Part shown: positions 1 through 64,000 of the stretch, piece after piece
How the letters are laid out: each line of letters opens with the position of its first letter
How positions within the stretch are numbered: the first letter of the stretch is position 1
From: Candidatus Omnitrophota bacterium
GTDB taxonomy: Bacteria > Omnitrophota > Gorgyraeia > Duberdicusellales > 4484-171
Length of the DNA stretch: 64,000 bases
Reading direction: 5' to 3'
Assembly: GCA_041652815.1 (NCBI GenBank)
Contig: JBAZGN010000001.1
Span: 33,363-97,362, forward strand
Notes under the pieces: generated by a model
Told to the model about the DNA's origin: nothing
What the model saw: the letters and a program-made list of their open reading frames with translations, nothing else
The model's database searches: none
Translations under genes and position numbers: made by a program

Positions 1-11
1 GAAGCTAATCA

Positions 12-203
12 TTATTTTTGCTCTCCTTCACCAACAGCATCTCCTGCCTGCTGGTAGACTCCGCTTATGTGGCGCTGAAGATAAGTTGAAATCATAACCA
101 AACCAAATGCTACGGCAGCGATTAATGCTGCATACATAAGGATTGTTTGGGAACTTTTAAGATTAATTATATTATTTTTTATCATAAAAATAGACAATAC
201 CAA
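12..203 (-). CDS. Small hypothetical protein with a pilin-like N-terminus (KSSQTILMY..., hydrophobic stretch) but lacking the conserved Glu
   Basis: N-terminal pattern resembles the K[AST]Q-x-x-[LI]-E-Y motif of the downstream pilin paralogs, with E replaced by M. Partly overlaps the 172..1080 ORF. Confidence 0.2.
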   Translation of the reverse strand: MVLSIFMIKNNIINLKSSQTILMYAALIAAVAFGLVMISTYLQRHISGVYQQAGDAVGEGEQK

Positions 204-1080
204 TTACCGTACTACCATAATCTTCCATAGCAGTTAAATCATAGGTTGTAGATTTAGAAAGTTCCACTGCGTCATCGAATGTATGAATAGTTACTATACA
301 TTTCTTGCTTTCTTTTTGAAAAGTTAATGTTATTCCTTTTATCTTAAGCAGTGGTATGTTATATTCGTAACATTTTGTGCAAAAATTGCTATATGGAGCG
401 ACCATTGCAACCCATTCAGAAAAAGCATACCTTCCTATATGTGGTTCTCTATCTGTTAGTTTCCATCCAAAAGAAGGCATATTTGTTATCATAAAATTTT
501 GTACTAAATCAGCATCATCATTAGCAAGATAGGCTATACTAATAGAAGGTGGGTTTTCCCATACAAGATACTCAAATTGTTTTGAGTTGGGATAAACTGG
601 CATAAAATCTAATTTACGAGGATCACTAATATTCTGGAAAATAGCTGAAATAAATGTTTCTGCCGACGCTCGAGGATATTTATCTTTAGCATCTGCGAGA
701 GGAAATTCATCGCCCATGATTAATGCATATCTGGTTATTTTACCTTGTTCTTCGGAGAAAAGCATAAAGGTCAAAGTTATGTTTTTTTGTTTAAGTTCAT
801 TTACAAAAAAGAATGTATTTTTTTCAGAAATATCATATTTGGTGTTTTTTTCCTCAAATTTTTCGTTCTTAAATACACTGTGGTAAAATTTTATTATTTG
901 CTCTTTAGATAATTTTGACTGATATTCATATATAACTAATTTATTTTCTTTGTCCTCTGTTTTATTAACCAATTCCGTACCAAACGGTTTTGATAAATCC
1001 AAGTATTCAGCATTTACATAAAAATTGAAACTAAACATGACAAAAAATATAGATAAAAATATTGTTTTGCTAAGTTTCAT
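172..1080 (-). CDS. Secreted hypothetical protein (N-terminal signal peptide)
   Basis: Hydrophobic N-terminal signal-like segment MKLSKTIFLSIFFVMFSFNFYVNA; no recognisable catalytic motif; distal end of the pilus gene cluster. Confidence 0.4.
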   Translation of the reverse strand: MKLSKTIFLSIFFVMFSFNFYVNAEYLDLSKPFGTELVNKTEDKENKLVIYEYQSKLSKEQIIKFYHSVFKNEKFEEKNTKYDISEKNTFFFVNELKQKNITLTFMLFSEEQGKITRYALIMGDEFPLADAKDKYPRASAETFISAIFQNISDPRKLDFMPVYPNSKQFEYLVWENPPSISIAYLANDDADLVQNFMITNMPSFGWKLTDREPHIGRYAFSEWVAMVAPYSNFCTKCYEYNIPLLKIKGITLTFQKESKKCIVTIHTFDDAVELSKSTTYDLTAMEDYGSTVIGIVYFYDKK

Positions 1081-1095
1081 ATTCTTTTCTATAAC

Positions 1096-2445
1096 TCACT
1101 GCGCTGATACAAGCGACGCATCATGGCTTGCCTGACCATTTTCAATATCCCCATTGCCTTGGAAAGATGCTGTTGAATCACTGAAAACCGGTGGATAGGC
1201 AGTCATTATATCTATGTCGCCACGCATACCCTTTACGGGGCTACCCATATGGAATTGGAAGTTAGAAGATTCAACTTGCCGATCGTGCTCAATGTCCTCT
1301 ATATAACAAATAATATCTTTATTTGTATCATCTTTTTTGCTACTCGATTTACTATCACCCTTACGTAAACCTGCCCTAGCATCTAACACCTTACTTATTG
1401 CCTCCTGCATTGCCATATCTGCTTCCTGCATCTGGAGATCCCCTGAGGCGTCATTCTCGGGACAAGAACATCCCGGTATGGATGTACATGGTACATAGGG
1501 AATACAACTAACTGCCGTTTGGTAATCATTTATTGCGTTTTGCACATCCATTTTAGCCTCTTCAGCAAGTTGCATTGCTTCGTCAAGTTTTTCTTTTATT
1601 TGTTGGCGGTTCTCAACGGTCTCTACCACTTTGTAGTTAAGCGCGTCTTGAATATTCACAATAGCGGTAACCGTGTGAGCTCTGCCTGCACCATCTACCC
1701 AAGAAAAAGTCTTTGCCTCGCCGCTGCGGACAGTTTCAGGTTTAATTTCCTCCAAGAATGCAGAATATTGTTTTTGATTAATTTTTCCTAAACGATGGCT
1801 TATGCCGCTATTATTAAAATTATACATATAGCCTAGATAAAGAGCATTATGGTATATATCATTTTGGCCCTCGTTATCATCCTGGACTCTTTCTCTTACG
1901 GCCTTATAAAAACTTTCCTGCAAATGTGCATAATTAGGTATTAACCCTATATCATTTTCTTTTTGGTCATCTTCTGAATTTGCTTCTGGCCAAGCATTTT
2001 TAATCAATTCGTTAACCTGGCCGATAAATCCTGTTCCTTTACCGGAACCTGCCTTTTTACCAATCTTGTCGTAAGCTTTCTGCGCAAGTTCTGGAGCAAG
2101 TACGATACTAAAACAACAAGTTTTTGATTGGGCTTGTGATGAAAGCTGTGTATATTCCATATAAAGTTTGCTAGTATTTTGTACATATTTTGTGACGGCT
2201 TGATCAAACTTTTCCCAATTCTTCTTAAATGTTTTATCGCCATCGCCGGCATTCGCATTTGCCACATAATTAAACGCGTAAGCCATAGCAGATGCTCCAG
2301 AAAGGGCTGAACCGTCCGTAGCATTGCCGCTATAGGTTTTATCGAGCGCGATTTTACCGATATTTACGGTTACAAAGGTAATGGCAATTAGAGTGGCAAT
2401 AACAATAATGAAAAAAATTGAGATTTGAGTAGAATTATTTTTCAT
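1096..2445 (-). CDS. Membrane-anchored hypothetical protein, possibly pilus-associated (TadG-like by position)
   Basis: Single N-terminal transmembrane helix followed by a large extracytoplasmic domain with Cys-rich segments; sits immediately downstream of the pilin gene array. Confidence 0.35.
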   Translation of the reverse strand: MKNNSTQISIFFIIVIATLIAITFVTVNIGKIALDKTYSGNATDGSALSGASAMAYAFNYVANANAGDGDKTFKKNWEKFDQAVTKYVQNTSKLYMEYTQLSSQAQSKTCCFSIVLAPELAQKAYDKIGKKAGSGKGTGFIGQVNELIKNAWPEANSEDDQKENDIGLIPNYAHLQESFYKAVRERVQDDNEGQNDIYHNALYLGYMYNFNNSGISHRLGKINQKQYSAFLEEIKPETVRSGEAKTFSWVDGAGRAHTVTAIVNIQDALNYKVVETVENRQQIKEKLDEAMQLAEEAKMDVQNAINDYQTAVSCIPYVPCTSIPGCSCPENDASGDLQMQEADMAMQEAISKVLDARAGLRKGDSKSSSKKDDTNKDIICYIEDIEHDRQVESSNFQFHMGSPVKGMRGDIDIMTAYPPVFSDSTASFQGNGDIENGQASHDASLVSAQ

Positions 2446-2534
2446 ACAATATTTGCCTTAAAAGCTCTAAATTTAATTTTCCAAACTTTAGATAAAATGA
2501 ACAAAAACAAAAATGCATAGATAAGTATTAGCCA

Positions 2535-2780
2535 TTAAAAGCAAGGGGCAGCCACGTATCTCGGCCAGGTTGCGCTTTTGTTTCCTCCGGATGCACCGCT
2601 TGCATCAACGCTACGGCTTGATGCCCCGGCTGTAACGCGTGTCGCCGTATAAGTAACTTGGCGCACCGGGATATGAGCATTTCCCCAAGCCCAGATACCC
2701 ATAGCCGCGCCTAAAATAGCGACCGCCGCCATATAAGCAACAGACGATTCAAGGGTTGCTTGAGCTTTTTTAATAAACAT
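2535..2780 (-). CDS. Flp/TadE-like prepilin
   Basis: N-terminus MFIKKAQATLESSVAYMAAVAILGAA: basic residues, then A-Q-A-T-L-E, then a hydrophobic helix (class III prepilin-like signal). Confidence 0.5.
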   Translation of the reverse strand: MFIKKAQATLESSVAYMAAVAILGAAMGIWAWGNAHIPVRQVTYTATRVTAGASSRSVDASGASGGNKSATWPRYVAAPCF

Positions 2781-2798
2781 CCGATACCTCCTAAAAAA

Positions 2799-3371
2799 TT
2801 AGCGGCTTGCGCCTGAGGCGCGGCCCTGCGGATAGCGTGTTTTATCTATCTTATAAGTCATAAATTCTGCAACGCCTGCTGAACGATTCGAACTAACTTG
2901 TCCGTCATTTCTATTAACGCTTACATTTACGGTTGTTGTGGTAACATACATCGGTGTTATTGCGCCACTACTTGCTTCTTCGCCTAAATCATACTCAATA
3001 GGCTGCCCAAACCTGCCGCCTGTTGAATTAATACCCATCCAAAGAGTTTTTTCGGGATCTTCTCCTTTATCCTCTACGCTTGGTATCGCCCACATAACAG
3101 CTCCAGAACCGCTTGAGGTTACTTTATGGCCTACTATCGGGTTACTCGCATCTGCCTGGCGCCGGTCATCCCAAGTGCCATAGGCAACAGCTTTATTATC
3201 GTTATGAGATTTCATAAGTGCCCTACGAAATGCCTGCATTAACTGGTATTGGTCACCGTTAAGCTTTGCGGCATAAGTTACAACAATGCCTACAGCCATA
3301 ACCACAATAGGCGCTAAGATTGCCATTTCCATCATTGCCTGAGCTTTTCTAGAAAAAAACTTTTGTTTCAT
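2799..3371 (-). CDS. TadE/TadF-like pseudopilin
   Basis: Start chosen at MKQKFFSRKAQAMMEMAILAPIVVM (GAGG RBS upstream). Prepilin-like N-terminus followed by a ~150 aa extracellular region. Confidence 0.5.
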   Translation of the reverse strand: MKQKFFSRKAQAMMEMAILAPIVVMAVGIVVTYAAKLNGDQYQLMQAFRRALMKSHNDNKAVAYGTWDDRRQADASNPIVGHKVTSSGSGAVMWAIPSVEDKGEDPEKTLWMGINSTGGRFGQPIEYDLGEEASSGAITPMYVTTTTVNVSVNRNDGQVSSNRSAGVAEFMTYKIDKTRYPQGRASGASR

Positions 3372-3391
3372 GATAAGCCTCATTATTATTC

Positions 3392-3865
3392 TTAACTTGA
3401 TACAAGCCAATCTTTATCATCCCACTTCTTATATTCAAGATCCGGGTAATCCGGTGTTACTGCAGCGCTCGGCGCATCCTGCACATGCAGGGCTGAACCT
3501 TTATGTTCCATTGCAGACCAACCCCTGATACTTGGAACAGGAGCCTGCAAAGTTGTCTGAGATATATTGCTTTGAGAAGTAATGGTCATATTTCCGCCGA
3601 ATTCTTCGTTTTTTGTAAGCGTTGAACTGCTGCTTGAAAATGTCGTACTGCTACCCCATTCGAGCCCGGCGTGAGCAGCTCCGCCGCCGCTTCTTATGTA
3701 TTTATCGGTTAAATCTTTAACGTGAGACTGAATGGCTCTTTTCATAAAATAATGAACTCCTCCGATGACTGCCACAATTATAAAGATAAGTATCGCGTAT
3801 TCCGCAAATGCACTTGCTTTTTTTAAAATAACTTTTTTATTCGGTTTCTTTCCCATTTCCATCAT
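3392..3865 (-). CDS. TadE-like pseudopilin
   Basis: N-terminus ...KKASAFAEYAILIFIIVAVIGGV with E-Y at +5/+6 of the putative cleavage site. Confidence 0.5.
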   Translation of the reverse strand: MMEMGKKPNKKVILKKASAFAEYAILIFIIVAVIGGVHYFMKRAIQSHVKDLTDKYIRSGGGAAHAGLEWGSSTTFSSSSSTLTKNEEFGGNMTITSQSNISQTTLQAPVPSIRGWSAMEHKGSALHVQDAPSAAVTPDYPDLEYKKWDDKDWLVSS

Positions 3866-4307
3866 AGAGGTTGCCTTCGGGATTATGCTTTTTATATATA
3901 TCCTCTGCTACTTGGTCTAGCCGCCTTAAAGAAGCTTCTGTACCTGCATCAATTTGCCCCTCAGATGGCTGTAATATTATACTATCCGAACCGGCTGCAG
4001 TCAAAGAATTGCCCCCTATAACTTTGCTGCCGTTACCCCAAGAAGATACTTTATTATTGACATTTGCTTCATTAGCCTCAGTGTCAGGCTCAATCGGCGA
4101 GCGAGAAACATCTTTTCTTAAGTTCAAAACTTCCTGCGACATTGGATTACTTTTCTGGCCAGCACTATTTGCGGATATTAGCGTCCCTGAATCTTGGCCG
4201 TTTGCACTACCTACAAAATAATTTTGTATTAGAGACAAACAAACAACAACAGCTATAAACAACACGTATTTTACCGCCATATTTTGTATTTTTTTTGTTT
4301 TAACCAT
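3837..4307 (-). CDS. Secreted hypothetical protein in the pilin cluster
   Basis: Signal-peptide-like N-terminus; GGAGG RBS 7 nt upstream of the ATG at 4307; Ser/Gly/Asn-rich. Confidence 0.35.
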   Translation of the reverse strand: MVKTKKIQNMAVKYVLFIAVVVCLSLIQNYFVGSANGQDSGTLISANSAGQKSNPMSQEVLNLRKDVSRSPIEPDTEANEANVNNKVSSWGNGSKVIGGNSLTAAGSDSIILQPSEGQIDAGTEASLRRLDQVAEDIYKKHNPEGNLYDGNGKETE

Positions 4308-4332
4308 CGCTTAACCTCCTCGAAATTACTAC

Positions 4333-4707
4333 CTACTTGCTATTCGTTGCCGTAATCGTTGCTGTTTCTACCCTGTTTGTCGAACTTGTTGTTACTGCAA
4401 AACCTTTTTCCCCTTCGTAGCAAAAATCAGTAGTTGAACGGTTCGAATGGCCTTTAGAATTAAAAGACACGATTTTACCCACGTTATTATTAGTTGCTGC
4501 CGGAGAAACCCTATAACCGCTCTCCGGAAGAGGTATCGAAAAGGAAGACGAAAAATATTGGCTGCCTAACTGGTCTGCGGTATCCTTGAGTTTCCCTTGA
4601 ATGCTTCTGTTAAAATAATACTGCATTATCATAAGGGCAGCTGCCGTAGAAGCGATAATCATAGTATATTCCAATATTGCTTGAGATTTTCTAAATGCCT
4701 TTTTCAT
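4333..4707 (-). CDS. Flp/TadE-like prepilin
   Basis: MKKAFRKSQAILEYTMIIASTAAALMIM...: K-S-Q-A-I-L-E-Y plus hydrophobic helix. Confidence 0.55.
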   Translation of the reverse strand: MKKAFRKSQAILEYTMIIASTAAALMIMQYYFNRSIQGKLKDTADQLGSQYFSSSFSIPLPESGYRVSPAATNNNVGKIVSFNSKGHSNRSTTDFCYEGEKGFAVTTSSTNRVETATITATNSK

Positions 4708-4740
4708 ATAATTTTTACTTTGCTTACACTTTATATAAAT

Positions 4741-5067
4741 TTACCAAAGATGCAATTGCCTTTTTTTATATGAATTATATGAACCCCTGACTGCAGTCGA
4801 TGTTGTGGGATGGTCCCACCCCGGTGTGGTCGATTCATTAGTGCTTACATTTGATATATAAAGCTCATAATCTTTAGTATCAGCTACCTGATATTGTTCC
4901 CCCAGCTGATCGCCATAAAGCTGAATTCTGCCTTGCATGCTGCGCCTTATGTATACCTGCATAATAAGCGCAACACCTACCAGAACCGCGATAAGCAGGC
5001 TATATTGCAGCGTTGCCTGGGCTTTTCTATAAGTATTCATAATAATATTATACACTTCTTTTTTCAA
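4741..5067 (-). CDS. Flp/TadE-like prepilin (Gln at the conserved Glu position)
   Basis: ...YRKAQATLQYSLLIAVLVGVALIM...; paralog of neighbours, E at +5 replaced by Q. Confidence 0.5.
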   Translation of the reverse strand: MKKEVYNIIMNTYRKAQATLQYSLLIAVLVGVALIMQVYIRRSMQGRIQLYGDQLGEQYQVADTKDYELYISNVSTNESTTPGWDHPTTSTAVRGSYNSYKKRQLHLW

Positions 5068-5084
5068 AAATAGCTGATGATTCT

Positions 5085-5438
5085 TTACTGCGCCGTGGTT
5101 CCCTTGTCTTTACCTACCCATTTTTCACTCTCAAGAGATTTTATCTTACGAGTTGCATTCTGTGTTTGCTTCATACCGCCGATGTTAACTACAGTTTGCG
5201 TACTGTAACCTTTGGTAGTAGCTTCAGTCATCGGTGCAGTCAGGTTCGAAACCATTTCATCCTGCCGAAAGGTTAAACCCGGCGAATATTGCTCGCCTAT
5301 TTCATCAGCTGACGCTTGTAATCTTCCCTGAACGCTTCTTTTTAGATAATTCTGCATTGTAAGGAGCCCGCCTACTACAACGCTTATAAGAAGCGCGTAT
5401 TCCAATGTGCTTTGCGCTTGTCTAAGTTTTGTTAACAC
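5085..5438 (-). CDS. Flp/TadE-like prepilin
   Basis: MLTKLRQAQSTLEYALLISVVVGGLLTM... Confidence 0.55.
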   Translation of the reverse strand: MLTKLRQAQSTLEYALLISVVVGGLLTMQNYLKRSVQGRLQASADEIGEQYSPGLTFRQDEMVSNLTAPMTEATTKGYSTQTVVNIGGMKQTQNATRKIKSLESEKWVGKDKGTTAQ

Positions 5439-5457
5439 TTTAGCACCTCCTTTTAAA

Positions 5458-5763
5458 TTATTTACTTTCTTGTGATGTCCAAACAGCAGTACTGGTATCG
5501 GTTGTAGTTATCCAAGGTTCGTCACTGCCGGCTGTAACATAATTTTCTGTTCTTACACGATTTTGCGACTGCTCTGTAGTCGTTTTAATGCCGGTTGTAG
5601 GTTCATATTCCTGGTTGTTTGAAAGCACCATTGCTGCATCGTGAATTCGTGCCTGAATAGCGCGCTTTACTTCAGCCTGTATGCCCATCGCTGCAGCAAC
5701 AACAAGCGAAAGAAGTATCGCGTATTCCGCTGTAGATTGCGCTTTTCTTAATTTTCTTAACAT
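5458..5763 (-). CDS. Flp/TadE-like prepilin
   Basis: MLRKLRKAQSTAEYAILLSLVVAAAMG... Confidence 0.55.
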   Translation of the reverse strand: MLRKLRKAQSTAEYAILLSLVVAAAMGIQAEVKRAIQARIHDAAMVLSNNQEYEPTTGIKTTTEQSQNRVRTENYVTAGSDEPWITTTDTSTAVWTSQESK

Positions 5764-5788
5764 TTTATTACACCTCCTTTAAGTAAGC

Positions 5789-5977
5789 TTAGTTTCCGCC
5801 TACGTTGCTACGAAAATTAGTAGATGCATCCTCAATAGTTCCTGATGCTTCGCCAAACATCTTATCCACTGCTTTTGTCACAACGCCGTTTTTCCCTGTA
5901 GCTGCAACTACTGCTGCAACTATTGCCGAAAGGACCAGTATATACTCAAGGATACTTTGAGCTTTTTTCACTACCAT
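5789..5977 (-). CDS. flp: Flp-family pilin (62 aa)
   Basis: MVVKKAQSILEYILVLSAIVAAVVAATG...; size and architecture typical of Flp pilins. Confidence 0.6.
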   Translation of the reverse strand: MVVKKAQSILEYILVLSAIVAAVVAATGKNGVVTKAVDKMFGEASGTIEDASTNFRSNVGGN

Positions 5978-5999
5978 TTCAATTCACCCCCCCCTTATT

Positions 6000-6158
6000 T
6001 TATCGGACACCATTCATTGGATCGCTTAAGTCAGCTTTTATATGATAAAATCTTGCATTGATTGAACGAATTATATATCCACTCATTGTAGCAAGAGAAA
6101 TAGATACTATAGCGATTAGAAGTGCGTAGTCGAGAAAACTTTGAGCTTTTTTTAACAT
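6000..6158 (-). CDS. flp: Flp-family pilin (52 aa, below ORF-track cutoff)
   Basis: Manual translation of the minus strand: MLKKAQSFLDYALLIAIVSISLATMSGYIIRSINARFYHIKADLSDPMNGVR. Same N-terminal motif as neighbours (D replaces E). Confidence 0.5.
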   Translation of the reverse strand: MLKKAQSFLDYALLIAIVSISLATMSGYIIRSINARFYHIKADLSDPMNGVR

Positions 6159-6161
6159 AAT

Positions 6162-6341
6162 TTATTGTGCATATTTACCTATGCCGGCCTGTAAATTGGT
6201 TAATCCCCTTTTTACACCTATACGCAAAACTCCTGTTCCAACTACAATAGCCACGATTATTGCCCCTACAACAATTAAATATTCAATGATAACCTGCGAT
6301 TTAAGATATCCAATTTTGATTTTTTTACCTGTTAGTTTCAT
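6162..6341 (-). CDS. flp: Flp-family pilin (59 aa, below ORF-track cutoff)
   Basis: Manual translation: MKLTGKKIKIGYLKSQVIIEYLIVVGAIIVAIVVGTGVLRIGVKRGLTNLQAGIGKYAQ. Confidence 0.5.
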   Translation of the reverse strand: MKLTGKKIKIGYLKSQVIIEYLIVVGAIIVAIVVGTGVLRIGVKRGLTNLQAGIGKYAQ

Positions 6342-6477
6342 TTAACTCCTGGGCTAAATGCCTCATCCTGATATCAACTTCTCTTCTTATATATGTACTC
6401 ATTGCCGTCAACGCAAGAGAAACAATCACTATTAGGCCTGCGTATTCAATTATGCTTTGTGTTTTTTTATTTTTCAT
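6325..6477 (-). CDS. flp: Flp-family pilin (50 aa, below ORF-track cutoff)
   Basis: Manual translation: MKNKKTQSIIEYAGLIVIVSLALTAMSTYIRREVDIRMRHLAQELNETNR; its 3' end overlaps the next pilin gene by 17 nt. Confidence 0.45.
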   Translation of the reverse strand: MKNKKTQSIIEYAGLIVIVSLALTAMSTYIRREVDIRMRHLAQELNETNR

Positions 6478-6489
6478 ATACTTTAAGAA

Positions 6490-6651
6490 TTACTCTGTAT
6501 CTAACATTTGATTGGCAACTTTATTCTGATAACCTGAAAAGTTTGTGCCGTTTGTTGCAAAATACGCTGCTACGCCAATTGCTGCAAACATAACGGCAAC
6601 GCATATATATTCGATAATCGACTGCGTTTTTTTAAGTTTTTTGTTTTTCAT
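6490..6651 (-). CDS. flp: Flp-family pilin (53 aa); first gene of the pilin array
   Basis: Internal start of the 137-aa ORF at MKNKKLKKTQSIIEYICVAVMFAAIGVAAYFA...; AGGAGG RBS 7 nt upstream. The longer ORF upstream of this Met is the GC-rich structured leader, not coding. Confidence 0.55.
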   Translation of the reverse strand: MKNKKLKKTQSIIEYICVAVMFAAIGVAAYFATNGTNFSGYQNKVANQMLDTE

Positions 6652-6663
6652 GCCTTTCCTCCT

Positions 6664-6714
6664 AAAAATAAAAAACCGGACTGCCGACTCATAGTGAGAC
6701 GTTCGGCAGCCCGG
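6664..6714 (-). terminator. Intrinsic terminator hairpin within the pilin leader (minus strand CCGGGCUGCCGA-loop-UCGGCAGUCCGG followed by UUUUUU)
   Basis: An 11-12 bp GC-rich stem plus U6 tract, ending about 20 nt before the RBS of the first pilin gene. Confidence 0.5.
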
Positions 6715-6940
6715 TTGTCCTATTAAAACAGGGACCCGTAACTTAAACTTGTTTTGGACCCGTGGCTTTGCTCCTCCCGACTTTGCGCCGGGACTTGCCC
6801 TTTCGTCGCCTCCTGTACCATATAAGTATACCATATTAAAACTTAAAAAATCAACCCAGTCCTGATTATTTTTGAAACCGCTTACAATTAAATTAGCTAA
6901 CAAATACGGGTATTTTTAGGCTGGGCTTGATTAAATTTTA
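6715..6940 (-). promoter_or_regulatory. Structured 5' leader (riboswitch/attenuator-like) plus putative promoter upstream of the pilin array
   Basis: Locally GC-rich, non-coding. Minus strand carries GCAAAG twice and GAGCAAAGCCACGGGUCC; extended -10-like TGTATAAAAT around 6935-6946 (minus strand). Confidence 0.3.
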
Positions 6941-7096
6941 TACAATTTATTTATATACTGGCGGGTAATTGGGGCAAGTAAGCTACGCGGCCCAAAAACT
7001 AAGGCTGATTCTACTGGCATACGCAGGCTAAAAGCCCACGTTTTTTGAATACTTCTGGCTCGGCTATCGCCAGGCCGTAAGCCCGGCAGGTTAAAC

Positions 7097-8521
7097 TTAA
7101 ACCGCGAAAACCCTTCTCTGCCCTATGTAAAGACTGGCGTTATTGATTTCTTTCTTTGTTTCGAAAGATAAACTCTTCATTATTATTTTACAAAAATCTT
7201 TTCCTAAAACGTACTGGCCGAAGCTGTTCGTAAAAGATGCTACCCCGAATTGCTCTTTAAATACCTCAACAAGAATGTCGGTGATTTGCTTAAAATCCGA
7301 TTCTTTTTCCAAATTCAAAATATCGGGCATATATTTTACCAAATTCTTTTTGCTTTCTTTATTAAGAAAATAGTTCTCTATTGTTTTCATATCGCCTAAA
7401 AATACCCTTTCCATATAAGGCCAGACGAGTAAGTATTTTTTTAAAAGGTAAGCTAAGTTGGTTTTCCGGTCAGTTAAAACTGCCCAATTCGGCAGCATTC
7501 TTTCTTTGGTTTTTGTCAAAATATTATTCAGTATAACCGCTTGGTTTCCTTTTGGCTGTGAAAATCTTGTAAGCACGGGCACATAGAAAGTTTCACTCTC
7601 TATAAGCAGCAACCTCTTAAATCTCTTGGCTTTTTCCAAAAATGCTGCGCCTTTATTCAATATTTTTGGATAATACCCCATTAAAAAAGCAGGGTTAGAT
7701 AAATTACATTCTATTCTTTCTAATACTTTACCTTTTTCATCCAATAGCTCTATTTTGTTAATTCCGGAAGATATGCCGCTTATAAAGCTTATAGTAAGCG
7801 TTGAAAGATAATCAAAGCTTTTAGTATATCCGATAATTATAGTTTTATCTTTCAAAAGCCGGGAGACTGAAGCCCTTACATGATATAAAGGCATAAAGAA
7901 ATCATCGATATTGCAGGGACCGTCCCAAAGTGTGGTTAATTTTGCATCGGAAAATCCGATTGTCTCATTTAGAAAATAAAACTTTACCGTTGAAACGAGT
8001 TTAAGCCTTTCTTTTATTTTCTCTAAGCTTATTGCCGGTTTATAATTAACCGTTCGTAAAGAAAAGTATTTTACGCTTTTTGCGGGATAAAAAAAACATT
8101 CGCAAAGCCGTAAAAACCCCGGCCTTTTTACATTTTTCTCTACCTGGCCGCCGATATAAGAAGAAAAACTAAACATTATTATAAGCTTCTTTATCAAATT
8201 TACGCTTAAATGCGGGAAATAGGCGCGTAATTCTTCTTTTAAAAAATCATAGAAACCAACCTGCGAATCTATGGCCTTCAGTAACAATAGCCCGCAGTCT
8301 TGAATGGATTTACCCTGATACAAAAGAAGATGTTTTTTCCTGCCGCGCGCGGATTGTGTGCCTTTTGTTTTTAAAACAGTACTGATTGTACTTTTAGAAA
8401 TGTTTAGCTGGTGTTTTTCTTTTAAAAGCCGGGATAATCCTCTTACGCCAAGATGGGGGTTTCTTTTGGCTTCAGATAGAATGAGATTCTTGTTGATAGA
8501 ATTTGTCTTAACTCGCATCAA
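7097..8521 (-). CDS. Hypothetical protein with N-terminal helix-turn-helix (transposase-like N-terminus; no clear DDE)
   Basis: N-terminus ...ILSEAKRNPHLGVRGLSRLLKEKHQLNISKSTISTVLKTKG resembles HTH domains of IS630/Tc1-type transposases; remainder unassignable by eye. Confidence 0.3.
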   Translation of the reverse strand: MMRVKTNSINKNLILSEAKRNPHLGVRGLSRLLKEKHQLNISKSTISTVLKTKGTQSARGRKKHLLLYQGKSIQDCGLLLLKAIDSQVGFYDFLKEELRAYFPHLSVNLIKKLIIMFSFSSYIGGQVEKNVKRPGFLRLCECFFYPAKSVKYFSLRTVNYKPAISLEKIKERLKLVSTVKFYFLNETIGFSDAKLTTLWDGPCNIDDFFMPLYHVRASVSRLLKDKTIIIGYTKSFDYLSTLTISFISGISSGINKIELLDEKGKVLERIECNLSNPAFLMGYYPKILNKGAAFLEKAKRFKRLLLIESETFYVPVLTRFSQPKGNQAVILNNILTKTKERMLPNWAVLTDRKTNLAYLLKKYLLVWPYMERVFLGDMKTIENYFLNKESKKNLVKYMPDILNLEKESDFKQITDILVEVFKEQFGVASFTNSFGQYVLGKDFCKIIMKSLSFETKKEINNASLYIGQRRVFAV

Positions 8522-8530
8522 TTAAATAAT

Positions 8531-8670
8531 CAATAACCAAGATACAAGATACAAATAATAACCAAGTTCCAATATCCAATGATCAAACAAAACATTGCGC
8601 TCCCCTTTTGTTCATTGGGATTTGGTTATTGGTCATTGTTTGGTTATTGTATCTTGGAGCTTGGTTATTT
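8531..8670. repeat. Long imperfect palindrome built from 'aataaccaa/ttggttatt' units (family A, copy 1)
   Basis: Left arm caataaccaagatacaag...ccaatatccaatgatcaaac; right arm ...gttcattgggatttggttattggtcattgtttggttattgtatcttgg. Confidence 0.7.
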
Positions 8671-8693
8671 TTAATTCTATGGCGGGAAATAGG

Positions 8694-9761
8694 TTAAGCC
8701 ATCTCCGAGAAAATCTTTTCATCAAGAAGCCCTAACCGGTTAAATTCAGCAAAAAAGCGGGGATACATTCTCATTACTGTCCTAAATTTTCCTTTTATTC
8801 TTCCGTCCGGGGTTCTACCTTCGCGCCTAAAAATAAATAAATCCTGAAGCGCCACTTCGCCGCGTTCGACTCCACGCGCCTCAGATATATGGGTTATCCT
8901 TCTTACCCCGTCAGGGAAACGTTCTTGCTGGACTATTACATGCAAGGTATTACCTATCATTCTTCTTATTTCTTCAATCGGCAGCTTAATTCCGCTTGAT
9001 AAAATAAGGGTCTCCATACGACTGGTCACTTCCTGGGGGCTATTAGCATGGATTACGGCGAGAGTTCCGCGATGGCCGGTTGACATTGCCTGAATCATAT
9101 CGAGCGCTTCCGGGCCTCTGACTTCACCGACGATAATTCTATCCGGCCGCATACGAAGAGCATTTCTTATCAAATCACGCAAAGTAACTTCGCCTTTTCC
9201 GTCTTTATCCGGTGCGCGCGTTTCCATAGGCACAAGGTTTTCCTGATGCAAAATCAATTCCGCAGTATCTTCAATGGTTACAACCCGCTCCTGCTCAGGA
9301 ATATGATAAGAAAGCATTTCCATTGTTGTGGTTTTTCCTGAACCGGTGGCTCCTGAGAAAAGCACGTTTACTTTTCCGTGGATACAGGCAATTAGAAAAT
9401 CCGCCATTTTTTTGCTCATTGTGCCTTCCTTCATAAGGTCTTCCAGGCTATGAAGGTTTCGGTTAAATTTCCTGATGGTTATTGCTGTGCCGCGGCGGGA
9501 AAGCGGGTAAGTTATAAGATTCATACGCGAGCCATCCGGAAGGGCAACGTCGCCGAAAGGGTTATAGTAAGATATGGGCTTACCGGCTTTAGCGTAAAAT
9601 TCCTCTATGATATCGTTTATATCTTCTTCCGTAAAAGTCAGCTCAATCTTACTCTTGACGCCGCCTATTTCCAGAAAAGTATCTTTGGACCCATTTATCA
9701 TAATTTCGGTAATTTTGGGGTCCTTCAGCAATTGCCTTATTTTATCTGCGCCTAATCCCAT
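8694..9761 (-). CDS. cpaF: CpaF/TadA-family pilus assembly ATPase (short form, ATPase core only)
   Basis: Walker A GATGSGKTT, Asp/His boxes; T2SS/T4SS-E ATPase fold; 355 aa. Confidence 0.8.
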   Translation of the reverse strand: MGLGADKIRQLLKDPKITEIMINGSKDTFLEIGGVKSKIELTFTEEDINDIIEEFYAKAGKPISYYNPFGDVALPDGSRMNLITYPLSRRGTAITIRKFNRNLHSLEDLMKEGTMSKKMADFLIACIHGKVNVLFSGATGSGKTTTMEMLSYHIPEQERVVTIEDTAELILHQENLVPMETRAPDKDGKGEVTLRDLIRNALRMRPDRIIVGEVRGPEALDMIQAMSTGHRGTLAVIHANSPQEVTSRMETLILSSGIKLPIEEIRRMIGNTLHVIVQQERFPDGVRRITHISEARGVERGEVALQDLFIFRREGRTPDGRIKGKFRTVMRMYPRFFAEFNRLGLLDEKIFSEMA

Positions 9762-9857
9762 ATCTTCCTCACTTCGTTCGGCAGAAACCAGATTACAGTT
9801 TATAGAAACCAGAAAAAATCAGCTCTGGTTTCTGTACTCTGGTTTCCGGTTTCTGTC

Positions 9858-12023
9858 TTAATCTTTCGGTACAAATATTTCCCTCGATAAATCAACACCC
9901 CTGGCTCTTATTTCATCATAGAAAGTAGGTATATAGCCAAGCGGGGTGAAATAACCTATAACATTACCTTCCGCATCAACACCGGTTTGCCTATGCGTAA
10001 ATATATCCTGCAAATTGATATGCGTTTCATCAAGCATGCCGACGACTTCGGTAATCCCGGTAACCTTTCTTGAACCGTCGGACAAACGCGCAGTTTGTAC
10101 TATAACATGTATAGCTGAAGCAACTTGCTCTCGTATAGCACGAATGGGCAGCTCTATCCCCGCCATAAGAATCATACTGTCAAGCCTTATCAAAACATCA
10201 TGAGTTGAATTAGCATGGATTGTAGACATACTCCCATCGTGGCCTGTATTCATAGCCTGCAACATATCTAAAACTTCCTTTCCTCTTACTTCGCCAACGA
10301 TAATTCTATCCGGCCTCATACGCAAAGTGTTTCTGAATAAATCTCTTATTGTGATTTCTCCTTTTCCTTCTATGTTTGGGGGACGAGCTTCAAGCCGTAT
10401 CCAATGCCTCTGGTTCAATTTAAGTTCTGCCGAATCTTCAATTGTAACTATACGCTCCCGCTCTGGTATACAGGACGAAAGTATATTTAAAAATGTAGTT
10501 TTACCCGAACCGGTGCCGCCTGAAACCAGTATGTTTTTTCTCGATTTAACCGCAGCTTCCAGAAAAAGCGCCATATCCGGGGTAAGACTTGCGAAACGGT
10601 TAATCAAGTCATCCATTGTCCAGCGTTGACGGGCAAATTTTCTTATGGTAAGTGTTGGCCCCGTCAAAGATAAAGGCGAAATTATTGCATTAACACGCGA
10701 GCCGTCAGGAAGCCTGGCATCAACATAAGGAATTGATTCGTCAATGCGCCTGCCAAGCGGCGCAAGTATCCTTTCTATCACTATACGCACTTGTTCATTA
10801 CTCGTAAATTTTTTGCTGGTTAATTCAATTTTTCCAAATCTCTCTATGTATATCTGGTCTTTATTATTAACCATAATTTCCGTAACCGTTACGTCTTTAA
10901 GTAGGTCCTCAAGCGGCCCAAGGCCCAAAGCCTCTTCTACTATTTCTTTAGTTATTTTTCTCCTGATTTCCGTTGAAGCAATAAAGCCCCCTGCTTCTTT
11001 ACTGATAACGTTTGAAACAATTTTTTCTGCTTTTGCCCGTAACTCAGCCATTTTCTGGGCGCTGCCGGCATACATTTCAACCTGCACTCTTTTTAAATCA
11101 AGCTCTTCGATGAGCTTTTCATGCACTGTTTTTTTAAATTTTATTATTTGGTCTTCTTCTTCAAGGAGAGTGGTTTTCTCTGCTTTTTCCATCACGCCCA
11201 CGCGCTGCCAGAAAACTTCCTCTCCTTCAAAAGCCTCTTTAACCACTCTTACTTCACTTAAAGTTTTATGGCTTATATAAATATCTTTTCTTTCGATTAT
11301 ATCTTTGGCGAGCTTTTGTATGGCGCTTGTAAATTTACATTGCGGGTTGTCTATAATCAGAGGCACTCCACGGTTAACGGCAAGGCCGGCGGCTTTTCCC
11401 TCCGAGGGAATGAGCCCGATAATTTCCGAAGGAAGCAGTGTTTTTATTTCCTGCCAGGTTATTGCCCCTTTGCTTTCCGCGCGGTTAAGCACTATTTTTG
11501 TCATCGTCAGCGGAAAACCAAGGCTCTGGAGAGTATCCAACAACCACTGTGTTTGATAAACCGATAAAATATCCGGCGTAAGCACAAGGCTTATAAGGTT
11601 AGAACTTTCAAGGGTTGCTATGAGATTATCCGTTAAGCTTGAGCCTGCATCTATTATAATATAATCAAAATCATTCCATATAATCGATATGAAATCTTTC
11701 ATCATTTGCGGAGTAAAAGATGTACGCTGGGACATTTTGAAGATTGCCGGAAGAAATACCAGATTGCCCCTATAAATTGCGCTGTAATTATCTATGGTTC
11801 TTTTTTTCTCTTTAAAATCTTTAAGGTAATCTAAGAGGTTGAAAAGGCAGTATTTACTCTCAACTCCCAGCAGCTTTGACGTTGCCTGTGGAGCTCCTAA
11901 ATCAAAATCCAGCAAAAATACTTTTTTGTTTTGCAGGGAAAGTTGAACGGCAAGATTTAAGGAAACAAGCGTTTTTCCTACGCCGCCCTTGGTGCTAAAG
12001 AAAGAAATTACCTTCGCCTCCAT
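9858..12023 (-). CDS. Fusion protein: TadZ/CpaE-like ParA/MinD ATPase domain (N) + full CpaF/TadA secretion ATPase (C)
   Basis: N-terminus FFSTKGGVGKTLVSLNLA (deviant Walker A of MinD/ParA/CpaE); C-terminal half has GGTGSGKTT and the CpaF core; 721 aa. Confidence 0.7.
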   Translation of the reverse strand: MEAKVISFFSTKGGVGKTLVSLNLAVQLSLQNKKVFLLDFDLGAPQATSKLLGVESKYCLFNLLDYLKDFKEKKRTIDNYSAIYRGNLVFLPAIFKMSQRTSFTPQMMKDFISIIWNDFDYIIIDAGSSLTDNLIATLESSNLISLVLTPDILSVYQTQWLLDTLQSLGFPLTMTKIVLNRAESKGAITWQEIKTLLPSEIIGLIPSEGKAAGLAVNRGVPLIIDNPQCKFTSAIQKLAKDIIERKDIYISHKTLSEVRVVKEAFEGEEVFWQRVGVMEKAEKTTLLEEEDQIIKFKKTVHEKLIEELDLKRVQVEMYAGSAQKMAELRAKAEKIVSNVISKEAGGFIASTEIRRKITKEIVEEALGLGPLEDLLKDVTVTEIMVNNKDQIYIERFGKIELTSKKFTSNEQVRIVIERILAPLGRRIDESIPYVDARLPDGSRVNAIISPLSLTGPTLTIRKFARQRWTMDDLINRFASLTPDMALFLEAAVKSRKNILVSGGTGSGKTTFLNILSSCIPERERIVTIEDSAELKLNQRHWIRLEARPPNIEGKGEITIRDLFRNTLRMRPDRIIVGEVRGKEVLDMLQAMNTGHDGSMSTIHANSTHDVLIRLDSMILMAGIELPIRAIREQVASAIHVIVQTARLSDGSRKVTGITEVVGMLDETHINLQDIFTHRQTGVDAEGNVIGYFTPLGYIPTFYDEIRARGVDLSREIFVPKD

Positions 12024-12079
12024 ATTATATATTATACCTTATTTCGCAGGAAATTTCTACTCCAAGCGGAGTTTGCGGG

Positions 12080-13690
12080 TTAACGCTTATTTTTTTCGCG
12101 GTAAACTATCGGCACGTCAATATTCAATTCCCGTATATCGCTGTCTGGCGGAAACGGCGGGAATGTCAAGCTTCTTACAAGCTTTACTGCGTCGGTATCG
12201 AATATCCTATGGCCGGAAGATTTTGTAATTTTCACGTCTTTAATGTCACCTGTTTGGTTGATATTTAATTTCAAAACAACCATTCCTTCCCAGCCCGTCT
12301 GCATAAGCGAAGGCGGATATGAAATATTGTTTGCTATTTCATCCTGCACATCCAATACGTAATTTTGTAAATTGTTAGGTATTATTCCGGTATATAGTTC
12401 CAGGTTCTTTTTCTCCGATACTTCTTTTACTTCGGGAATTTCCTCTTTATCATCCAACGGTATAACTTTGGGGGTAAGCGATATTACCAATTCTGTTTGC
12501 GAGTTTTGAAATTCCTTTGACCGGAATAACGCTCCAATTACCGGTAAATTACCCAAAGCAGGCAGTTTGTCTATGCTTTCGGAGTCTTTCTGTTTTATGA
12601 GCCCTGCTATAAATATCGTATCTCCTGATTTAAGATTCAAAACGGTTTCCGCAATTCTTGTAGTAAATGCCGGAACCCTCGTACCTGAAACCGTTATGGC
12701 ATTTACCAAATCCAAGGCGCTTACTTCCGCACGCATACTTGCATAAATCTTTTTATTATCGCTTGAAACTATCGGCCTTATTTTTAAAATGACTCCGTAT
12801 TCCTTATAAGAAACACTGACTGAAGTTCCGGCTGAACCCGTAGTTGAACCGCTTAGATACGGCACTTCTCCACCTACCGACAGTTTAGCTTCCTCGCCGC
12901 TTAAACATAATAACTTTGGCCTGGACAATTCTTTGCCTTTGCCGTCACGAACAAGCATATCAATTCTTGCGGTTAACGCATCTCTTGACCAGCTTCCCAT
13001 ACCCCAGGCAGCAGTCCATGGCTTTTGAATGTTAAGTGTGGTTGACACGCCGGTGGCACTTGCAGCAGGAGCAACATAAGGCTCCTGGCGGATTTGTATA
13101 TATTCCTGCCATTTTACACCGAGCCTGTCGAGGTCGCTTTTGTTTAATTCAAGGATGCGGGCTTCTATTTCAACCATCTTAGTTTCTTTCTTTACGGTCA
13201 AAATGTTGTCAACCCTGTCCTTAAAAGACTCAACAACCTTGTCTATTTGTTCTTTCTCAATACTGGTTATGTCTCCTGCGATAATTATTTTTCCTGTAGC
13301 TTCATTTTTCTTTAAAACCACGTTGCTTATTTTCAAATCTCGCCTTATAAGCTTCTCCAGCCGCATCAATACCCTGTCGAGGTCTTGCGAATATACGGTT
13401 ATATAATAAGTCTTTTCCCCGTCTTTATTCCAGATGGTTAGCGTTGTTTCGCCGGGCTTTTTAGCTACAATTACTATTTCTTTATCCGATACTTTTGTTA
13501 TATCAGCTGTTTCAGGGTCGCGCATGGAAACTCTCTGAGGGAAAGAAACTGCTATTGCCATAGCCTCTCCGGAAACTAAAGTATATTCATCTTCGGCTAA
13601 TGGCTCAAAAATATTTTGCGAAAAGGAAAATGAATTGGTTAGTAAGAAGACGATAAAACTTATATGTATGAATATTTTTCTTAGCATCAA
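12080..13690 (-). CDS. cpaC: CpaC/RcpA-like secretin with an additional C-terminal TonB_C-like domain
   Basis: Secretin core ...GDTIFIAGLIKQKDSESIDKLPALGNLPVIGALFRSKEFQNSQTELVISLTPKVI. C-terminal YPPSLMQTGWEGMVVLKLNINQTGDIKDVKITKSSGHRIFDTDAVKLVRSLTFPPFP matches the TonB C-terminal domain pattern. Confidence 0.75.
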   Translation of the reverse strand: MMLRKIFIHISFIVFLLTNSFSFSQNIFEPLAEDEYTLVSGEAMAIAVSFPQRVSMRDPETADITKVSDKEIVIVAKKPGETTLTIWNKDGEKTYYITVYSQDLDRVLMRLEKLIRRDLKISNVVLKKNEATGKIIIAGDITSIEKEQIDKVVESFKDRVDNILTVKKETKMVEIEARILELNKSDLDRLGVKWQEYIQIRQEPYVAPAASATGVSTTLNIQKPWTAAWGMGSWSRDALTARIDMLVRDGKGKELSRPKLLCLSGEEAKLSVGGEVPYLSGSTTGSAGTSVSVSYKEYGVILKIRPIVSSDNKKIYASMRAEVSALDLVNAITVSGTRVPAFTTRIAETVLNLKSGDTIFIAGLIKQKDSESIDKLPALGNLPVIGALFRSKEFQNSQTELVISLTPKVIPLDDKEEIPEVKEVSEKKNLELYTGIIPNNLQNYVLDVQDEIANNISYPPSLMQTGWEGMVVLKLNINQTGDIKDVKITKSSGHRIFDTDAVKLVRSLTFPPFPPDSDIRELNIDVPIVYREKNKR

Positions 13691-13706
13691 TCGCCTCCCT
13701 TTGTTT

Positions 13707-14519
13707 TTATCGTTCTACAGGAATCTCTTCCTGCTTAGCGCCTTTATAAATTTCTATGGTCGGGGGTTTTTCCTGCGGAATAGTGCGCTGTATTAATCCC
13801 AATTTATTTAAAAGCCCCTCGAGCGTAAGTGCGGAATATTCGGGCTCTCCGGCTTTATCCAAAGGCGTCCTTAATACCAGGCGTATTTTGCCAAGCTCAA
13901 GCGAATACGTCAGCAATTTTGTACCATCCGGGTCAAGCGCAAGCGTAATTGTATCGGCTTTTCCTTCTGCCCGGTAAGGAGACAGATTTTTGTTGGTGGC
14001 AAGGACTTTTACGTTTTGAAAAAGCGTAATTACAATAGGTGGGCTTGCTCCTTTTTCGGCAGGAAAGCTGAATGTACCTATAATATCAACTATATCTCCC
14101 GGCTTAATCAACCCCTCTACCGCAGAAAGTTTATCTACGGAAATAGTAATTGCGCGTTTACCTTCAGGAACGGCGTCAGAAAGGTATTTAAAACCAATTA
14201 ACGGCTTAACTGCTTCACTGTTTAAATGCTGGTCTTTTAAAACATCTGTTATGGCAAACTTTCCTATAACTGAATCAACTGACGTTAAATCGCCGGGCTG
14301 TAAAGTTTTCGAAGCAACAGTGGCGAGTTTTACCATATCCGAAGTAATTGTGGTTTCTCTTGCGATATCTTCTTTTGCCACAACAACCTCAACCAATTGC
14401 CCTTTCTTAATAAGTTCCTGGATAAGCCGTTCTCGTGTTTGCATCTGGGCGTTTATAACGATGATAGCAATAATTGCAATACCTACGCCGATTAATAAGT
14501 TCACGATCCTTTTATCCAT
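13707..14519 (-). CDS. cpaB: CpaB/RcpC-like Flp pilus assembly protein
   Basis: N-terminal TM helix, SAF-like domain; first gene of the cpaB-cpaC-ATPase order. Confidence 0.7.
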   Translation of the reverse strand: MDKRIVNLLIGVGIAIIAIIVINAQMQTRERLIQELIKKGQLVEVVVAKEDIARETTITSDMVKLATVASKTLQPGDLTSVDSVIGKFAITDVLKDQHLNSEAVKPLIGFKYLSDAVPEGKRAITISVDKLSAVEGLIKPGDIVDIIGTFSFPAEKGASPPIVITLFQNVKVLATNKNLSPYRAEGKADTITLALDPDGTKLLTYSLELGKIRLVLRTPLDKAGEPEYSALTLEGLLNKLGLIQRTIPQEKPPTIEIYKGAKQEEIPVER

Positions 14520-14535
14520 TTACACTCCTTATTTT

Positions 14536-14627
14536 TAGAAGCGGATTACCGCGGATGTTTACGCGGATTTACGCACGGTAATTTGCTTGCGTTTATCCGC
14601 GTTTAGATCCGCGGATATCCGCTTCTA
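14536..14627. repeat. 'gcggat' palindromic element, complete copy without cargo (arm1 tagaagcggattaccgcggatgtttacgcggat; arm2 atccgcgtttagatccgcggatatccgcttcta)
   Basis: Two inverted arms about 35 bp each separated by about 25 bp; the same arms recur at 20843-20885/21282-21320, 27536-27578/27975-28013 and 32673-32847. Confidence 0.75.
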
Positions 14628-15515
14628 TTTTAACAAATCTTCTGATTTTTCTACGCGCGCTTTCGCCTTAAAACTTTCGATTAATTTATTAACCTCTTGT
14701 TCGGTTTTGTCTTCCCGCAATGCGTCTTCAAGTTTTTTCTCTACGTCAGCGAAAGAAACCTCTCCACCGCCCTTTGCTTCTTCAACTTTTATTATATAAT
14801 ATTTGCCGTCATCGGCCTTGAAATAATTTGACAATCTTCCCGGCTCAACCGTAGCAATAGCTGCCCAAAATTTTGCGTTTTTTTGCAAATCTTCAAGCGA
14901 GGGAGTTAGCCAGCCGCGGTCTCCCCCCTTATCCCTGGAAGGCGCAACAGATTCCTGGCGGGCTATTTTCTCAAAATCTTCGCCCGTGAGTAACCTAACA
15001 TAAATATTCTTTGCATCAGCCTCGGAATTTACTGCTATTTCTCTAATCTTTATTTGGCGCGGTTCTTTAAAAAATTCCTTGTTTTTATCGTAAAAAGCGC
15101 GGACTTCTGCGTACGAAACGGTTACGCTTTTTTCTATATCTTTTCTAATTTTTGCCGCAAGCAGCGTGTCGCGCGTATCCCTCAATGCCCTTGCGATATC
15201 ATCACTTTTATCAATTCCTTTTTCTGTAGCTATTTGAGCCAGTATTTGGTTCTTGATAAGGTCGTTAAGAAACTTAATTTTGAAGTCTGTGCTGTTTACG
15301 TTTATGTTTTGCTGGGTAGCTATTGGCTCTATGCTTCTTAAATAATTTTTAAAATCGTCCAAGCCTATCGCCCAACTATTTACTCTGGCGAGCAGCGCGC
15401 CGTGAATAGCCACTTCTTCATTTGTTTCGGCTGGCTTCGGCGGAAAAACTTTATCACAGCCGATAAAAACTGCGATAAGAAATATAAGTGTAACAACTGG
15501 AAACGCCTTACGCAT
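14625..15515 (-). CDS. PrsA/SurA-like parvulin-type peptidyl-prolyl isomerase lipoprotein
   Basis: Lipobox-like FIGC; PpiC-type motif region IKIREIAV...ESVAPSRDKGGDRGWL. Confidence 0.6.
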   Translation of the reverse strand: MRKAFPVVTLIFLIAVFIGCDKVFPPKPAETNEEVAIHGALLARVNSWAIGLDDFKNYLRSIEPIATQQNINVNSTDFKIKFLNDLIKNQILAQIATEKGIDKSDDIARALRDTRDTLLAAKIRKDIEKSVTVSYAEVRAFYDKNKEFFKEPRQIKIREIAVNSEADAKNIYVRLLTGEDFEKIARQESVAPSRDKGGDRGWLTPSLEDLQKNAKFWAAIATVEPGRLSNYFKADDGKYYIIKVEEAKGGGEVSFADVEKKLEDALREDKTEQEVNKLIESFKAKARVEKSEDLLK

Positions 15516-15840
15516 TGAACCTCCTCTATAGTTATAAGTTTATCAATATAACCTTATTAAATCAAGATTTTTTTTAAAAATAAATCCGGCCAGGAAACTC
15601 ATCCCGTTTAGAGATTTATTCCTAACAGGATAAGCTGCATAATTTTTATCGTTGCCTTTGGGGCAAATTTAGTTTAGAATATAGCAATGAACCCAGCCCT
15701 TCCAAGGTGTTATACTTATCCAAACAGTATAGTAAATTTGTTAGGAACAAGGCTGGTTAGTTTAGGCTGCAAAAATAATTTTCAGAAATTTACCGTTTGA
15801 AATAATTCATAAAACACTACTCGAAAAAAGGAAGGGCTGG

Positions 15841-16425
15841 GTGAAAAAACCAGTAAAGATAACTCTCGATACCAGTATTTTCGTAAATCCCGATTCAAGA
15901 GTATTTTTTGGCCAAACCCCGGAGAATGCTTTGAAAAATTTTCTGGAAAAGCTGGAAAAACAAAATGATGTTTCCTGCTATATGCCTCCATCGGTTTATG
16001 AAGAACTGATGAAGTTTATGGAAAACAAACCCTCGCTCAAAGAAACGCTTCTTATCCAGAAGAAGCCGCCGGCCTCTTATGAAACGCCAATTCCTTCTAT
16101 ATTTCTGTATGAATTTATTGAAGAATTCCGGGCAAGAATAAATAAAGGCTTACGCATTGCCGAAAAATACGCAAGGCAGGAACTAAAAATAACGCCGCCG
16201 AAAGAAAAAACAGAAGAAGAAATAATAAAACGTTTAAGAGAAGAATACCGAGTGGCTCTTCGGGAAGGCATTATTGACAGTAAGGAAGATTTCGACCTTC
16301 TGCTTTTAGCTCGTGAGCTTGGCTCATTTCTAGCTACCTCAGACCAGGGCCTTGTAAAATGGGCACAAAAACTAGGCATACCCGCGCTATCCGCCGAGGA
16401 ACTAAAAGAAATTCTGGAGCATTAA
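15841..16425 (+). CDS. PIN-like protein resembling the HARP family (protein-only minimal RNase P, Aq_880-like)
   Basis: N-terminus ITLDTSIFVNP..., central YMPPSVYEEL, FLYEFIEEFRARINKGLRIAEK, C-terminal LATSDQGL; 194 aa, the size of HARP proteins. GTG start. Confidence 0.5.
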   Translation: MKKPVKITLDTSIFVNPDSRVFFGQTPENALKNFLEKLEKQNDVSCYMPPSVYEELMKFMENKPSLKETLLIQKKPPASYETPIPSIFLYEFIEEFRARINKGLRIAEKYARQELKITPPKEKTEEEIIKRLREEYRVALREGIIDSKEDFDLLLLARELGSFLATSDQGLVKWAQKLGIPALSAEELKEILEH

Positions 16426-16449
16426 ACATCGGCCTTCTTTTTTAATAAT

Positions 16450-18402
16450 ATGAAAAGCTATAAATTGACGCCTTTTTTTTCGACAACCGAAATAAATTAC
16501 GAAGAAAACCTAAACCCACAACAGTTAAAAGTCGTAAAAGAAGCTGACGGCCCTTCGCTTGTATTAGCAGGAGCAGGAAGCGGTAAAACCCGTGTGCTGA
16601 TTTACAGGCTTGCCTATTTACTCCAAAAAGGAGTTCCAGCCGAAAATATACTGCTTGTAACTTTTACAAACAAAGCTTCCAAAGAAATGATTCACCGGGC
16701 TGAAGTGCTCCTTAAATCAAGTTTATCCGGGCTTTGGGCTGGGACATTTCATCATGCCGGAAATATGATTTTAAGGCACGAGGCGCAAACTATAGGGTAC
16801 TCTGCAAACTTCACTATTATAGACAGGGAAGATTCAAAAGATTTGCTTGAGGATTGTATAGAAGAATTAGGTTATACAAAAGACGCAAAACTTTTTCCCA
16901 AAAAAGATATCATCTCAAATATTTACAGCATTTGCGTAAACTCGCTCAAGAAAGTAGAAGATGTAATTTGCGAAACCTACCCTCACATCGAGGAATATTC
17001 ATCTCATATCAAAAAAGTCCTTGCGCGGTATGAACAAAAGAAAAAACAAAGCAACACCATGGACTTTAATGATTTACTTAAATATTGGCTGGAAATTCTT
17101 AAGATAGACGCGCTTTGCAAAAAATATTCCGGAAATTTCAAATACATACTCGTTGATGAATATCAGGATACAAATCATATTCAGTTTGAAATAATCAAGC
17201 GCCTGGCATCAATCCATAAAAACATATTGGTCGTCGGAGACGACGCACAATCAATATATTCTTTTAGGGGCGCTGACATAAATAACCTTTTGGATTTTCC
17301 AAAAACTTTTGAAGGCGCAAAAATTTACAAGCTTGAAATAAATTATAGGTCTTCACCGCAAATTCTTTCATTAGCAAATAATATAATCACGCATAACATA
17401 AACCAGTTCCCCAAAGCCTTAAAGGCAGTTAAGGGCGCGGCGGAAAAACCACAAGCAGTAAAAACAAAAGATGTTTACGCGCAGGCAAAATTCGTAGCTC
17501 AGAAAGCGCTGGAACTGCACAACCAAGGCATACCGCTTCGCGAAATAGCCGTACTCTTTCGTTCGCACTTTCAGGTGTTGGAGCTGGAAATAGAACTAAT
17601 GAAAAGAAACATCCCCTATATTATGCGCGGTGGTGTGCGCTTCTTCGAACAGGCACACATAAAAGATGTTATGTCTTATCTTAAAATAATAAATAACCCC
17701 AATGATGAATTATCGTTTAAACGGGCGGTTTCGTTATATAAAGGAATAGGCAGAAGTTATGCTACAAAAATATGGAAAATGGTAGTTACCGAAAAAAAAT
17801 CCATAGATGAGGTGATAAAGGCGCTTCCCAAAAGACAGCAACAGGGCTTTCGTGAGTTTTCAAAAGTATTTGAAAAAATCAGGACTATTGAAAAACCCCA
17901 AAATGCCGTAAGAGAAATTTTATCTTTCTATAAAGACTACTGCTATCTTTCATTCGATAATCCCGACGACAGAATCCTTGACCTGGAAGAACTTGCAAAA
18001 ATGGCAGCGGATTATCCTACCGTAAGAAGGTTTCTTACTGAATTAAGTTCATTTGAAGAATTTAAAGGCGAGTCAATGCTGTCGGCAAACGAAAAAAGAG
18101 AATTCCTTACGCTTTCAACAATACATCAGGCAAAAGGCCTTGAGTGGGAAGCTGTATTTATCGTAGGCTTTAGCGATTATGAATTCCCCCATCCTAAAGC
18201 GCTGGGAAAAGACGAAGCCCTTGAAGAAGAAAGAAGGCTCTTTTACGTTGCAACCACAAGGGCTAAACAAGTGCTTTACATAACCTATCCGGAAGCAAAA
18301 TATACTTTTAAAAACGGGGTTATAATCTGCCGGCCGTCGATGTTCCTTAATGAAATACCCTTCTCGAATTACGAAGAGATGTATGTTGAGGATGATTTTT
18401 GA
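16450..18402 (+). CDS. UvrD/PcrA/Rep-family SF1 DNA helicase
   Basis: Motifs AGAGSGKT, TFTNKASKEM, VDEYQDTN, VGDDAQSIYSFRGA, TIHQAKGLEW, VATTRAKQVLY. Confidence 0.8.
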   Translation: MKSYKLTPFFSTTEINYEENLNPQQLKVVKEADGPSLVLAGAGSGKTRVLIYRLAYLLQKGVPAENILLVTFTNKASKEMIHRAEVLLKSSLSGLWAGTFHHAGNMILRHEAQTIGYSANFTIIDREDSKDLLEDCIEELGYTKDAKLFPKKDIISNIYSICVNSLKKVEDVICETYPHIEEYSSHIKKVLARYEQKKKQSNTMDFNDLLKYWLEILKIDALCKKYSGNFKYILVDEYQDTNHIQFEIIKRLASIHKNILVVGDDAQSIYSFRGADINNLLDFPKTFEGAKIYKLEINYRSSPQILSLANNIITHNINQFPKALKAVKGAAEKPQAVKTKDVYAQAKFVAQKALELHNQGIPLREIAVLFRSHFQVLELEIELMKRNIPYIMRGGVRFFEQAHIKDVMSYLKIINNPNDELSFKRAVSLYKGIGRSYATKIWKMVVTEKKSIDEVIKALPKRQQQGFREFSKVFEKIRTIEKPQNAVREILSFYKDYCYLSFDNPDDRILDLEELAKMAADYPTVRRFLTELSSFEEFKGESMLSANEKREFLTLSTIHQAKGLEWEAVFIVGFSDYEFPHPKALGKDEALEEERRLFYVATTRAKQVLYITYPEAKYTFKNGVIICRPSMFLNEIPFSNYEEMYVEDDF

Positions 18403-18878
18403 GAAGAAGAATCCAGGCTAAAAATATCCAGAATAACATCCGTATTGTTTGAATCTTCAAAAACCAATTCCATTTCAATATCAACAATATCTTCTTTGGC
18501 TGCGTCAATTCGGCCTTTATTTATAATAGGTAACAACGAAAATGCGGCAATTATGACTAAAGTAACAACGGCAATCTGCGGCCTGTAGGCTAAGGCAGAT
18601 ATCATGCCTTGTACGATAAAAACTATTCTTTCCATCAGGCTAGAAATAACCGATACTGGCTGAGTTTGCGTTTCTATTTGTTTTAAAATATCATTTAAGC
18701 TATCGCGCGAAATATCCACTTTTTCTTTTTCTGCAATACAAAGGAATTTATTTAAGCTTTCATAATTTTTGCTGCAGCGGCTGCAATGCAAAAAATGTTC
18801 TTCGATAGGCTTTCTTTCTTCTCCCTTTATTTCGTTATAGAAAAACAATAGCATTTGTTTCTTTGAAAGGCATTTCAT
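18369..18878 (-). CDS. Zinc-dependent (ZAS-type) anti-sigma factor with one TM helix
   Basis: HFLHCSRCSKNY contains HxxxCxxC; TM segment VTLVIIAAFSLLPI. Start taken at MKCLSKK (GGAGG RBS); directly downstream of the ECF sigma gene. Confidence 0.55.
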   Translation of the reverse strand: MKCLSKKQMLLFFYNEIKGEERKPIEEHFLHCSRCSKNYESLNKFLCIAEKEKVDISRDSLNDILKQIETQTQPVSVISSLMERIVFIVQGMISALAYRPQIAVVTLVIIAAFSLLPIINKGRIDAAKEDIVDIEMELVFEDSNNTDVILDIFSLDSSSQKSSSTYISS

Positions 18879-18945
18879 GATATAACCTCCATTAATGAGC
18901 ACATCATTTTTTCAAGTGTATCAACACGTAGAAAAAATGATAGTG

Positions 18946-19064
18946 CGAATTAACCCCCCACCACTTTTAGTGATGAGTAGTTTTTGTAAAACATTTCTTT
19001 TCTCTAAAACCAACCGCGTCTTACAACAAGATGCTTTCTAAAAGTGGTGGGGGGGTCGAATTCG
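18946..19064. repeat. Inverted repeat with 24-27 bp arms (cgaattaaccccccaccacttttag / ctaaaagtggtgggggggtcgaattcg) and a 67-bp spacer, between the sigma and anti-sigma genes
   Basis: Read directly from sequence; a duplicate copy sits at 25639-25757. Confidence 0.7.
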
Positions 19065-19107
19065 GCTACGCAAATTTTCTGCGCTTCTGGCTTGAAAATT
19101 TGCTGCC

Positions 19108-19659
19108 TCATTCGACCTCCATCTTTTTCTGCAAGGCGCCTACGGCTCGTTTTAAATGTGTCTTTACTGCGCTCTGAGAGCAGCCTATCGCGTTACTTAT
19201 CTCTGCCATGCTTAGCCCCTCATAGTGCCTTAATATAAATACATTTTTTTGCCTGGCCGGCAAATTTGAAATTTCTTTTCTTAATAATGCCTGCCTGTCT
19301 TTAAGGTCTAACTCTTCTTTCAAAGAAGCATTTTCAATTTTTGGCTCGCTTTTATATCTTGTGCCAAGATTAAATATACTGCGGCGCCGGCGTAAAAAAT
19401 CCAACGAAGTATTTATGCTTATCCGATAAATCCAGGTAGAAAGCTTTGAAGCATTTTTAAAATATTTAAGGCCGTTATGTATTTTTAAAAGCGAAACCTG
19501 CAAGGCGTCTTTTGCATCTTCCATATTTGCCAAATAACGGTAAGAAATATTTAGAATATCCGAATATATAAGCTTTGCCAGTTCAGAAAAGGCACTACTC
19601 TCACCGCCTATAAAACTATCCGCCAGCTTTTTTATATCTTCCTCTTTATGTTTAAGCAC
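19108..19659 (-). CDS. ECF (sigma-70 family group IV) RNA polymerase sigma factor
   Basis: Region 2 and region 4 features; C-terminal HTH LSMAEISNAIGCSQSAVKTHLKRA. Confidence 0.75.
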   Translation of the reverse strand: MLKHKEEDIKKLADSFIGGESSAFSELAKLIYSDILNISYRYLANMEDAKDALQVSLLKIHNGLKYFKNASKLSTWIYRISINTSLDFLRRRRSIFNLGTRYKSEPKIENASLKEELDLKDRQALLRKEISNLPARQKNVFILRHYEGLSMAEISNAIGCSQSAVKTHLKRAVGALQKKMEVE

Positions 19660-19667
19660 GTTTTATT

Positions 19668-20150
19668 TTATAAATTGTTTTCCATTGAACGATTCTTTCT
19701 GCGGTCTTGAATTCTATTTTTAAGCTCTTCATATTTCTGCGGGTCGTTTTCTTTAAGATAATTAAGCCGCTCTTTAAGATGCTCTCTTCTTTTGGCTTTT
19801 AACTCTTCATATTTTTGGGGATTGTTTTTCTTAAGTTCCGCAAGGCGGCTTCTTATCTTCGTTCTTGCCTCCTGTATCAGAGCTTTAAACTTTTCCGGGT
19901 CATTTTTTTCCAGAGCTTCAAGCTCTTGTTTTTTTGCAACAAGCTTTTCTTTTAAAATAGCTTTAAACTTTTCTTTATCGGTTTTTCTAAGCTCAATAAG
20001 CTCTTTTTTCTCGCTTTCCGGAAGCGCTTCAAAAACCAAAACTCTGGCTATTGCTTTTTCCCGGAAAGTATTTTTAGCATAAACGCTGTTTCCAAGAATA
20101 AAGATAACCATAAACAGAACCAGACAGATTCCAAAATATCTGATTTTCAT
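19668..20150 (-). CDS. Secreted coiled-coil repeat protein (periplasmic stress-protein-like)
   Basis: Signal peptide, then charged repeats (ENDPQKYEELK, KNDPEKFKALI, KNNPQKYEELK); immediately upstream of the ECF sigma gene in the same operon. Confidence 0.4.
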   Translation of the reverse strand: MKIRYFGICLVLFMVIFILGNSVYAKNTFREKAIARVLVFEALPESEKKELIELRKTDKEKFKAILKEKLVAKKQELEALEKNDPEKFKALIQEARTKIRSRLAELKKNNPQKYEELKAKRREHLKERLNYLKENDPQKYEELKNRIQDRRKNRSMENNL

Positions 20151-20199
20151 ACTATCACCTCGAATATTTAGACGGTTTAAAAGCGTAAAAAGTCTACCC

Positions 20200-20270
20200 C
20201 GTTACAGATAACAGAGTACAGAATACAGAATAATTTTTTATTTCTTCTCTGTTCTCTGTATCTATCGCGA
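20200..20270. repeat. Palindrome of 'acagagtacagaataca / tctctgttctctgtatct' units at the folE 3' end; duplicate copy at 26893-26963
   Basis: Read directly from sequence. Confidence 0.6.
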
Positions 20271-20822
20271 AGTAGAAATTAAGCTTAAAGCTTCCTGGCG
20301 GGTCTTTTGGTTTGTAAGAAAGATTCCCCTGACAACGGAAGTTGTAGTTAATGTCCCCGGTTTCTTCACCCCGCGCATTGACATGCAAAGATGCTCCGCT
20401 TCAATAACTACCATTACGCCTTTTGGTTTTAGTTTTTTCATAATTACATCGGCTACTTCTGTAGTTAAACGTTCCTGCACCTGAAGGCGCTTTGAAAGGA
20501 CATCCACAACCCTTGCTATTTTGCTTAAACCGGTTATGCGCTTATCGGGAATATAGGCAACGTGCGCTTTTCCTATAAAGGGAAGCATGTGGTGCTCGCA
20601 CATCGAATATAACGGTATTCCCTTCAAAAGTATAATTTCATCGTGCTTTTGCTCAAGGATAACTTCCAACTCTTCTTCTGCGTCCTTGAACTGCCCGCTT
20701 AAAATTTCTCCATACATTTCAGCTACCCGCGCAGGCGTTATCGCGATATCTTTCTTTGTTAAATCTGCGCCGAGTGCTTCCAAAATAAGCTTAACGCCTT
20801 GTTCGATTTTTTTCTTATCCAT
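20262..20822 (-). CDS. folE: GTP cyclohydrolase I
   Basis: CEHHMLPFIGKAHVAYIP, GLSKIARVV, RLQVQERLT, AEHLCMSMRGVKK; start taken at MDKKKIEQ (AGGAG RBS). The longer ORF extends into the palindromic element. Confidence 0.85.
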   Translation of the reverse strand: MDKKKIEQGVKLILEALGADLTKKDIAITPARVAEMYGEILSGQFKDAEEELEVILEQKHDEIILLKGIPLYSMCEHHMLPFIGKAHVAYIPDKRITGLSKIARVVDVLSKRLQVQERLTTEVADVIMKKLKPKGVMVVIEAEHLCMSMRGVKKPGTLTTTSVVRGIFLTNQKTRQEALSLISTSR

Positions 20823-20865
20823 CTTTTTGTACTCCTGTTTTATAGAAGCGGATTTCCGCGGATAT

Positions 20866-21273
20866 TTACGCGGATAGACACACGGCATTTAAACGCGCAA
20901 AGTCATAAACCCGTCTTACTATTTCAAGTTTTTTTGTACCAAAGTTTATTAAAAATCCTAACTTATAGTTAGAACCCCTTAGATAATACCAGAATTGTTT
21001 TTTATCTTCTTGAAGTAACATTGGTTTAACTTTAATCTCCATAATTATTTTATCATTTATTACAAAATCAGGAACATAGCTACCGACTTTTTCTCCTTTA
21101 TATAGAATATTAATTTGCTTTTGTTGTTCTACAGATAAATTTCTTTCCTTGAATTCTTTGACTAATGCTTTCTGAATTATTCCCTCCTTAAAAGCACTTC
21201 CGAAATGATTCCATACCTCAAAACATGCTCCTCTTATTTGATAAGATTCTTCTTCGTATAATAATTTACCCAT
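20866..21273 (-). CDS. GxxExxY-family small protein (PD-(D/E)XK-like fold family), nested between inverted arms of the gcggat element
   Basis: Conserved layout IRGACFEVWNHFGSAFKEG...YKGEKVGSYVPDFVINDKIIMEIKVKP...LGFLINFG typical of the GxxExxY family; flanked by arm1 (20843-20885) and arm2 (21282-21320). Confidence 0.6.
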   Translation of the reverse strand: MGKLLYEEESYQIRGACFEVWNHFGSAFKEGIIQKALVKEFKERNLSVEQQKQINILYKGEKVGSYVPDFVINDKIIMEIKVKPMLLQEDKKQFWYYLRGSNYKLGFLINFGTKKLEIVRRVYDFARLNAVCLSA

Positions 21274-21317
21274 ATTTCTGTGCGTTCATCCGCGTTTAGA
21301 TCCGCGGGAATCCGCTT

Positions 21318-22208
21318 CTATTTTAACAAATCTTCTGATTTTTCTACGCGCGCTTTCGCCTTAAAACTTTCGATTAATTTATTAACCTCTTGTTCGGTTT
21401 TGTCTTCCCGCAATGCGTCTTCAAGTTTTTTCTCTACGTCAGCGAAAGAAACCTCTCCACCGCCCTTTGCTTCTTCAACTTTTATTATATAATATTTGCC
21501 GTCATCGGCCTTGAAATAATTTGACAATCTTCCCGGCTCAACCGTAGCAATAGCTGCCCAAAATTTTGCGTTTTTTTGCAAATCTTCAAGCGAGGGAGTT
21601 AGCCAGCCGCGGTCTCCCCCCTTATCCCTGGAAGGCGCAACAGATTCCTGGCGGGCTATTTTCTCAAAATCTTCGCCCGTGAGTAACCTAACATAAATAT
21701 TCTTTGCATCAGCCTCGGAATTTACTGCTATTTCTCTAATCTTTATTTGGCGCGGTTCTTTAAAAAATTCCTTGTTTTTATCGTAAAAAGCGCGGACTTC
21801 TGCGTACGAAACGGTTACGCTTTTTTCTATATCTTTTCTAATTTTTGCCGCAAGCAGCGTGTCGCGCGTATCCCTCAATGCCCTTGCGATATCATCACTT
21901 TTATCAATTCCTTTTTCTGTAGCTATTTGAGCCAGTATTTGGTTCTTGATAAGGTCGTTAAGAAACTTAATTTTGAAGTCTGTGCTGTTTACGTTTATGT
22001 TTTGCTGGGTAGCTATTGGCTCTATGCTTCTTAAATAATTTTTAAAATCGTCCAAGCCTATCGCCCAACTATTTACTCTGGCGAGCAGCGCGCCGTGAAT
22101 AGCCACTTCTTCATTTGTTTCGGCTGGCTTCGGCGGAAAAACTTTATCACAGCCGATAAAAACTGCGATAAGAAATATAAGTGTAACAACTGGAAACGCC
22201 TTACGCAT
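21318..22208 (-). CDS. PrsA/SurA-like PPIase (duplicate copy)
   Basis: Identical translation to 14625..15515. Confidence 0.6.
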   Translation of the reverse strand: MRKAFPVVTLIFLIAVFIGCDKVFPPKPAETNEEVAIHGALLARVNSWAIGLDDFKNYLRSIEPIATQQNINVNSTDFKIKFLNDLIKNQILAQIATEKGIDKSDDIARALRDTRDTLLAAKIRKDIEKSVTVSYAEVRAFYDKNKEFFKEPRQIKIREIAVNSEADAKNIYVRLLTGEDFEKIARQESVAPSRDKGGDRGWLTPSLEDLQKNAKFWAAIATVEPGRLSNYFKADDGKYYIIKVEEAKGGGEVSFADVEKKLEDALREDKTEQEVNKLIESFKAKARVEKSEDLLK

Positions 22209-22533
22209 TGAACCTCCTCTATAGTTATAAGTTTATCAATATAACCTTATTAAATCAAGATTTTTTTTAAAAATAAATCCGGCCAGGAAACTCATCCCGT
22301 TTAGAGATTTATTCCTAACAGGATAAGCTGCATAATTTTTATCGTTGCCTTTGGGGCAAATTTAGTTTAGAATATAGCAATGAACCCAGCCCTTCCAAGG
22401 TGTTATACTTATCCAAACAGTATAGTAAATTTGTTAGGAACAAGGCTGGTTAGTTTAGGCTGCAAAAATAATTTTCAGAAATTTACCGTTTGAAATAATT
22501 CATAAAACACTACTCGAAAAAAGGAAGGGCTGG

Positions 22534-23118
22534 GTGAAAAAACCAGTAAAGATAACTCTCGATACCAGTATTTTCGTAAATCCCGATTCAAGAGTATTTT
22601 TTGGCCAAACCCCGGAGAATGCTTTGAAAAATTTTCTGGAAAAGCTGGAAAAACAAAATGATGTTTCCTGCTATATGCCTCCATCGGTTTATGAAGAACT
22701 GATGAAGTTTATGGAAAACAAACCCTCGCTCAAAGAAACGCTTCTTATCCAGAAGAAGCCGCCGGCCTCTTATGAAACGCCAATTCCTTCTATATTTCTG
22801 TATGAATTTATTGAAGAATTCCGGGCAAGAATAAATAAAGGCTTACGCATTGCCGAAAAATACGCAAGGCAGGAACTAAAAATAACGCCGCCGAAAGAAA
22901 AAACAGAAGAAGAAATAATAAAACGTTTAAGAGAAGAATACCGAGTGGCTCTTCGGGAAGGCATTATTGACAGTAAGGAAGATTTCGACCTTCTGCTTTT
23001 AGCTCGTGAGCTTGGCTCATTTCTAGCTACCTCAGACCAGGGCCTTGTAAAATGGGCACAAAAACTAGGCATACCCGCGCTATCCGCCGAGGAACTAAAA
23101 GAAATTCTGGAGCATTAA
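22534..23118 (+). CDS. HARP-like PIN protein (duplicate copy)
   Basis: Identical translation to 15841..16425. Confidence 0.5.
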   Translation: MKKPVKITLDTSIFVNPDSRVFFGQTPENALKNFLEKLEKQNDVSCYMPPSVYEELMKFMENKPSLKETLLIQKKPPASYETPIPSIFLYEFIEEFRARINKGLRIAEKYARQELKITPPKEKTEEEIIKRLREEYRVALREGIIDSKEDFDLLLLARELGSFLATSDQGLVKWAQKLGIPALSAEELKEILEH

Positions 23119-23142
23119 ACATCGGCCTTCTTTTTTAATAAT

Positions 23143-25095
23143 ATGAAAAGCTATAAATTGACGCCTTTTTTTTCGACAACCGAAATAAATTACGAAGAAA
23201 ACCTAAACCCACAACAGTTAAAAGTCGTAAAAGAAGCTGACGGCCCTTCGCTTGTATTAGCAGGAGCAGGAAGCGGTAAAACCCGTGTGCTGATTTACAG
23301 GCTTGCCTATTTACTCCAAAAAGGAGTTCCAGCCGAAAATATACTGCTTGTAACTTTTACAAACAAAGCTTCCAAAGAAATGATTCACCGGGCTGAAGTG
23401 CTCCTTAAATCAAGTTTATCCGGGCTTTGGGCTGGGACATTTCATCATGCCGGAAATATGATTTTAAGGCACGAGGCGCAAACTATAGGGTACTCTGCAA
23501 ACTTCACTATTATAGACAGGGAAGATTCAAAAGATTTGCTTGAGGATTGTATAGAAGAATTAGGTTATACAAAAGACGCAAAACTTTTTCCCAAAAAAGA
23601 TATCATCTCAAATATTTACAGCATTTGCGTAAACTCGCTCAAGAAAGTAGAAGATGTAATTTGCGAAACCTACCCTCACATCGAGGAATATTCATCTCAT
23701 ATCAAAAAAGTCCTTGCGCGGTATGAACAAAAGAAAAAACAAAGCAACACCATGGACTTTAATGATTTACTTAAATATTGGCTGGAAATTCTTAAGATAG
23801 ACGCGCTTTGCAAAAAATATTCCGGAAATTTCAAATACATACTCGTTGATGAATATCAGGATACAAATCATATTCAGTTTGAAATAATCAAGCGCCTGGC
23901 ATCAATCCATAAAAACATATTGGTCGTCGGAGACGACGCACAATCAATATATTCTTTTAGGGGCGCTGACATAAATAACCTTTTGGATTTTCCAAAAACT
24001 TTTGAAGGCGCAAAAATTTACAAGCTTGAAATAAATTATAGGTCTTCACCGCAAATTCTTTCATTAGCAAATAATATAATCACGCATAACATAAACCAGT
24101 TCCCCAAAGCCTTAAAGGCAGTTAAGGGCGCGGCGGAAAAACCACAAGCAGTAAAAACAAAAGATGTTTACGCGCAGGCAAAATTCGTAGCTCAGAAAGC
24201 GCTGGAACTGCACAACCAAGGCATACCGCTTCGCGAAATAGCCGTACTCTTTCGTTCGCACTTTCAGGTGTTGGAGCTGGAAATAGAACTAATGAAAAGA
24301 AACATCCCCTATATTATGCGCGGTGGTGTGCGCTTCTTCGAACAGGCACACATAAAAGATGTTATGTCTTATCTTAAAATAATAAATAACCCCAATGATG
24401 AATTATCGTTTAAACGGGCGGTTTCGTTATATAAAGGAATAGGCAGAAGTTATGCTACAAAAATATGGAAAATGGTAGTTACCGAAAAAAAATCCATAGA
24501 TGAGGTGATAAAGGCGCTTCCCAAAAGACAGCAACAGGGCTTTCGTGAGTTTTCAAAAGTATTTGAAAAAATCAGGACTATTGAAAAACCCCAAAATGCC
24601 GTAAGAGAAATTTTATCTTTCTATAAAGACTACTGCTATCTTTCATTCGATAATCCCGACGACAGAATCCTTGACCTGGAAGAACTTGCAAAAATGGCAG
24701 CGGATTATCCTACCGTAAGAAGGTTTCTTACTGAATTAAGTTCATTTGAAGAATTTAAAGGCGAGTCAATGCTGTCGGCAAACGAAAAAAGAGAATTCCT
24801 TACGCTTTCAACAATACATCAGGCAAAAGGCCTTGAGTGGGAAGCTGTATTTATCGTAGGCTTTAGCGATTATGAATTCCCCCATCCTAAAGCGCTGGGA
24901 AAAGACGAAGCCCTTGAAGAAGAAAGAAGGCTCTTTTACGTTGCAACCACAAGGGCTAAACAAGTGCTTTACATAACCTATCCGGAAGCAAAATATACTT
25001 TTAAAAACGGGGTTATAATCTGCCGGCCGTCGATGTTCCTTAATGAAATACCCTTCTCGAATTACGAAGAGATGTATGTTGAGGATGATTTTTGA
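23143..25095 (+). CDS. UvrD-family helicase (duplicate copy)
   Basis: Identical translation to 16450..18402. Confidence 0.8.
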   Translation: MKSYKLTPFFSTTEINYEENLNPQQLKVVKEADGPSLVLAGAGSGKTRVLIYRLAYLLQKGVPAENILLVTFTNKASKEMIHRAEVLLKSSLSGLWAGTFHHAGNMILRHEAQTIGYSANFTIIDREDSKDLLEDCIEELGYTKDAKLFPKKDIISNIYSICVNSLKKVEDVICETYPHIEEYSSHIKKVLARYEQKKKQSNTMDFNDLLKYWLEILKIDALCKKYSGNFKYILVDEYQDTNHIQFEIIKRLASIHKNILVVGDDAQSIYSFRGADINNLLDFPKTFEGAKIYKLEINYRSSPQILSLANNIITHNINQFPKALKAVKGAAEKPQAVKTKDVYAQAKFVAQKALELHNQGIPLREIAVLFRSHFQVLELEIELMKRNIPYIMRGGVRFFEQAHIKDVMSYLKIINNPNDELSFKRAVSLYKGIGRSYATKIWKMVVTEKKSIDEVIKALPKRQQQGFREFSKVFEKIRTIEKPQNAVREILSFYKDYCYLSFDNPDDRILDLEELAKMAADYPTVRRFLTELSSFEEFKGESMLSANEKREFLTLSTIHQAKGLEWEAVFIVGFSDYEFPHPKALGKDEALEEERRLFYVATTRAKQVLYITYPEAKYTFKNGVIICRPSMFLNEIPFSNYEEMYVEDDF

Positions 25096-25571
25096 GAAGA
25101 AGAATCCAGGCTAAAAATATCCAGAATAACATCCGTATTGTTTGAATCTTCAAAAACCAATTCCATTTCAATATCAACAATATCTTCTTTGGCTGCGTCA
25201 ATTCGGCCTTTATTTATAATAGGTAACAACGAAAATGCGGCAATTATGACTAAAGTAACAACGGCAATCTGCGGCCTGTAGGCTAAGGCAGATATCATGC
25301 CTTGTACGATAAAAACTATTCTTTCCATCAGGCTAGAAATAACCGATACTGGCTGAGTTTGCGTTTCTATTTGTTTTAAAATATCATTTAAGCTATCGCG
25401 CGAAATATCCACTTTTTCTTTTTCTGCAATACAAAGGAATTTATTTAAGCTTTCATAATTTTTGCTGCAGCGGCTGCAATGCAAAAAATGTTCTTCGATA
25501 GGCTTTCTTTCTTCTCCCTTTATTTCGTTATAGAAAAACAATAGCATTTGTTTCTTTGAAAGGCATTTCAT
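25062..25571 (-). CDS. ZAS-type anti-sigma factor (duplicate copy)
   Basis: Identical translation to 18369..18878. Confidence 0.55.
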   Translation of the reverse strand: MKCLSKKQMLLFFYNEIKGEERKPIEEHFLHCSRCSKNYESLNKFLCIAEKEKVDISRDSLNDILKQIETQTQPVSVISSLMERIVFIVQGMISALAYRPQIAVVTLVIIAAFSLLPIINKGRIDAAKEDIVDIEMELVFEDSNNTDVILDIFSLDSSSQKSSSTYISS

Positions 25572-25800
25572 GATATAACCTCCATTAATGAGCACATCAT
25601 TTTTTCAAGTGTATCAACACGTAGAAAAAATGATAGTGCGAATTAACCCCCCACCACTTTTAGTGATGAGTAGTTTTTGTAAAACATTTCTTTTCTCTAA
25701 AACCAACCGCGTCTTACAACAAGATGCTTTCTAAAAGTGGTGGGGGGGTCGAATTCGGCTACGCAAATTTTCTGCGCTTCTGGCTTGAAAATTTGCTGCC

Positions 25801-26352
25801 TCATTCGACCTCCATCTTTTTCTGCAAGGCGCCTACGGCTCGTTTTAAATGTGTCTTTACTGCGCTCTGAGAGCAGCCTATCGCGTTACTTATCTCTGCC
25901 ATGCTTAGCCCCTCATAGTGCCTTAATATAAATACATTTTTTTGCCTGGCCGGCAAATTTGAAATTTCTTTTCTTAATAATGCCTGCCTGTCTTTAAGGT
26001 CTAACTCTTCTTTCAAAGAAGCATTTTCAATTTTTGGCTCGCTTTTATATCTTGTGCCAAGATTAAATATACTGCGGCGCCGGCGTAAAAAATCCAACGA
26101 AGTATTTATGCTTATCCGATAAATCCAGGTAGAAAGCTTTGAAGCATTTTTAAAATATTTAAGGCCGTTATGTATTTTTAAAAGCGAAACCTGCAAGGCG
26201 TCTTTTGCATCTTCCATATTTGCCAAATAACGGTAAGAAATATTTAGAATATCCGAATATATAAGCTTTGCCAGTTCAGAAAAGGCACTACTCTCACCGC
26301 CTATAAAACTATCCGCCAGCTTTTTTATATCTTCCTCTTTATGTTTAAGCAC
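25801..26352 (-). CDS. ECF sigma factor (duplicate copy)
   Basis: Identical translation to 19108..19659. Confidence 0.75.
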   Translation of the reverse strand: MLKHKEEDIKKLADSFIGGESSAFSELAKLIYSDILNISYRYLANMEDAKDALQVSLLKIHNGLKYFKNASKLSTWIYRISINTSLDFLRRRRSIFNLGTRYKSEPKIENASLKEELDLKDRQALLRKEISNLPARQKNVFILRHYEGLSMAEISNAIGCSQSAVKTHLKRAVGALQKKMEVE

Positions 26353-26360
26353 GTTTTATT

Positions 26361-26843
26361 TTATAAATTGTTTTCCATTGAACGATTCTTTCTGCGGTCT
26401 TGAATTCTATTTTTAAGCTCTTCATATTTCTGCGGGTCGTTTTCTTTAAGATAATTAAGCCGCTCTTTAAGATGCTCTCTTCTTTTGGCTTTTAACTCTT
26501 CATATTTTTGGGGATTGTTTTTCTTAAGTTCCGCAAGGCGGCTTCTTATCTTCGTTCTTGCCTCCTGTATCAGAGCTTTAAACTTTTCCGGGTCATTTTT
26601 TTCCAGAGCTTCAAGCTCTTGTTTTTTTGCAACAAGCTTTTCTTTTAAAATAGCTTTAAACTTTTCTTTATCGGTTTTTCTAAGCTCAATAAGCTCTTTT
26701 TTCTCGCTTTCCGGAAGCGCTTCAAAAACCAAAACTCTGGCTATTGCTTTTTCCCGGAAAGTATTTTTAGCATAAACGCTGTTTCCAAGAATAAAGATAA
26801 CCATAAACAGAACCAGACAGATTCCAAAATATCTGATTTTCAT
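26361..26843 (-). CDS. Secreted coiled-coil repeat protein (duplicate copy)
   Basis: Identical translation to 19668..20150. Confidence 0.4.
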   Translation of the reverse strand: MKIRYFGICLVLFMVIFILGNSVYAKNTFREKAIARVLVFEALPESEKKELIELRKTDKEKFKAILKEKLVAKKQELEALEKNDPEKFKALIQEARTKIRSRLAELKKNNPQKYEELKAKRREHLKERLNYLKENDPQKYEELKNRIQDRRKNRSMENNL

Positions 26844-26954
26844 ACTATCACCTCGAATATTTAGACGGTTTAAAAGCGTAAAAAGTCTACCCCGTTACAG
26901 ATAACAGAGTACAGAATACAGAATAATTTTTTATTTCTTCTCTGTTCTCTGTAT

Positions 26955-27515
26955 CTATCGCGAAGTAGAAATTAAGCTTAAAGCTTCCTGGCGGGTCTTT
27001 TGGTTTGTAAGAAAGATTCCCCTGACAACGGAAGTTGTAGTTAATGTCCCCGGTTTCTTCACCCCGCGCATTGACATGCAAAGATGCTCCGCTTCAATAA
27101 CTACCATTACGCCTTTTGGTTTTAGTTTTTTCATAATTACATCGGCTACTTCTGTAGTTAAACGTTCCTGCACCTGAAGGCGCTTTGAAAGGACATCCAC
27201 AACCCTTGCTATTTTGCTTAAACCGGTTATGCGCTTATCGGGAATATAGGCAACGTGCGCTTTTCCTATAAAGGGAAGCATGTGGTGCTCGCACATCGAA
27301 TATAACGGTATTCCCTTCAAAAGTATAATTTCATCGTGCTTTTGCTCAAGGATAACTTCCAACTCTTCTTCTGCGTCCTTGAACTGCCCGCTTAAAATTT
27401 CTCCATACATTTCAGCTACCCGCGCAGGCGTTATCGCGATATCTTTCTTTGTTAAATCTGCGCCGAGTGCTTCCAAAATAAGCTTAACGCCTTGTTCGAT
27501 TTTTTTCTTATCCAT
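26955..27515 (-). CDS. folE: GTP cyclohydrolase I (duplicate copy)
   Basis: Identical translation to 20262..20822. Confidence 0.85.
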   Translation of the reverse strand: MDKKKIEQGVKLILEALGADLTKKDIAITPARVAEMYGEILSGQFKDAEEELEVILEQKHDEIILLKGIPLYSMCEHHMLPFIGKAHVAYIPDKRITGLSKIARVVDVLSKRLQVQERLTTEVADVIMKKLKPKGVMVVIEAEHLCMSMRGVKKPGTLTTTSVVRGIFLTNQKTRQEALSLISTSR

Positions 27516-27558
27516 CTTTTTGTACTCCTGTTTTATAGAAGCGGATTTCCGCGGATAT

Positions 27559-27966
27559 TTACGCGGATAGACACACGGCATTTAAACGCGCAAAGTCATA
27601 AACCCGTCTTACTATTTCAAGTTTTTTTGTACCAAAGTTTATTAAAAATCCTAACTTATAGTTAGAACCCCTTAGATAATACCAGAATTGTTTTTTATCT
27701 TCTTGAAGTAACATTGGTTTAACTTTAATCTCCATAATTATTTTATCATTTATTACAAAATCAGGAACATAGCTACCGACTTTTTCTCCTTTATATAGAA
27801 TATTAATTTGCTTTTGTTGTTCTACAGATAAATTTCTTTCCTTGAATTCTTTGACTAATGCTTTCTGAATTATTCCCTCCTTAAAAGCACTTCCGAAATG
27901 ATTCCATACCTCAAAACATGCTCCTCTTATTTGATAAGATTCTTCTTCGTATAATAATTTACCCAT
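27559..27966 (-). CDS. GxxExxY-family protein (duplicate copy)
   Basis: Identical translation to 20866..21273; flanked by arms at 27536-27578 and 27975-28013. Confidence 0.6.
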   Translation of the reverse strand: MGKLLYEEESYQIRGACFEVWNHFGSAFKEGIIQKALVKEFKERNLSVEQQKQINILYKGEKVGSYVPDFVINDKIIMEIKVKPMLLQEDKKQFWYYLRGSNYKLGFLINFGTKKLEIVRRVYDFARLNAVCLSA

Positions 27967-28010
27967 ATTTCTGTGCGTTCATCCGCGTTTAGATCCGCGG
28001 GAATCCGCTT

Positions 28011-29504
28011 CTATTTTCCAATACAAAACTGACTAAAAATATTCTCCAATAATTCTTCGCAAAATACTTCTCCAGTTAATTTCCCCAAATTATCCAAAGC
28101 ATTTTTTAAGGATAAATTTACTAAATCAACTTCCCGGCCTTGGCTTAAATATATTTGCGCTTCCTGAATATCTTTATATACGTCCTTGAGTATTTCGCTC
28201 TGATATTTATTAAGAAAAACCAAATCCTCTCTCTTGCTGCCAAATTGAGCTGCTACCTTAACTATAGCCTCTTCCAAATGCTCTATGCCTTCTTTTTTTA
28301 AAGCACTTAATTTTACCCTAAAACCTTTTAAGCGTGAAACATTTTTTAGATTGAGCTTTTGCTTTAAATCGCTTTTATTTATTATGATTATAATGCCCTT
28401 TACATTATCGGCTGCGTTATTATTCTTTTTATTATGTAAATTTTCGATTTTATTTAATAAAAACAGGTCGTCTTTTTCTAAATGCCTTGAGCCATCGAGC
28501 ACCAGCATAATCAAATCAGCTTCATTAAAAACTTTTGATGATTTTTCCAAGGCTTTTTTTTCGATAAAATTGCGGGGTGTTAAAATTCCGGCTGTATCAT
28601 AAATACACAAAGGTATTCCTTTTACATTTATGGTTTCTTCAATCGTGTCACGAGTGGTCCCGGGGATTTCGCTTACAATTACCCGCTCTTCCTGCAATAA
28701 ACAATTAAAAAGCGTGGATTTGCCGGCGTTGGTTTTTCCGCAGATAACACACCTTAGCCCGTCTTTTGCTACTTTTGATTTTTTATCCGCCTCCAAAATA
28801 TCTTTTATGTTTGCATCTATCTTTTTTATCTTATTTTTTATATTGTTAAATTCTATCGTAGTATTATCTTCGGGAAAATTAATATCCACTTCGGTTGATA
28901 AAAATACATCTTTTATCGCCTGTTTTACTTTATTAAATTTTTCAAATGATTCTCCTTTTAACTGGGAAACTGCGGTTTGCAAGGCTTTGTCGGTTTTTGC
29001 CTCGACTATATTACGTATGCCTTCAGCCTGTAGCAAGTCTATGCGGCCGTTTAAAAAAGCTCTATAGGTAAATTCGCCTGGCCGGGCGAGCCGGGCACCT
29101 TCTTTTAAGATTACATCTAAAATTTTACTAAGCGCAACTGTTCCACCGTGGGAAGAGATTTCAACCACATCTTCGCAAGTGTAGGAGCAGGGTTTTCTCA
29201 TTATGCTCACCAACACCTCATCAATTGCAACCTGGGACGTGGGACGTGAGACGTGAGACGTTTTATTCTTTACGCTATGCGCCATATGCTTTGCGCTATG
29301 CGATACAATCCATCCATAATGCAGAGTATAAGTTTTTGCGTTTCTTATGTCTTTTTTACGCCTGGGAATGAAAATTTTATGAATTATGCTTATAGCTTTT
29401 TTACCGGAAATTTTAACTACGCCTAGGGCGGATTTCGATGGAAAGGTTGCGATGGCAACGATTGTATCGTTAGTATTGTAATCCTTAAGTTTTATCAAGC
29501 TCAT
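28011..29504 (-). CDS. mnmE: tRNA modification GTPase MnmE/TrmE (with an in-frame repeat-derived insertion near the N-terminus)
   Basis: N-terminal DTIVAIATFP...VVKISG, G domain GKTNAGKSTLFNCLL...GTTRD, C-terminal ...FCIGK; insertion HMAHSVKNKTSHVSRPTSQ encoded by gacgtg repeats at 29235-29260. Confidence 0.85.
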   Translation of the reverse strand: MSLIKLKDYNTNDTIVAIATFPSKSALGVVKISGKKAISIIHKIFIPRRKKDIRNAKTYTLHYGWIVSHSAKHMAHSVKNKTSHVSRPTSQVAIDEVLVSIMRKPCSYTCEDVVEISSHGGTVALSKILDVILKEGARLARPGEFTYRAFLNGRIDLLQAEGIRNIVEAKTDKALQTAVSQLKGESFEKFNKVKQAIKDVFLSTEVDINFPEDNTTIEFNNIKNKIKKIDANIKDILEADKKSKVAKDGLRCVICGKTNAGKSTLFNCLLQEERVIVSEIPGTTRDTIEETINVKGIPLCIYDTAGILTPRNFIEKKALEKSSKVFNEADLIMLVLDGSRHLEKDDLFLLNKIENLHNKKNNNAADNVKGIIIIINKSDLKQKLNLKNVSRLKGFRVKLSALKKEGIEHLEEAIVKVAAQFGSKREDLVFLNKYQSEILKDVYKDIQEAQIYLSQGREVDLVNLSLKNALDNLGKLTGEVFCEELLENIFSQFCIGK

Positions 29505-29600
29505 AATTTAGCCAAATTAAACACTCCATAGATACTAGATGCTGGATACTGGATACTTGTTGTTTTTTACTAGCATATAAGATCAAGTATCTAGCATCTA
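29505..29600. repeat. Palindrome of 'gatact/agtatc' units (atactagatgctggatactggatacttg ... caagtatctagcatcta)
   Basis: Read directly; between folC and mnmE. Confidence 0.6.
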
Positions 29601-30983
29601 TTTAATTCTTCGTTTCTGCACTAGCGCTTTCGCTTCACTCACTAAAAACAGCGAACCGCTTATAACTATAATTGAGCCATTATTATATAATTGTTTTCCG
29701 ATTTCCAAAGCTTTTTTAACATTCTCTGCGAGATATGCATCTTTGATATTGCATATATTTTTTAAATCTTCCGGTGCAAATGAGCGTGGATTATTGAAAC
29801 GGGTAAGTATCAAGTGTTTGTATTTTATTTTCTTAAGCATTTTTTTTACGTCTTTATCGTTTGATGCGGCAAAGATAAGAATTATTTCCTTTGCCGGGTA
29901 GTAAAATTTTAAGTTCTCAGATAATGCACAGAAGGAAGGTTCATTGTGCGCAATATCAGAAACAATTAAAGGCTTATTTTTCAAAACCTCAAACCTGCCC
30001 TCCAAAAATAAATTACGCAATGCGTCTTTGAAATTTAAATTACCGGATAATTGCCCTTTTTCTTTTAAAAGAAAAATCGAAGCTATGGCTAATGACGCAT
30101 TTTCTATCTGATATTTTCCGCGAAGTAATATTTTAGAGCCCTTAAGATTTTTTTTGCCGAAATGAAAATCAAAGCTTGTATCCTGGCTGCCTAAATATTC
30201 ATTTGTTGACTGGAAAGCTCTACCAAAGCTAAATAATCTTGATTTCATTTTACGAGCTGCTACGCTGATAACCCGGCGAATAGAAGGGGCCTGGCGCGCC
30301 GAGACAACATCAATATTTTTTTTAATAATTCCCGCCTTCTCTTGCGCTATTTCAGCCAAGGTGTCCCCAAGTTTATCCATATGGTCATAGCCTATGTGTG
30401 TAATTATGCTAACCAGCGGCGAAACCACATTAGTTGCATCAAGCCTCCCGCCCAAGCCCGTTTCTAAAACGACAAAATCAACTTTTTTTTCAAGAAAGTA
30501 TTTAAAAGCAAGTGCGGTGTAAACCTCAAAAAAGCTTAAAGCTCCAAGCTCCTTAGTATATCTTAATTTTTCCAATTGCGACTGCATTTCTCTTATCAGC
30601 CTTACCACATCATTCTTCGAAATCAAACTGCTTTTTATTTTTTTTCTGTACTCTGTACTCTGTTTTCTGTTCTCTGTTAGGATTTGTATTCTTTCTCTGA
30701 AATCAAAAAAATGAGGCGATGTGTAAAGCCCTGTCTTGCAGCCGGCACTTGCCAATAGACTGGCACAAAAGCACGCAGTTGAACCTTTGCCTTTTGTGCC
30801 GGCAATATGAATACTTTTAAACTTCGTACAATCTATATCGAGGCTTTTTAAAAGGCTTTCTACTCTTTTAAGCTTAAGTGTTTTACCGTAAGGATATCTT
30901 GTATTCTTTTCATAGTTTACAAAAGTATCAAGATAGTTTTTTGCATCGTTAAAATTTTTTATTGAATAGTTTTTGTAACTCAT
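29598..30983 (-). CDS. folC: Folylpolyglutamate synthase / dihydrofolate synthase
   Basis: Mur-ligase P-loop HIAGTKGKGST and the overall FolC layout; contains in-frame ctgtactctgt repeats at 30644-30680. Confidence 0.8.
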   Translation of the reverse strand: MSYKNYSIKNFNDAKNYLDTFVNYEKNTRYPYGKTLKLKRVESLLKSLDIDCTKFKSIHIAGTKGKGSTACFCASLLASAGCKTGLYTSPHFFDFRERIQILTENRKQSTEYRKKIKSSLISKNDVVRLIREMQSQLEKLRYTKELGALSFFEVYTALAFKYFLEKKVDFVVLETGLGGRLDATNVVSPLVSIITHIGYDHMDKLGDTLAEIAQEKAGIIKKNIDVVSARQAPSIRRVISVAARKMKSRLFSFGRAFQSTNEYLGSQDTSFDFHFGKKNLKGSKILLRGKYQIENASLAIASIFLLKEKGQLSGNLNFKDALRNLFLEGRFEVLKNKPLIVSDIAHNEPSFCALSENLKFYYPAKEIILIFAASNDKDVKKMLKKIKYKHLILTRFNNPRSFAPEDLKNICNIKDAYLAENVKKALEIGKQLYNNGSIIVISGSLFLVSEAKALVQKRRIK

Positions 30984-30997
30984 GTGTCTATGGTTTT

Positions 30998-31136
30998 ATA
31001 AATAACCAAGCTCCAATTTCCAATAACCAAATCCCAATAATCAAACGGGGGAATAAATAGAATTGCTTGGTAATTGGTTATTGGGTGTTAGGTATTGAAA
31101 TTTGTTTGGTTATTGTATCTTGGTTATTGGTTATTA
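30998..31136. repeat. Family A palindrome (aataaccaa/ttggttatt units), copy 2
   Basis: aaataaccaagctccaatttccaataaccaaatcccaataatcaaac ... ttggtaattggttattgggtgttaggtattgaaatttgtttggttattgtatcttggttattggttatt. Confidence 0.7.
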
Positions 31137-31142
31137 TATGAA

Positions 31143-32657
31143 TTAATGGCGGAAGTGGCGAATACCCGTAAAAACCATACTGATTCTTAATTTATCGCAA
31201 AGCTTAATCAAATCATTGTCTTTTATCGAACCTCCGGGCTGGATTATTGCCCTGATTCCCTTTTTGTAGGCAATTTTAATAGCATCTTCTTTGGGGAAAA
31301 ACCCGTCAGAAGCAAGCACTGCGCCATGGCATGATTTCTTCGCCATGCCAAGGGCAATCTTTGCAGCTCCCACCCTTGAGGGCTGGCCACCTCCTAATCC
31401 AAGAACTGTTTGGTTCTTGACGAGCACAATTGCGTTTGACCGTACGTATTTAGCTATCTTCCACGCAAGCATCATGTCTTTTAATTCCTGCTGCGTAGGT
31501 TTTTTTCTGGTAACTATTTTCAGGTTTGTTTTTTCGATGTTAACCGTATCCCTATCCTGTAAAAGAAAACCAAAACTCGTTGCCCTTATGTCTTTATAGT
31601 TTAGTTTCTGATGAAAATCCGCCTCAAGTACACGAAGATTTTTTTTGGCGGAAAAAACCTTTAATGCCTCTTTTGAATAGGAAGGCGCAATAACGCATTC
31701 CTTAAAATCGCTTTTCATAAATTGCTCGGCGGTATCCTTATCAACTTTTCTGTTAATACCGACTATTCCTCCAAAGCTTGAAATAGGGTCGCAAACGTAG
31801 GCTTTCTTATAGGCTTGCGACAACCTCTTATCAACGCCAACTCCGCATATGGATGCGTGCTTTACTATTGACACAGCGCATTCGGCAAAATCGCGCACCA
31901 CCGAAACTGCCGTATCTAAATCAAGAAGGTTATTATAAGAAAGTTCCTTGCCCTGAATTTGCTTGTATTTTATCTCCTGCGCTTTGGCTAATTTATATAA
32001 GGCGCCTCTTTGATGCGGGTTTTCTCCGTAGCGTAAATTAGCGATTTTCTCCAAATCTAAAGTTAATACTTCCTTTGACGCAAAATAGTTATATATGCTG
32101 TTATCATATTCTTTGGTGGTGTAAAAAGCTTCCTGCGCCAAGGCCTTTAAGGTTTCATCGCAGATGTCCCCTTTATTTTTATCAAGTTCTTCAATCAGCA
32201 TTTTGTACTGCGAGGGAGCGCTTACCGAAGCTACATTTTTAAAATTCTTTGCTGCGGCACGAAGTAATGACACTCCGCCGATATCAATATATTCCATCAT
32301 ATCGTCAAAAGTAAGTTTTTCGTTAAGCTTTGATAAAAACGGATAAAGGTTAACCACAACCATATCTATGGGTTCAATGCTAAGAGATTTTATTTCTTCC
32401 ATGTGCAGGGGATGTTTTTTATTCGCAAGAATGCCCCCGAATATTTTTGGATGCAAAGTTTTGACGCGGCCGGAAAGTATCTCGGGAAATGAGGTAACCG
32501 AAGAAACTTCTTTTACCGGTATCGAACTTGCACGTAGCAGAGACGCGGTTTTTCCGGTTGAAATAATTTCTACTTTGTATTCTGCAAGTTTTCTTGCAAG
32601 CTCCAGAACCCCTTTTTTCTCCCACACACTAATCAATGCTCTTCTTACTTTTACCAT
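31143..32657 (-). CDS. purH: Bifunctional AICAR transformylase / IMP cyclohydrolase
   Basis: N-terminal MGS-like ALISVWEKKGVLELARKL...IISTGKTA; AICARFT domain; 504 aa. Confidence 0.85.
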   Translation of the reverse strand: MVKVRRALISVWEKKGVLELARKLAEYKVEIISTGKTASLLRASSIPVKEVSSVTSFPEILSGRVKTLHPKIFGGILANKKHPLHMEEIKSLSIEPIDMVVVNLYPFLSKLNEKLTFDDMMEYIDIGGVSLLRAAAKNFKNVASVSAPSQYKMLIEELDKNKGDICDETLKALAQEAFYTTKEYDNSIYNYFASKEVLTLDLEKIANLRYGENPHQRGALYKLAKAQEIKYKQIQGKELSYNNLLDLDTAVSVVRDFAECAVSIVKHASICGVGVDKRLSQAYKKAYVCDPISSFGGIVGINRKVDKDTAEQFMKSDFKECVIAPSYSKEALKVFSAKKNLRVLEADFHQKLNYKDIRATSFGFLLQDRDTVNIEKTNLKIVTRKKPTQQELKDMMLAWKIAKYVRSNAIVLVKNQTVLGLGGGQPSRVGAAKIALGMAKKSCHGAVLASDGFFPKEDAIKIAYKKGIRAIIQPGGSIKDNDLIKLCDKLRISMVFTGIRHFRH

Positions 32658-32672
32658 TATAGTACTTGTTTG

Positions 32673-32847
32673 TAGAAGCGGATATCCGCGGATATTGACG
32701 CGGATTTACGCCCGCTAATTGAATCAGGAAACCATTAATAAAATTCCTGATTCTTTTCCATCGTATTAATTCTTCTCAAATAAACAAATTAACTTACCTT
32801 ATTACTGTGCGTCTATCCGCGTTTAGATCCGCGAGAATCCGCTTCTA
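32673..32847. repeat. gcggat palindromic element, complete copy with about 100-bp AT-rich spacer and no ORF
   Basis: arm1 tagaagcggatatccgcggatattgacgcggat (32673-32705); arm2 atccgcgtttagatccgcgagaatccgcttcta (32815-32847). Confidence 0.75.
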
Positions 32848-33537
32848 TTACACACTGAACTTTATTTCTATGATATTACCTTCCTGCATTATGTAATCCC
32901 TGTCAACCGACTTAGCAAATCCACGTGCGCGAGCTTCAGCCAGATTATAAAAACTGTCCAGGTCTTTACACTCGATTACTTCGCCCTTAATAAACCCTCT
33001 CGCAAGGTCAGTATGAATCTTACCTGCAGCTTCAACGATTGTGCTACCCTTTTTAACTTCCCAGGCATGCACCTCTTTTTCTCCGGCTGTGAAAAAAAGC
33101 AAATTTTGCGCTTTTTTGAGTATCTCATCGATTAAGCTATTCATATCAGAAACATCACTTTTGCCTATACAGGGCTTAAAAGTCACAGGCATAATATTTT
33201 TAAGAAAATTTTTCTCTTCTTCGCTAAATTCCTGGTCGCAAAGAAGATTTTCTTTTTCTAAAATTCCCGTAATTTTCTTCAAGAATTCTTTCTCTTTTTC
33301 ATCGGTTGTTTTTTGCTGGCGGTTTTCTATCTTTTCCAAGTCTATAAAAATGAAATCCAGCTTTTTATCCACATCAAAAACAATTGCATCGGCTTTTGCA
33401 AAATCTTCGCCTATAAATTCCACAACGTATGGGGTTGTTTTCTTAGGTGAAAATTTTTTAACAAGCTTTTCAAAACATTCACAGCTATATTTTTGTTTAC
33501 CCGGCTCGATGCTTAAACCAAAAGTGGCCACTTTCAT
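32848..33537 (-). CDS. YchF C-terminal (TGS) domain protein lacking the GTPase domain
   Basis: C-terminal ...AAGKIHTDLARGFIKGEVIECKDLDSFYNLAEARARGFAKSVDRDYIMQEGNIIEIKFSV matches the YchF/Obg-family TGS tail; no G1-G4 motifs in the N-terminal 130 aa. Confidence 0.45.
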   Translation of the reverse strand: MKVATFGLSIEPGKQKYSCECFEKLVKKFSPKKTTPYVVEFIGEDFAKADAIVFDVDKKLDFIFIDLEKIENRQQKTTDEKEKEFLKKITGILEKENLLCDQEFSEEEKNFLKNIMPVTFKPCIGKSDVSDMNSLIDEILKKAQNLLFFTAGEKEVHAWEVKKGSTIVEAAGKIHTDLARGFIKGEVIECKDLDSFYNLAEARARGFAKSVDRDYIMQEGNIIEIKFSV

Positions 33538-33555
33538 TTTATTGAACTCCTTGTA

Positions 33556-33672
33556 TTGATGTTACGAAGGTTACAGATGTTACGAAAGTTACGAATGTTA
33601 CATTAAAAACATCGTGATTTAGTGTAACCTTCGTAACCTACGTAACCTGCGTAACTTTCGTAACCTTATAAT
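33556..33672. repeat. Palindrome of 'gttacgaa/ttcgtaac' units
   Basis: gttacgaaggttacagatgttacgaaagttacgaatgttaca ... gtgtaaccttcgtaacctacgtaacctgcgtaactttcgtaacc. Confidence 0.7.
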
Positions 33673-35682
33673 TTATTCTACCTTCGCTACCTTATCAGCT
33701 TCTTTTTTTGCCCCTTCGATAATTGTTTGAGCTAATCTTGCCGGAACAATTTCATAGTGGGAAAATGTCATCGAGTAGCTTCCCCGGCCTCCGGTAACTG
33801 ACCGCAGGTCAGATGCATATTTAAACATTTCAACCAGGGCAATCTGTGCTTTTACGACTTCGCTCTTTCCTTTTACTTCCATCCCGAGCACTCTTCCGCG
33901 CCGGGAGTTTATGTCTCCGGTAACCTGGCCCATAAATTCTCCCGGAACCGTAATCTCAACATCCATTATCGGCTCAAGAAGCACACTGCCTGCCGCCTCA
34001 AGCGCTTTTTTAAAAGCCATTGAACCTGCAATCTGAAAGGCTATATCGGAAGAATCAACATCGTGATAAGAACCATCATAAAGTGTCACTCGTATATCAG
34101 CAACCGGATAACCGGCCAAAATTCCGCTGTCTAAGCTCTTTCTGATGCCTTTTTCAACAGAAGGTATAAAGTTACGGGGAATGGCCCCTCCGAATATCTT
34201 ATCCACAAATTCAAAACCTTTTCCCCTCGAGAGAGGCTCAAGTTCAATCCAGACATCGCCGTATTGGCCGCGGCCGCCTGATTGCTTTTTATGTTTTCCC
34301 TGCACCTTGACGGAACGCGTAACTGTTTCCATGTAAGCTACCTTGGGAGTGCCTAGCTCAACGTTTGCCTGGTACTTGCGTTTCATTCTTTCGATAATAA
34401 CGCTTAAATGCAGCTCTCCCATTCCTGAGATTATCAATTCTTTTGTCTGCGCGTCGCGGGATACTTTAAATGTCGCATCTTCGCTGGTTAAACGCGAAAG
34501 GACCGCGGATATTTTATCCTCATCCTGCCTTGTCTTCGGTTTAACCGAAGCAGAAAAAGAAGGAGCCGGAAACTCTATGGAGCTAAATTCAAGAGGAAAT
34601 GATTGTTCGCAGAAAGTGTCCTGCGTTGATGTATTTCTTAATTTAGCGATAGCTCCGATTTCCCCGGCACAAATTGCATCTTGATTATTTTCTTGCTTGC
34701 CTTGCGGAGTATAAATATGGCTGATTTTTTCTTTTTCGCCTTTTGTTGAATTGTATATTTCGCTATTTGAAGATATTTTTCCGGAAAATACCCTGAAAAT
34801 ATTTAGCTGCCCCACAAAAGGGTCAATTACTGTCTTAAAAACCTGCGCCGCCAAATGCGCATTTACTTTTGGCGTAACTTCCAGGCTTTCTCCCGTCTTT
34901 GCATTCTTTACAAGACGAGGCTTTCCTTCTGCCACAGAAGGCATAACCTCTAAAAGCATTTCCAGTAAACAATCACTCCCTATTTCCTGTAAAGCTATCA
35001 TGGGGATAACCGGAAATATTTGCGCATTTATTATTGCTTTTTTAAGCGCGATTGCCAATTCTTTTTCATCAATTGCCCCTTTTTCAAGATATTTGGCAAG
35101 CAGCGCATCGTCGCTTTCAGCAACAGCTTCAATTACATTTCCGTAATTAGGATTATTTTTATCTTTTAATATATTCACAACTTTTCCATCTACAAAATCT
35201 GCAAAGGCAATTGCTTTCTTTGTTAAACTACCCCTGATATCCTCAACGGTTTTTTCATAATCCGTACTTTCTTTATCAAGTTTGTTTACTATAAAAAGGC
35301 AAGGTAGATTTTCTTTTCTTAAAATATCCCATGCTTTTTCAGTGCCAACTTCAACTCCGCTTGTTGCATCAATTACAACCACACCAAAATCAACGGCGCG
35401 GCTTGCGGAAATCATTTCTCCTATAAAATCCAGGTAACCGGGAACATCTATGAATTGTAGAAATGAACCTTTGCGTTCGGCATAAAGAACTGACATGTTT
35501 ATCGAACTTTTTCTTATCTTTTCATCATCTTCGTAATCACTTATGGTGGTACCTTCGTCAACTCTACCCAAGCGGGTTGAGGCTCCACACTTAAAAAGAA
35601 TGGCTTCGGAAATTGAAGTTTTACCTGACTGGGCGTGTCCGCATAAAAGGAAAATCCTCTTTTTGGTTAAATCATCTCGCAT
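33673..35682 (-). CDS. Elongation factor G family GTPase (EF-G paralog)
   Basis: G domain AQSGKTS...DVPGYLDF...NKLD plus EF-G domains II-V; 669 aa; shorter and more divergent than canonical FusA. Confidence 0.7.
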   Translation of the reverse strand: MRDDLTKKRIFLLCGHAQSGKTSISEAILFKCGASTRLGRVDEGTTISDYEDDEKIRKSSINMSVLYAERKGSFLQFIDVPGYLDFIGEMISASRAVDFGVVVIDATSGVEVGTEKAWDILRKENLPCLFIVNKLDKESTDYEKTVEDIRGSLTKKAIAFADFVDGKVVNILKDKNNPNYGNVIEAVAESDDALLAKYLEKGAIDEKELAIALKKAIINAQIFPVIPMIALQEIGSDCLLEMLLEVMPSVAEGKPRLVKNAKTGESLEVTPKVNAHLAAQVFKTVIDPFVGQLNIFRVFSGKISSNSEIYNSTKGEKEKISHIYTPQGKQENNQDAICAGEIGAIAKLRNTSTQDTFCEQSFPLEFSSIEFPAPSFSASVKPKTRQDEDKISAVLSRLTSEDATFKVSRDAQTKELIISGMGELHLSVIIERMKRKYQANVELGTPKVAYMETVTRSVKVQGKHKKQSGGRGQYGDVWIELEPLSRGKGFEFVDKIFGGAIPRNFIPSVEKGIRKSLDSGILAGYPVADIRVTLYDGSYHDVDSSDIAFQIAGSMAFKKALEAAGSVLLEPIMDVEITVPGEFMGQVTGDINSRRGRVLGMEVKGKSEVVKAQIALVEMFKYASDLRSVTGGRGSYSMTFSHYEIVPARLAQTIIEGAKKEADKVAKVE

Positions 35683-35700
35683 ATTTTCTTCCTCCTTTCA

Positions 35701-35858
35701 CACACAGATTAGCACAGATTGTAAAACAGATGATCGCAGATAGAAAATTAAAAATAGAAAAGTTAAGAGCTACTAAAAGAGAGTCAAGCTTCGCCTATCT
35801 ATCTTCGCCCTTTATTATCTGTGATCATCTGTGTCTGCCATCTGTGACCATCTGTGTT
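35701..35858. repeat. Palindrome of 'cacagat/atctgtg' units (family C)
   Basis: cacacagattagcacagattgtaaaacagatgatcgcagataga ... tatctgtgatcatctgtgtctgccatctgtgaccatctgtg. Confidence 0.7.
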
Positions 35859-36072
35859 TATATAAGTGGCCTTGGAAGTTATATTTTGCGCGAAAGAGCG
35901 GATTTCGCCAGATTTTTTATTATATTAGAAATAAGCCCCTAAGTCAATTAAGAACTAATCTTTTTTACTATATTTAAGCTATTGCTGCACAATAAGTTAC
36001 ATCAAATTTGCCACTATTACAGAATGACTTGGAAGGTTGATAAAGGGTTTTCTAATGAGTCAGGGGTTATTT

Positions 36073-37128
36073 TCAGGCGATAAACATTGCATCGCCGAAG
36101 CTGAAAAAGCGGAAATTTACGGTTTTTGCATAAGCGTAAGCTTTTTGGGTAAGTGCTAAACCGCAAAAAGAAGACACAAGTATAAGGTTTGTTGAAAGCG
36201 GGGTGTGGAAATTGGTAATAAGTGCATCCACTATCCTAAATTTATAGCCTGGCGTAATATAAAAACTGGTTTCGAATGTTTTATCTTTTATATGGAACTC
36301 GCCTGCCGGGTTTAAGAAACTCGCAGCTTCAAGGCTTCTTACGGATGTAGTTCCAACCGCAATGACCCTTGACCCTTTATCTTTTGCATCGTTTATGGTA
36401 GAAGCAGATTCTACTGATATTTCGATACATTCACTATCCATCTTATGTTCCCGAATATCTGCACATTTCACCGGCCTAAACGTAGCAAGGCCACAATGCA
36501 AAGTAACATACACAATGTTAACGCCTTTTTGCTTAATCTGCGAAATTAACTTCTCGGTAAAATGCAAGCCCGCAGTTGGTGCCGCCACAGCACCTTCTCT
36601 TTTAGAATATATAGTCTGATATTTTTCAAAGTCATCAATTTCTTTTTTTATATAATGCGGTAATGGGGGCTTACCAAGTTCATCGAGGTACGATGCAAAA
36701 TCTTTGGGAAAAAATTCAAAGATCCTTCCGCCTTGCAGGGTTTTATCGATTATTTTTGCATAAAACCCTTTCTTTCCGAAGCTAATTTCTTCGCCCAGTT
36801 TTGCTTTTTTACCAGGCCTTACCAGAGTTTCCCAAATTCCTTTTTCTTTCTCCTTCAGCAATAAAATTTCAATTTTACCGCCGGTTTTATTCTTACCGAT
36901 AAGTTTTGCCTTAATAACCCTTGTATCGTTTAATACCAAAACATCGTCTTTATTTAATAACTCTGTAATGTTTTTAAAAATTGTTTCGTGAAGGCTATTA
37001 TTTTTTCTATTTACAACCAAAAGCCTTGAGCTATCACGCTCTTGTAGAGGTTGCTGAGCGATTAAACCTCTTGGCAACTCATAATTGAAATTAGAAAGGT
37101 TGTATAAATCTTTTTCCATGGAGAGCAT
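36073..37128 (-). CDS. queA: S-adenosylmethionine:tRNA ribosyltransferase-isomerase
   Basis: FNYELPRGLIAQQPLQERDSSRLLVV and the overall QueA layout; the start may be the internal Met at 37119. Confidence 0.8.
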   Translation of the reverse strand: MLSMEKDLYNLSNFNYELPRGLIAQQPLQERDSSRLLVVNRKNNSLHETIFKNITELLNKDDVLVLNDTRVIKAKLIGKNKTGGKIEILLLKEKEKGIWETLVRPGKKAKLGEEISFGKKGFYAKIIDKTLQGGRIFEFFPKDFASYLDELGKPPLPHYIKKEIDDFEKYQTIYSKREGAVAAPTAGLHFTEKLISQIKQKGVNIVYVTLHCGLATFRPVKCADIREHKMDSECIEISVESASTINDAKDKGSRVIAVGTTSVRSLEAASFLNPAGEFHIKDKTFETSFYITPGYKFRIVDALITNFHTPLSTNLILVSSFCGLALTQKAYAYAKTVNFRFFSFGDAMFIA

Positions 37129-37150
37129 TGATTATATTTGAGAGGCTGGA

Positions 37151-38305
37151 TTAGAAAGCAAGTTCAACTCTGTTTTTCCCTTCTCTCTTTGCCTTATAAA
37201 GCGCCATGTCGGCTTTTCGTATCAAGGCATCTTTTTCCAGGCCGTCTTGAGGGTAATTTGAGAGGCCGATACTTACGGTAAATTTACATCCTGCTATATT
37301 ATTTTCCGCTAAGTTTTTTCTTAACATTTCTGCAATAGTAAGCGCTTCTTCTTTGTTTGTAAAAGGCAGTATCACGGAAAATTCCTCTCCGCCGTAGCGG
37401 CAGATAATATCTATGTCCCTTACGTTTTTCTTAAACTGTTCGCTAACTTTTTTTAGGGCCTCATCTCCTTGTATGTGGCCGTAAGCATCGTTAAATTTTT
37501 TGAAATCATCCAGGTCAATCATAAGTATTGAAATCGGGTAATTTTTCGATTTGGCTTTAAGCAGTTCTTCGTCCAGTTTATATTGAAAATAGCCGTGGTT
37601 CCATAAAGAGGTAAGAGTATCTGTATGGGCCCTGATGAGCGTATCTTCAAAGGCGCGTGAATTTTCTATCGCGCCTGTCGCTTGCTCTACAAACATATTA
37701 AATATCCTTATATCAGCTTCATGTATCGGTTTTTTGGTCACATAGTTATCAACAATGATAACTCCTTCCGGTTTATCTTTTATCCATAACGAAGCTATTA
37801 AAAACTCTCCGAGTTGAAGTTTCACACAAAGCGAGTCATCCTTAAGCTCCGCTGTTTTACCGTCTTTTATGTGCAAGGTGCCTCTTTCCCATAAAGCGCT
37901 GTAGAGAAAGCCGCTGGTTTCATTTAAATCAAAAGAAAGAGACTGGACATACTCCATAAATTTTGGCTTTACTGTTTCTTCCTTTATTCTATGATAAGTT
38001 TTAATCAGGTCGTAGAGGTCCATCTTCTGCTGTTCTATGCTGCGCCAAATTGAGGTTGCTTCCTGCATATACATAGGCCCTATACCCATAAACCCGTTTA
38101 TTTTTTTAGCCTCTTCGTCAACGAGAAACAGAATTGCCCTGTTAAAGGAAAGCCCTTCGTGAGCGGTTAAGCCAGTAAGAATAATATAAACTATTTCCTC
38201 AAGCCTAAGTGTCGTTCTCATTGCTTTATTCAATTCATAAAGTATATAAAGCTGAGAACGTGTTTTTTCCAGTTCTTCTTTTATTTTCTTAATGTCTTCT
38301 TCCAT
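37151..38305 (-). CDS. GGDEF-domain diguanylate cyclase with N-terminal GAF-like sensor
   Basis: GGEEF active-site motif (RYGGEEFSVIL) and the inhibitory-site-like region; start at MEEDIKK with GAGG RBS. Confidence 0.8.
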   Translation of the reverse strand: MEEDIKKIKEELEKTRSQLYILYELNKAMRTTLRLEEIVYIILTGLTAHEGLSFNRAILFLVDEEAKKINGFMGIGPMYMQEATSIWRSIEQQKMDLYDLIKTYHRIKEETVKPKFMEYVQSLSFDLNETSGFLYSALWERGTLHIKDGKTAELKDDSLCVKLQLGEFLIASLWIKDKPEGVIIVDNYVTKKPIHEADIRIFNMFVEQATGAIENSRAFEDTLIRAHTDTLTSLWNHGYFQYKLDEELLKAKSKNYPISILMIDLDDFKKFNDAYGHIQGDEALKKVSEQFKKNVRDIDIICRYGGEEFSVILPFTNKEEALTIAEMLRKNLAENNIAGCKFTVSIGLSNYPQDGLEKDALIRKADMALYKAKREGKNRVELAF

Positions 38306-38483
38306 ATGAAAACCTCTGCAAAACAAGCCCTACCTAGTGATATCCACCGAAGCTGACAAGCGAAGGTGGATAACTTTAATAAATAACATATTTGAGGTTA
38401 AAAGTCAATGCCGAGGGAGACCAAAGACTAAAGACCTTTTAAAAAAATCCACCAAAAATCTTCTTCGCTAACATTGTTATCCG

Positions 38484-38592
38484 GTTACGTTTTTCGTCAA
38501 TCGGTTACGCTACTCGTTTCGTCATACGGTTACGTTATACGTTTAACGCAACCGTGACGAGCTGCGTAACCGCAACCGATTGACGTAACTAT
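38484..38592. repeat. 'ggttacg/cgtaacc' palindromic element (family D), near-duplicate of 52855-52990
   Basis: Shared blocks cgtcaatcggttacgc, ctcgtttcgtcatacg, aacgcaaccgtgac and aaccgcaaccg, in the same order at both loci. Confidence 0.65.
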
Positions 38593-38629
38593 CTATTTTT
38601 CAAATCTTGGTCTTTGGTCTGGGACTGGT

Positions 38630-41600
38630 TTAGGCGGGGGCTTGCGTTTGCTCTTTCTCGGGAGCATCTGTCGGAATAGCTTGGCTGCCTTGGCCATTCG
38701 TTGCAAATTTAACTGATACCAGTTTAGACACTCCTTTTTCCTGCATAGTTACTCCGTAAAGGATATCAGCTCTGCTCATAGTTTTCTTATTGTGAGTAAT
38801 TACGATAAACTGTGAATTTGCCGAAAATTGTTTTAGGATATGATTAAACCTATCAACATTTGATTCATCCAGAGGAGCGTCTATTTCATCAAGCACGCAT
38901 ATAGGAGAAGGCCTGACTTTAAAAATAGCAAAAATAAGGGCTATGGTAGTAAGCGCTTTTTCTCCACCTGACAAAAGTGCAACATTTTGAGTTTTTTTGC
39001 CGGGAGGCTGGACTTCTATTTCAACTCCTGACTCAAGCACATCATCCTGGTCAAGCAATATCAGCTGGGCGCGGCCTCCGCCAAAAAGAAAACGGAAATT
39101 ATTCTTAAATTCCTCTTCTATTTTAGCAAATGTTTCAAGGAACAATTCGCGCGATGTCTTGTTTATCTTTTGAATTGCTTTTTTAAGATTTTCTTTTGAA
39201 GTAACCAGGTCATTTTTTTGGTTATCCAGAAATTCTTCTCTTTTCTTAAGCTCATCGAACTCTTCAATCGCAACCAAGTTAACATCGCCGAGTGATTCCA
39301 GTTTTTTCTTCAGGCTTTCTTTATCCTCGTTGAATTTATCAAGGCTTGAACCTTCCTCAAGCGGGGCGGCAACCCAATCAGCATTAAATTCAACCGTATA
39401 AACCTGGCGTAGATAATCTTTTATTTTTTCTTTCTCGTAATCAAGGCTTTGGGTTTCAAGTTTTTTGTTATACACTGCCGAGCGTAACTCCTCCAAATTG
39501 CCTTCAGCTACCTCAAGCAGTTTTCTGTCTTCTTCGATTTTTGCAAGTAATCCGTTTTCTTCTTTCTCAAGTTCATCTTTTTTCTGCGAATAAACATTTA
39601 TTTTTTCTTTATCCGAACTTATCACGAGTTCAATTTTTTGTATTTCCTGTAAAAGAGTTTCGCTCTTTTGGATATTTTCTGATTTTTCTTTGTCCATATC
39701 CGCAAGATTTTTAAGGATATTTTCTTTCTCCTCGCAAAACAGTAATACCCTTGAATTCAAACTTTCTTTTTCTCTGGATAAGGACTGCCTGTGCGTTTCA
39801 GATTTGGCAGAATCAACGTCTATTTCATTAATACGTTTTGAACTACTTAAAACAATCTCATGGAAGCCGGCCATACTCGTCTTAGAAACATTTAAGCTCT
39901 CTTCACAGGTAGCTATTTCAGCTTCCAGCTCTTTTTGCTTTGTCTCGCGGCTTTCGAGTTCCTGCCGGTTCGCTTCAAGCTCTTTTTCGACAAGCTCAAA
40001 CTCTTCGTTAAACCTTGCCAGGTCTCTGTTAAGAGTTTCTTTTTCCTGAAACAAGCCTTGATAGCGCTTTTCTTCTTCCTCTACCTGGGAATTCTGCGCT
40101 AAAGATTGCTCGCTGACTTGTTTCTTCTGGTTTTCTGTATTCTCAAGTTCCTGTTTTAAAGTTTCTATTTCCGCCCTTATCACGTCCATTTTTTCTTTTA
40201 ACTCATCTTCCTCAAGTGAAATAACCTTTGCTTCAATTACTGCTTTATATGCATTTCCTTCTTTAGTAAATTGCGCTCCTTTTAAGGAAATTATGAGCTT
40301 TTTTACATCTTTGGGTTCTTCATCGAAAACAATTGTAATTTTTTTGCTCGCGGAAAATGTATCATACTTTGTACGCAGGTCTTTTAAAAAGTCGTAATAG
40401 GAATTAAGCTCAACGAGCTTCTTTTCTTTCTCAATTATTTTTGCCTGCAGGCTTTCTTTGGTAGAAGCCAGGGCCTGCTCTTTTAAAACTAGGCTTGACT
40501 TTATACCCCGCAAGCCGCTTAACTTGCTATCCAAATCAGCAAGTTCAACTGAAAGCTCTTCCTTCGTAGCCTTCCTCTCACTGGATAAATTCTCTATCCT
40601 GGCCTTGTCCAGCGATAGCCTTTTTTTCCTATTAGCTAAAGAAGAAACCTGGGTCTGAAGCTCAATTAGGCCATTGCGAATGTTGACGCCCTTGCTTTCT
40701 AATTCAAATATCCTGATTTTTTCTTCTTCTATTTTTTTCTTTGCTTCTTCTATCGCGCCTAAAAGGCTGGTTTTTTCTTCTTTAAGTTTTTCTATCTGTG
40801 CATTTATTGAACTCACTTCCTGCTCTATACGAATCAGTTTGTTTTTTTCTTCCTCGATGCGGCTGTCCTGTAAGGTTATACGCTCTGAAAATGTTCTCTT
40901 TGACTGCTCTATTGCGTTGTTGCGCTCGTCTACTTCTATTATGCGCTGCTTGCTTACATTTATATAGCTGAGAGAAGTTTCTATCTGAGCGCTGAAAGAA
41001 AAAACCTGCGAACTTGCCGCTGCGAGCTCTTTTCGCATATCCCTGAGGCGCAGATTAAGCTCTTCCCATTTAGTTTTATTTTCTTTCAATTCATTATCTT
41101 TTGAATTTTCTTTCTCTTTCAAACTATTAAGCTCTTCAAGGATAACGTTTATTTTTTCTTCAAGGCCTTTGAACTTTAAAATCCCTATTTTCTTTTCAAT
41201 CTCAACAAGGTGCTCCTGGCATTCTTTGAATTTACGGGTTTTTTCCACCTGTCTTTCAAGGTAACGAATCTGGCGCTTTACTTCCGAAATAATGTCATCC
41301 AGCCTTACTAAATTTTCGTCTGTTTCTTCAAGTTTTTTTAAAGTTTCTCTTCGGCTTTCTTTATATTTAACTATTCCGCTTGCCTCATCAAAGATAAGGC
41401 GCTTATCTTCCGGCTTATAACTTAAAAATACTTCAATCTTGCCCTGCTCAATGAATGAATAAGTTGCCTCCCCTATGCCGGTACCCATAAAAAGAGCTTC
41501 TATATCTTTTAATCTTACTGGATTTTTATTTATAAGGTATTCGCTCTCCCCTGAACGGTATAATCTTCTTGTAATGGCAACTTCTTTATATTCTATCGGC

Positions 41601-41872
41601 AGGTATTTATCTTCGTTGGCAAAGGTAAGAGTTACTTCGGCGTAGTTTAACGCAGGGTGATTTTCGGTTCCGTTAAAAATGATATCTTCCATTTTGGAAC
41701 CGCGAAGCGACTTAGGGCTTTGTTCGCCAAGCGACCACTTCAAAGAATCCAGGACATTTGATTTCCCGCAGCCATTCGGCCCGACTATGACTGTTATGCC
41801 TGGTTCAAATTTTAGGGAGACTTTTTCCGGGAAGGATTTAAAACCGAAGATTTCGAGTTCTTTTAAAAACAT
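38630..41872 (-). CDS. smc: Chromosome segregation protein SMC
   Basis: N-terminal Walker A GPNGCGKSN, long coiled coils, C-terminal LSGGEK...DE...FIVITH. Confidence 0.85.
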   Translation of the reverse strand: MFLKELEIFGFKSFPEKVSLKFEPGITVIVGPNGCGKSNVLDSLKWSLGEQSPKSLRGSKMEDIIFNGTENHPALNYAEVTLTFANEDKYLPIEYKEVAITRRLYRSGESEYLINKNPVRLKDIEALFMGTGIGEATYSFIEQGKIEVFLSYKPEDKRLIFDEASGIVKYKESRRETLKKLEETDENLVRLDDIISEVKRQIRYLERQVEKTRKFKECQEHLVEIEKKIGILKFKGLEEKINVILEELNSLKEKENSKDNELKENKTKWEELNLRLRDMRKELAAASSQVFSFSAQIETSLSYINVSKQRIIEVDERNNAIEQSKRTFSERITLQDSRIEEEKNKLIRIEQEVSSINAQIEKLKEEKTSLLGAIEEAKKKIEEEKIRIFELESKGVNIRNGLIELQTQVSSLANRKKRLSLDKARIENLSSERKATKEELSVELADLDSKLSGLRGIKSSLVLKEQALASTKESLQAKIIEKEKKLVELNSYYDFLKDLRTKYDTFSASKKITIVFDEEPKDVKKLIISLKGAQFTKEGNAYKAVIEAKVISLEEDELKEKMDVIRAEIETLKQELENTENQKKQVSEQSLAQNSQVEEEEKRYQGLFQEKETLNRDLARFNEEFELVEKELEANRQELESRETKQKELEAEIATCEESLNVSKTSMAGFHEIVLSSSKRINEIDVDSAKSETHRQSLSREKESLNSRVLLFCEEKENILKNLADMDKEKSENIQKSETLLQEIQKIELVISSDKEKINVYSQKKDELEKEENGLLAKIEEDRKLLEVAEGNLEELRSAVYNKKLETQSLDYEKEKIKDYLRQVYTVEFNADWVAAPLEEGSSLDKFNEDKESLKKKLESLGDVNLVAIEEFDELKKREEFLDNQKNDLVTSKENLKKAIQKINKTSRELFLETFAKIEEEFKNNFRFLFGGGRAQLILLDQDDVLESGVEIEVQPPGKKTQNVALLSGGEKALTTIALIFAIFKVRPSPICVLDEIDAPLDESNVDRFNHILKQFSANSQFIVITHNKKTMSRADILYGVTMQEKGVSKLVSVKFATNGQGSQAIPTDAPEKEQTQAPA

Positions 41873-41983
41873 ATTTCTAGGCCCTGGCCTAAGAACAATA
41901 AATTTCTATTACTTTCTCAATTTCTACCAATCTCAATGCCTATCGAAATTGATAGAAATTTGCTTCGCGAAATTCGTTGAAAT

Positions 41984-43180
41984 TTATCGTGGTTCTTTAA
42001 ACTTTTTTATTAAAAGCGGGACTATACTAAATAAGTCTCCGACTATACCGTAATTAGCAACCTTAAAAATTGGCGCGTCCGGGTCTTTATTTATAGCCAC
42101 GATTATCTTTGATGACTGCATCCCGACAAGATGCTGAATCTGCCCGGAAATCCCGCAAGCGATGTATATTTTCGGCGCAACAGTTCTGCCGGTTTGGCCC
42201 ACCTGATGAGAATATGAAATCCAACCACTATCAACTGTGGCTCGCGATGCGCCCACAGCCCCCCCTAAAGTTTGCGCGAGTTCCTCAATGAGCTTAAAAT
42301 TTTTGCTATCCGCGATACCGCGTCCGCCTGAAACTATTATATCAGCATCTGATAAATTTACCTTACTTATTTCTTCCTGGATAAACTCTATAAATTTTAT
42401 TCGCGCGTCTATAAAAGGGCCATCTATAACTTCTTCAATAATTTCACCTTTCCTTTTTGCATCTTCTGCTTGCTCCTGCATAACCTTATGCCTGACTGTT
42501 GACATTTGCGGCCTGTAATTAGGGGTAATAATCTGCGCCATAATGTTTCCGCCAAAAGCCGGGCGAGTTTGCACGAGCAGGCGTTTTTCGCGGTCGATAT
42601 GAAGGCCGGTGCAGTCAGCGGTTAGGCCGGTGTATATCGTTACGGCTATACGCGATACAAGCGAACGGCCGCAAGTAGTTGCTCCAGCCAGGAAAATTTC
42701 CGGTTTATATTTTTTGATTAAGTGGGAAATTACGTTTGCGTAGTTTTCGGAAATGAAGTTTTCAAGCTCAGGCTTATCGACCAGTATTACTTTATCCGCT
42801 CCTTTGGAAATCAGTGTTTGAGCTTTTTCTTTTATATTTTTGCCTAAAAATACTGCAACAACTTTTGAATGTAGGTCATGAGCGAGTTCTTTCGCCTTTC
42901 CTAAAAGCTCAAAAGAAACCCCGCTGATTTTTCCTCTTTCGCTTTCTACAAATACCCAGACATCTTTATAGGAAGAAAAATCGCTTTTCGCTATTTGCGG
43001 CTTGAAAATTGTTATTGCTTCGAATTTGCAAGCGTCTTTGCAGGCACCGCAAAGGTTGCATTTGGCAAGATCAATTATCGCTTTTTTATTTACGATAGTA
43101 ATTGCGGAAAATGGACATACTTTTATACACAGCCCGCAACCGATACATTTCTCGACTATTACTTTTATTGAATCACTCAT
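41984..43180 (-). CDS. etfA: Electron transfer flavoprotein alpha subunit with N-terminal 2x[4Fe-4S] ferredoxin domain
   Basis: CIGCGLCIKVCP and CNLCGACKDAC clusters, then the EtfA FAD-binding C-terminus. Confidence 0.75.
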   Translation of the reverse strand: MSDSIKVIVEKCIGCGLCIKVCPFSAITIVNKKAIIDLAKCNLCGACKDACKFEAITIFKPQIAKSDFSSYKDVWVFVESERGKISGVSFELLGKAKELAHDLHSKVVAVFLGKNIKEKAQTLISKGADKVILVDKPELENFISENYANVISHLIKKYKPEIFLAGATTCGRSLVSRIAVTIYTGLTADCTGLHIDREKRLLVQTRPAFGGNIMAQIITPNYRPQMSTVRHKVMQEQAEDAKRKGEIIEEVIDGPFIDARIKFIEFIQEEISKVNLSDADIIVSGGRGIADSKNFKLIEELAQTLGGAVGASRATVDSGWISYSHQVGQTGRTVAPKIYIACGISGQIQHLVGMQSSKIIVAINKDPDAPIFKVANYGIVGDLFSIVPLLIKKFKEPR

Positions 43181-43205
43181 AGTGAACGCTACACGTCACA
43201 CGTAT

Positions 43206-43254
43206 CCTCGCCACCATATAAAAACATTTAGGCGAGTCCACTTGGAGTGGACGT
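43206..43254. repeat. 49-bp core cctcgccaccatataaaaacatttaggcgagtccacttggagtggacgt; inverted near-identical copy at 54916-54964
   Basis: One mismatch between copies; embedded in a cacgt-unit palindrome spanning 43185-43310. Confidence 0.75.
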
Positions 43255-43308
43255 AGCACGTCTTTCAAAACGTGTTACTTGTTACGTGTTACGTGATACC
43301 TATTAATT

Positions 43309-44097
43309 TTATATCAAATGTTTCTTCAATTCCCCAAATAACTTATCGACAACTACTTCCGGATCGCCCTCCAGAATCATTCCTTTCTCACGCGGAGGCG
43401 GCGTAAATATTTTTACTACCTGGGTAGGTGAACCTTTTAATCCAAGACTTTCTTCTTTTAAGCCTAAATCTTTATGCGTCCAGGTTGTTATGGCTTGGCT
43501 TCGCGCACGCATTTTGCCTCTTAGCGATGGCAAACGCGGCGTATTTATTTCTTTTACTACAGTCATAAGTAAAGGTATTGATACTTCAATTACTTCATAT
43601 CCGTCCTCAAGAAGCCTCTCTAAGCGGATAACTTTTTTTTCTAAATCGACATTGTCTACTTTACGGACGTATGTTGCCTGAGGAAGATTTATGTGCGTGG
43701 CAATTCCCGGGCCGACTTGAGCGGTATCGCCGTCGGAGGCTTGCTTTCCGCAAATAACTAAATCGAAGTTTCCTATTTTTTCTATTGCTTTTGCCAAAAC
43801 AAAACTTGTCGCCCAAGTGTCTGAGCCGGCAAAAGCGCGGTCGGAAAGTAAAATTGCCTGGTCAATACCCAGTGAAAGCGCCTCACGAAGCGCACCATCT
43901 GCCTGGGGAGGGCCCATAGTTATGACAATAGTTTCACCGCCGAATTTTTCCTTTAACTGCACTGCTTCCTCAATTGCATACATATCAAAAGGATTGATTA
44001 TGGAAGCAACACCCTCTCTTACCAGAGTATTGGTTTCAGGATTTATTCTTACCTCAGTTGTATCAGGAACTTGTTTTATGCAAACTATTATTTTCAT
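43309..44097 (-). CDS. etfB: Electron transfer flavoprotein beta subunit
   Basis: MKIIVCIKQVPDTTEVRINPETNTL... typical EtfB/FixA N-terminus; 262 aa. Confidence 0.8.
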   Translation of the reverse strand: MKIIVCIKQVPDTTEVRINPETNTLVREGVASIINPFDMYAIEEAVQLKEKFGGETIVITMGPPQADGALREALSLGIDQAILLSDRAFAGSDTWATSFVLAKAIEKIGNFDLVICGKQASDGDTAQVGPGIATHINLPQATYVRKVDNVDLEKKVIRLERLLEDGYEVIEVSIPLLMTVVKEINTPRLPSLRGKMRARSQAITTWTHKDLGLKEESLGLKGSPTQVVKIFTPPPREKGMILEGDPEVVVDKLFGELKKHLI

Positions 44098-44191
44098 ACC
44101 AACGCTAATTATCGCTAATCTAACGCGAATGGTCGCGAATAGTTCTATTGTATTTTTTCATTCGCGTTTAAAATAAAATACTATGTATTCG

Positions 44192-45394
44192 CTAAATGTC
44201 AATAAAATTTAGCGTTTTTAGCTTTTTTCTGGCAATTAAAAGGACAGGTATTGAGGCAAGTTGCACGACAACAGAAAAAGCAACTAAGAAGAAAACGTGC
44301 CTATCATATAAAATTCCCATAAGAGCGCTTCCTAAAAACCAAAATAATCCGTAACCTGTATTAAATATTCCGTAGGCTGAACCGCGCTTATTACTGGCCA
44401 CCATAGTTGCAACTGCTGCGCGCATAATAGATTCTTGGGCACCCATACCTATACCCCATACAGCCATACCTAAAAGTGCCAAGCCAAATCCTCCTAAAAA
44501 AACAAGCGGTGCAAAAAAAGCAGAAATCAATACTACAAAAATAAGAACACTCATTCCGATACGGTCAAAAAACTTTCCGCAGACTAAAGCGGAAATTGCA
44601 TCAACCGCCATGGCAATTGCGTAAAAAACAGGTATCCAGTTATCAGACACAATGATATTTTTTTTCAAATGAAATGCAATCAAAGGATAATCCGCGTAAC
44701 CCGCGGCAATTAAACCAATGGCTAAAAGATAAATCCAAAACACTCTCGGTAAACCTTTGCCTTCTAATTTTTTTCCTATCGGGTCAAAATCGCGTGGACT
44801 CGGATAAGTAATACGCGCTATAACAAGAACAGTTATGGCAAGCAGCGCGGGTATAGCTAAAGTTATAAAACCGGTTTTGTAGCCGCCTTTAAAATAAAGC
44901 ACTGCGGCAATTATCAACGGGCCGGTAAGCGCGCCAACCTGATCCATGGCTTCATGTATACCAAAACCCCAGCCCTGCCCCACCTGTTTAGTTGCATGAG
45001 AAAGTATGGCATCGCGTGCAGGAGAACGTATTGCCTTACCCATTCTTTCCATAATTATCAAGGCTGCGGCAACTTCCCAGCGGCCGGCAAGGGCAAGTAA
45101 AGGAACTGCTAAGAGGTTTACAGCATAGCCGGTAATCGTTAACGCCCAGTATTTTCCGGTTTTATCGCTAAAATATCCTGAGACAAGCCTTAATGCATAG
45201 CCGATAAATTCTCCAAGGCCGGAGAAAACTCCGACAACTGTTGCGCTTGCGCCAAGAATTGCAAAATAAGGCCCGATTACGCTGCGCGCGCCTTCATAGG
45301 TCACGTCAGCAAAAAGGCTGACGAAACCGAGCATTACAATAAATTTTAAAGCGGATTTTCTTGATACGTCGGTTGATCTGCTTTCCGTTGGCAT
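44192..45394 (-). CDS. MFS transporter
   Basis: 12 predicted TM helices, MFS-type loop motifs. Confidence 0.6.
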   Translation of the reverse strand: MPTESRSTDVSRKSALKFIVMLGFVSLFADVTYEGARSVIGPYFAILGASATVVGVFSGLGEFIGYALRLVSGYFSDKTGKYWALTITGYAVNLLAVPLLALAGRWEVAAALIIMERMGKAIRSPARDAILSHATKQVGQGWGFGIHEAMDQVGALTGPLIIAAVLYFKGGYKTGFITLAIPALLAITVLVIARITYPSPRDFDPIGKKLEGKGLPRVFWIYLLAIGLIAAGYADYPLIAFHLKKNIIVSDNWIPVFYAIAMAVDAISALVCGKFFDRIGMSVLIFVVLISAFFAPLVFLGGFGLALLGMAVWGIGMGAQESIMRAAVATMVASNKRGSAYGIFNTGYGLFWFLGSALMGILYDRHVFFLVAFSVVVQLASIPVLLIARKKLKTLNFIDI

Positions 45395-45405
45395 ATTAAG
45401 GTAAT

Positions 45406-46161
45406 TTATTTTTCCAGTAATACTAAAGCGGCCATCATCGCCACTCCCAAAAGTAGAGAAATGAACTGTAAAGCTGCGGAAGAAATTTTTACATCACAAC
45501 CTTGATGAAGTTCAGGAATAAGATCTGAACCGGCGATATAAATAAACCCTCCAGCGGTTATCGGGACAAGTGCGGTGGTAAAGCCTTTCGCATGAGGGCC
45601 TATGCTAAGCGCAACTATCGCGCCTAAAATTGATGTTGCTGCGGAAAGAAAATTAAAGATTAATGCCTTTTTTATGGATAAGCCTCCATGGACAAGCACG
45701 CCGAAATCCCCTATCTCCTGAGGAATCTCATGCAATATAACTGCCAATGTCGTGGTCACACCCAGAGGAATACTTACACAATAAGTTGCTCCGATAATTA
45801 AACCGTCAATAAAATTATGTACACCGTCGCCAAGAAGATTCAAGGCAACTACCGGATGCAATTGATGCTCAGAAGCTGGAACATGGCAGTGGTGCCAGCG
45901 GATAAATTTTTCCAGAATGAAAAAAATTACAATGCCTAAAATTATATAAAGTGACGTTGTAAGATTTGCGCCTAATTCTTTAAAAGCTTCGGGAAGAAGA
46001 TGAATAAAAGCGTCGCCGAAAAGCCCGCCTACGGCAAAACTGACGAGAAATAGCAGAATTTTCTGCAGGAAATTTTTCTTTAAAGAAAGCGTAAAGACGC
46101 CGATTAAAGAAATAAGGCTTACGATAATTACGCTGACTAAACTATATACCCATGCTTGCAT
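45406..46161 (-). CDS. ZIP-family divalent metal transporter (ZupT-like)
   Basis: HNFIDGLIIGA and LHEIPQEIGDFGVL signature helices. Confidence 0.75.
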   Translation of the reverse strand: MQAWVYSLVSVIIVSLISLIGVFTLSLKKNFLQKILLFLVSFAVGGLFGDAFIHLLPEAFKELGANLTTSLYIILGIVIFFILEKFIRWHHCHVPASEHQLHPVVALNLLGDGVHNFIDGLIIGATYCVSIPLGVTTTLAVILHEIPQEIGDFGVLVHGGLSIKKALIFNFLSAATSILGAIVALSIGPHAKGFTTALVPITAGGFIYIAGSDLIPELHQGCDVKISSAALQFISLLLGVAMMAALVLLEK

Positions 46162-46388
46162 AGCGTATGTAAATTACCGCCGGATAGAGTCGGCGAATTT
46201 GCTATAATCCTGTACCCAAGATTGCTTCGCAATCACGATAAAGGAACAATTCGGCTATCCACCAGGCCTTCGGCCTGCTGGACTACGCAACTTTTCTGCA
46301 CTCCCTTCGGTAGCTTAAAAAGATTGCTGCTCCATTGAATTATATCTTAAATTTTATTATTACAAAAGCAGAAAGATTTAAAATTTTC

Positions 46389-47669
46389 TTATGCCATATG
46401 CACTTTTAAAAGTGCTTCTTTTAATTGCCTGGATTTAGCAGCAAACAATAATGCTCCTACAATAGAAAAAAATCCTCCAGAAATTAAAGTAAAGGGTGCT
46501 CCTATAATATTCGCCAAATAGCCGCTAAGAAGCCCTCCAAAAGGGGCAACCCCCATAAAACACATTGTATAAAAGCTCATCACGCGTCCGCGTTTACTAT
46601 CCTCTACTATAGTTTGCACAACGGTATTACTGGATGCGAGCTGTATCATCATACTAAAGCCGGCGACAAGTAATACCAATAATGAAAACCAAAAAGTATG
46701 TGAAAAAGAAAAAACGATTAAACTGGCTCCAAATATAGCAGATGCAGCGGGAATTTTATTAGCAAGATGCGAAACGCTTTTATGGGAAGCAAGATAAAGC
46801 GTGCCGGCTATTGCACCTATTCCTATAGCAGCCATTAAAAGCCCGTAAATTTGCGGGCCTCCTCCAAAAACATCAACCGCAAAAACCGGCATAAGCACAG
46901 CATAAGACATACCGGTCAAACTGGCCAGGGCTGTAAGAAAAAGAATTGCCTTTATGGGTAAAAATCCGAAAGTATAAGAAAACCCTTCTTTAAAATCTTT
47001 CAAAACATCTCCTCTTTGCGCGGTGCCTTTATGTTTCTTAACCTGCATTCTCGTTAGCGCCCAGATAACGGCGATATAACTTAAGCCGTTTATCAAAAAA
47101 CAAATACTTTCTCCGGTTATAGCGATAAGGATACCGGCAACCGACGGGCCTACGAGCCGCGCTGCGTTAAATATAAAAGAGTTAAGCGCGATGGCATTAC
47201 CTAAATCTTTTTTATTTTCAACCATTTCAACGATAAATGACTGGCGCGTAGGGATATCAAAAGCATTTACTATGCCGAGAAACATACTAAGCGCAATAAT
47301 AAGCCCCACGCTCACTAAAGAATTAGAGGCAAGAAAAAAAAGAACAAAAGCCTGCAGCATTGAAAGGCTTTGCGTAATTATCAGCATGCGGTGCCTATTG
47401 TAGCGGTCAACAAAAACACCGATAAAAGGGCTTAAGAAAAAAGCAAATATCTGGCTTGAGAAAGCAATCATACCTAAAATGAGTGGCGAATTAGTAATGC
47501 GATAAACAAGCCAGCTCATTGCTATTGTCTGCATCCAGGTGCCGATAAGAGAAATGATCTGGCCGCTAAAAAAAAGCCTGAAATTTTTGTAACGCAAAGA
47601 GCGGAAAATAATACCAAGCTCAGTTATGTTAAATCTGGAATTTTTATTTTTTTCCATAGCTCCTTGCAT
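46389..47669 (-). CDS. MFS transporter
   Basis: 12 TM helices; MFS_1-like. Confidence 0.6.
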   Translation of the reverse strand: MQGAMEKNKNSRFNITELGIIFRSLRYKNFRLFFSGQIISLIGTWMQTIAMSWLVYRITNSPLILGMIAFSSQIFAFFLSPFIGVFVDRYNRHRMLIITQSLSMLQAFVLFFLASNSLVSVGLIIALSMFLGIVNAFDIPTRQSFIVEMVENKKDLGNAIALNSFIFNAARLVGPSVAGILIAITGESICFLINGLSYIAVIWALTRMQVKKHKGTAQRGDVLKDFKEGFSYTFGFLPIKAILFLTALASLTGMSYAVLMPVFAVDVFGGGPQIYGLLMAAIGIGAIAGTLYLASHKSVSHLANKIPAASAIFGASLIVFSFSHTFWFSLLVLLVAGFSMMIQLASSNTVVQTIVEDSKRGRVMSFYTMCFMGVAPFGGLLSGYLANIIGAPFTLISGGFFSIVGALLFAAKSRQLKEALLKVHMA

Positions 47670-47709
47670 GATTTTGGTGTAGAAAGATTTGAACTAAAAC
47701 AACTTTAGG

Positions 47710-48600
47710 CTATAACTCTATACCGGCAAGAACCTTTAGGGCTTCTTTATATTTAGCCTCTGTTTTTTTAATAACTTCCTGGGGCAATTGCGGGGCAGGG
47801 GGGGTTTTATCCCAATTTATAGACTCGAGATAATCGCGTACGAATTGCTTATCGTAACTCGCCTGCGAATGACCAGGCTTAAACTCTGCCTTGGGCCAGA
47901 AACGGGAAGAATCCGGAGTAAGCACTTCATCTATCAAGATAATCTTATCGTTATCAAACCCGAATTCAAATTTTGTATCAGCAATAATTATGCCTTTCGT
48001 TTCTGCATAATTGGCGCATTTTTTATAAATTGCAAGGCTCGCTTCTTTTAAAAAAGAGCTTGTTTTTTTACCAAGCCTCTCCTCCATATAAGCGCCGCTA
48101 ACATTCATATCGTGGCCTACTTCTTCTTTTGTAGCTGGAGTAAATATGGGCTCGGGTAGCTTGTCGCTTTCTTTTAAACCGGGCGGCAATTTAATTGCAC
48201 AGATACTTTGGGTTTTGTTATATTCTTTTTGTCCCGAACCTGCCAGATAGCCCCTTACAACGCACTCAAAAGAAATGGGATTTGTTTTTTTAACAAGCAT
48301 TGAACGATTGACGAGGGCATCTCTATATTTTTTTAGATTTTCTGGATATTCATCAACATCCGCCGTTATAAAATGATTTGGAATTATATCTTTTGTAAAG
48401 TTAAACCAAAAAACCGATATTTTATTTAAAACCGCGCCCTTGTTTGGAATGGCATTAGGAAGGATAACGTCAAATGCGGAAATTCTGTCGGTTGAGACAA
48501 TAAGCAGATACTTATCAACTTCGTAAACATCGCGCACTTTTCCGCGCCGGAAAAGTTTTAAATCAGGAAAATCCGTATGCAATACTTCTTTTGCGCACAT
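47710..48600 (-). CDS. purC: Phosphoribosylaminoimidazole-succinocarboxamide synthase (SAICAR synthetase)
   Basis: LFRRGKVRDVYEV...STDRISAFDVILP signature. Confidence 0.85.
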   Translation of the reverse strand: MCAKEVLHTDFPDLKLFRRGKVRDVYEVDKYLLIVSTDRISAFDVILPNAIPNKGAVLNKISVFWFNFTKDIIPNHFITADVDEYPENLKKYRDALVNRSMLVKKTNPISFECVVRGYLAGSGQKEYNKTQSICAIKLPPGLKESDKLPEPIFTPATKEEVGHDMNVSGAYMEERLGKKTSSFLKEASLAIYKKCANYAETKGIIIADTKFEFGFDNDKIILIDEVLTPDSSRFWPKAEFKPGHSQASYDKQFVRDYLESINWDKTPPAPQLPQEVIKKTEAKYKEALKVLAGIEL

Positions 48601-48601
48601 C

Positions 48602-50386
48602 TTAACTTTTTAATTTTTTCTCTAAGATATCAAATTCTTCGTGCAACTCTCGAGGCATATGCGCCCCGAATTTCTCAAAAAACTCTTCAGCTTCTTTTAG
48701 CTCAGTGCCCCATTTTCCTTCATCTATCGAAAAAACTTTTTTCATATCACTATCACCAATGGATAACCCCGTCCTGTCAAAACTCTGTAAATCAGGCACC
48801 AAACCGATATGGGTTTCCTGTGCTTTGGCTTTATTTTTTGTGCGCTCGATAATCCACTTAAGCACCCTTATGTTTTCGCCAAATCCCGGCCAGAGGAATT
48901 TTCCGTTTTCATCTTTCCTAAACCAGTTTACGAAAAATATTTTAGGCGCATTTTTAATAACCTTGCCCATTTTAAGCCAATGGGCAAAATAATCACCCAT
49001 ATTGTAGCCACAAAACGGAAGCATTGCCATCGGGTCGCGCCGCAGTACCCCGACTTTATGCTGTGCAGCCGCGGTTGTTTCAGAGCCCATCATCGCTCCA
49101 CAGAATACACCGTGATCCCAATCAAAGCTTTCATATACTAAAGGTATAAGGTTAGAGCGCCTGCCGCCTAAAATTATCGCGGAAATCGGCACTCCTTTGG
49201 GATTATTAAATTCTTTTGATAAAGTAGCGCATTGATTTATAGATACCGTAAAACGTGAATTTGGATGCGCACACTTTTCGCTGGAAGCTTTATCAAATTT
49301 ATTACCCTGCCAATCTAATAAATTAGGTGGATAATCTTCTGTCAGCGCCTCCCACCATGGTTCGTTTGTGTCTGTATTTAAAGCTGTGTTTGTAAAAAGA
49401 GTAGGATAAAATGTGCCTGCCTTAAGCGTATCTATCATGCAAGGATTTGTGTTATAAGATGTGCCTGGGGCAACGCCGAAGAACCCTGCTTCCGGATTAG
49501 ATGCCCAAAGACGTCCATCATCTCCCACTATAAGCCAGGCTATATCATCGCCAAGGGTCCAGATTTTATATCCGGGAAGAACCGAGCGAAGCATGGCAAG
49601 ATTTGTTTTTCCGCAGGCGCTAGGAAGAGCTGCCACAAGATAATCAATGTTACCATTAGGATCTTCAACGCCGATTATAATCATATGTTCAGCAAGCCAG
49701 CCTTCACGAAACCCGAGATAAGAAGCAAGCCTTAGCGATATGCACTTTTTGCCAAGCAAAGCATTTCCTCCGTAGCCTGAACCGATACTCCAAACTAAAC
49801 TTTCTTCCGGAAAATGCATTATATACCTGCGACTAGGGTCAAGGTCTCCTATAGAATGCAGTCCTTTTATGAAGTCATTTCTTGTGCCGATACGTTTAAG
49901 AACATCAGCACCCATACGTGTCATAATACGCATGCTTGTTGCTACATAACTTACATCTGTCACCTGCACGCAAAATTTTGCAAAAGGCGAATCAGGGTTA
50001 CCCATTACAAAAGGCAATACATACATGGTTCTGCCCTTCATACAGCCCCGGCTTAAATTTGTCATTACTTCTTTTGCTTGTTGTGGCGCCATCCAATTAT
50101 TATTGGGGCCTGTCATCTCTTTAGAAGAATGGCAAACAAAGGTAAGATTTTCCGTACGCGCGACATCAGAAGGATGGCTTGTGTGCAGGTAAGAATTTGG
50201 CCAGTTTTTTTGATTTAACTCATGAAAAACGGGTTTTCCATTTATTTTTTCTTCCTTTATGCCCCGCTCAATAAGCCAGCGCGCTTCTTTATCAGAACCA
50301 TCGCACCAATGGATATCGCGAGGCGCAGTTACTTTGGCTACTTCTTCAATCCATTTTTCTACAGCATTTGCCATATGTTTATGCAC
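48602..50386 (-). CDS. pckG: Phosphoenolpyruvate carboxykinase (GTP)
   Basis: GTP-PEPCK signature regions, kinase-1a P-loop-like SACGKTN; 594 aa; start is GTG at 50386 or ATG at 50374. Confidence 0.85.
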   Translation of the reverse strand: MHKHMANAVEKWIEEVAKVTAPRDIHWCDGSDKEARWLIERGIKEEKINGKPVFHELNQKNWPNSYLHTSHPSDVARTENLTFVCHSSKEMTGPNNNWMAPQQAKEVMTNLSRGCMKGRTMYVLPFVMGNPDSPFAKFCVQVTDVSYVATSMRIMTRMGADVLKRIGTRNDFIKGLHSIGDLDPSRRYIMHFPEESLVWSIGSGYGGNALLGKKCISLRLASYLGFREGWLAEHMIIIGVEDPNGNIDYLVAALPSACGKTNLAMLRSVLPGYKIWTLGDDIAWLIVGDDGRLWASNPEAGFFGVAPGTSYNTNPCMIDTLKAGTFYPTLFTNTALNTDTNEPWWEALTEDYPPNLLDWQGNKFDKASSEKCAHPNSRFTVSINQCATLSKEFNNPKGVPISAIILGGRRSNLIPLVYESFDWDHGVFCGAMMGSETTAAAQHKVGVLRRDPMAMLPFCGYNMGDYFAHWLKMGKVIKNAPKIFFVNWFRKDENGKFLWPGFGENIRVLKWIIERTKNKAKAQETHIGLVPDLQSFDRTGLSIGDSDMKKVFSIDEGKWGTELKEAEEFFEKFGAHMPRELHEEFDILEKKLKS

Positions 50387-50728
50387 GAATAACCACGTCC
50401 CGCTCCTTAATATTTTTATTTAGCGGCCTGCCTGTCGGCAAGGCAGGGATCCCGCCAAAGGCGGGAAATCATAAACGAATTATCACGAATAAATAATAAA
50501 TTCGTGTATATTCGTATGAAATCTATGATTATTAGTGTCTATTATAAGATATAATGTATTACAGAAAAATCAAGCGGAAATTTAAAAAAATTGGCTTTAT
50601 CCCGTTAGAAAAACCATCCCCATTAGCAAATTTATCTCTAATATGACCCACGCAGCATATGAGATTCTGTGTTCGTAAAATTTGGAATATACTCTTGCTG
50701 CAAATCGTAGGATGTTTTCTAACGGGAT

Positions 50729-51202
50729 TTACTGGGGTATTTTTTTGAGATGTGTAGGAGCAAGGTCAACTATATCTTCCACATCTATTTCTATTAGATA
50801 CTCTGGATGCGGGAATTTTGCTTCAGGATGATGGCCTGATTTTTTATAATCTTTAATGCTTTTTATCACTCTTTTTGAAATCCTCTGTATCACTCGCTCT
50901 TCCCATGCTTTTATGATATGGCTTTTTATTCTATCCCTATCAACAATTTTGGCTGTTCCTTTAAGAGTATAGCCCATAAACAGATGCTCATCGATTGAAG
51001 TTATGCTTATTGTAGGATTTCTCTGTAAATTTTTGAAAGTTTCTGCCTTGTATAAATCTATGAGAAAAACTTTTCCTTTTTTTTCTATACCAACAATGCC
51101 TTTTGCGGAACAATGTATTCTGCCGTTAGCATCCAGCGTAGAAACAATGCTAAAACCTTGTCTTTCCAGAAAATTTACTATGTCATCTGATAGTGTTTTC
51201 AT
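50729..51202 (-). CDS. Pyridoxamine 5'-phosphate oxidase-like FMN-binding split-barrel protein
   Basis: Size and pattern of PNPOx-like split-barrel proteins. Confidence 0.45.
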   Translation of the reverse strand: MKTLSDDIVNFLERQGFSIVSTLDANGRIHCSAKGIVGIEKKGKVFLIDLYKAETFKNLQRNPTISITSIDEHLFMGYTLKGTAKIVDRDRIKSHIIKAWEERVIQRISKRVIKSIKDYKKSGHHPEAKFPHPEYLIEIDVEDIVDLAPTHLKKIPQ

Positions 51203-51257
51203 AATTATTACGGAAGCCAGAGGTCAGATTTTTCTGTCATCTGCCATCTGCTATCTG

Positions 51258-52172
51258 TTATCTGAATCTATGCGTTAATAAATACCTAAATGCCGAGAGA
51301 GCTGCCTTTGAACCTTCTCCGCAGGCAATTATAATTTGTTTTTCCGGAACGGTTGTTACGTCTCCCGCGGCAAATATCCCCTCAATATTTGTCGAGTTAT
51401 GGCAATTGACTATCACCTCTCCATATTCATTGTGCTTAGTAATTTTATCGAACTCTGAGTTAGGAGTTAAACCAGCTTCAATGAATATTCCTTCAACGTC
51501 AAGGCTATAACTCTTTCCTTCTTTTTCTATCGCTATACTTTTAACAAATTTATCTCCGGTAATTTCTTTTACTTTTGAGCTATTAAATATTTCTACGTTA
51601 TCGCTTTTTTCTACGCTCTCAATCATTATGGGATCTCCCGTAAGGGATGAGGCAATATTTATAATATAAACTTTTGGAGAAATTTTCATAAGCTGTAAAG
51701 TAGCATCCAAAGCGGAATTACCTCCTCCTATGACAGCTACTTTTTTCCCTTTAAATAAAGGCCCGTCACAGGTTGCGCAATAGGTTACACCTTTATTTTT
51801 AAATTCTTTTTCACCTGGCACATTAAGCATCCTGGGGTGTTTTCCGGTTGCAATAATTATTGTTTTAGAAATATATTCATTTTTGTCAGTTGTTACTTTT
51901 ATTAAATCTTTTTCTTTCTGTATATCCTGCGCTGCCTCCGGCATATTTAGGGGCGCAGAAAAAGCTTTCATGTGCTCCTCGAATTTTAAAGTTAGTTCCG
52001 GCCCGGTAATAAATTGATACCCGGTATAATTTTCTATATCTCCGCTCCAGGCAGTTTGCCCTCCAACGTCTAAGCTAAGAACTAAAAAATCCATCTTTTT
52101 TCTGGCAGCATAAACCGAGGCAGTAATTCCGGCAGGCCCCGCACCTAAAATTATAAGGTCGTATATCTTCAT
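51258..52172 (-). CDS. trxB: Thioredoxin-disulfide reductase
   Basis: FAD motif GAGPAG, redox-active CATC, NAD(P) motif GGGNSA. Confidence 0.8.
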   Translation of the reverse strand: MKIYDLIILGAGPAGITASVYAARKKMDFLVLSLDVGGQTAWSGDIENYTGYQFITGPELTLKFEEHMKAFSAPLNMPEAAQDIQKEKDLIKVTTDKNEYISKTIIIATGKHPRMLNVPGEKEFKNKGVTYCATCDGPLFKGKKVAVIGGGNSALDATLQLMKISPKVYIINIASSLTGDPIMIESVEKSDNVEIFNSSKVKEITGDKFVKSIAIEKEGKSYSLDVEGIFIEAGLTPNSEFDKITKHNEYGEVIVNCHNSTNIEGIFAAGDVTTVPEKQIIIACGEGSKAALSAFRYLLTHRFR

Positions 52173-52245
52173 AAATATTTAGTATTACGTTGCACGTAAC
52201 AAGCAACACGTTTTAAAAACCGTGCTACGTGGGACATGTTACGTT

Positions 52246-52458
52246 TCAATGGCAACCTGAACAATCTCCCCCCGAACAAGAACCGCATTTAGAAGAACCT
52301 TTTCCGGAACTACCGGAAACTCTAAAAGGGGCAAATTGTTTTTCTAAATCCTTGCTGCCGCACTTTGGGCATTTAAGTTCGGTTTTATCCTGGCTCATTC
52401 CAACAAGTATATCAAATTTCTCCAGGCACTTTTTGCACTGGTAGGTAAAAATAGGCAT
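52246..52458 (-). CDS. FmdB-family zinc-ribbon protein
   Basis: YQCKKC...CPKCG zinc ribbon plus Gly/Ser/Cys-rich tail; start taken at MPIFTYQC. Confidence 0.5.
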   Translation of the reverse strand: MPIFTYQCKKCLEKFDILVGMSQDKTELKCPKCGSKDLEKQFAPFRVSGSSGKGSSKCGSCSGGDCSGCH

Positions 52459-52465
52459 CTTTTTT

Positions 52466-52600
52466 AAAATAACCAATGACCAAGATACAAATTCCAAACA
52501 ATATTCAAATTATAATAACCAAACATATTTTTCCTGTTTGAATATTGAAATTTGGTTATTGGTCATTGTTTGGTTATTGGAAATTGGAACTTGGTTATTT
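52466..52600. repeat. Family A palindrome (aataaccaa/ttggttatt units), copy 3
   Basis: aaaataaccaatgaccaagatacaaattccaaacaatattc ... gaatattgaaatttggttattggtcattgtttggttattggaaattggaacttggttatttt. Confidence 0.7.
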
Positions 52601-52825
52601 TACTAAAAGTTCTTCTATCCTTGCTTTATCAAAACCTACGATGATTTGTCCGTTTATAACTATCGTGGGGACGCCCATTTGCCCTGAAAGCTTTACCATT
52701 TCTTCCATAGCCTGGTGGTTGGCTGAAATGTCAAAATCCTCGTAGCTTAAGCCTTTGGAAGAAAAATATTGCTTCGCGAGCTTGCAGTAAGGGCATGTTG
52801 GAGTTGAATAAATTTTTATATCCAT
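52595..52825 (-). CDS. Glutaredoxin-family small redox protein
   Basis: CPYC active site (YSTPTCPYCKLAK), thioredoxin fold; 76 aa. Confidence 0.65.
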   Translation of the reverse strand: MDIKIYSTPTCPYCKLAKQYFSSKGLSYEDFDISANHQAMEEMVKLSGQMGVPTIVINGQIIVGFDKARIEELLVK

Positions 52826-52854
52826 TTTTAGCCTCCTGTTTGCATAGATTTTGT

Positions 52855-52990
52855 CTATCGTAAATCGTCAATCGGTTACGCGGCTCGTTTCGTCATACGT
52901 TAATCGGTTGCGTCTTACTGACGTTAAACGCCTAACGCAACCGTGACAAGCTCGTCCGCCTCCGGCGGGCAGGCAACCGCAACCGCTTAA
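52855..52990. repeat. Family D element, near-duplicate of 38484-38592
   Basis: cgtcaatcggttacgcggctcgtttcgtcatacg...aacgcaaccgtgacaagct...aaccgcaaccg. Confidence 0.65.
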
Positions 52991-53017
52991 CGCAACCTCT
53001 ATCCGTGATCATCTGTG

Positions 53018-53500
53018 TTATTTCCCAAGTTTATCCTTCAGGATAGTAAGTTTAACAAGATGATTTTTTTCCTCATCTATAACTTTATCCAGAACCGCAT
53101 GCTTTTCGGCAAGAATATACCCGCGCAAGGCTGAATAAGTAAGGATTGATTCCTTTTCAATATAAATTCCGAAATCTATGGCCTCTAAATCGGATTTAAA
53201 TCCTTCTTTAGTTTTTTTCTCTATGAGTTCCTGGGTAAAAATATAACCTGCGGCAATCGCTTTTATATAAGCATCATACTCTCCCGGGCTAAATTCATAA
53301 ACTATATAATCTCCCACATTATCGAGCATAGCTTGAAAAGTTTTTCTGTGCAGTTCTTCTTGATCCTTTAAATAGGCCCACACTTCGCGCATAATTTCAT
53401 TGCCTGTTTTTTTCTCAAGTATCGCATAAAGTTTTTTACCGTTTTCTTCAACTCTTATCGCGATTCTCAATATTTCCTGCGGGCTGAATATATTTGCCAT
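53018..53500 (-). CDS. Ferritin-like / rubrerythrin-family diiron protein
   Basis: Two ExxH motifs (EELH, EEKNH) in a four-helix-bundle-sized protein. Confidence 0.45.
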   Translation of the reverse strand: MANIFSPQEILRIAIRVEENGKKLYAILEKKTGNEIMREVWAYLKDQEELHRKTFQAMLDNVGDYIVYEFSPGEYDAYIKAIAAGYIFTQELIEKKTKEGFKSDLEAIDFGIYIEKESILTYSALRGYILAEKHAVLDKVIDEEKNHLVKLTILKDKLGK

Positions 53501-53643
53501 AGATACTCCTCCTTAATTTTTCCGACGAATGTCGGGAAAATTAACCCCGAAGCGCTTCGTGTAAATTTTCTCGGCCTCCGGCCAGGAAAATTTACACGAT
53601 ATACAGGCGCAAGGGGTATAATTTCAAACTTTCATAGAGCACA

Positions 53644-54864
53644 TCATTTTTCCTGCGGATTACCTTGGAAAAATGCTGGCTTCATTTCAAATAAATTTTT
53701 AATTTTACCAACTATATCTTTTAAACCCTCTAGCTCTGTATCGTCCGGGACGTAGTTTAAGTACCTTCCCTCAGATATCAATTCCATTCCTGCTTCTTTA
53801 AGTGAATCTTCGAGCTCTTTAAACCCTACTTTTGCCCAACCATAAGAACCAAAGGTAAAGGCGTATCTATTCTTAGGTTTAAGCCCTTTTAAATAGGTAA
53901 GGAAAGCTCCCATATTCGGCAAAACTTTGTTATTTAAAATCGGAGAGCCCACCATCACTACTTTTGCAGAAATTATTTCCGCGATTATGTCGGAAATGTG
54001 GGTATTTTGAAGGTTATACAATTTAACCGGAATATTTTCACAATCAATAAACTCGTATAATGTTTGTGCTATCATTTCCGTTGAATGCCACATTGTATCG
54101 TAGACTATAACGATTGATTTTCCAGTTTCATAATTTGCCCATTTTTTATAAAGGGATAAAATTTTTTCTATATCCTCTTTCTTTCTCCAGATTAAACCAT
54201 GGGAAGGGCAAATCATATCTATCTTTACATCTTTAAGGGCCTCTAAAGCTTTCAATACCTGGCCACCATAAGGCATAACAATATTTGCATAATATTTAGT
54301 TGCTTCTTTAACAACAACATCAATACCAACTTCGTCCGCAAAACGCTCCGAGCTTGCATAATGCTGCCCAAAGGCATCATTGGGAAATAAAATGTTATCC
54401 TCGATAGAATACGTTGCCATTGAATCAGGCCAATGAACCATCGGCATCAGGAAAAATTTTAAATTCCTCCTACCGATATTCAAAGTGTTACCTGAATTGA
54501 CCACTTTAAAATTCCAATTTTTCTTGAAATGCCTTTTTAAACCCTCTTCTCCTTTTGGGGAACAAACAATCTGCGCGTTTGGACAAATCGACAATAATTT
54601 TTCTATTGAGCCAGAGTGGTCCATTTCCGTATGATTTGAAATTATATATTTAATCTTTGAAGGATCTATGATTTCTTTGATACGATAAAGTATTTCTTCA
54701 AACCCATAATGCTTTACCGTATCTATTAAAGTCGGCTGTTCATCGAGAATCAGGTAGGCATTGTAAGTAGAGCCTGATGGTGTTGAGTAGCCGTGAAAGT
54801 TTCTTAAATTCCAGTCAATATAACCTGTCCAGTAAATATTTTCGGCTATTTTAAGCATATGCAT
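53644..54864 (-). CDS. Flavodiiron protein (metallo-beta-lactamase-like + flavodoxin-like), FprA family
   Basis: HxExDH-like motif (NHTEMDHSG), C-terminal flavodoxin-like domain; 406 aa. Confidence 0.75.
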   Translation of the reverse strand: MHMLKIAENIYWTGYIDWNLRNFHGYSTPSGSTYNAYLILDEQPTLIDTVKHYGFEEILYRIKEIIDPSKIKYIISNHTEMDHSGSIEKLLSICPNAQIVCSPKGEEGLKRHFKKNWNFKVVNSGNTLNIGRRNLKFFLMPMVHWPDSMATYSIEDNILFPNDAFGQHYASSERFADEVGIDVVVKEATKYYANIVMPYGGQVLKALEALKDVKIDMICPSHGLIWRKKEDIEKILSLYKKWANYETGKSIVIVYDTMWHSTEMIAQTLYEFIDCENIPVKLYNLQNTHISDIIAEIISAKVVMVGSPILNNKVLPNMGAFLTYLKGLKPKNRYAFTFGSYGWAKVGFKELEDSLKEAGMELISEGRYLNYVPDDTELEGLKDIVGKIKNLFEMKPAFFQGNPQEK

Positions 54865-55002
54865 TAATTTTGTATCATGTCACACGTAGCACGTATCACG
54901 TCTTTAAAACCTGTTACGTCCACTCCAAGTGGACTCGCCTAAATATTTTTATATGGTGGCGAGGTTACCCGTGACGTGATACTTTAACTGGTGCGATTGA
55001 TT

Positions 55003-55164
55003 TCACGTTACTACTTCAAATTGGCTCTTATCCGCCCCGCAAACCGGGCATAACCAGGTATCTGGAAGTTTTTCGAAAGCTATCCCTGGTTCGATGCCTC
55101 CGTCTGGGTCTCCTATTTCCGGGTCATAAATATAACCGCAAACTATACATTTGTACTTTGCCAT
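55003..55164 (-). CDS. Rubredoxin (53 aa, below ORF-track cutoff)
   Basis: Manual translation: [53 protein letters not shown]. Two CxxCG knuckles; GGAGG RBS. Confidence 0.7.
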
Positions 55165-55194
55165 TTTACACCTCCTGCTTACACAGATTAGTGC

Positions 55195-55380
55195 AGATTT
55201 GGAAACGAATAATCACAAATGTTTAAATCACAATACACAATGAACAAATCACAAACAATATACAATACCGAATACCAAAATCACAAACAAATCTACCGTT
55301 TTGGTCATTGTGATTTTGGTATTGTGATTTGTTTGTAATTTGTGTATTGTAATTTGTGATTTTTAAGAACACCCGTGCCT
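55195..55380. repeat. Palindrome of 'atcacaaa/tttgtgat' units
   Basis: aatcacaaatgtttaaatcacaatacacaatgaacaaatcacaaac ... ggtcattgtgattttggtattgtgatttgtttgtaatttgtgtattgtaatttgtgatt. Confidence 0.7.
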
Positions 55381-55442
55381 ATCCGTGCGTAAAAATTCTA
55401 TCACATATTTTACCAATGTGAAGCCATTAATGAGTATAATTT

Positions 55443-56396
55443 TTACAGTAATTTCTTGGCTCTATTAAACAAATCGTTTATCGCTTTTTTGTTATTAGAG
55501 ATATAACAACCGGCAACGTCAAAATGACCGCCACCGCCGTAATGCTCGGCGAGTTTAGCAACATTAATTTTTCCCTTGGAACGTAAAGACACCCTTAAGG
55601 CATTGCCTTTTTCTCGTAACAATATAGTCACCTTTACGTCATGGATGCTACGCATTTCATCCGCTACCGCATCAACATCCTCTTCTTTACCTTTTATTTT
55701 TTCAAAATCCTTTCTTTTTATTATAGACCAGACTACCTTGCCGTTTTTAAAAAACTTGCAGCGAGAAAGTGCCAACCCTGAAAGGATAGCGGTTTCTTTG
55801 CTCCTCGACCAAAATATCATATCTGCCAACTTATAATAATTCACTCCCTTGTTTGCAAGATATTCGCAAGCCTTAAAGGTGAATGGCCTTACTTTTGGCA
55901 AACGGAAAGAATCGGTTTCAACAATAATTGAAGTTAGTATATTTTCAGCTATTTTCTCGGTAATAGTTACATTCAACTTACTAAGCAGGATAAAAGTAAT
56001 TTCACCCACAGCTGCTGCACCGTTATCTATCAGGGAAATATCTCCAAATGGCCTTCTGAAATCATGGTGGTCAATTTCAAGTATTTTTTTTGCGCGCTTA
56101 AATACCTTTTCGAAATTTTTTCCTAAAACGTCTTTGGCGCTGCAATCAACAGATATCGCCAAATCGCATCTTTTATCTGTTGTCCGCTTTATTTTACCTG
56201 CCGCCGGCAAGCGTTTGTATTTCTTCGGAACCCTATCCTCGCTTAGCATATAAACTTTTTTTCCAAGAGCCTCAAGCCCCATGCCTAAAGATAAAAGTGA
56301 ACCTATGGCGTCACCGTCAGGATTTATATGGCAAGAAACAACTATTGTCTTTGCTTGCAAAATCGCCTTTTCGGCTTTAACTAAATTTTCCAGCAT
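55443..56396 (-). CDS. DHH-family phosphoesterase, NrnA-like (oligoribonuclease / pAp phosphatase)
   Basis: DHH motifs CHINPDGDAIGS, IDHH; DHHA1-like C-terminus with GGGH. Confidence 0.7.
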   Translation of the reverse strand: MLENLVKAEKAILQAKTIVVSCHINPDGDAIGSLLSLGMGLEALGKKVYMLSEDRVPKKYKRLPAAGKIKRTTDKRCDLAISVDCSAKDVLGKNFEKVFKRAKKILEIDHHDFRRPFGDISLIDNGAAAVGEITFILLSKLNVTITEKIAENILTSIIVETDSFRLPKVRPFTFKACEYLANKGVNYYKLADMIFWSRSKETAILSGLALSRCKFFKNGKVVWSIIKRKDFEKIKGKEEDVDAVADEMRSIHDVKVTILLREKGNALRVSLRSKGKINVAKLAEHYGGGGHFDVAGCYISNNKKAINDLFNRAKKLL

Positions 56397-56418
56397 AATT
56401 ATAGTGAATTATTTTGGC

Positions 56419-57264
56419 TTACAACTCATCGATTATTCTCGCCATTATAAAATCATTCTCGCTAAGCCCGGAAACTGCGTGGGTTGTAAGCGTAATTTTT
56501 AATTTATTATAAATCAACGTAAACGTAGGATGATGCCCCTGTTCCTCGGCAATAACGCAAATAAGGTCAAGGAAATATTTTGCCTCGATAAAATCTTTGA
56601 ATTTAAATTCCTTAACTATTTTCTTGTCCTCAACCAATTGCCAATTATGGTACTGGGCAATTAATTTATTTATTTCCTCTTTCGTTAGCCCACCGGAGCC
56701 TACTTCGCAAGGCTCACAATGAGAAGGCAGCGTTTCATGCGTTTTTGCCTGCGGATTAGACACCGCACCATTAAGGGCCGTTAAAGCACTTTCGTAATCC
56801 AACTGGCTGGTAACCTCCGGAGCTATTTGCATATACCTAAGTACATTTGTTTTATCCACAATTGAAACGCTTCTTGCCAGAAGATTTAATTCTTTTATAA
56901 GCAAGCCGTAATTTATGCCGAAGGAAGAAAATCTGTAATCGGAAAGAGTTATCACATTTTTTATATTATTTAAATCGCAGAATCTTTTCTGCGCAAATGG
57001 AAGGTCTTTGCTTATGCCCAGTACAATGATATCTTTTGAAAACGCAACTGCTCTTTTGTTAAACTCTTTGACTTGTAAATCGCAAACCGGGGTATCCATT
57101 GAAGGAAAAGAAGTTATTATTTTTATCTTATCGTTAAAATCATTCAAGGTAACTTCTTTTAAGCCCGTGGAGATAACTTTAAAATTTGGGGCAGTTGCAT
57201 TTAGCTTTAAATTCCTGCCGACAAGCGTTAAAGGTGCGCCCTGGAATTTCGTTTGTCTTTCCAT
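56419..57264 (-). CDS. Fusion: thiol peroxidase (Tpx-type peroxiredoxin) + pterin-4a-carbinolamine dehydratase-like domain
   Basis: N-terminal FPSMDTPVC (Tpx peroxidatic Cys) and resolving Cys; C-terminal ...EEQGHHPTF...YNKLKITLTTH... PCD/DCoH-like. Confidence 0.55.
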   Translation of the reverse strand: MERQTKFQGAPLTLVGRNLKLNATAPNFKVISTGLKEVTLNDFNDKIKIITSFPSMDTPVCDLQVKEFNKRAVAFSKDIIVLGISKDLPFAQKRFCDLNNIKNVITLSDYRFSSFGINYGLLIKELNLLARSVSIVDKTNVLRYMQIAPEVTSQLDYESALTALNGAVSNPQAKTHETLPSHCEPCEVGSGGLTKEEINKLIAQYHNWQLVEDKKIVKEFKFKDFIEAKYFLDLICVIAEEQGHHPTFTLIYNKLKITLTTHAVSGLSENDFIMARIIDEL

Positions 57265-57465
57265 GATTCCTCCCTTTTACGCAGATTAGGATAGTTAAAT
57301 CATAACAGCGCAAAGGATTATCTGCGCTTATTTGTTTATAAATGTGGGGCTCTGTGTTAATAATGATAGTAGCAAAGATAGAATAGGTCAATAATTAAAT
57401 TCTATACAGAATGGGCTTTTTTACCATAAAATCCCCTATAAATCGTTATTTCTATTCTTGTTATC

Positions 57466-58407
57466 GTGTTTTACCCCGCGCCTCACGCCCCACGCCTAAC
57501 GTCCCGCATCCTACATTATTCTGTATGGTATAATATTTATATGCCTTTAATTACGCCATTTGACCCCTGGAGAAACCAATACTGCACCTGTCCGGATAAA
57601 TTCAGCCTATCCCCCTATACCGGCTGCGGACACGCCTGCCTTTACTGTTATGCTTCTTCGTATATAAGAAATTTTTCAAACCCCCGGCCCAAGAAAGATT
57701 TCCTCAAAAGGCTTGAGAACCAGATAAAAAAAATAACAAAGAATTCGATAATAACCATTGCGAATTCATCCGACCCCTATCAACCCATAGAAAAAGAACT
57801 AAAATTAACCCGCAAAATGCTTATACTTTTAGAAAAGTGTGAATTAAAAATAAATATCGTGACGAAATCTATATTGATTTCAAGAGACCTTGACGTTTTA
57901 AAAAATCTGGGAAATGTTGTCGTAAGTTTCACTTTCACCTGCATGGATGAACGGCTGGCACAAAGGCTCGAACCGGGTTGTATTTGCCGGCCTTTGGAGA
58001 AACTTAGAACTATAAGTATGCTTTCAAAATATATTCCTGTAGCTGCACGATTTGACCCTTTGATTTATCCCTTGAATACAACAAATATAAAAGAAACTGT
58101 AAACGCCCTGAGCGATTCCGGAGTAAAACAAATTATTACTTCAACCTATAAAACAAAACCGGATAATTTTAAACGTATGTGCGCACAATTTCCCGAACAT
58201 GCTTTGTTGTGGAAAAATCTCTATTTAACTTGCGGCGAGAGAAAAGGCGGATATAATTACCTTGCTCTTAGCTTGCGGCAAAAACTGGTTGAAGAAGTAA
58301 AAGAAGCGGCCCTCAGCGAGAAACTTAAATTTTCAACTTGCCGGGAGGGATTTTATAACGCGAATACCACCAATTGTGACGGTTCATCACTATTTATCTT
58401 TTCATAA
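57466..58407 (+). CDS. Radical SAM protein, SplB/DNA-photolyase-like family
   Basis: CGHACLYC = CxxxCxxC near the N-terminus; real start probably the Met at 57541 (MPLITPF). Confidence 0.55.
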   Translation: MFYPAPHAPRLTSRILHYSVWYNIYMPLITPFDPWRNQYCTCPDKFSLSPYTGCGHACLYCYASSYIRNFSNPRPKKDFLKRLENQIKKITKNSIITIANSSDPYQPIEKELKLTRKMLILLEKCELKINIVTKSILISRDLDVLKNLGNVVVSFTFTCMDERLAQRLEPGCICRPLEKLRTISMLSKYIPVAARFDPLIYPLNTTNIKETVNALSDSGVKQIITSTYKTKPDNFKRMCAQFPEHALLWKNLYLTCGERKGGYNYLALSLRQKLVEEVKEAALSEKLKFSTCREGFYNANTTNCDGSSLFIFS

Positions 58408-60372
58408 CTCTTTTCCCGCTACAATAAATGTTATATCATCGTGTTGCTCGCGGCTATCGGAAAATTTTAATATATTTTCTCTTATGGCTTCATTTATAGT
58501 TTTGGTATCAAGCGATGCGTTTTGTAATATTAATTTTTTGACATTTTCTATTCCAAATTCTTCGCCTTTACTATTACGCGCCTCATAGAGGCCGTCCGTA
58601 AATAAAAATAGCTTATCTCCTTTTCCTATTGTGCATCTTACCTCTTCATAACTTACCTCTTCAATTATCCCTAACGGAAAACCCGCAGCCAAATCAACAT
58701 CAATTAATTTGCGGCTTGAATTTTTATATACAAATAGCGGAGCATGCCCCGCTGAAGAAATATGCAGAAGATTCTGGCTAATATCTATAATTATATAAAG
58801 ACAGGTAACAAAGCTTCCCTGGAATTTTCCGTAAAGCTCTTTATTCAGCATATTTAGAACAGTTGAACAATTTGAATTTTGACGGCAAAAAATCCTAAAC
58901 TGCGATATAGCCTGAGCCATTATCAAAGCGGCAGAAACGCCTTTTCCGGAAACATCTCCTATTAAAATACCCAGTTTATTTTTATCAAGTTCAACTATAT
59001 CGTATAAATCTCCGGCGACAAATTTTGCAGCCTGCATAAAAGAAGCAACTGCTATGCCGTTAAATTCCTTAGCGGCCTGCGGCAGGAAGCTACGTTGTAT
59101 TGTCCGGGCTATATCAAGTTCATTTTCAAGAATCTGCCTCTTTCTTTCTTCCCGCAAAAATTTGTAAATACCTGAAGCTGAATAAGTAATGACTATGATA
59201 AATAAAGGGAAAAAAGAATCTATCAATATACCGCCATACATAAGAAATATAAATGTGCCAAAGAAATAAACCGCGCCAAGGGCGATGTTAATCAAAAATG
59301 CCTTAAGCGGTGCGAATTTAAGGCATAAACTTAAACTTGTTAGAAAAATAATTATACCTATTAATGCATTGGCGCACGCGCCTATATCTCTTATAAATTT
59401 TTTCTGTATTATGCTGTTAAAAACGGATGCCTGTAATCCCAGCATAGGGTAACTTTTTTCTACTGGAATTGCTCTAAGGTCTGACGTACCTGTTGCGGTT
59501 AAACCTACGAAACAGATTTTATCTTTAAGCATAGATAGATTCAGGTATGGGGTTTTACCTTTATTTATGTCACTATAGGCTTTTAAAATCTCAAAATAAG
59601 AAAGGTGCAAAAACGAGTCTTTCCATTTCGCAGGATAATTAACCAGGAAAGACGCACCTGAAGATACGGGTATAGACAATTTATCATCTATTATTATTGT
59701 GCCGGGTTTTAATAAAACCTTATCTACCTTTAAGCCCAGATAATTGCAGGCTGCGGCAAGAGATAAATGGGGAAAAAGTTTATCCTTATATTTTATAAAA
59801 AGAGGTATTCTCCTCACTTTCCCGTCACTATCAATGAATGTATTGATATGTCCGTATCCGGCAACATGGATTTTGAAAATACTACGGATATCAGAAATCA
59901 TTTCTTCGCTTTCGGCAAAGCTTTGAGTTTTCTTATTTTTATCTTGAGGATAAAACGCAACAGGCAGATATACATTTCCGGATTCTTCCAGCGCAGCGCG
60001 AAACATCTCATCGTTTAGCGTAGGCTCAGCAAAAAGGACATCGATAATTATTTGCTTTACACCATATTCCTTAAGCACTCTTATCAAACTTCCGTGGAAA
60101 TCCCTGGGAAGCGGCCATTTGCCTAAATTTTTTACGGTATCATCAGCTACTTCAATAATTATTATTTTATCCGAAACGGGGAGGCTGGGACGAAGTATGA
60201 GCTTTAAATCATAAAAAATAAGCTCATAGTTATTGAATACCCTGAAATAGGAAAGCAAAAATACCGAAAGGCAGGCAAAAAATATAATCAGAAATTTTAT
60301 TGATATTTTTTTCTTTAAATCTGAAAAAAAAACGAGGCTGCTGACGTAAAAAAGACTTTTAAATTTGTACAT
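58402..60372 (-). CDS. CHASE2 sensor domain protein fused to PP2C/SpoIIE-type serine phosphatase
   Basis: N-terminal TM + CHASE2-like periplasmic region, further TM helices, C-terminal SpoIIE-like (GDVSGKGVSAAL...). Confidence 0.6.
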   Translation of the reverse strand: MYKFKSLFYVSSLVFFSDLKKKISIKFLIIFFACLSVFLLSYFRVFNNYELIFYDLKLILRPSLPVSDKIIIIEVADDTVKNLGKWPLPRDFHGSLIRVLKEYGVKQIIIDVLFAEPTLNDEMFRAALEESGNVYLPVAFYPQDKNKKTQSFAESEEMISDIRSIFKIHVAGYGHINTFIDSDGKVRRIPLFIKYKDKLFPHLSLAAACNYLGLKVDKVLLKPGTIIIDDKLSIPVSSGASFLVNYPAKWKDSFLHLSYFEILKAYSDINKGKTPYLNLSMLKDKICFVGLTATGTSDLRAIPVEKSYPMLGLQASVFNSIIQKKFIRDIGACANALIGIIIFLTSLSLCLKFAPLKAFLINIALGAVYFFGTFIFLMYGGILIDSFFPLFIIVITYSASGIYKFLREERKRQILENELDIARTIQRSFLPQAAKEFNGIAVASFMQAAKFVAGDLYDIVELDKNKLGILIGDVSGKGVSAALIMAQAISQFRIFCRQNSNCSTVLNMLNKELYGKFQGSFVTCLYIIIDISQNLLHISSAGHAPLFVYKNSSRKLIDVDLAAGFPLGIIEEVSYEEVRCTIGKGDKLFLFTDGLYEARNSKGEEFGIENVKKLILQNASLDTKTINEAIRENILKFSDSREQHDDITFIVAGKEL

Positions 60373-60392
60373 GAAGCCTGTAAGTGCGCTTA

Positions 60393-61415
60393 TTAAAAAT
60401 AATACTGCCAGCCGCAGTTTATAACACTTTCGGAATATTCTGCAATATTATCATTGGATGAATTCTGCCGGTAAGTATAATATACAGAAAGGTCATTTTG
60501 TTTGTTCATCTGGTAAGAAAAACCCAATGTCCCCGTATAAAGGCTGTCTCTTTCTTTATAACTCCTTGAAGTCACAACACGCTCATCAAAAATTTTCCTG
60601 ACATAAGAAAGATTGGAAATAAGATACAGCCTCTTTGCTAACTGATAATCGAAATTTAGCGCCCCTTCGTATGATTCATAATCATAAAAATCAACGTAAG
60701 AAACATTTGAATCATTGACTGTAGCTTTTAATTTTAGGGCAAAAATCAGTTTCTTAATAATATTAGAGCCTATTTTATACTCTATGCTGGCGCGCGTATC
60801 GGTGCGGTTATCATCCTGATAGGTATTTATTGTGTCAGCCAAAGCCTTCCTGTCGGTATAATTTTTAAGCCCCGCCTCTAGCTGTAACTTGTGATAAAAG
60901 TTTTTTGATATTTTATGCTTTATATAAGCAAATGCCTTATGGAAAAGAAAATCTTCGTCATCATTGTGCGGATAATAAAATACGCCTAAATCATAGCCTG
61001 CTCCAGTTGTAAATGTAGAAATTTCTTTATGCATGCCCAGCCTAAAATGGTTAAGCAAACTTGAGGCATCGGTAACTTTGTTGTAGTTTAAATAATCCAA
61101 ATCATAATCGAAAGTAAAATTGAGTGTTTTATCGAATTTCTTGGACAAGTTGAAAGAATATAATATCTCTTCATATACATCTTTTGTTCTTACCGGGCTC
61201 AGATTTACATTAGTATCGTAGCCGACGAATAAATTTAACCGTGAAGAAAATTTATAATCCGGGGGAAGCTTAGGCACAATATTTATAGCCCGGGACTTTT
61301 CTTCTTTTTCCTCTTTAAGCTGGCAATACGGAGTATGAGCGCTAAAAACCAAACAGATAGAGAAAAATAGTGGAATTGAAGCTAATTTAATTCGCATAAT
61401 ATCTCCTTGAATCAA
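60393..61415 (-). CDS. Putative outer-membrane beta-barrel protein
   Basis: Signal peptide, alternating amphipathic strands, C-terminal aromatic ...GWQYYF. Confidence 0.4.
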   Translation of the reverse strand: MIQGDIMRIKLASIPLFFSICLVFSAHTPYCQLKEEKEEKSRAINIVPKLPPDYKFSSRLNLFVGYDTNVNLSPVRTKDVYEEILYSFNLSKKFDKTLNFTFDYDLDYLNYNKVTDASSLLNHFRLGMHKEISTFTTGAGYDLGVFYYPHNDDEDFLFHKAFAYIKHKISKNFYHKLQLEAGLKNYTDRKALADTINTYQDDNRTDTRASIEYKIGSNIIKKLIFALKLKATVNDSNVSYVDFYDYESYEGALNFDYQLAKRLYLISNLSYVRKIFDERVVTSRSYKERDSLYTGTLGFSYQMNKQNDLSVYYTYRQNSSNDNIAEYSESVINCGWQYYF

Positions 61416-61426
61416 AACTAATCCTA

Positions 61427-62209
61427 TTATTTATCATAGCGGCCATCGCTATCATCACTGCTTGAACTTTTATGGCTGTTTTCTTCATCCCTTCTTCTAT
61501 CTTCTAGGTTATCGTCTCCATAATCTAACCTGCGCTCATCAAGTGCATCGTTTAACGAATCGCCTTCACCATCATCGACAGAACTATTGTCTCTTAAGTC
61601 ATCTACGTTACTTAAAAATTCTTCCCACTGTAATAAGTCTTCCTTAGAAAGAGCAAATTGCTCGCCTAGTGTTCCACCCTCACACGCCTTGACGCCAAAA
61701 CCGCTTGTTAAACCCCGTTCCCCTGTAGTATCACCCTGGTTAGTAAGCCCTTGTACATATACATTATTTTCAAAGCATTTCACGTTGGCACAACCGGAAG
61801 AAAACTCAACGGACTCGCCTGTTCCTCTTACTCCGGCGATAGCGGTGGGTGTCCTTATTTCGAATTTTTCCACCTTGGCTATATCTTCAATAAGAGAAAA
61901 AACCCTTCCTTTTGGAAGAGATATATCTACTGGCTTTAAATTCTCTAGTTTTATTTGAGAATTTTCTTTTATAGTTAAAATATTTTTAAATTCTTCGTCA
62001 AAGGTAAGCGTGCATTCAGCGCTAACGCCGGTTTTAATTTCCGCCTGCTTATCAAGAAACGTATTTATTTTTGCCTTTTTCCATGCAGAATTTGCTTCTT
62101 TTTTTACCTGGACATCGCCCTTTGTTTCAATAATTTTTGCTGTTTGCGCAAATGCCGCCACAGAAAACATAAACAAAAAAAGCGCAAAGAATGCTATAAT
62201 TTTCTTCAT
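61427..62209 (-). CDS. Secreted FecR-domain protein with acidic C-terminal tail
   Basis: Signal peptide; FecR-like beta-sandwich region; D/E/S-rich tail. Confidence 0.4.
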   Translation of the reverse strand: MKKIIAFFALFLFMFSVAAFAQTAKIIETKGDVQVKKEANSAWKKAKINTFLDKQAEIKTGVSAECTLTFDEEFKNILTIKENSQIKLENLKPVDISLPKGRVFSLIEDIAKVEKFEIRTPTAIAGVRGTGESVEFSSGCANVKCFENNVYVQGLTNQGDTTGERGLTSGFGVKACEGGTLGEQFALSKEDLLQWEEFLSNVDDLRDNSSVDDGEGDSLNDALDERRLDYGDDNLEDRRRDEENSHKSSSSDDSDGRYDK

Positions 62210-62214
62210 ATCAA

Positions 62215-62823
62215 TTACCTCCCCTTTGGTTTGGATAAAAGTTTCCAGGGATTATTTTTTAAATCAGCAGTTAACTCTTCAACATTTTGGGATGTAGATT
62301 CGAGATTCTTGATGATAGAAGAAACTTTATCCTGATTACTGGTAACAGTGTAATTAAGGCTTGCTGAAAGTTTCTTAGCTTCTCCGGTTAAAGCTTCTGT
62401 CTCTTCCATAAGCGCATCTAAATCCATATATGGCTTACCTGTAACAGTGCTTTCAGGTTTCATGAAGCTGCCGCCGTGGGACGCAATCTGTATATATTTT
62501 TCACCCATAAGCCCTAAAGTTTTTATGGAGATAACCGCACCCTCCCTTACCTTTGCCTGAACCGGAAGCCAGAGTTTTAAGGTAATTTTTGTATTATCGC
62601 TATCGTAGCTTACAATAATATCGTCAACTTTTCCAACCTCCAGGCCGTTTAACATAACCGGCGCTTTTTTAGTTAACCCGGCAATTTCATCGAATGTAGC
62701 GTACAAAAAATAACCGGGTTTTTTTATATCAACCTTGCCGGTCCTGAAAGTAATAAAAATAAGTACGCCGATTGAGGCTAACACGAACAATCCCACTTTA
62801 AATTCGTTACCATATTTTTTCAT
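62215..62823 (-). CDS. mlaD: MCE-domain protein MlaD
   Basis: N-terminal TM anchor plus MCE domain. Confidence 0.7.
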   Translation of the reverse strand: MKKYGNEFKVGLFVLASIGVLIFITFRTGKVDIKKPGYFLYATFDEIAGLTKKAPVMLNGLEVGKVDDIIVSYDSDNTKITLKLWLPVQAKVREGAVISIKTLGLMGEKYIQIASHGGSFMKPESTVTGKPYMDLDALMEETEALTGEAKKLSASLNYTVTSNQDKVSSIIKNLESTSQNVEELTADLKNNPWKLLSKPKGR

Positions 62824-62840
62824 GTTACACTCCTTTCATT

Positions 62841-62930
62841 ACACAGATTAGCACAGATGGCACATCACAGATTACCGCAGATAAATTTATCTGTGCACAT
62901 CTGTGATTTATTATCTGTGGTCATCTGTGT
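62841..62930. repeat. Family C palindrome (cacagat/atctgtg units)
   Basis: cacagattagcacagatggcacatcacagattaccgcagataaa / tttatctgtgcacatctgtgatttattatctgtggtcatctgtg. Confidence 0.7.
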
Positions 62931-62932
62931 TT

Positions 62933-63745
62933 TTATAAGCCAAATATTTCTCCGATTCCTATATCTTCCTTAAAAAAATCAATCGGCCCGGTGGGCCTGC
63001 CGTTTATAAATTGCTGGATATAAGGATTTTGCGAGCTGCGCAATTCATCGGGTGTAGTAATGTCTATGATTCTACCCTTATGAATCATTGCAACTCTATC
63101 TGCAATATTAAAAACACTTTGCATATCGTGGGTTATAACTACGGAAGTAATCAGGAGTTTTTCGCTAAGCTCTTTTATCAACTTATCAATAACTCCGCCA
63201 ACAACCGGATCAAGCCCGGAAGTCGGTTCATCGTAAAAAACTATATCCGGGTCAAGTGCAATTGCCCTTGCCAGGCCAACACGCTTACGCATGCCTCCTG
63301 AAATCTGGGAAGGATAATATTTCTCATAGCCGCGTAACCCCACCAATGAAAGTTTCATTTTTATAATTATATCTATAATTTCCTGCGCAAGGCTGGTGTG
63401 TTCTTTAAGCGGCAATGAAACATTTTCTTCAACCGTTAATGAATCAAGGAGCGCGGAATACTGAAAAAGCATCCCGAATGATTTCCTGACTTCATCCAAT
63501 TCTTCACCGCTAATTTTGGATATATCTTTGCCTTTAACAAAAATATTCCCCTCTTCGGGCTTAAGGATTCCGGTCATAAGCCGAAGAAGAGTGCTTTTAC
63601 CCGAACCCGAGCAGCCCATGATAACGAAGGTTTCTCCGCGAAAAATATCAAAACTTACATTATCTATAGTCTTGTTTCCATAGAAATATTTGGAAACATT
63701 TTTAAAGGAAATTATCGGCTCAGCTTTGGAATCTTTTTTTATCAT
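62933..63745 (-). CDS. mlaF: ABC transporter ATP-binding protein MlaF
   Basis: Walker A GCSGSGKST, ABC signature, Walker B; start at MIKKDSK overlapping the mlaE stop (ATGA). Confidence 0.8.
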   Translation of the reverse strand: MIKKDSKAEPIISFKNVSKYFYGNKTIDNVSFDIFRGETFVIMGCSGSGKSTLLRLMTGILKPEEGNIFVKGKDISKISGEELDEVRKSFGMLFQYSALLDSLTVEENVSLPLKEHTSLAQEIIDIIIKMKLSLVGLRGYEKYYPSQISGGMRKRVGLARAIALDPDIVFYDEPTSGLDPVVGGVIDKLIKELSEKLLITSVVITHDMQSVFNIADRVAMIHKGRIIDITTPDELRSSQNPYIQQFINGRPTGPIDFFKEDIGIGEIFGL

Positions 63746-64000
63746 AGCTTGGAAAAATAAAATATGGATGTAACAATGCAATCCGCAAGTATTATAAGTA
63801 TAAAACTTATAACTACGCTTCTTGTCGTAGCCCTGCCTACACCTTCTGCCCCGCCTTTTGTATTTAGGCCCTCAAAACAGCCAATCAGCGCTATTATTAT
63901 AGCAAACACAAAAGATTTGGTAATACCTGTATAAATATCCTTTATTTCAAGATATTTGAAAGTGGTTTGTATATATAAATCTGGATTAATGTTTAAGCTA
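63742..64000 (-). CDS. mlaE: MlaE permease, C-terminal fragment (runs off the window)
   Basis: Manual translation ...VFAIIIALIGCFEGLNTKGGAEGVGRATTRSVVISFILIILADCIVTSIFYFSKL* matches the conserved MlaE C-terminus. Confidence 0.6.
   Translation of the reverse strand, partial: SLNINPDLYIQTTFKYLEIKDIYTGITKSFVFAIIIALIGCFEGLNTKGGAEGVGRATTRSVVISFILIILADCIVTSIFYFSKL

Follow-up and report, generated by a model that had tools for sequence, protein, structure and literature searches.

The 64-kb window analysed here, a continuous stretch of DNA from a metagenome-assembled genome (MAG) of an uncultured Candidatus Omnitrophota bacterium, most probably carries an operon for the pilins and minor pilins of a Tad-type (type IVc) pilus. 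The original prediction of a prepilin array is borne out in part. All 12 of the minus-strand ORFs that it placed between positions 2535 and 6651 exist with the N-termini described, and together with a thirteenth at 12-185 they share a basic leader, an Ala, Ser or Thr, a Gln (Ser in one), typically Glu, Asp or Gln at +5, and a hydrophobic helix. Gene context, matches of their relatives to Class_IIIsignal and Flp_Fap, and an alignment to a Caulobacter pilin identify them as prepilin-like, with signal peptides of the class III type, and as part of a Tad/Flp-type system.

The 13 paralogs are flanked on one side by a block encoding a TadZ-TadA fusion, a second ATPase, a secretin and CpaB, and on the other by a block encoding a TadG-like protein, TadB and TadC (Table 1). 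The best NCBIfam match of the fusion protein is the TadA family TIGR03819 (343 bits), and the second ATPase has homologs in 54 of 80 related loci. TadB and TadC, each with a single T2SSF domain, are indeed missing from the window as claimed, yet these platform genes are adjacent, 2.7-4.4 kb past its left edge (position 1). The 474-aa helix-turn-helix (HTH) protein has no match in PDB or NCBIfam; it is present in single copy in 67 of 81 loci with pN well below pS, and was rejected as a mobile-element insertion in favour of a conserved locus component.

Table 1 Features of the Tad locus, in window positions.
Feature	Position	Strand	Properties
Intrinsic terminator hairpin + U-run	6662..6724	-	Terminator scan
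c-di-GMP-I riboswitch aptamer (predicted)	6702..6809	-	Rfam RF01051, 42.9 bits (gathering score 35)
Pilin slot p53	6490..6651	-	53 aa, KT/QSIIEY, AGGAGG ribosome-binding site
Pilin slot p50	6325..6477	-	50 aa, KT/QSIIEY
Pilin slot p59	6162..6341	-	59 aa, KS/QVIIEY, 17-nt overlap with p50
Pilin slot p52	6000..6158	-	52 aa, KA/QSFLDY, D at +5
Pilin slot p62	5789..5977	-	62 aa, KA/QSILEY
Pilin slot p101	5458..5763	-	101 aa, KA/QSTAEY, AAGGAGGTG ribosome-binding site
Pilin slot p117	5085..5438	-	117 aa, QA/QSTLEY
Pilin slot p99	4741..5040	-	99 aa, KA/QATLQY, Gln at +5
Pilin slot p124	4333..4707	-	124 aa, KS/QAILEY
Interleaved ORF without pilin motif	3837..4307	-	156 aa, N-terminus resembles signal peptide
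Large pilin-like slot p157	3392..3865	-	157 aa, KA/SAFAEY, S at +1
TadE-like slot p190	2799..3371	-	190 aa, KA/QAMMEMAILAP
Pilin-like slot p81	2535..2780	-	81 aa, KA/QATLES
Thirteenth pilin paralog p57	12..185	-	57 aa, SS/QTILMY, Met at +5
TadG-like protein	1096..2445	-	Pfam Tad (PF13400) E=8.5e-6, 26.4 bits (gathering score 22.3)
Conserved secreted or lipoprotein-like protein	172..1080	-	302 aa, family in 26 loci
474-aa protein, N-terminal Tc3-transposase-like HTH	7097..8521	-	Pfam HTH_Tnp_Tc3_2 E=6e-7, below gathering score
Second, shorter TadA-like traffic ATPase	8694..9761	-	355 aa; Pfam T2SSE E=6e-48; TIGR03819 254 bits
TadZ-like ParA/MinD domain fused to TadA/CpaF-type ATPase	9858..12023	-	Pfam AAA_31/CbiA/ParA residues 4-207; T2SSE 366-646, E=4e-65
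Secretin (RcpA/CpaC-like), C-terminal TonB_C	12080..13690	-	Pfam Secretin E=2.6e-42, T2SS-T3SS_pil_N E=6.7e-11, TonB_C E=5e-16
CpaB/RcpC, Flp pilus assembly	13707..14519	-	Pfam RcpC E=1.3e-23 + SAF; NCBIfam TIGR03177 pilus_cpaB 148 bits (cut-off 71)

The inventory of the array differs in detail from that first proposed. Size classes of four, five and three genes had been given, and the genes with the motif number five tiny, five mid-size and two large. The third "large" gene (156 aa) is free of the motif, so the 12 are not strictly consecutive; with a homolog in only one of 80 related loci, this ORF is lineage-specific. Three ORFs shorter than 60 aa, thought to be recoverable by manual translation only, are listed in the public gene calls of the same genome. 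The paralog reported at 12-203 does carry Met at +5, but its start is likely 185 rather than 203, in agreement with the 57 aa of the public call. AGGAGG-type ribosome-binding sites precede six of the array pilin genes. In a strict six-frame scan of the window, motif matches are confined to genes of this locus, and of the 724 motif ORFs in 81 related loci, 714 share the strand of the array and 10 do not. A profile search seeded with the 13 proteins of the window yields 281 database proteins, the best at E=4e-34.

None of the array's own window proteins reaches any Pfam or NCBIfam threshold; the best scores, p190 against Pfam TadE (E=0.019) and p52 against Flp_Fap (E=0.068), both fall below it. 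The profile-HMM search suggested along with the prediction, using Flp, TadE and Class_IIIsignal models, is thus non-significant for the window proteins and positive through their relatives only. Among 129 diverse array members, 38 match Class_IIIsignal (best E=1e-8), 25 Flp_Fap, seven Flp1_like and six DUF4244, some also match Pilin_N and DUF7287/7289, and forms with Ala-Gln and with Gly-Gln alike match the family models. The N-termini of the 13 window proteins align together. An in-register alignment of the array profile and the mature PilA of Caulobacter (8u1k), in which Q falls at +1 and E at +5, is non-significant alone (E=1). For p117, the AlphaFold2 model has a helix spanning residues 2-51; pLDDT is >90 at roughly residues 11-40, and the tail is of low confidence. 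The model of p190, whose TadE-likeness was also examined by alignment, has low confidence throughout and is too poor for use. Because the C-terminal parts of the mid-size pilins are also modelled with low confidence, the models do not establish a pilin head-domain fold.

The comparison set comprises 80 related genomes, with 81 loci in the motif and locus-gene counts. Across the 80 genomes the paralogs keep their order, with 98% of pairwise orders concordant. All small ORFs have pN well below pS, and dN/dS is 0.06-0.41 in every comparison where it is computable; p50, for example, has orthologs in 60 loci and a dN/dS of 0.15-0.30. The p101 slot is present in 70 loci and the p117 slot in 80. The tandem array is not the product of tandem amplification: each paralog is an ancient orthologous slot, held in fixed order under purifying selection in many genomes. 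It is conceivable, though improbable, that the array supplies alternative major pilins, used singly to vary antigenicity or host range, instead of co-assembled subunits. The pilin slots do diverge far faster than the motor, with identities to two related loci (L007 and L008) of 34-39% for p124 and 43-52% for p53 vs 98-99% for the second ATPase, and such divergence is common in surface-exposed or host-interacting proteins. However, each slot keeps its own identity, size, sequence quirks and fixed position in many genomes, the array genes are all co-directional with intergenic gaps of -29 to 44 nt, and just one riboswitch-terminator element was found ahead of them. Nor were invertible or recombination elements seen, in a repeat scan that covered long direct repeats.

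The motif originally proposed, [AST]-Q-[AST]-x-[LI]-E-Y, fits approximately: one protein has V at +2, three have A or M at +4 and two have M or S at +6, and Glu at +5 is replaced in two members as described, by Asp in p52 and Gln in p99. Across 724 array pilins, -1 is A in 55%, G in 34%, S in 8% and T in 3%, with Q at +1 in 90% and E or D at +5 in 97%. G, A, S and T interchange at -1 inside single orthologous slots (A in 28, G in 24 and S in 2 of the p62 orthologs), and G occurs alongside A/S/T in 67 of 81 loci. Other deviations are properties of particular slots, such as D at +5 in 19 of 23 p52 orthologs, N or S at +1 in the p157 slot (N in 15 of 20) and a consistently non-aromatic +6 in the p81 and p190 slots. 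Gly is absent from -1 in all 13 window paralogs, as had been noted. Two features were called non-canonical: Q at +1 is not, and of A/S/T at -1, Ala is already accepted by bacterial prepilin peptidases (PMC3244431). For bacteria, it is Ser or Thr at -1 that is unusual, together with the predominance of residues other than Gly throughout the lineage (PMC4471445). The restriction of -1 to small residues, their exchange within slots, Q at +1 and E/D at +5 together point to a predicted cleavage site between A/S/T (here) or G/A/S/T (in the lineage) and Gln+1.

These features recall the EppA-dependent Epd (DUF361/PF04021) pilins of Methanococcus maripaludis, which, with their QXSXEXXXL-type motif, share Gln at +1, Glu at +5, many pilin-like genes per genome, two size classes and very small major pilins (PMC2910488, PMC3875500, PMC4390842). 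An acquisition of the pilin genes, not the machinery, from archaea such as methanogen hosts would explain this likeness; we consider it unlikely. Matches to the archaeal Class_IIIsignal model, which more relatives match than any other, outnumber those to bacterial Flp_Fap, and some members match the Flp1_like, Pilin_N and DUF7287/7289 models. Some relatives are labelled "UPF0333 family" by JGI, which we take to be an archaeal family name, and one locus (L086) lies in a MAG labelled Methanosarcinales. A described species of Omnitrophota has been grown in co-culture with Methanosaeta, a methanogenic archaeon (PMC10066038). On the other hand, the whole Tad system is considered a descendant of an archaeal Epd-like system (PMC6668835), and features in common may thus be ancestral. 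Epd pilins end in Gly and lack the Tyr at +6 (PMC3875500) that is typical of bacterial Flp and nearly universal among array pilins in the slot comparison. The machinery here is of the bacterial diderm Tad type, with secretin and CpaB, and no EppA-like gene was found near the arrays. As L086 also has the c-di-GMP-I riboswitch element, the HTH protein and TadB/TadC, its contig was probably mis-binned.

No prepilin peptidase gene is present in the window, as originally observed, and no A24 peptidase was found within 10 kb of 80 related arrays. Together with the sub-threshold family scores and the lack of Gly at -1 in this genome, this would suit unprocessed small bitopic membrane proteins with a conserved N-terminal anchor, acting as accessory or regulatory Tad factors, but such a reading is very unlikely, as the constraint pattern is that of class III signal peptides (small residue, Q, E/D at +5 and a 20-residue hydrophobic stretch; PMC4471445, PMC2910488), relatives match Class_IIIsignal and Flp_Fap, the locus holds no other candidate fibre subunit, and TadV can be encoded away from the Tad locus (PMC6668835).

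Directly upstream of the array lies a predicted c-di-GMP-I riboswitch, which the original prediction had missed. Orthologous aptamer matches occur in loci L010 and L011, and in 36 of 76 related loci a profile of aptamer plus terminator has a match immediately before the first pilin gene. The aptamer shows stem covariation, and the 12-bp stem of the terminator carries compensatory changes across 14 genomes. The minimum-energy fold forms the terminator hairpin (z=-3.7), whose 5' arm and the aptamer's 3' arm overlap, making the hairpin the likely expression platform. The array is apparently switched on by this element; from the overlap and one energy-minimised fold we infer an ON switch, in which high c-di-GMP would stabilise the aptamer and block the terminator, allowing read-through into the pilin genes. 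The window also contains a GGDEF cyclase gene.

In Clostridioides difficile, the type IV pilin gene pilA1 is controlled by a c-di-GMP-II ON switch. The arrangement here is similar in its predicted c-di-GMP-sensing leader, its terminator-based platform directly upstream of a pilin gene and its predicted induction at high c-di-GMP, and differs in riboswitch class (class I), in serving a Tad-type multi-pilin operon and in belonging to a diderm candidate phylum. The locus as a whole resembles the Tad/Flp system of Aggregatibacter actinomycetemcomitans and the Cpa system of Caulobacter crescentus in its CpaB/RcpC, secretin, TadZ-like and TadA/CpaF ATPases, separate single-domain TadB and TadC, TadE-like and TadG-like proteins, and very small pilins (50-62 aa here) with E at +5 and Y at +6. 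In contrast to these systems, -1 is A/S/T and never G in this genome, with Q at +1; there are 13 ordered pilin-like paralogs instead of tadE, tadF and a few flp genes; a TadZ-TadA fusion and a second ATPase are present; the locus lacks tadV and carries the conserved 474-aa HTH protein and a predicted c-di-GMP riboswitch leader; and the proteins score below the Flp_Fap and TadE gathering scores. Tad complexes of the same kind are known within the phylum (Velamenicoccus archaeovorus; Seymour et al. 2023), where TadB/C and RcpA are reported to be widespread and tied to a predatory or parasitic lifestyle, TadB/C, RcpA, TadZ and Flp having been analysed via KEGG and TXSScan; the searchable text and supplements make no mention of the pilin array, signal motif, missing peptidase or riboswitch (PMC10066038).

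In the mechanism that we propose, the prepilins would be inserted in the inner membrane, where an A24-family peptidase encoded elsewhere in the genome would cut off the 5-17 residue basic leader before Gln+1. The subunits would then assemble on the TadB/TadC platform, driven by Glu or Asp at +5 and the hydrophobic helix and with TadZ-TadA as the power source, and the filament would leave via the secretin. The fibre may consist of one or a few small or mid-size pilins, of which p101, p117 and p62 are the strongest candidates, given their best ribosome-binding sites and widest conservation; the TadE-like protein, p157, p81 and the TadG-like protein may be priming or tip subunits. The 12-gene pilin block is a lineage-wide variant of the known Tad machine and no new kind of system. 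New here is the predicted c-di-GMP-I riboswitch with its overlapping terminator before the array. The pilus may attach the bacterium to surfaces or to host cells, a role suggested for Omnitrophota Tad systems.

Read from its sequence, the array locus is a Tad pilus operon of an Omnitrophota bacterium with 13 pilin slots, putatively controlled by c-di-GMP. Its products carry a predicted class III signal in which Gln follows the predicted cleavage site (+1) and the residue before it (-1) can be any small one. ORF listing and translation bear out the original prediction of twelve motif-bearing minus-strand ORFs, with small corrections. Five of the twelve are tiny (50, 52, 53, 59 and 62 aa), five mid-size (81, 99, 101, 117 and 124 aa) and two large and pilin-like (157 and 190 aa), in place of the four, five and three proposed, and the run is not strictly consecutive, being interrupted by a 156-aa ORF that lacks the motif. 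We name each pilin slot by the length of its product (p50 to p190). The array is tightly packed, with intergenic gaps of -29 to 44 nt, and AGGAGG-type ribosome-binding sites precede six of its genes. When the whole window was scanned in six frames with a strict form of the motif, matches were confined to this locus.

Features of the Tad locus and its surroundings (window coordinates unless a locus handle is given)
Feature	Position	Strand	Evidence or remark
Thirteenth paralog (p57)	12-185	-	Met at +5
TadG-like protein	1096-2445	-	downstream of array
Pilin array, twelve ORFs	2535-6651	-	ORF listing and translation
156-aa ORF	3837-4307		without motif
Terminator hairpin and U-run	~6662-6724	-	terminator scan, fold
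c-di-GMP-I riboswitch (predicted)	6702-6809	-	Rfam RF01051, 42.9 bits vs gathering score 35
474-aa protein with Tc3-like HTH	7097-8521	-
Second, shorter TadA-like ATPase (ATPase2, 355 aa)	8694-9761	-
TadZ-like ParA domain fused to TadA/CpaF ATPase, 721 aa	9858-12023	-	ParA-like part, residues 4-207
Secretin with TonB_C tail	12080-13690	-	Secretin E=2.6e-42
CpaB/RcpC	13707-14519	-	TIGR03177, 148 bits vs cut-off 71
Tandem duplication, two copies	14617-21273 and 21310-27966		100% identical, period 6,693 bp
GGDEF diguanylate cyclase	37151-38326	-
Second match of riboswitch and terminator profile, with surface-protein gene	L002 18884-19091 and 19240-20382		~8-10 kb left of window
DUF192 (PF02643) protein, example	L036 5398-5742		~114 aa

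The N-termini of the twelve proteins have the features of a predicted class III signal peptide of the type IV pilin kind, namely a basic leader, a small residue at -1, an acidic +5 and about 20 hydrophobic residues. The leaders are 5-17 aa long, contain K or R and end in Ala, Ser or Thr, the canonical bacterial Gly being absent; Gln follows at +1, with Ser in one protein. In the alignment, the residue four positions further on is Glu in 10/12, Asp in one and Gln in one, and is mostly followed by Tyr before the hydrophobic stretch.

Pfam and NCBIfam scans of all 13 window proteins, taken individually, gave no significant match to a curated family. The best sub-threshold Pfam matches were to DUF7096 (E=0.017), TadE (E=0.019) and Flp_Fap (E=0.068), and NCBIfam gave nothing relevant. 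Against the Flp pilin model PF04964 the best window score is 13.4 bits vs a gathering score of 32.2, and the best of the individually scored relatives reach 20.7-23.8 bits. Of the Flp processing motif G/XXXXEY the window proteins have EY at +5/+6, with A/S/T in place of Gly at -1. The TadE match is that of p190 to PF07811 (15.5 bits vs a gathering score of 22.9). No window protein matches PF04021 (Class_IIIsignal) at E<=1, and one relative falls just short of it (23.5 vs 23.7 bits). The proteins fall short of the curated Pfam thresholds for Flp_Fap and TadE. A profile built from the 13 proteins retrieves 281 database proteins, some of which bear the JGI names 'Flp pilus assembly pilin Flp' or 'UPF0333 family'; a precomputed Pfam domain is absent from all 120 of them that were listed.

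At the family level the picture is clearer. When 129 diverse array members from related genomes were scanned, 38 matched Class_IIIsignal (PF04021, best E=1e-8), 25 Flp_Fap, seven Flp1_like, six DUF4244 and two Pilin_N, with matches coming from relatives with Ala-Gln and Gly-Gln at the predicted cleavage site alike. In a profile search of the PDB the family aligns in register with the Tad pilin of Caulobacter in its mature form (8u1k), so that Gln falls at +1 and Glu at +5; by itself the match is non-significant (E=1). The AlphaFold2 model of p117 has a helix at residues 2-51, confident at about 11-40, and a low-confidence tail; that of p190 (pLDDT 41) is unusable for fold comparison. The family-level profile matches and the Tad gene context together give good support to an assignment of the array proteins to the class III or pilin type, and the original reading of them as pilins was largely right. 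Tad fibre subunits of Omnitrophota are annotated as 'hypothetical' and go undetected by the usual models for Flp, TadE and class III signals.

One genome per species was scanned, with relatives defined as tblastn-confirmed matches to the pattern [RK][KQ]AQxT[AL]EYA. A relative is encoded in 163 genomes, and 80 loci were kept, 49 of them labelled Omnitrophota and most of the others third-party MAGs of 'uncultured Planctomycetia/-ales'. Positional orthologs exist for every paralog of the window, with identities of 30-86%, and gene order is concordant in 98% of 2172 pairwise comparisons. Individual slots keep their own residues: Asp is found at +5 in 19/23 orthologs of p52, Asn or Ser at +1 in those of p157, and a non-aromatic +6 is conserved in the p81 and p190 slots. 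The array is an ancient, ordered and fixed set of distinct subunits, the conserved slot order and slot-specific residues ruling out a recent tandem amplification. Nor are the ORFs below 60 aa spurious. All of the small ORFs have a pN far lower than their pS, with dN/dS of 0.06-0.41 wherever dS could be estimated, so they are real genes, and those of 50-62 aa are already annotated by public gene callers.

Divergence is much faster in the pilin slots than in the motor. Between the window and two related loci (L007 and L008), identity is 98-99% for ATPase2, 87-92% for p62, about 60% for p50 and 34-39% for p124. That identity differs so steeply from gene to gene in one and the same genome pair suggests that some pilins have diversified slot by slot or had their alleles replaced. 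One related locus, L086 (JAIWAR010000014.1), is binned in a 'Methanosarcinales archaeon' MAG and has an Omnitrophota-type arrangement with the HTH protein, riboswitch, 12 pilins, TadB/C and ATPase. The contig is probably mis-binned. This has some interest, since a described species of Omnitrophota was grown in co-culture with Methanosaeta, a methanogenic archaeon (PMC10066038).

Motif statistics were drawn from 724 array pilins in 81 loci; 714 of these pilins lie on the array strand. Position -1 is Ala in 55%, Gly in 34%, Ser in 8% and Thr in 3%; +1 is Gln in 90%, and +5 is Glu in 92% and Asp in 5%. Gly is mixed with A/S/T in 67 loci and absent from twelve, the window's included. The -1 residue switches freely inside single orthologous slots, as in p117 (41 Ala, 36 Gly, 3 Ser) and p62 (28 Ala, 24 Gly), a pattern that fits a cleavage site demanding just a small residue. 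A major review describes bacterial leaders as ending invariably in Gly, with archaeal exceptions only (PMC4471445); cleavage by PilD 'at a glycine or alanine' is accepted (PMC3244431). Lineage-wide use of A/S/T is therefore unusual, though not unprecedented, the unusual part for bacteria being Ser and Thr at -1 and the prevalence of residues other than Gly across a lineage, not Ala as such. The Tad system is thought to descend from an archaeal Epd-like system (PMC6668835), and the likeness of Omnitrophota pilins to PF04021 may be ancestral.

The genes for CpaB/RcpC, the secretin, the TadZ-TadA fusion, ATPase2 and the HTH protein all lie upstream of the array on the same strand. The fusion protein matches T2SSE (E=4e-65), and its best NCBIfam model is that of the TadA family, TIGR03819 (343 bits, slightly under the equivalog cut-off of 373). 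The original prediction found no TadB/TadC platform, which is true of the window but not of the contig, because the two genes sit just past its edge. They are adjacent (281 and 285 aa, one T2SSF domain, PF00482, each) and are found on the same contig (L002), 2.7-4.4 kb to the left of where the window starts. Among 43 long related loci, TadB homologs occur in 40, TadC homologs in 36 and TadZ-TadA in 38. The following components of a Tad pilus are present: a TadA/CpaF ATPase, TadB and TadC, a TadZ/CpaE ParA-like protein, the secretin RcpA/CpaC and RcpC/CpaB. Tad complexes in Omnitrophota are on record (PMC10066038); in the parts of that literature available to us, we found no description of their pilins.

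Several features of the locus stand out. Of its two TadA-like ATPases, one is joined to the TadZ-like ParA domain in a single protein. Classical Tad systems are known with a single ATPase, and a division of labour between the two, in extension and retraction, is therefore conceivable. The C-terminal TonB_C domain of the secretin is not known from other Tad secretins. The 474-aa HTH protein resembles an IS remnant and has no PDB or NCBIfam match. Its pN is well below pS, and an IS insertion is ruled out because one copy is present in 67/81 related Tad loci. A DUF192 protein is encoded in 34 related Tad loci; no copy was found in L002, whose sequence runs leftward through the Tad locus starting at the TadZ-TadA gene. 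Beside the Tad locus begins an exact tandem duplication, whose unit carries a PPIase/SurA-like gene, a PIN_5 nuclease, a UvrD helicase, an ECF sigma/anti-sigma pair, GTP cyclohydrolase I and a PD-(D/E)XK protein. Either an assembly artefact or a duplication of very recent date could account for it.

A c-di-GMP-I riboswitch, absent from the original prediction and new here, is predicted inside the 445-nt gap preceding the first pilin gene. RF01051 also matches in the related loci L010 (45.7 bits) and L011 (40.5 bits), and an nhmmer profile of aptamer and terminator finds a similar element immediately before the first pilin gene in 36/76 loci. The 3' arm of the aptamer, CCGGGCUGCCGA, doubles as the 5' arm of a strong terminator hairpin, and other genomes have the same layout with compensatory base changes in both stems. 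Counts in the promoter/terminator scan are no higher than in shuffled sequence, and of its predictions the hairpin at 6673-6690 alone gains meaning, given the riboswitch. Ligand binding would keep the shared strand in the aptamer, prevent termination and turn the pilin genes on. From the overlap of aptamer and terminator we infer an ON switch of the pilin array, with c-di-GMP as its putative ligand. The window also encodes a GGDEF diguanylate cyclase, so the organism should be able to make the presumed ligand. In L002 the gene behind a second match of the riboswitch and terminator profile encodes a repetitive surface protein rich in Asn and Gly, for which Pfam gives no match, and similar second copies occur in four related loci (L016, L032, L077 and L086).

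A TadV/CpaA prepilin peptidase gene usually belongs to a Tad locus; in line with the original prediction, none was found in the window. Pfam, run on nearly all candidate ORFs of at least 120 aa (all but those at 38630-41872 and 44192-45394) and taken as precomputed for positions 48-64 kb, finds no Peptidase_A24. Two unannotated ORFs, read directly, are an anti-sigma-like protein and a coiled-coil protein. Two motif scans and ORF clustering within 10 kb of 80 related arrays detected neither an ORF bearing a GxGD-type motif nor, TadB/C aside, any conserved family of multi-pass membrane proteins, and neither tadV nor pilD is listed in the supplements to the paper on Omnitrophota (PMC10066038). 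TadV can be encoded away from the Tad locus (PMC6668835), and the peptidase of this system may be encoded elsewhere in the genome.

Omnitrophota are uncultured and mostly ultra-small, and Tad pili have been proposed as their tool for attaching to prey or hosts (PMC10066038). A wider reading, which we offer tentatively and regard as rather doubtful, is that Omnitrophota and possibly related PVC bacteria possess a distinct Tad subtype. Its pilins would have kept an archaeal Epd-like signal, with Gln at +1 and -1 open to any small residue, and would therefore be cleaved by a prepilin peptidase that is divergent or of relaxed specificity and whose gene never accompanies the system. Its 13 fixed, non-redundant subunits would build a compositionally complex pilus or tip complex, switched on through the c-di-GMP riboswitch, with which ultra-small cells attach to hosts. 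If so, it would occupy an intermediate place between the Epd pili of archaea and the classical Tad pili of bacteria.

Independently of that reading, the locus defines a Tad subunit set of 13 ordered slots, and a profile of the pilin family would better annotate Tad pilins in metagenomes. Pilus production would be tied to c-di-GMP via the predicted riboswitch, a link testable in vitro without culture. A whole bacterial lineage that uses A/S/T as freely as Gly would relax the rule called invariant for bacteria (PMC4471445); the locus is a testable exception to it and points to a peptidase that may be encoded elsewhere. The variant may be useful for understanding how ultra-small bacteria attach.

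Follow-up and report, generated by a model that had tools for sequence, protein, structure and literature searches.

The leader in front of a pilin gene array in Candidatus Omnitrophota is best read as a class I c-di-GMP riboswitch that acts as a transcriptional ON switch, and we put the probability of this reading at roughly 0.8. The leader lies within a 64,000-nucleotide stretch of DNA, referred to here as the window, which we scanned in full (64 kb) with Rfam 15 at curated thresholds. The sole match at gathering level was to the c-di-GMP-I family (GEMM-I, RF01051), at 6702-6809 on the minus strand, covering model positions 1-87 of 87, with an E-value of 4.7e-05 when the full window is searched with all of Rfam and of 2.6e-07 locally. 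The score, 42.9 bits where the gathering score is 35, is modest beside the 56.9 bits of L011, the closest relative of the window locus. A sequence-only reading of the same DNA had proposed a GEMM relative at this place, to be checked with the Rfam covariance models, and the check bears it out: the GEMM-I match is above threshold, while c-di-GMP-II (GEMM-II, RF01786) gave no match at its gathering score in the window and none at E<=10 in 6500-7100. Weak Rfam matches to STnc240, a snoRNA and EBER2 in 6500-7100 all had E>4 and were set aside as chance. The features of the leader and of the genes that follow it are listed below, from upstream to downstream.

6873-6886, minus strand: palindromic operator-like site TGTAAGCGGTTTCA, with its centre ~60 bp upstream of the predicted transcription start.
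6825-6854, minus strand: promoter, from a promoter scan and conservation, with a -35 TTGATT at 6854-6849, an 18-bp spacer and an extended -10 TGgTATACT at 6833-6825.
6696-6812, minus strand: c-di-GMP-I (GEMM-I, RF01051) aptamer, from the Rfam match, the fold and covariation.
6812-6807 (GAGGCG) and 6805-6804 (CG) with 6705-6704 (CG) and 6701-6696 (CGUCUC), minus strand: helix P1 of the aptamer.
6793-6775, minus strand: P1a hairpin with a GCAAA pentaloop.
6772 (A) and 6715 (A), minus strand: tertiary-pair positions 44 and 83.
6769-6767, minus strand: AAA junction.
6767-6708, minus strand: P1b hairpin with a long distal extension.
6763-6756 and 6739-6732, minus strand: the two copies of ACGGGUCC, the second in the distal loop of P1b.
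6670-6716, minus strand: intrinsic terminator (the expression platform), from RNAfold and orthologs.
6716-6703 and 6698-6695, 6691-6674, and 6675-6670, minus strand: 5' arm, 3' arm and U tract of the terminator.
6663-6658 and 6651-6649, minus strand: AGGAGG and the ATG of the first pilin gene, read from the sequence.
4333-6651, minus strand: nine short Flp-like pilin genes, from open reading frames, motif and context.
6490-6651, 6325-6477, 6162-6341, 6000-6158 and 5789-5977, minus strand: pilin genes 1-5.
5458-5763, 5085-5438, 4741-5067 and 4333-4707, minus strand: pilin genes 6-9.

The bases expected to contact the ligand are canonical in the RF01051 alignment, with G20 at 6799, A47 at 6769 and C92 at 6706 in the numbering of Vc2, the GEMM-I aptamer upstream of VC1722 in Vibrio cholerae (crystal structures 3IRW and 3MXH). 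The roles of these three positions in ligand contact have been described (PMC4744006, PMC6140456), and the AAA linker between the two hairpins is virtually invariant in GEMM (PMC1950547). The AAA junction is present at 6769-6767 and is kept in 11/11 orthologs, all of which also share the G that the window has at 6799. The cGAMP-sensing GEMM-Ib RNAs are defined by an A at the equivalent of Vc2 G20 (PMC6140456); with G20, A47 and C92 all canonical, the ligand of this aptamer should be c-di-GMP rather than cGAMP, as judged from these bases.

From the predicted transcription start to the end of P1, the unconstrained minimum-free-energy (MFE) fold has exactly the GEMM-I architecture, at -36.9 kcal/mol, with the extension of P1b paired as AAAACA/UGUUUU. 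The loop of P1a, GCAAA, is a pentaloop that fits GNR(N)A and is not a GNRA tetraloop, and the internal loop of P1b, CCAAAAC / UUAAUAGG, resembles the CCUAAG / UAUGG receptor in part only. Docking of a GNRA tetraloop into a receptor in the second hairpin is found in approximately half of GEMM instances. The motifs to which the sequence-only reading had drawn attention can all be read in the leader: GCAAAG occurs twice, in the P1a loop and at the P1a/P1b junction, GAGCAAAGCCACGGGUCC is found as well, AGGAGG and the ATG of the first pilin gene follow, and the leader is locally GC-rich (0.56 at 6700-6799 versus ~0.3-0.35 in the flanks). A duplicated ACGGGUCC had also been singled out, and it is indeed present twice. 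The second copy can substitute for the first in pairing with the 3' strand of P1b, and the resulting decoy P1b gives a fold of -34.9 kcal/mol, 2 kcal/mol worse than the aptamer, with a pair probability of 4-20%. As a notable feature the duplication did not hold up, however, because L011 has ACTGGTTT in place of the second copy; we therefore rejected a functional second switch element here, and the duplication is probably incidental. A mechanically called open reading frame of 137 aa (6490-6903, with a TTG start at 6903 and in frame with the pilin gene) spans the leader. Despite this frame, we argue that the leader is non-coding, because it differs from L011 by single-base indels and because it shows RNA covariation.

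The 3' part of the aptamer overlaps an intrinsic terminator, in which CCGGGCUGCCGA (6714-6703) pairs with UCGGCAGUCCGG (6687-6676) directly before a run of six U (6675-6670). The hairpin alone folds at -28.0 kcal/mol in RNAfold, with 14 outer and 4 inner pairs, and a simple terminator scan finds only its upper part. The strong terminator with its six U had been recognized by eye and placed about 20 nt before the ribosome-binding site, but the distance from the end of the stem to that site is 12 nt. The RNA of the terminator's 5' arm (CCGGGCUGCCGA...GUCUCA) also provides the 3' strands of P1b and P1, and the leader can therefore form the aptamer or the terminator, but not both. The MFE fold of the full leader holds the terminator, at -58.4 kcal/mol, and enforcing the aptamer gives -44.2 kcal/mol. 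There is no separate anti-terminator element in the leader, and the aptamer itself serves as the anti-terminator. Given this arrangement, the ligand should permit read-through, which would make the element an ON switch. The earlier suggestion of a conditional attenuator is consistent with the fold check, in which the shared 5' arm makes the two folds exclusive and the terminator therefore not constitutive. The direction of the switch was not part of that suggestion, and the anatomy indicates ON.

To place the leader among its relatives, we collected related loci through CpaF, and the counts given here are samples among the matches listed. The same layout, consisting of palindrome, promoter, aptamer, overlapping terminator and pilin array, occurs in at least 11 other Candidatus Omnitrophota loci. 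A gathering-level Rfam aptamer lies upstream of the first pilin gene in L011, L012, L003, L008, L009 and L025. The same element is found in L004, L006, L007 and L019 with loop insertions of up to ~90 nt, which bring it below the Rfam threshold, and in L013 the aptamer is present and interrupted by the end of the contig. All complete orthologs (11/11) have a hairpin with a U tract, at -13.8 to -30.8 kcal/mol, and in every complete copy the 5' arm of this hairpin is the CCGGGCUGCC strand. The Shine-Dalgarno and ATG arrangement is also alike in the orthologs.

Covariation was assessed on two alignments. The first, of eight full aptamers, was made with MAFFT and left unedited; it serves as an unbiased control for the aptamer only, and from it RNAalifold recovered P1, P1a and P1b with 25 pairs, nine of them compensatory. 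The other alignment, of 11 sequences, was trimmed by hand to remove loops and three bulged bases. Here 97% of the cells of the aptamer were paired, with 10 compensatory pairs, a result reached by 0/500 shuffles, and slid controls on the same alignment were less than 50% paired. For the terminator, the trimmed alignment was 85% paired and five of 12 pairs were compensatory (reached by 1/500 shuffles), and RNAalifold on untrimmed terminator segments agrees with this structure. In L007, one position changes jointly in the 5' strand of P1b, in the shared strand and in the 3' arm of the terminator, which is exactly what selection on both alternative folds would produce. The covariation supports both of the exclusive structures, the aptamer and the terminator.

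Conservation between the window and L011 begins sharply at 6886, at the palindrome, and runs on to the pilin gene. Within this region, 11/12 related loci have T(A/G)TGGTATA; L009 has TATGTTATA instead, and the distance to P1 is 11-18 nt in every case. Transcription is predicted to start near 6818, ~6 nt before P1, and this promoter position leaves a 5' UTR of ~170 nt that contains little besides the riboswitch. The sequence-only reading had favored TGTATAAAAT as the promoter. That string exists at 6943-6934, but the surrounding DNA is not conserved and does not align with L011, and we rejected it in favor of the conserved promoter at 6825-6854. Further upstream, the TGWAANCGNTNWCA pattern of the palindrome has one match in 64 kb, where 0.12 would be expected, and 11 of the 12 related loci have a similar palindrome. 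The distance from its centre to the -10 element is either 47-49 or 57-58 bp, values that are one helical turn apart. We consider the palindrome to be a candidate transcription-factor site that lies outside the riboswitch proper.

The open reading frames of the downstream array have in common a K/R-rich N-terminus, a (K/T/A)Q(S/V)xxEY motif and a hydrophobic helix. This motif is the Flp-type E+5/Y+6 pattern with A/T/K-Q replacing the usual glycine. Profiles from Pfam and NCBIfam gave no confident name for the pilins, and Pfam Flp_Fap matches one of the frames weakly (E=0.068); we refer to the genes as Flp-like pilins on the basis of the motif and the genomic context. We found no strong terminator on the minus strand within the array, which is presumably one operon, and further pilin-like and TadE/G-like genes continue on the same strand down to ~172. 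The surroundings are those of a Tad locus, with two CpaF ATPases, an RcpA secretin, RcpC/CpaB and a TadE/G-like protein. The same strand upstream of the array encodes a conserved 474-aa HTH protein, CpaF both as a single ATPase and in a ParA/TadZ-like-CpaF fusion, RcpA with a TonB_C tail and RcpC/CpaB; the TadE/G-like protein is encoded downstream. A sub-threshold match to HTH_Tnp_Tc3_2 raised the prospect that the 474-aa frame is a transposase insertion, but we rejected this because at least 13 related loci have the frame at this same place, with cpaF on one side and the leader on the other. Among the matches listed, the CpaF of the window is 90-98% identical to proteins of Candidatus Omnitrophota metagenome-assembled genomes. 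The link to pilus genes that had been drawn earlier is therefore supported by a Tad locus and a Flp-like pilin array downstream of the leader, and the GGDEF cyclase noted in the same reading is likewise encoded in the window. It is a GAF-GGDEF protein at 37151-38326 (Pfam GGDEF, 3.1e-46) in which the GGEEF motif is intact and an RxxD I-site is present, so the organism can make c-di-GMP.

Based on these features, the switch would operate as follows. RNA polymerase would start at ~6818 from the conserved extended -10 promoter, for which a factor on the palindrome, at about -60, is probably required as well. The first ~120 nt of the transcript are predicted, from the computed fold and covariation, to form the three-helix GEMM-I aptamer, and the next ~25 nt would supply the 3' arm of the terminator, whose 5' arm would be drawn from the 3' strands of P1b and P1. 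When no ligand is bound, the terminator, which is favored by ~14 kcal/mol, would displace the aptamer, and transcription would end at the U tract (6670-6675). When c-di-GMP is bound between G20 (6799), A47 (6769) and C92 (6706), it would lock P1 and P1b. With these helices locked the terminator could not nucleate, and the polymerase would be expected to read into the pilin genes, as the anatomy and the established behavior of GEMM-I RNAs suggest. High c-di-GMP, supplied for example by the GGEEF cyclase at 37151-38326, could in this way lead to pilin synthesis and to attachment to a surface or host.

An oddity of the aptamer is the pair at positions 44 and 83. The A at 6772 and the A at 6715 are the two core mismatches in the RF01051 alignment, and they explain part of the difference in score from L011 (56.9 bits). 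In GEMM-I, C44:G83 is an interhelical Watson-Crick pair that holds the hairpins parallel and is highly or universally conserved (PMC3764141, PMC4744006), and the G83C and C44G/G83C variants of Vc2 showed no ligand binding by ITC (PMC11705072). Among the relatives of the window, six orthologs have C:G, L009 has A-U, L006 has U-A, and A/A is found in the window and L019 only (L004 could not be read); no ortholog has a change at just one of the two positions. In metagenomic GEMM-I copies, C:G is present in 117 of the 120 that could be parsed and A/A in none (125 matches listed). L019 is a distant relative of the window, whose nearest relatives, L011 and L173, have C:G; A/A therefore seems to have two separate origins. 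We regard the A/A as a tolerated variant that may shift ligand affinity, and would speculate that it probably weakens helix docking and raises the concentration of c-di-GMP needed to switch. We nevertheless keep the RNA in GEMM-I with the A/A flagged as an exception, as C44:G83 is a conserved tertiary contact and does not define the family. It is mainly because of the A/A that our confidence in a ligand-responsive function does not go above 0.8.

The most serious competitor to a working ON switch starts from this pair. It holds that A44/A83 abolishes or weakens binding of c-di-GMP, so that the leader is a crippled or retuned aptamer which acts mainly as a constitutive attenuator or responds only to very high ligand, with control moved to the upstream palindrome and promoter. 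The loss of binding in the Vc2 variants and the predominance of C:G in the metagenomic copies speak for such a reading, as does the terminator, which is ~14 kcal/mol more stable than the aptamer fold. However, all other conserved positions and all helices are intact, and the orthologs that have moved away from C:G (L009, L006, the window and L019) have always changed at both positions. The occurrence of A/A in two separate lineages suggests a tolerated alternative and not decay. In addition, with a constitutive terminator of -28 kcal/mol before its major pilin genes, a locus that is large and intact would be kept silent, and we consider a crippled aptamer to be distinctly unlikely. A more elaborate idea is that A44/A83 is a selected, convergent alternative to C44:G83 that retunes the threshold or the docking kinetics, combined with a two-input AND gate of riboswitch and palindrome/474-aa HTH protein that times the Tad pili; this is a tentative proposal, and on the whole a doubtful one. 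The palindrome is helically phased and may be bound by the neighboring 474-aa HTH protein, and the process so timed would be the deployment of Tad pili by ultra-small, possibly predatory Omnitrophota.

Two further readings concern the ligand and the direction of the switch. GEMM-I scaffolds can change specificity through single-base substitutions (PMC6140456), and the c-di-GMP-I-GGC model (RF03167) aligns over the same stretch of the leader with 39.6 bits, either of which could be taken to mean that the aptamer senses another cyclic dinucleotide, such as 3',3'-cGAMP in the manner of GEMM-Ib, or belongs to a variant class of c-di-GMP-I. The GGC score is, however, below its gathering score of 59, and position 47 is A where that model has G. 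Position 20 is G, not the A of GEMM-Ib (PMC6140456), and C92 is C, which leaves a different ligand very improbable. We think it equally improbable that the ligand favors termination or hides the ribosome-binding site, as an OFF or purely translational switch would have it. GEMM-I OFF switches do occur in other bacteria, and in the MFE fold of the full leader a CCCUGU that precedes the terminator is paired with some of the AGGAGG region. But this pairing is found in the terminator state only, there is no separate anti-terminator element, and a stabilized aptamer must remove the terminator, whose 5' arm is the 3' strand of P1b and P1. We therefore retain the transcriptional ON switch for c-di-GMP as the preferred reading of the leader.

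Omnitrophota are uncultured bacteria, most of them ultra-small. A function in host attachment or predation has been proposed for their Tad pili, and the main genomic study of the group does not mention c-di-GMP or riboswitches (PMC10066038). A conserved ON riboswitch for c-di-GMP before the pilin array would name a definite signal for the onset of pilus production in these cells, one that can be tested. In metatranscriptomes, its expected signature is a population of short RNAs that end near 6670, as opposed to read-through transcripts. The gain for RNA biology is small, as the class, the platform design and the pilus link were described in 2007. Of minor interest are the natural A/A at a tertiary pair whose G83C change abolished measurable ligand binding in Vc2, and the large loop insertions because of which at least four orthologous copies are missed at the Rfam threshold.

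The closest precedent is the overlap-type GEMM-I of Weinberg et al. 2007 (PMC1950547, Fig. 2B; RF01051), with which the leader shares the aptamer family, the platform logic and the pilus theme. In that study, the 5' side of a terminator overlapped the 3' side of P2 in 78/322 cases, for which the ligand was predicted to raise expression, and pilus genes including cpaA were among the GEMM-regulated families (PMC1950547). Four things were thus known already (PMC1950547), namely the class of aptamer, a platform built on terminator overlap, the ON logic and the connection with pili; what is new is the setting, in the Tad/Flp pilin arrays of Omnitrophota. The window element differs from the overlap-type GEMM-I (PMC1950547) in being found in Candidatus Omnitrophota directly upstream of a Flp-like pilin array, in having a long P1 (6+2 bp) that is also part of the terminator arm, and in having a ~37-nt distal extension of P1b and A/A in place of C44:G83.

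The window aptamer agrees with Vc2 in G20, A47 and C92, in the AAA junction and in the way its two hairpins lie parallel on a closing P1. The two differ in the loop, a GAAA tetraloop in Vc2 and a GCAAA pentaloop in the window; in the receptor, which has 11 nt in Vc2 and is degenerate (CCAAAAC / UUAAUAGG) in the window; and in the tertiary pair, C44:G83 in Vc2 and A44/A83 in the window. Their expression platforms are also different. The GEMM-Ib cGAMP riboswitches of Geobacter, such as Gs1761, share their fold and their Rfam clan with the window aptamer, but they carry A at the equivalent of G20 where the window has G.

In terms of regulation, the nearest functional analogue is Cdi2_4, a c-di-GMP-II riboswitch that Bordeleau et al. 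reportedly described in 2015 upstream of pilA1 in Clostridioides difficile. There, c-di-GMP relieves premature termination in the leader of a pilin gene, which leads to pilus production and aggregation. The logic by which high c-di-GMP switches on a pilus would be the same in both systems, although Cdi2_4 has a class II aptamer (RF01786), controls a type IVa and not a Tad/Flp pilus, and is found in a Gram-positive host. Metagenomic GEMM-I aptamers also lie directly upstream of Flp-type pilins in other lineages, in L150 (with the classical G/PTAVEY), L188 and L192, so the pairing of GEMM-I with Flp pilins is recurrent in nature.

The c-di-GMP-I (GEMM-I, RF01051) aptamer upstream of the pilin array has orthologs in related Omnitrophota loci, and in four of these, identified here by locus number, the aptamer carries large insertions:

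L004, 13145-13354, orthologous GEMM-I aptamer with large insertions
L019, 13080-13224, orthologous GEMM-I aptamer with large insertions
L003, 9783-9939, orthologous GEMM-I aptamer with large insertions
L006, 12088-12191, orthologous GEMM-I aptamer with large insertions

L004 has two, one of about 60 nt separating P1a from the junction and one of about 87 nt in the loop of P1b; in L003 and L019, the loop of P1b is enlarged by about 70-80 nt. Despite an intact core, the aptamers of L004, L006, L019 and a further related locus, L007, score below the Rfam gathering score. In L007 (about 8364-8527), the ligand-contact position C92 (Vc2 numbering) is a U, giving GUCGAA rather than GCCGAA, and the terminator arm is compensated. 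A second promoter-like motif of this locus, TATGGTATATTA, follows the terminator and precedes the pilin ATG; it would bypass the riboswitch.

GEMM-I elements also occur at other genes and on other contigs. A related genome (L025) encodes a second one at 20592-20686, which has a high score of 60.6 bits and a terminator of its own. The gene downstream of it is predicted to encode a secreted protein that is not a pilin, and the c-di-GMP riboswitch regulon of this group therefore reaches beyond pilins. Among the metagenome matches listed, seven contigs (L150, L188, L192, L097, L134, L158 and L195) have Flp-type pilin genes directly preceded by GEMM-I, and these apparently belong to other, unrelated lineages. 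L150, for example, encodes MKSLAQKVQRFLVSEDGPTAVEYAVML.

Two further features adjoin the leader in the window:

6873-6886, both strands, palindrome TGTAAGCGGTTTCA, with the LacI/cre-type operator consensus TGWAANCGNTNWCA
7097-8521, minus strand, gene for a 474-aa protein whose only match is a sub-threshold N-terminal one to HTH_Tnp_Tc3_2

In a motif search of the window, the palindrome was the sole site in 64 kb fitting TGWAANCGNTNWCA, against an expectation of 0.12. Of 12 related loci, 11 have a similar palindrome upstream of the pilin promoter, in many cases TGAAAACGTTTTCA. The distance from its centre to the -10 element is 47-49 bp in some loci and 57-58 bp in others. These two distances differ by one helical turn, as would be expected of a class-I-type activator site near -60/-70. 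We considered the 474-aa protein as a mobile element but rejected this, as its homologs (25-74% identity) occupy the same place in at least 13 related loci, with cpaF on one side and the riboswitch-pilin leader on the other. The protein is a candidate regulator, putatively acting on the adjoining palindrome. On a related contig (L021), a short-repeat array with GTCAAAC...CTACG (12600-12900) lies 3' of the 474-aa homolog, where the riboswitch would stand.

The window also contains a large repeat:

about 14617-21324 and 21310-28017, perfect direct duplication in tandem, period 6693 bp

The copies are identical in their interior, with mismatches confined to the edges, and the block comprises about seven genes, including a PPIase/SurA-like gene at 14625-15515. 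The duplication could be a recent event or an assembly artefact.

Domain fusions in the Tad locus (8694-13690, minus strand) are unusual. In one protein of 721 aa, a ParA/MinD (TadZ/CpaE-like) domain is fused with a CpaF ATPase, and a second, stand-alone CpaF is encoded next to it. The RcpA-type secretin has a C-terminal TonB_C domain. In profile searches, the pilin-like proteins (4333-6651, minus strand) were practically unrecognized by Pfam Flp_Fap or NCBIfam. They carry the motif (K/T/A)-Q-(S/V)-x-x-E-Y, whereas classical Flp pilins have G/xxxxEY.

Follow-up and report, generated by a model that had tools for sequence, protein, structure and literature searches.

What are the long imperfect palindromes that lie in many of the gaps between genes in this 64,000-nucleotide stretch of an Omnitrophota genome (the window)? 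They could be structures that the host evolved in place at gene boundaries, or copies of an element that multiplies.

Unit-built hairpins occupy most of the longer intergenic gaps

Imperfect palindromes of 60-240 bp, with arms composed of quasi-tandem units, were found between 8.5 and 63 kb, in about 20 of the intergenic gaps (Table 1). The unit period is 7 nt in most hairpins and 9-12 nt in some. For most arms, this periodicity (lag 7/14, or 9, or 10-12) exceeded that of shuffled sequences, and the density of the unit motifs in intergenic DNA was 2-10 times that in coding DNA. Strong folding was confined to intergenic DNA: z-scores of -4 or below were reached by 12 of 88 mostly intergenic 120-nt windows and by none of 202 coding ones, while 14 gaps, folded whole, gave z-scores of -5 to -10.6.

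Every hairpin listed in the sequence-only reading was recovered, with ends shifted by a few bases at most, while the elements at 9780-9857, 14536-14627, 20831-21322, 32673-32847, 43192-43299, 50475-50515, 52182-52245 and 54872-54978 had been missed. That reading had placed a hairpin in nearly every intergenic gap. Hairpins are indeed widespread, at about one element per 3 kb, but they occur in only about 20 of the 33 unique gaps of at least 30 nt (~60%), and there are none in positions 1-8500. Construction from units holds for the roughly 20 gaps, but several strong hairpins, such as 53501-53643 and 18903-19107, are built otherwise. The many families are likewise present but not all independent, as CACAGAT, GCGGAT and the partial copies have a C(A/G)GAT core in common, with units 10-14 bp apart in the arms.

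The hairpins lie mostly between co-directional genes, often with 0-4 nt to the preceding stop codon and 11-19 nt to the following start codon, and they also occur inside likely operons (the MlaD/ABC ATPase genes and the ETF subunit genes). Among copies, the units and the termini are conserved while the spacers vary. Base pairs are not the conserved feature: complementarity between the arms of one copy (0.77) does not exceed the similarity between copies (0.76-0.79), revealing no co-variation of the arms.

Table 1. Hairpins and related elements of the window, with fold z-scores
Positions	Element	Features	z
8524-8676	Family A foldback hairpin	Heptamer units, conserved CAA/TTG core (lag 7, p<0.004); termini AAATAA(T)CAATAACCAAG ... 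CTTGGTTATTT	-6.9
9780-9857	GAAACCAGA/TCTGGTTTC hairpin	Begins right after stop codon of upstream gene (9858)	-10
14536-14627	Gene-less GCGGAT element	Termini TAGAAGCGGAT...ATCCGCTTCTA; terminal TAG serves as stop codon for gene 14625-15515; forms left boundary of a 6.7-kb duplication	-7.7
20203-20261	ACAGA(A/G) heptamer hairpin	Second copy at 26896-26954	
20831-21322	Gene-bearing element	Minus strand; second copy at 27524-28015	
29532-29598	GATACT heptamer hairpin	Directly follows FolC-like stop codon	-4.8
30995-31142	Family A hairpin	Between PurH and FolC-like gene	-7.7
32673-32847	GCGGAT element	TAGAAGCGGAT termini as in 14536-14627; 81-nt interior with a further small hairpin	-10.6
33557-33668	GTTACG hairpin	9-nt period; five units per arm	
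35699-35860	CACAGAT hairpin	fusA leader	
38483-38592	Family D (GGTTACG / CGTGAC) hairpin		-5.9
43192-43299	Composite ACGTG-unit element	Two nested small hairpins; between ETF subunit genes	
44101-44175	CGCGAAT hairpin	Weakest of the set	-1.1 (whole gap)
50475-50515	ACGAAT-unit hairpin	In a 342-nt gap that also has GC-rich hairpins	-10.6 (gap)
51221-51257	Short CAGAT array	Three units and one inverted unit; directly follows a stop codon	
52182-52245	Partial ACGTG composite copy		
52460-52607	Family A hairpin	Right arm 89.7% identical to 8614-8671; terminal AAATAACCAAG provides TAA stop codon of glutaredoxin gene	
52855-52990	Family D hairpin	92% identity to 38494-38532 over 39 nt	
about 53003-53017	Family C (CACAGAT) partial arm		
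54872-54978	ACGTG composite element, inverted copy	87% identical to 43192-43299	
55176-55415	Nested composite	ATCACAA heptamer hairpin 55205-55386 flanked by outer C(A/G)GAT arms (55176-55197 and about 55390-55415)	
62841-62930	CACAGAT hairpin	Between MlaD and ABC ATPase genes; unit spacing 10-14-10 bp in each arm	-7.8

Orthologous gaps are empty or hold other families

The gaps were compared with those of related Omnitrophota genomes, which are species 13-30% divergent and not strains, so that no insertion was observed in progress. In genomes with 90-96% PurH identity, the orthologous gaps were either empty (0-20 nt) or occupied by a different hairpin family, and of 12 syntenic gaps, nine are filled in the window's genome as compared to one to six in its closest relatives. 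Gap content varied by lineage between EF-G and YchF (GTTACG, ATCACAA or TCCAA) and between TrmE and GCH1 (a GxxExxY element, described below, CACAGAT, AGATTA or CCAAA). An empty site in L034 and L037 reads ...AAA TAA ACAAGGAG, while the filled site in L005 reads ...AAG, the element (TAGAAGC...GCTTCTA) and then TAAACAAGGAG. No target-site duplication could be established at the GxxExxY loci or between empty and filled sites.

Individual hairpins displayed the same pattern. The gap between PurH and the FolC-like gene holds an orthologous copy in L002, which agrees with the window copy at the outer ends but not in the interior, and is empty in L004, L034, L035 and L037. The gap orthologous to 32673-32847 measures only 14-17 nt in L003, L004 and L035. 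The GTTACG hairpin persists over a clade with ~13-15% nucleotide divergence, its unit order being rearranged in L036, and its gap is empty in L003, L034, L035 and L037.

The same families are found elsewhere. Families A and ATCACAA have termini in common across loci and genomes, and families with fixed termini recur at unrelated sites of other genomes. The inner ATCACAA hairpin of the nested composite is near-identical over ~34 nt to a hairpin of L004 that lies at a different locus. Thus, the hairpins are insertions and not conserved terminators. The sequence-only reading had suspected an active repeat-generating or mobile process, which these gaps and recurring termini bear out; it had also held that ordinary terminators would sit at orthologous positions with compensatory changes only, and the opposite was seen.

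Some C(A/G)GAT elements enclose a nuclease gene

The GCGGAT and CACAGAT families share their arms with a ~490-bp element that encloses a gene for a GxxExxY (PD-(D/E)XK) nuclease. In the copy at 20831-21322, the inverted repeats (20842-20883 and 21280-21321; 83% over 42 nt) contain three GCGGAT units at 10-12 bp spacing and enclose a 135-aa GxxExxY / PDDEXK_3 gene (20866-21273). The protein has D69, E79 and K81, which are invariant in 40 homologues, and its structure model (pLDDT 90.6) matched only PD-(D/E)XK folds.

The same element is present at other sites in several phyla. At six GxxExxY loci, homology begins with TAGAAGC and ends with GCTTCTA, the flanks being unrelated. Arms and gene are passed on as a single collinear unit, the distance from arm end to start codon being a constant few bases, and the arm termini diverge together with the protein: TAGAAGC accompanies proteins of 69-100% identity, and other termini those of 57-65% and 33%. 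Inverted C(A/G)GAT-type arrays bracket the gene at all nine independent metagenomic sites examined. Six further GxxExxY genes, on plasmids of cultured bacteria, were inspected: inverted CAC(A/G)GA-type repeats are present at three (Bacteroides, Bernardetia and Treponema), and one (Gemmatirosa) adjoins a complete GCGGAT hairpin; the repeats are direct, not inverted, in Fusobacteria and Persicobacter. When ~600 kb were scanned without bias for small ORFs lying between inverted flanks, GxxExxY and PF05635 genes ranked top.

The window contains no recognised transposase. The interior of the gene-less 32673-32847 element gave no significant gene remnant, and no gene-bearing copy of families A, D, GTTACG, ATCACAA or GATACT was found in this genome.

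Heptamer arms border 23S_rRNA_IVP genes and rRNA insertions

Heptamer arrays bracket 23S_rRNA_IVP (PF05635) genes in relatives, where three loci link the heptamer families to PF05635, and in cyanobacteria. In cyanobacteria, all four of the close four-helix-bundle genes examined (50-61% identity to an Omnitrophota gene) have G-rich heptamer arrays on both sides, which are inverted in three cases. The Oscillatoria PF05635 gene has direct repeats, and the Pseudanabaena gene no clear flanking arrays. A true 23S rRNA intervening sequence (IVS) likewise has heptamer arrays as its arms: in Azospirillum lipoferum, these arms consist of GAC(A/G)GA(G/T) heptamers with the ends TCAGAGGAC...GTCTTCTGA. The Coxiella IVS carries GACAGAT heptamers, in numbers that vary between strains, and is cut by RNase III (PMC4990558). 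C(A/G)GAT-type arms are found around the genes of two unrelated proteins, GxxExxY in the window and S23p in the Coxiella and Azospirillum IVS, implying that the genes may be passengers without a function in mobility.

Origin of the hairpins

We consider that the hairpins are probably proliferating foldback-type insertion elements that have multiplied strongly in this lineage. Each copy would consist of a pair of inverted terminal repeats, each with a family-specific terminus followed by a row of 3-8 short motifs (6-7 nt core, 7-12 bp period), and would appear as a palindrome because the pair abuts with nothing or little in between. Copies would insert between genes, most often in the stretch from the final codon or the stop codon of a gene to the ribosome-binding site of the following gene, or alternatively into the centre of an older hairpin, and whole units would be gained and lost afterwards. 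Longer versions would carry a small gene between the arms, namely the GxxExxY nuclease gene in the C(A/G)GAT families, as in the window, and the 23S_rRNA_IVP four-helix-bundle gene in the heptamer families of relatives. The gene-less hairpins would thus relate to these versions as MITEs do to their parents, or REPINs to RAYT genes. We infer that the GxxExxY nuclease has a role in mobility and that the arm motifs are protein recognition sites; the nuclease might cut at the arms, or home into gene-less copies using the arms as homology. A 135-aa hydrolytic nuclease alone cannot perform strand transfer.

It is possible, if rather doubtful, that the hairpins already existed as neutral or host elements and that the GxxExxY and 23S_rRNA_IVP genes are selfish genes in their own right that target hairpin centres, like free-standing homing endonuclease genes. 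One arm type does carry unrelated genes, other hairpins also insert into hairpin centres, and the TrmE-GCH1 site, with the GxxExxY element in the window and the distant L005 and gene-less CAGAT hairpins in closer relatives, is as expected for homing. On the other hand, the inheritance of arms and gene as a single unit at a fixed arm-start codon distance, and the joint divergence of termini and protein, argue against separate origins. On this explanation the genes would be uninformative on how the hairpins spread, and the multiplication of the gene-less copies is left unaccounted for; for the hairpins themselves, it is compatible with foldback-type insertion.

It is improbable that the hairpins are host-selected RNA structures evolved in place at gene boundaries, whether as Rho-independent terminators, insulators, 3'-end stabilisers or RNase III sites. 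Their placement between co-directional genes and close to stop and start codons, their stability (z down to -10.6), the retention of the GTTACG hairpin across its clade and the RNase III cleavage of ribosomal intervening sequences of like build (PMC4990558) would all suit such a role. However, apart from the empty or differently filled gaps of close relatives and the lack of excess complementarity inside copies, both strands fold about equally, the antisense often slightly better, and hairpins also lie between divergent genes in relatives. The proposal of the sequence-only reading that they act as terminators or insulators finds no backing either: a T-tract 3' of the stem was seen at none of the hairpins, terminator-like patterns numbered 21 against 20.4 expected from shuffles, and hairpins sit inside likely operons. 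In the fusA leader, the hairpin separates a conserved promoter (TTGACT-17-TATAAT; 35947-35919, minus strand) from the ribosome-binding site of its gene, taking the place of ~50 nt of the ancestral leader. The hairpins may still have an effect at the RNA level, such as RNase III cleavage. By analogy with ribosomal intervening sequences, RNase III would be expected to act on the long stems, and if they are cut, operon transcripts would be cleaved between cistrons, not terminated.

Growth in place without mobility, in which replication slippage extends a short seed, intrastrand template switching copies one arm onto the other, and a shared heptamer mutational bias makes units alike, would account for the dominant 7-nt period, the over-representation of heptamer repeats in many bacteria, ascribed to polymerase slippage (PMC4692102), the variable heptamer number among Coxiella strains and the unit numbers that differ between orthologs, once symmetrically (GTTACG, five per arm in the window and four in L002), but it is very unlikely, given that copies from unrelated loci and from different genomes are collinear, sharing both their termini and the order of their units (8614-8671 and 52544-52601, 89.7%; 43192-43299 and 54872-54978, 87%; the window from 55225 onwards and L004), that six GxxExxY elements have sharp ends in common, and that hairpins appear fully formed in 15-nt ancestral gaps without a seed. 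Slippage clearly acts on the hairpins after insertion.

Relation to known systems

In architecture, the window hairpins resemble the long-known hairpin insertions of rRNA genes and the heptamer repeats of cyanobacteria. Long inverted terminal repeats with short tandem subrepeats in variable number are also a feature of the foldback (FB) transposons of Drosophila and other eukaryotes, whose central region, as in the window elements, is either absent or gene-carrying. The FB transposons are eukaryotic, kilobase-sized and of another transposase family, so that this likeness is architectural only.

Similarly to MITEs and REPIN/RAYT systems, the window elements are short non-autonomous palindromes dispersed in intergenic DNA alongside a gene-bearing version; RAYT genes are flanked by REPINs in the form of inverted repeats (PMC3116915). 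Unlike those systems, the window has neither a DDE or HUH (Y1) transposase nor a GTAG/CGTC-tagged 20-40 bp REP, and target-site duplications were not detected. Instead, its arms are motif arrays and the candidate enzyme is a PD-(D/E)XK nuclease.

The short tandemly repeated repetitive (STRR) heptamers of filamentous cyanobacteria (PMC2670836) and the paired arrays of Xanthomonas (PMC4692102), which have no known function, share with the window intergenic tandem heptamers, often as two convergent arrays with the potential for a stem-loop, a location within operons and a length that varies among close relatives (PMC2670836; PMC4692102). They differ in phylum and unit sequence: those arrays usually repeat one G-rich heptamer almost perfectly, whereas the window units are degenerate, A+T-rich and of many kinds. 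Neither report ties the repeats to embedded genes or mobility (PMC2670836; PMC4692102).

As compared to the 23S rRNA IVS of Salmonella, Leptospira, Coxiella and alphaproteobacteria, the window elements lie between protein-coding genes and not in rRNA helices 9, 25 or 45, their gene-bearing copy encodes a PD-(D/E)XK nuclease and not S23p, and RNase III cutting, established for the IVS, is only predicted for them. Both are sporadically distributed insertions whose inverted-repeat borders form a long stem, around a loop with or without a small ORF (S23p / PF05635 in the IVS). The Coxiella and Azospirillum IVS heptamers match the core of the CACAGAT and GCGGAT families, and the ends of the A. lipoferum IVS resemble the TAGAAGC termini of the window.

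Unit-built hairpins in the window

The PurH protein of the window has an exact match on contig JALOCC010000009.1 of assembly GCA_023227945.1, and all of the relatives found in species-representative genomes are Omnitrophota MAGs (32/32), some of them deposited as 'uncultured Planctomycetia bacterium'. The window has a G+C content of 35-42% and carries nearly all of its genes on the minus strand. These are ordinary housekeeping and envelope genes, including a Tad/type IV pilus cluster and those for PurH, EF-G, SMC, TrmE, ETF, PEP carboxykinase, rubrerythrin, a flavodiiron protein and Mla. A scan of the window for tRNA and tmRNA revealed none, and it contains no rRNA gene.

The sequence-only reading had placed a long hairpin, with arms of short near-tandem units, in almost every intergenic gap. 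An inverted-repeat search detected 46 pairs in the window, the long ones being these hairpins and several extra. When each intergenic gap was folded, 14 reached energy z-scores of -5 to -10.6 relative to shuffles, and in a controlled scan with 120-nt windows, z-scores of -4 or lower occurred in 12 of 88 mostly intergenic windows as against none of 202 coding windows. Energy z-scores were used in place of the number of nested pairs in the MFE structure, which was dropped as a detector because shuffled A+T-rich gaps showed at least 22 pairs equally often. The arms are 30-75 nt arrays of A+T-rich, degenerate units (45-80% lag identity). Of the 20 hairpins tested, 12 have at least one arm whose autocorrelation is best at lag 7 (and 14); the best lag is 9 for the GTTACG hairpin and 10-12 for the GCGGAT ones. 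The majority of these periodicities are significant against shuffles, and Tandem Repeats Finder agrees on the units. Intergenic sequence of the window holds the unit motifs at 2-10 times the density of coding sequence. Thus, the inverted-repeat search, the fold z-scores and the arm periodicity bear out the hairpins, but their reach was overstated: they occupy about 60% of the gaps of at least 30 nt, none lies before 8.5 kb, and the density is about one element per 3 kb. Moreover, the strong hairpins at 53501-53643 and 18903-19107 belong to other repeat types and are not unit-built. At the gathering threshold, Rfam matched none of the hairpins in the window, its only match being a c-di-GMP-I riboswitch.

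Features discussed in the text, in window coordinates unless a locus handle (Lnnn, a locus from a related genome or metagenome) is given
Feature	Position	Strand	Remarks
GxxExxY gene, 135 aa	20866-21273	minus	TIGR04256, 111 bits; Pfam PDDEXK_3
Gene-less hairpin	14536-14627		ends and units as in gene-bearing element
Gene-less hairpin	32673-32847		ends and units as in gene-bearing element; extra hairpin in centre
CACAGAT hairpin	35699-35860		between promoter and fusA ribosome-binding site
PF05635 gene	L069 1572-2000		between inverted GGACGT arrays; begins directly after TAG stop
PF05635 gene	L012 12225-12572		between inverted heptamers like family A (AATCCGA...TAACCAA / TTTTGGAATTTG...)
PF05635 gene	L064 1667-2221		among CCCTTAT heptamers
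Heptamer arrays	L064 1365-2470		CCCTTAT-based, direct orientation
Tandem duplication, 6.7 kb	14581-21324 and 21274-28017		rotamase through GxxExxY gene
Duplication boundaries	14588-14627, 21282-21322, 27975-28015		all within GCGGAT arms
PIN_5 / 'RNA ligase partner' gene	15841-16425	plus	TIGR03875, 192.6 bits
PIN_5 gene, second copy	22534-23118		
Tripled left arm	L070 740-870		GxxExxY element; left arm at 740, 789 and 838
c-di-GMP-I riboswitch	6702-6809	minus	42.9 bits, gathering threshold 35
Cluster of small unannotated genes and Tad-like pilus genes	172-6903		
474-aa protein gene	7097-8521	minus	directly abuts family A hairpin
Family A hairpin	8524-8676		
Composite repeat	18946-19064 and 25639-25757		also L007 ~1150-1360, L002 ~7730-7860, L012, L022
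Paired hairpins	53513-53544 and 53557-53599		within longer stem 53544-53617
Rubredoxin gene, 53 aa	55003-55164	minus	two CxxC motifs; under ORF length cut-off

Empty and filled gaps in related genomes

The arrangement of genes around PurH is conserved throughout the order, and we could thus compare orthologous gaps in 60 loci from genomes and metagenomes. Over 12 syntenic gaps, the window genome is filled in nine, and one to six are filled in the relatives closest to it, which diverge by 13-17% at the nucleotide level in three conserved genes. The empty gaps measure 0-20 nt and hold a stop codon, a ribosome-binding site, a start codon and nothing else. As more distant relatives also have empty gaps, the empty state is ancestral.

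A single gap has been hit independently by different families across lineages. One clade, comprising the window, L002 and L036, has a GTTACG hairpin between the EF-G and YchF genes; L004 has an ATCACAA hairpin there and L006 a TCCAA hairpin, and the gap is empty in L003, L034, L035 and L037. Between the TrmE and GCH1 genes, the gap is empty in L034 and L037 and contains a 68-nt non-unit hairpin alone in L004. CACAGAT-type hairpins fill it in L002, L035, L036 and L059. L006 has a TCCAA hairpin there, enclosed by C(A/G)GAT arms, and the window and L005 have an element bearing a GxxExxY gene.

The last of these gives an exact insertion point. The empty L034 and L037 read ...GGG AAA TAA ACAAGGAG...ATG, and the filled L005 reads ...GGG AAG [TAGAAGC...GCTTCTA] TAAACAAGGAG...ATG, with the element in brackets. 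In L005, the element therefore follows the last sense codon, precedes the old stop codon and supplies a TAG of its own. Except for a possible TA hidden in the palindromic end, no direct repeat that could mark a target-site duplication, of the kind found on either side of each MITE copy, was seen in the flanks of six GxxExxY elements or in the empty/filled comparison. Among hairpin-adjacent stop codons, 3 of 11 are TAG, as compared to 6 of 52 overall, which is only suggestive of element-borne TAG stop codons.

Conserved ends and changing arrays

Copies of one family recur at unrelated places. The segments 8614-8671 and 52544-52601 are collinear and 89.7% identical, 43192-43299 and 54872-54978 are 87% identical in inverted orientation, and the ATCACAA hairpin from 55225 matches the hairpin in the EF-G-YchF gap of L004 nearly base for base over ~34 nt. 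Family A copies share the ends AAATAACCAAG...CTTGGTTATTT, and eight GCGGAT-type copies share the terminal inverted repeats TAGAAGCGGAT...ATCCGCTTCTA. Elements are also nested: an ATCACAA hairpin lies within C(A/G)GAT arms in the window, with a like arrangement in L006. Together with the empty and filled gaps in relatives, these fixed ends at unrelated sites support the mobile, proliferating process that the sequence-only reading had suspected.

The termini and units are conserved and the spacers vary freely, and hence the stems are imperfect. In the eight GCGGAT-type copies, the left arm resembles the reverse complement of its own right arm (0.77) as much as it resembles arms from other copies (0.76-0.79), and no concerted evolution between left and right arms was seen. 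The C(A/G)GAT arm units are spaced by 10-14 bp, about one helical turn. Judged from the sequences, this pattern of conservation fits arrays of recognition motifs rather than stems under base-pair selection, and a protein may read the arm motifs.

The arrays themselves turn over. Each arm of the GTTACG hairpin has five units in the window and four in L002 (one 9-nt unit less in each arm), and L036 carries a rearranged set. In the PurH-FolC gap, the family A copies of the window and L002 have common outer ends and different interiors, and L059 lacks two right-arm units that are present in L036. Since orthologous copies differ by whole units, slippage acts on the arrays; for copying from arm to arm, a single symmetric case is too little for a claim. 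In a GxxExxY element of L070, the left arm (TAGAAGCAGA...) is present three times in tandem and the right arm once, and therefore whole arms, beyond single units, can duplicate.

A nuclease gene within the arms

The GxxExxY gene of the window is bracketed by 42-nt inverted repeats, TAGAAGCGGATTCCCGCGGATCTAAACGCGGAT... and ...ATCCGCGTAAATATCCGCGGAAATCCGCTTCTA. We fetched contigs for homologues of its product and read their flanks. In other Omnitrophota, the arms-gene-arms unit occurs at other sites, where the gene preceding it is pilin-like, encodes an HD-domain protein or is miaA, and the homology among these elements starts sharply at TAGAAGC and ends sharply at GCTTCTA. Homologues with 57-65% identity, one of them from Patescibacteria, have inverted GCGGAT, GCAGAT or ACAGAT arrays with other termini, and a paralogue in L049 (33% identical) lies within GATTACACAGAT arms. 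Plasmid-borne GxxExxY genes of cultured bacteria show similar surroundings: in Bacteroides finegoldii, TTCACCACAGAGGACGCAGAGGACACGGAGG and its complement bracket the gene, which comes directly 3' of the radA stop codon; inverted ACACAGAGA units accompany the gene of Bernardetia, and ACACGGATTCG/CGAATCCGTGT that of Treponema; and a complete GCGGAT hairpin adjoins the gene of the Gemmatirosa plasmid. On the Fusobacteria and Persicobacter plasmids, the repeats are direct, not inverted. Given these like arms, the CACAGAT family belongs with the GCGGAT hairpins and the partial copies in one C(A/G)GAT superfamily that is linked to the gene.

The PD...ExK motif of the protein is intact, with D69, E79 and K81 invariant in 40 homologues. 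Its predicted model (pLDDT 90.6) gave weak matches, solely to PD-(D/E)XK nucleases (Cas4, lambda exonuclease, RecE and Hjc). We found nothing on the function of GxxExxY, and no report of its association with hairpins, in the searchable literature. A local alignment for a gene remnant in the interior of the larger gene-less hairpin, 32673-32847, scored 19 against a shuffle mean of 20.3, which is not significant.

The GxxExxY gene is part of a 6.7-kb tandem duplication whose copies differ by three mismatches and two gaps, the same as those in the ~50-nt alignment of the boundary arms, and thus the interior appears identical. A 51-kb contig of GCA_023227945.1 has one copy of the segment. The duplication is either a very recent unequal exchange between the ~50-bp arms or a repeat-induced misassembly, and in either case was probably caused by the elements. 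The PIN_5 gene that it contains adjoins a UvrD-type helicase gene, in the sole plus-strand block of the region. Close homologues of the window GxxExxY protein are mostly found on contigs of 0.6-3 kb, as would be expected if the element breaks short-read metagenome assemblies, a matter of practical weight.

Mode of spread

These observations are best explained by foldback-type mobile elements that exist in gene-less and gene-bearing forms. The two forms would work like MITE/parent or REPIN/RAYT pairs and would be built like rRNA intervening sequences (IVSs). The nuclease may cleave the arms or nearby DNA, or else a cruciform that the arms can extrude. Three points bear on the mechanism of mobility: one arm type carries unrelated genes in different organisms; the window has no transposase; and, to our knowledge, a 135-aa hydrolytic nuclease is incapable of strand transfer alone. 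Alternatively, GxxExxY may be a selfish gene of the homing type and spread among gene-less copies, with the arms serving as homology. The TrmE-GCH1 gap fits such homing, as the gene-bearing element occupies this site in the window and in the distant L005, and closer relatives have gene-less CAGAT hairpins there.

PF05635 genes and heptamer arrays

An annotation-blind scan of ~600 kb of fetched loci for small ORFs with inverted 6-mers in their flanks ranked GxxExxY genes and 23S_rRNA_IVP (PF05635) genes at the top. The PF05635 protein was first found within 23S rRNA IVSs. In L064, heptamer arrays occur within ~300 nt on both sides of the PF05635 gene, and a second copy of the initial 30 nt of the gene is present downstream, indicating a tandem duplication of the array and the gene start.

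When an Omnitrophota PF05635 protein was searched against plasmids with tblastn, 22 of the 23 hits were cyanobacterial (13 from Nostoc), with identities of up to 61%. Inverted G-rich tandem heptamer arrays bracket the gene in Nostoc punctiforme, Nostoc sp. MS1 and Leptolyngbya; in Oscillatoria the arrays are direct, and the Pseudanabaena homologue (36% identity) has no clear arrays. The remaining hit, from Azospirillum lipoferum, belongs to a genuine 23S rRNA IVS whose arms, TCAGAGGACGGATGACAGAGGACGGAGGACAGAA and TCCGTCCTCTGTCTTCTGTCATCCGTCTTCTGA, consist of GAC(A/G)GA(G/T) heptamers.

Comparison with known repeat classes

One close architectural parallel is the 23S rRNA IVS. The Coxiella IVS has a 28-bp terminal stem and AGAAGA followed by three GACAGAT heptamers, the number of which differs between strains; it carries an S23p ORF, is excised by RNase III and is of unknown origin (PMC4990558). 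Like the Coxiella and Azospirillum IVSs, the window hairpins have terminal inverted repeats, an extended stem and tandem heptamers in the arms. However, IVSs reside in helix 9, 25 or 45 of the 23S rRNA, whereas the window copies are all between protein-coding genes, and the optional S23p (PF05635) ORF of IVSs is present in no window copy, the GxxExxY gene being found instead. By analogy, the stems as RNA would plausibly be RNase III substrates.

Short tandemly repeated repetitive (STRR) heptamer hairpins between cyanobacterial genes are on record (PMC2670836), as are 70-75 convergent GGGAATC pairs in Xanthomonas (PMC4692102); in both reports, the function is unknown and no link to PF05635 or GxxExxY genes is made. 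The window hairpins share the tandem 7-nt intergenic units, often in convergent pairs, as seen in the lag of 7/14 in 12 of the 20 hairpins, but GTTACG (period 9) and GCGGAT (10-12) depart from the heptamer period. Furthermore, STRR-type arrays consist of a near-perfect single heptamer in heterocystous cyanobacteria or Xanthomonas, while the window units are degenerate and their host is an Omnitrophota bacterium.

MITEs derived from insertion sequences have family-specific terminal inverted repeats, as do the GCGGAT-type (eight copies) and family A hairpins. A MITE, however, has a parent insertion sequence with the same ends and a transposase, and here the same-ended version encodes the PD-(D/E)XK GxxExxY protein; no DDE or HUH transposase was detected among the window proteins. 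The 474-aa protein beside a family A hairpin has as its sole match a sub-threshold N-terminal HTH_Tnp_Tc3_2 (30.1 bits, cut-off 31.5), with no catalytic domain recognized. REPs are defined as 20-40 bp G+C-rich palindromes with a GTAG or CGTC tag, arranged in doublets (PMC3733652). The window arms do not bear these tags, and no window protein matched Y1_Tnp, the RAYT domain. We found no paper linking Omnitrophota to such repeats.

The window hairpins are thus of a known but unexplained kind (IVS, STRR), in a new, very dense form in a new phylum and within protein-coding operons. We further offer, as a speculative and rather doubtful proposal, that the Omnitrophota hairpins, the 23S IVSs, the STRR-type heptamer hairpins (perhaps with those of Xanthomonas) and the GxxExxY (PF13366) and 23S_rRNA_IVP/S23p (PF05635) genes, which are multi-copy orphans, represent one widespread and hitherto unrecognized class of prokaryotic foldback mobile elements, in which the arms would be recognition-motif arrays and small proteins would drive the spread. 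Unlike DDE, HUH or serine/tyrosine recombinase systems, this class would rely on a minimal PD-(D/E)XK nuclease or a four-helix-bundle nucleic-acid binder, for example through cruciform- or hairpin-directed cleavage and repair-mediated copying. Three old oddities have no accepted origin or function, namely the hairpin insertions that fragment 23S rRNA (1990), the tandem heptamers of filamentous cyanobacteria (1990) and the paired heptamer arrays of Xanthomonas (2015), and GxxExxY and the '23S rRNA IVS protein' are very common, uncharacterized small protein families. The window presents the same architecture at very high density, with empty and filled sites in relatives and a gene-bearing copy beside gene-less copies of one family, and a descriptive puzzle thereby becomes testable.

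Evidence against a terminator role

An intrinsic terminator consists of a G+C-rich stem of 5-20 bp and a short loop, followed by a T-run on the transcribed strand. The sequence-only reading had proposed that the hairpins act as terminators or insulators, which is not supported: no hairpin is followed by a T-run, and a ribosome-binding site comes next instead. Between 28 and 47 kb, there are 21 terminator-like sites as compared to a shuffle mean of 20.4, and none of the 21 coincides with a unit-built hairpin. Nor do the hairpins mark the ends of transcription units, since they occur between apparently co-transcribed genes (those for MlaD and its ABC ATPase, and the ETF subunit genes) and one lies in the fusA leader. 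This CACAGAT hairpin has replaced ~50 nt of the ancestral leader, downstream of a TTGACT-17-TATAAT promoter that is conserved in five genomes and is the top match in the region; a strong terminator in that position would shut fusA off.

Selection on a sense RNA found no support either, as G-U pairs should then favor the sense strand and no such bias was seen. Sense and antisense strands fold about equally well, and the slight advantage of the antisense strand in seven of eight cases probably reflects compositional skew. Both divergent promoter gaps of the window are free of unit-built hairpins. Under a loose criterion, however, hairpins occur over all loci in 13 of 43 divergent and 57 of 224 tandem gaps, several of the divergent ones being clearly unit-built, and with these similar rates the idea of a depletion in divergent gaps was dropped.

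Other repeats and small features

A further dispersed repeat is composite: after a long-range stem, ACCCCC(C)AC(A)CCA...TGGTGTGGGGGT, come TTAATTCGCAC, then a small A/T hairpin and finally GTGCTCATTAA, which stands just before a ribosome-binding site. The repeat as a whole recurs at several unrelated gaps in related genomes. An inverted repeat around the Hsp20 gene of L026, picked up by a long-range scan, is an unrelated CIRCE-like operator pair. The two hairpins in 53501-53643 are near-perfect, contain G+C and fold with z-scores of -9 to -11; they lie downstream of the flavodiiron protein gene and upstream of the rubrerythrin gene. The rubredoxin gene is flanked by an ACGTG element and by the nested hairpin complex, and falls within a series of oxidative-stress genes, those for the flavodiiron protein, rubrerythrin, glutaredoxin, a thioredoxin reductase-like protein and peroxiredoxin. 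The c-di-GMP-I riboswitch is located upstream of a cluster of small unannotated genes and of the Tad-like pilus genes.
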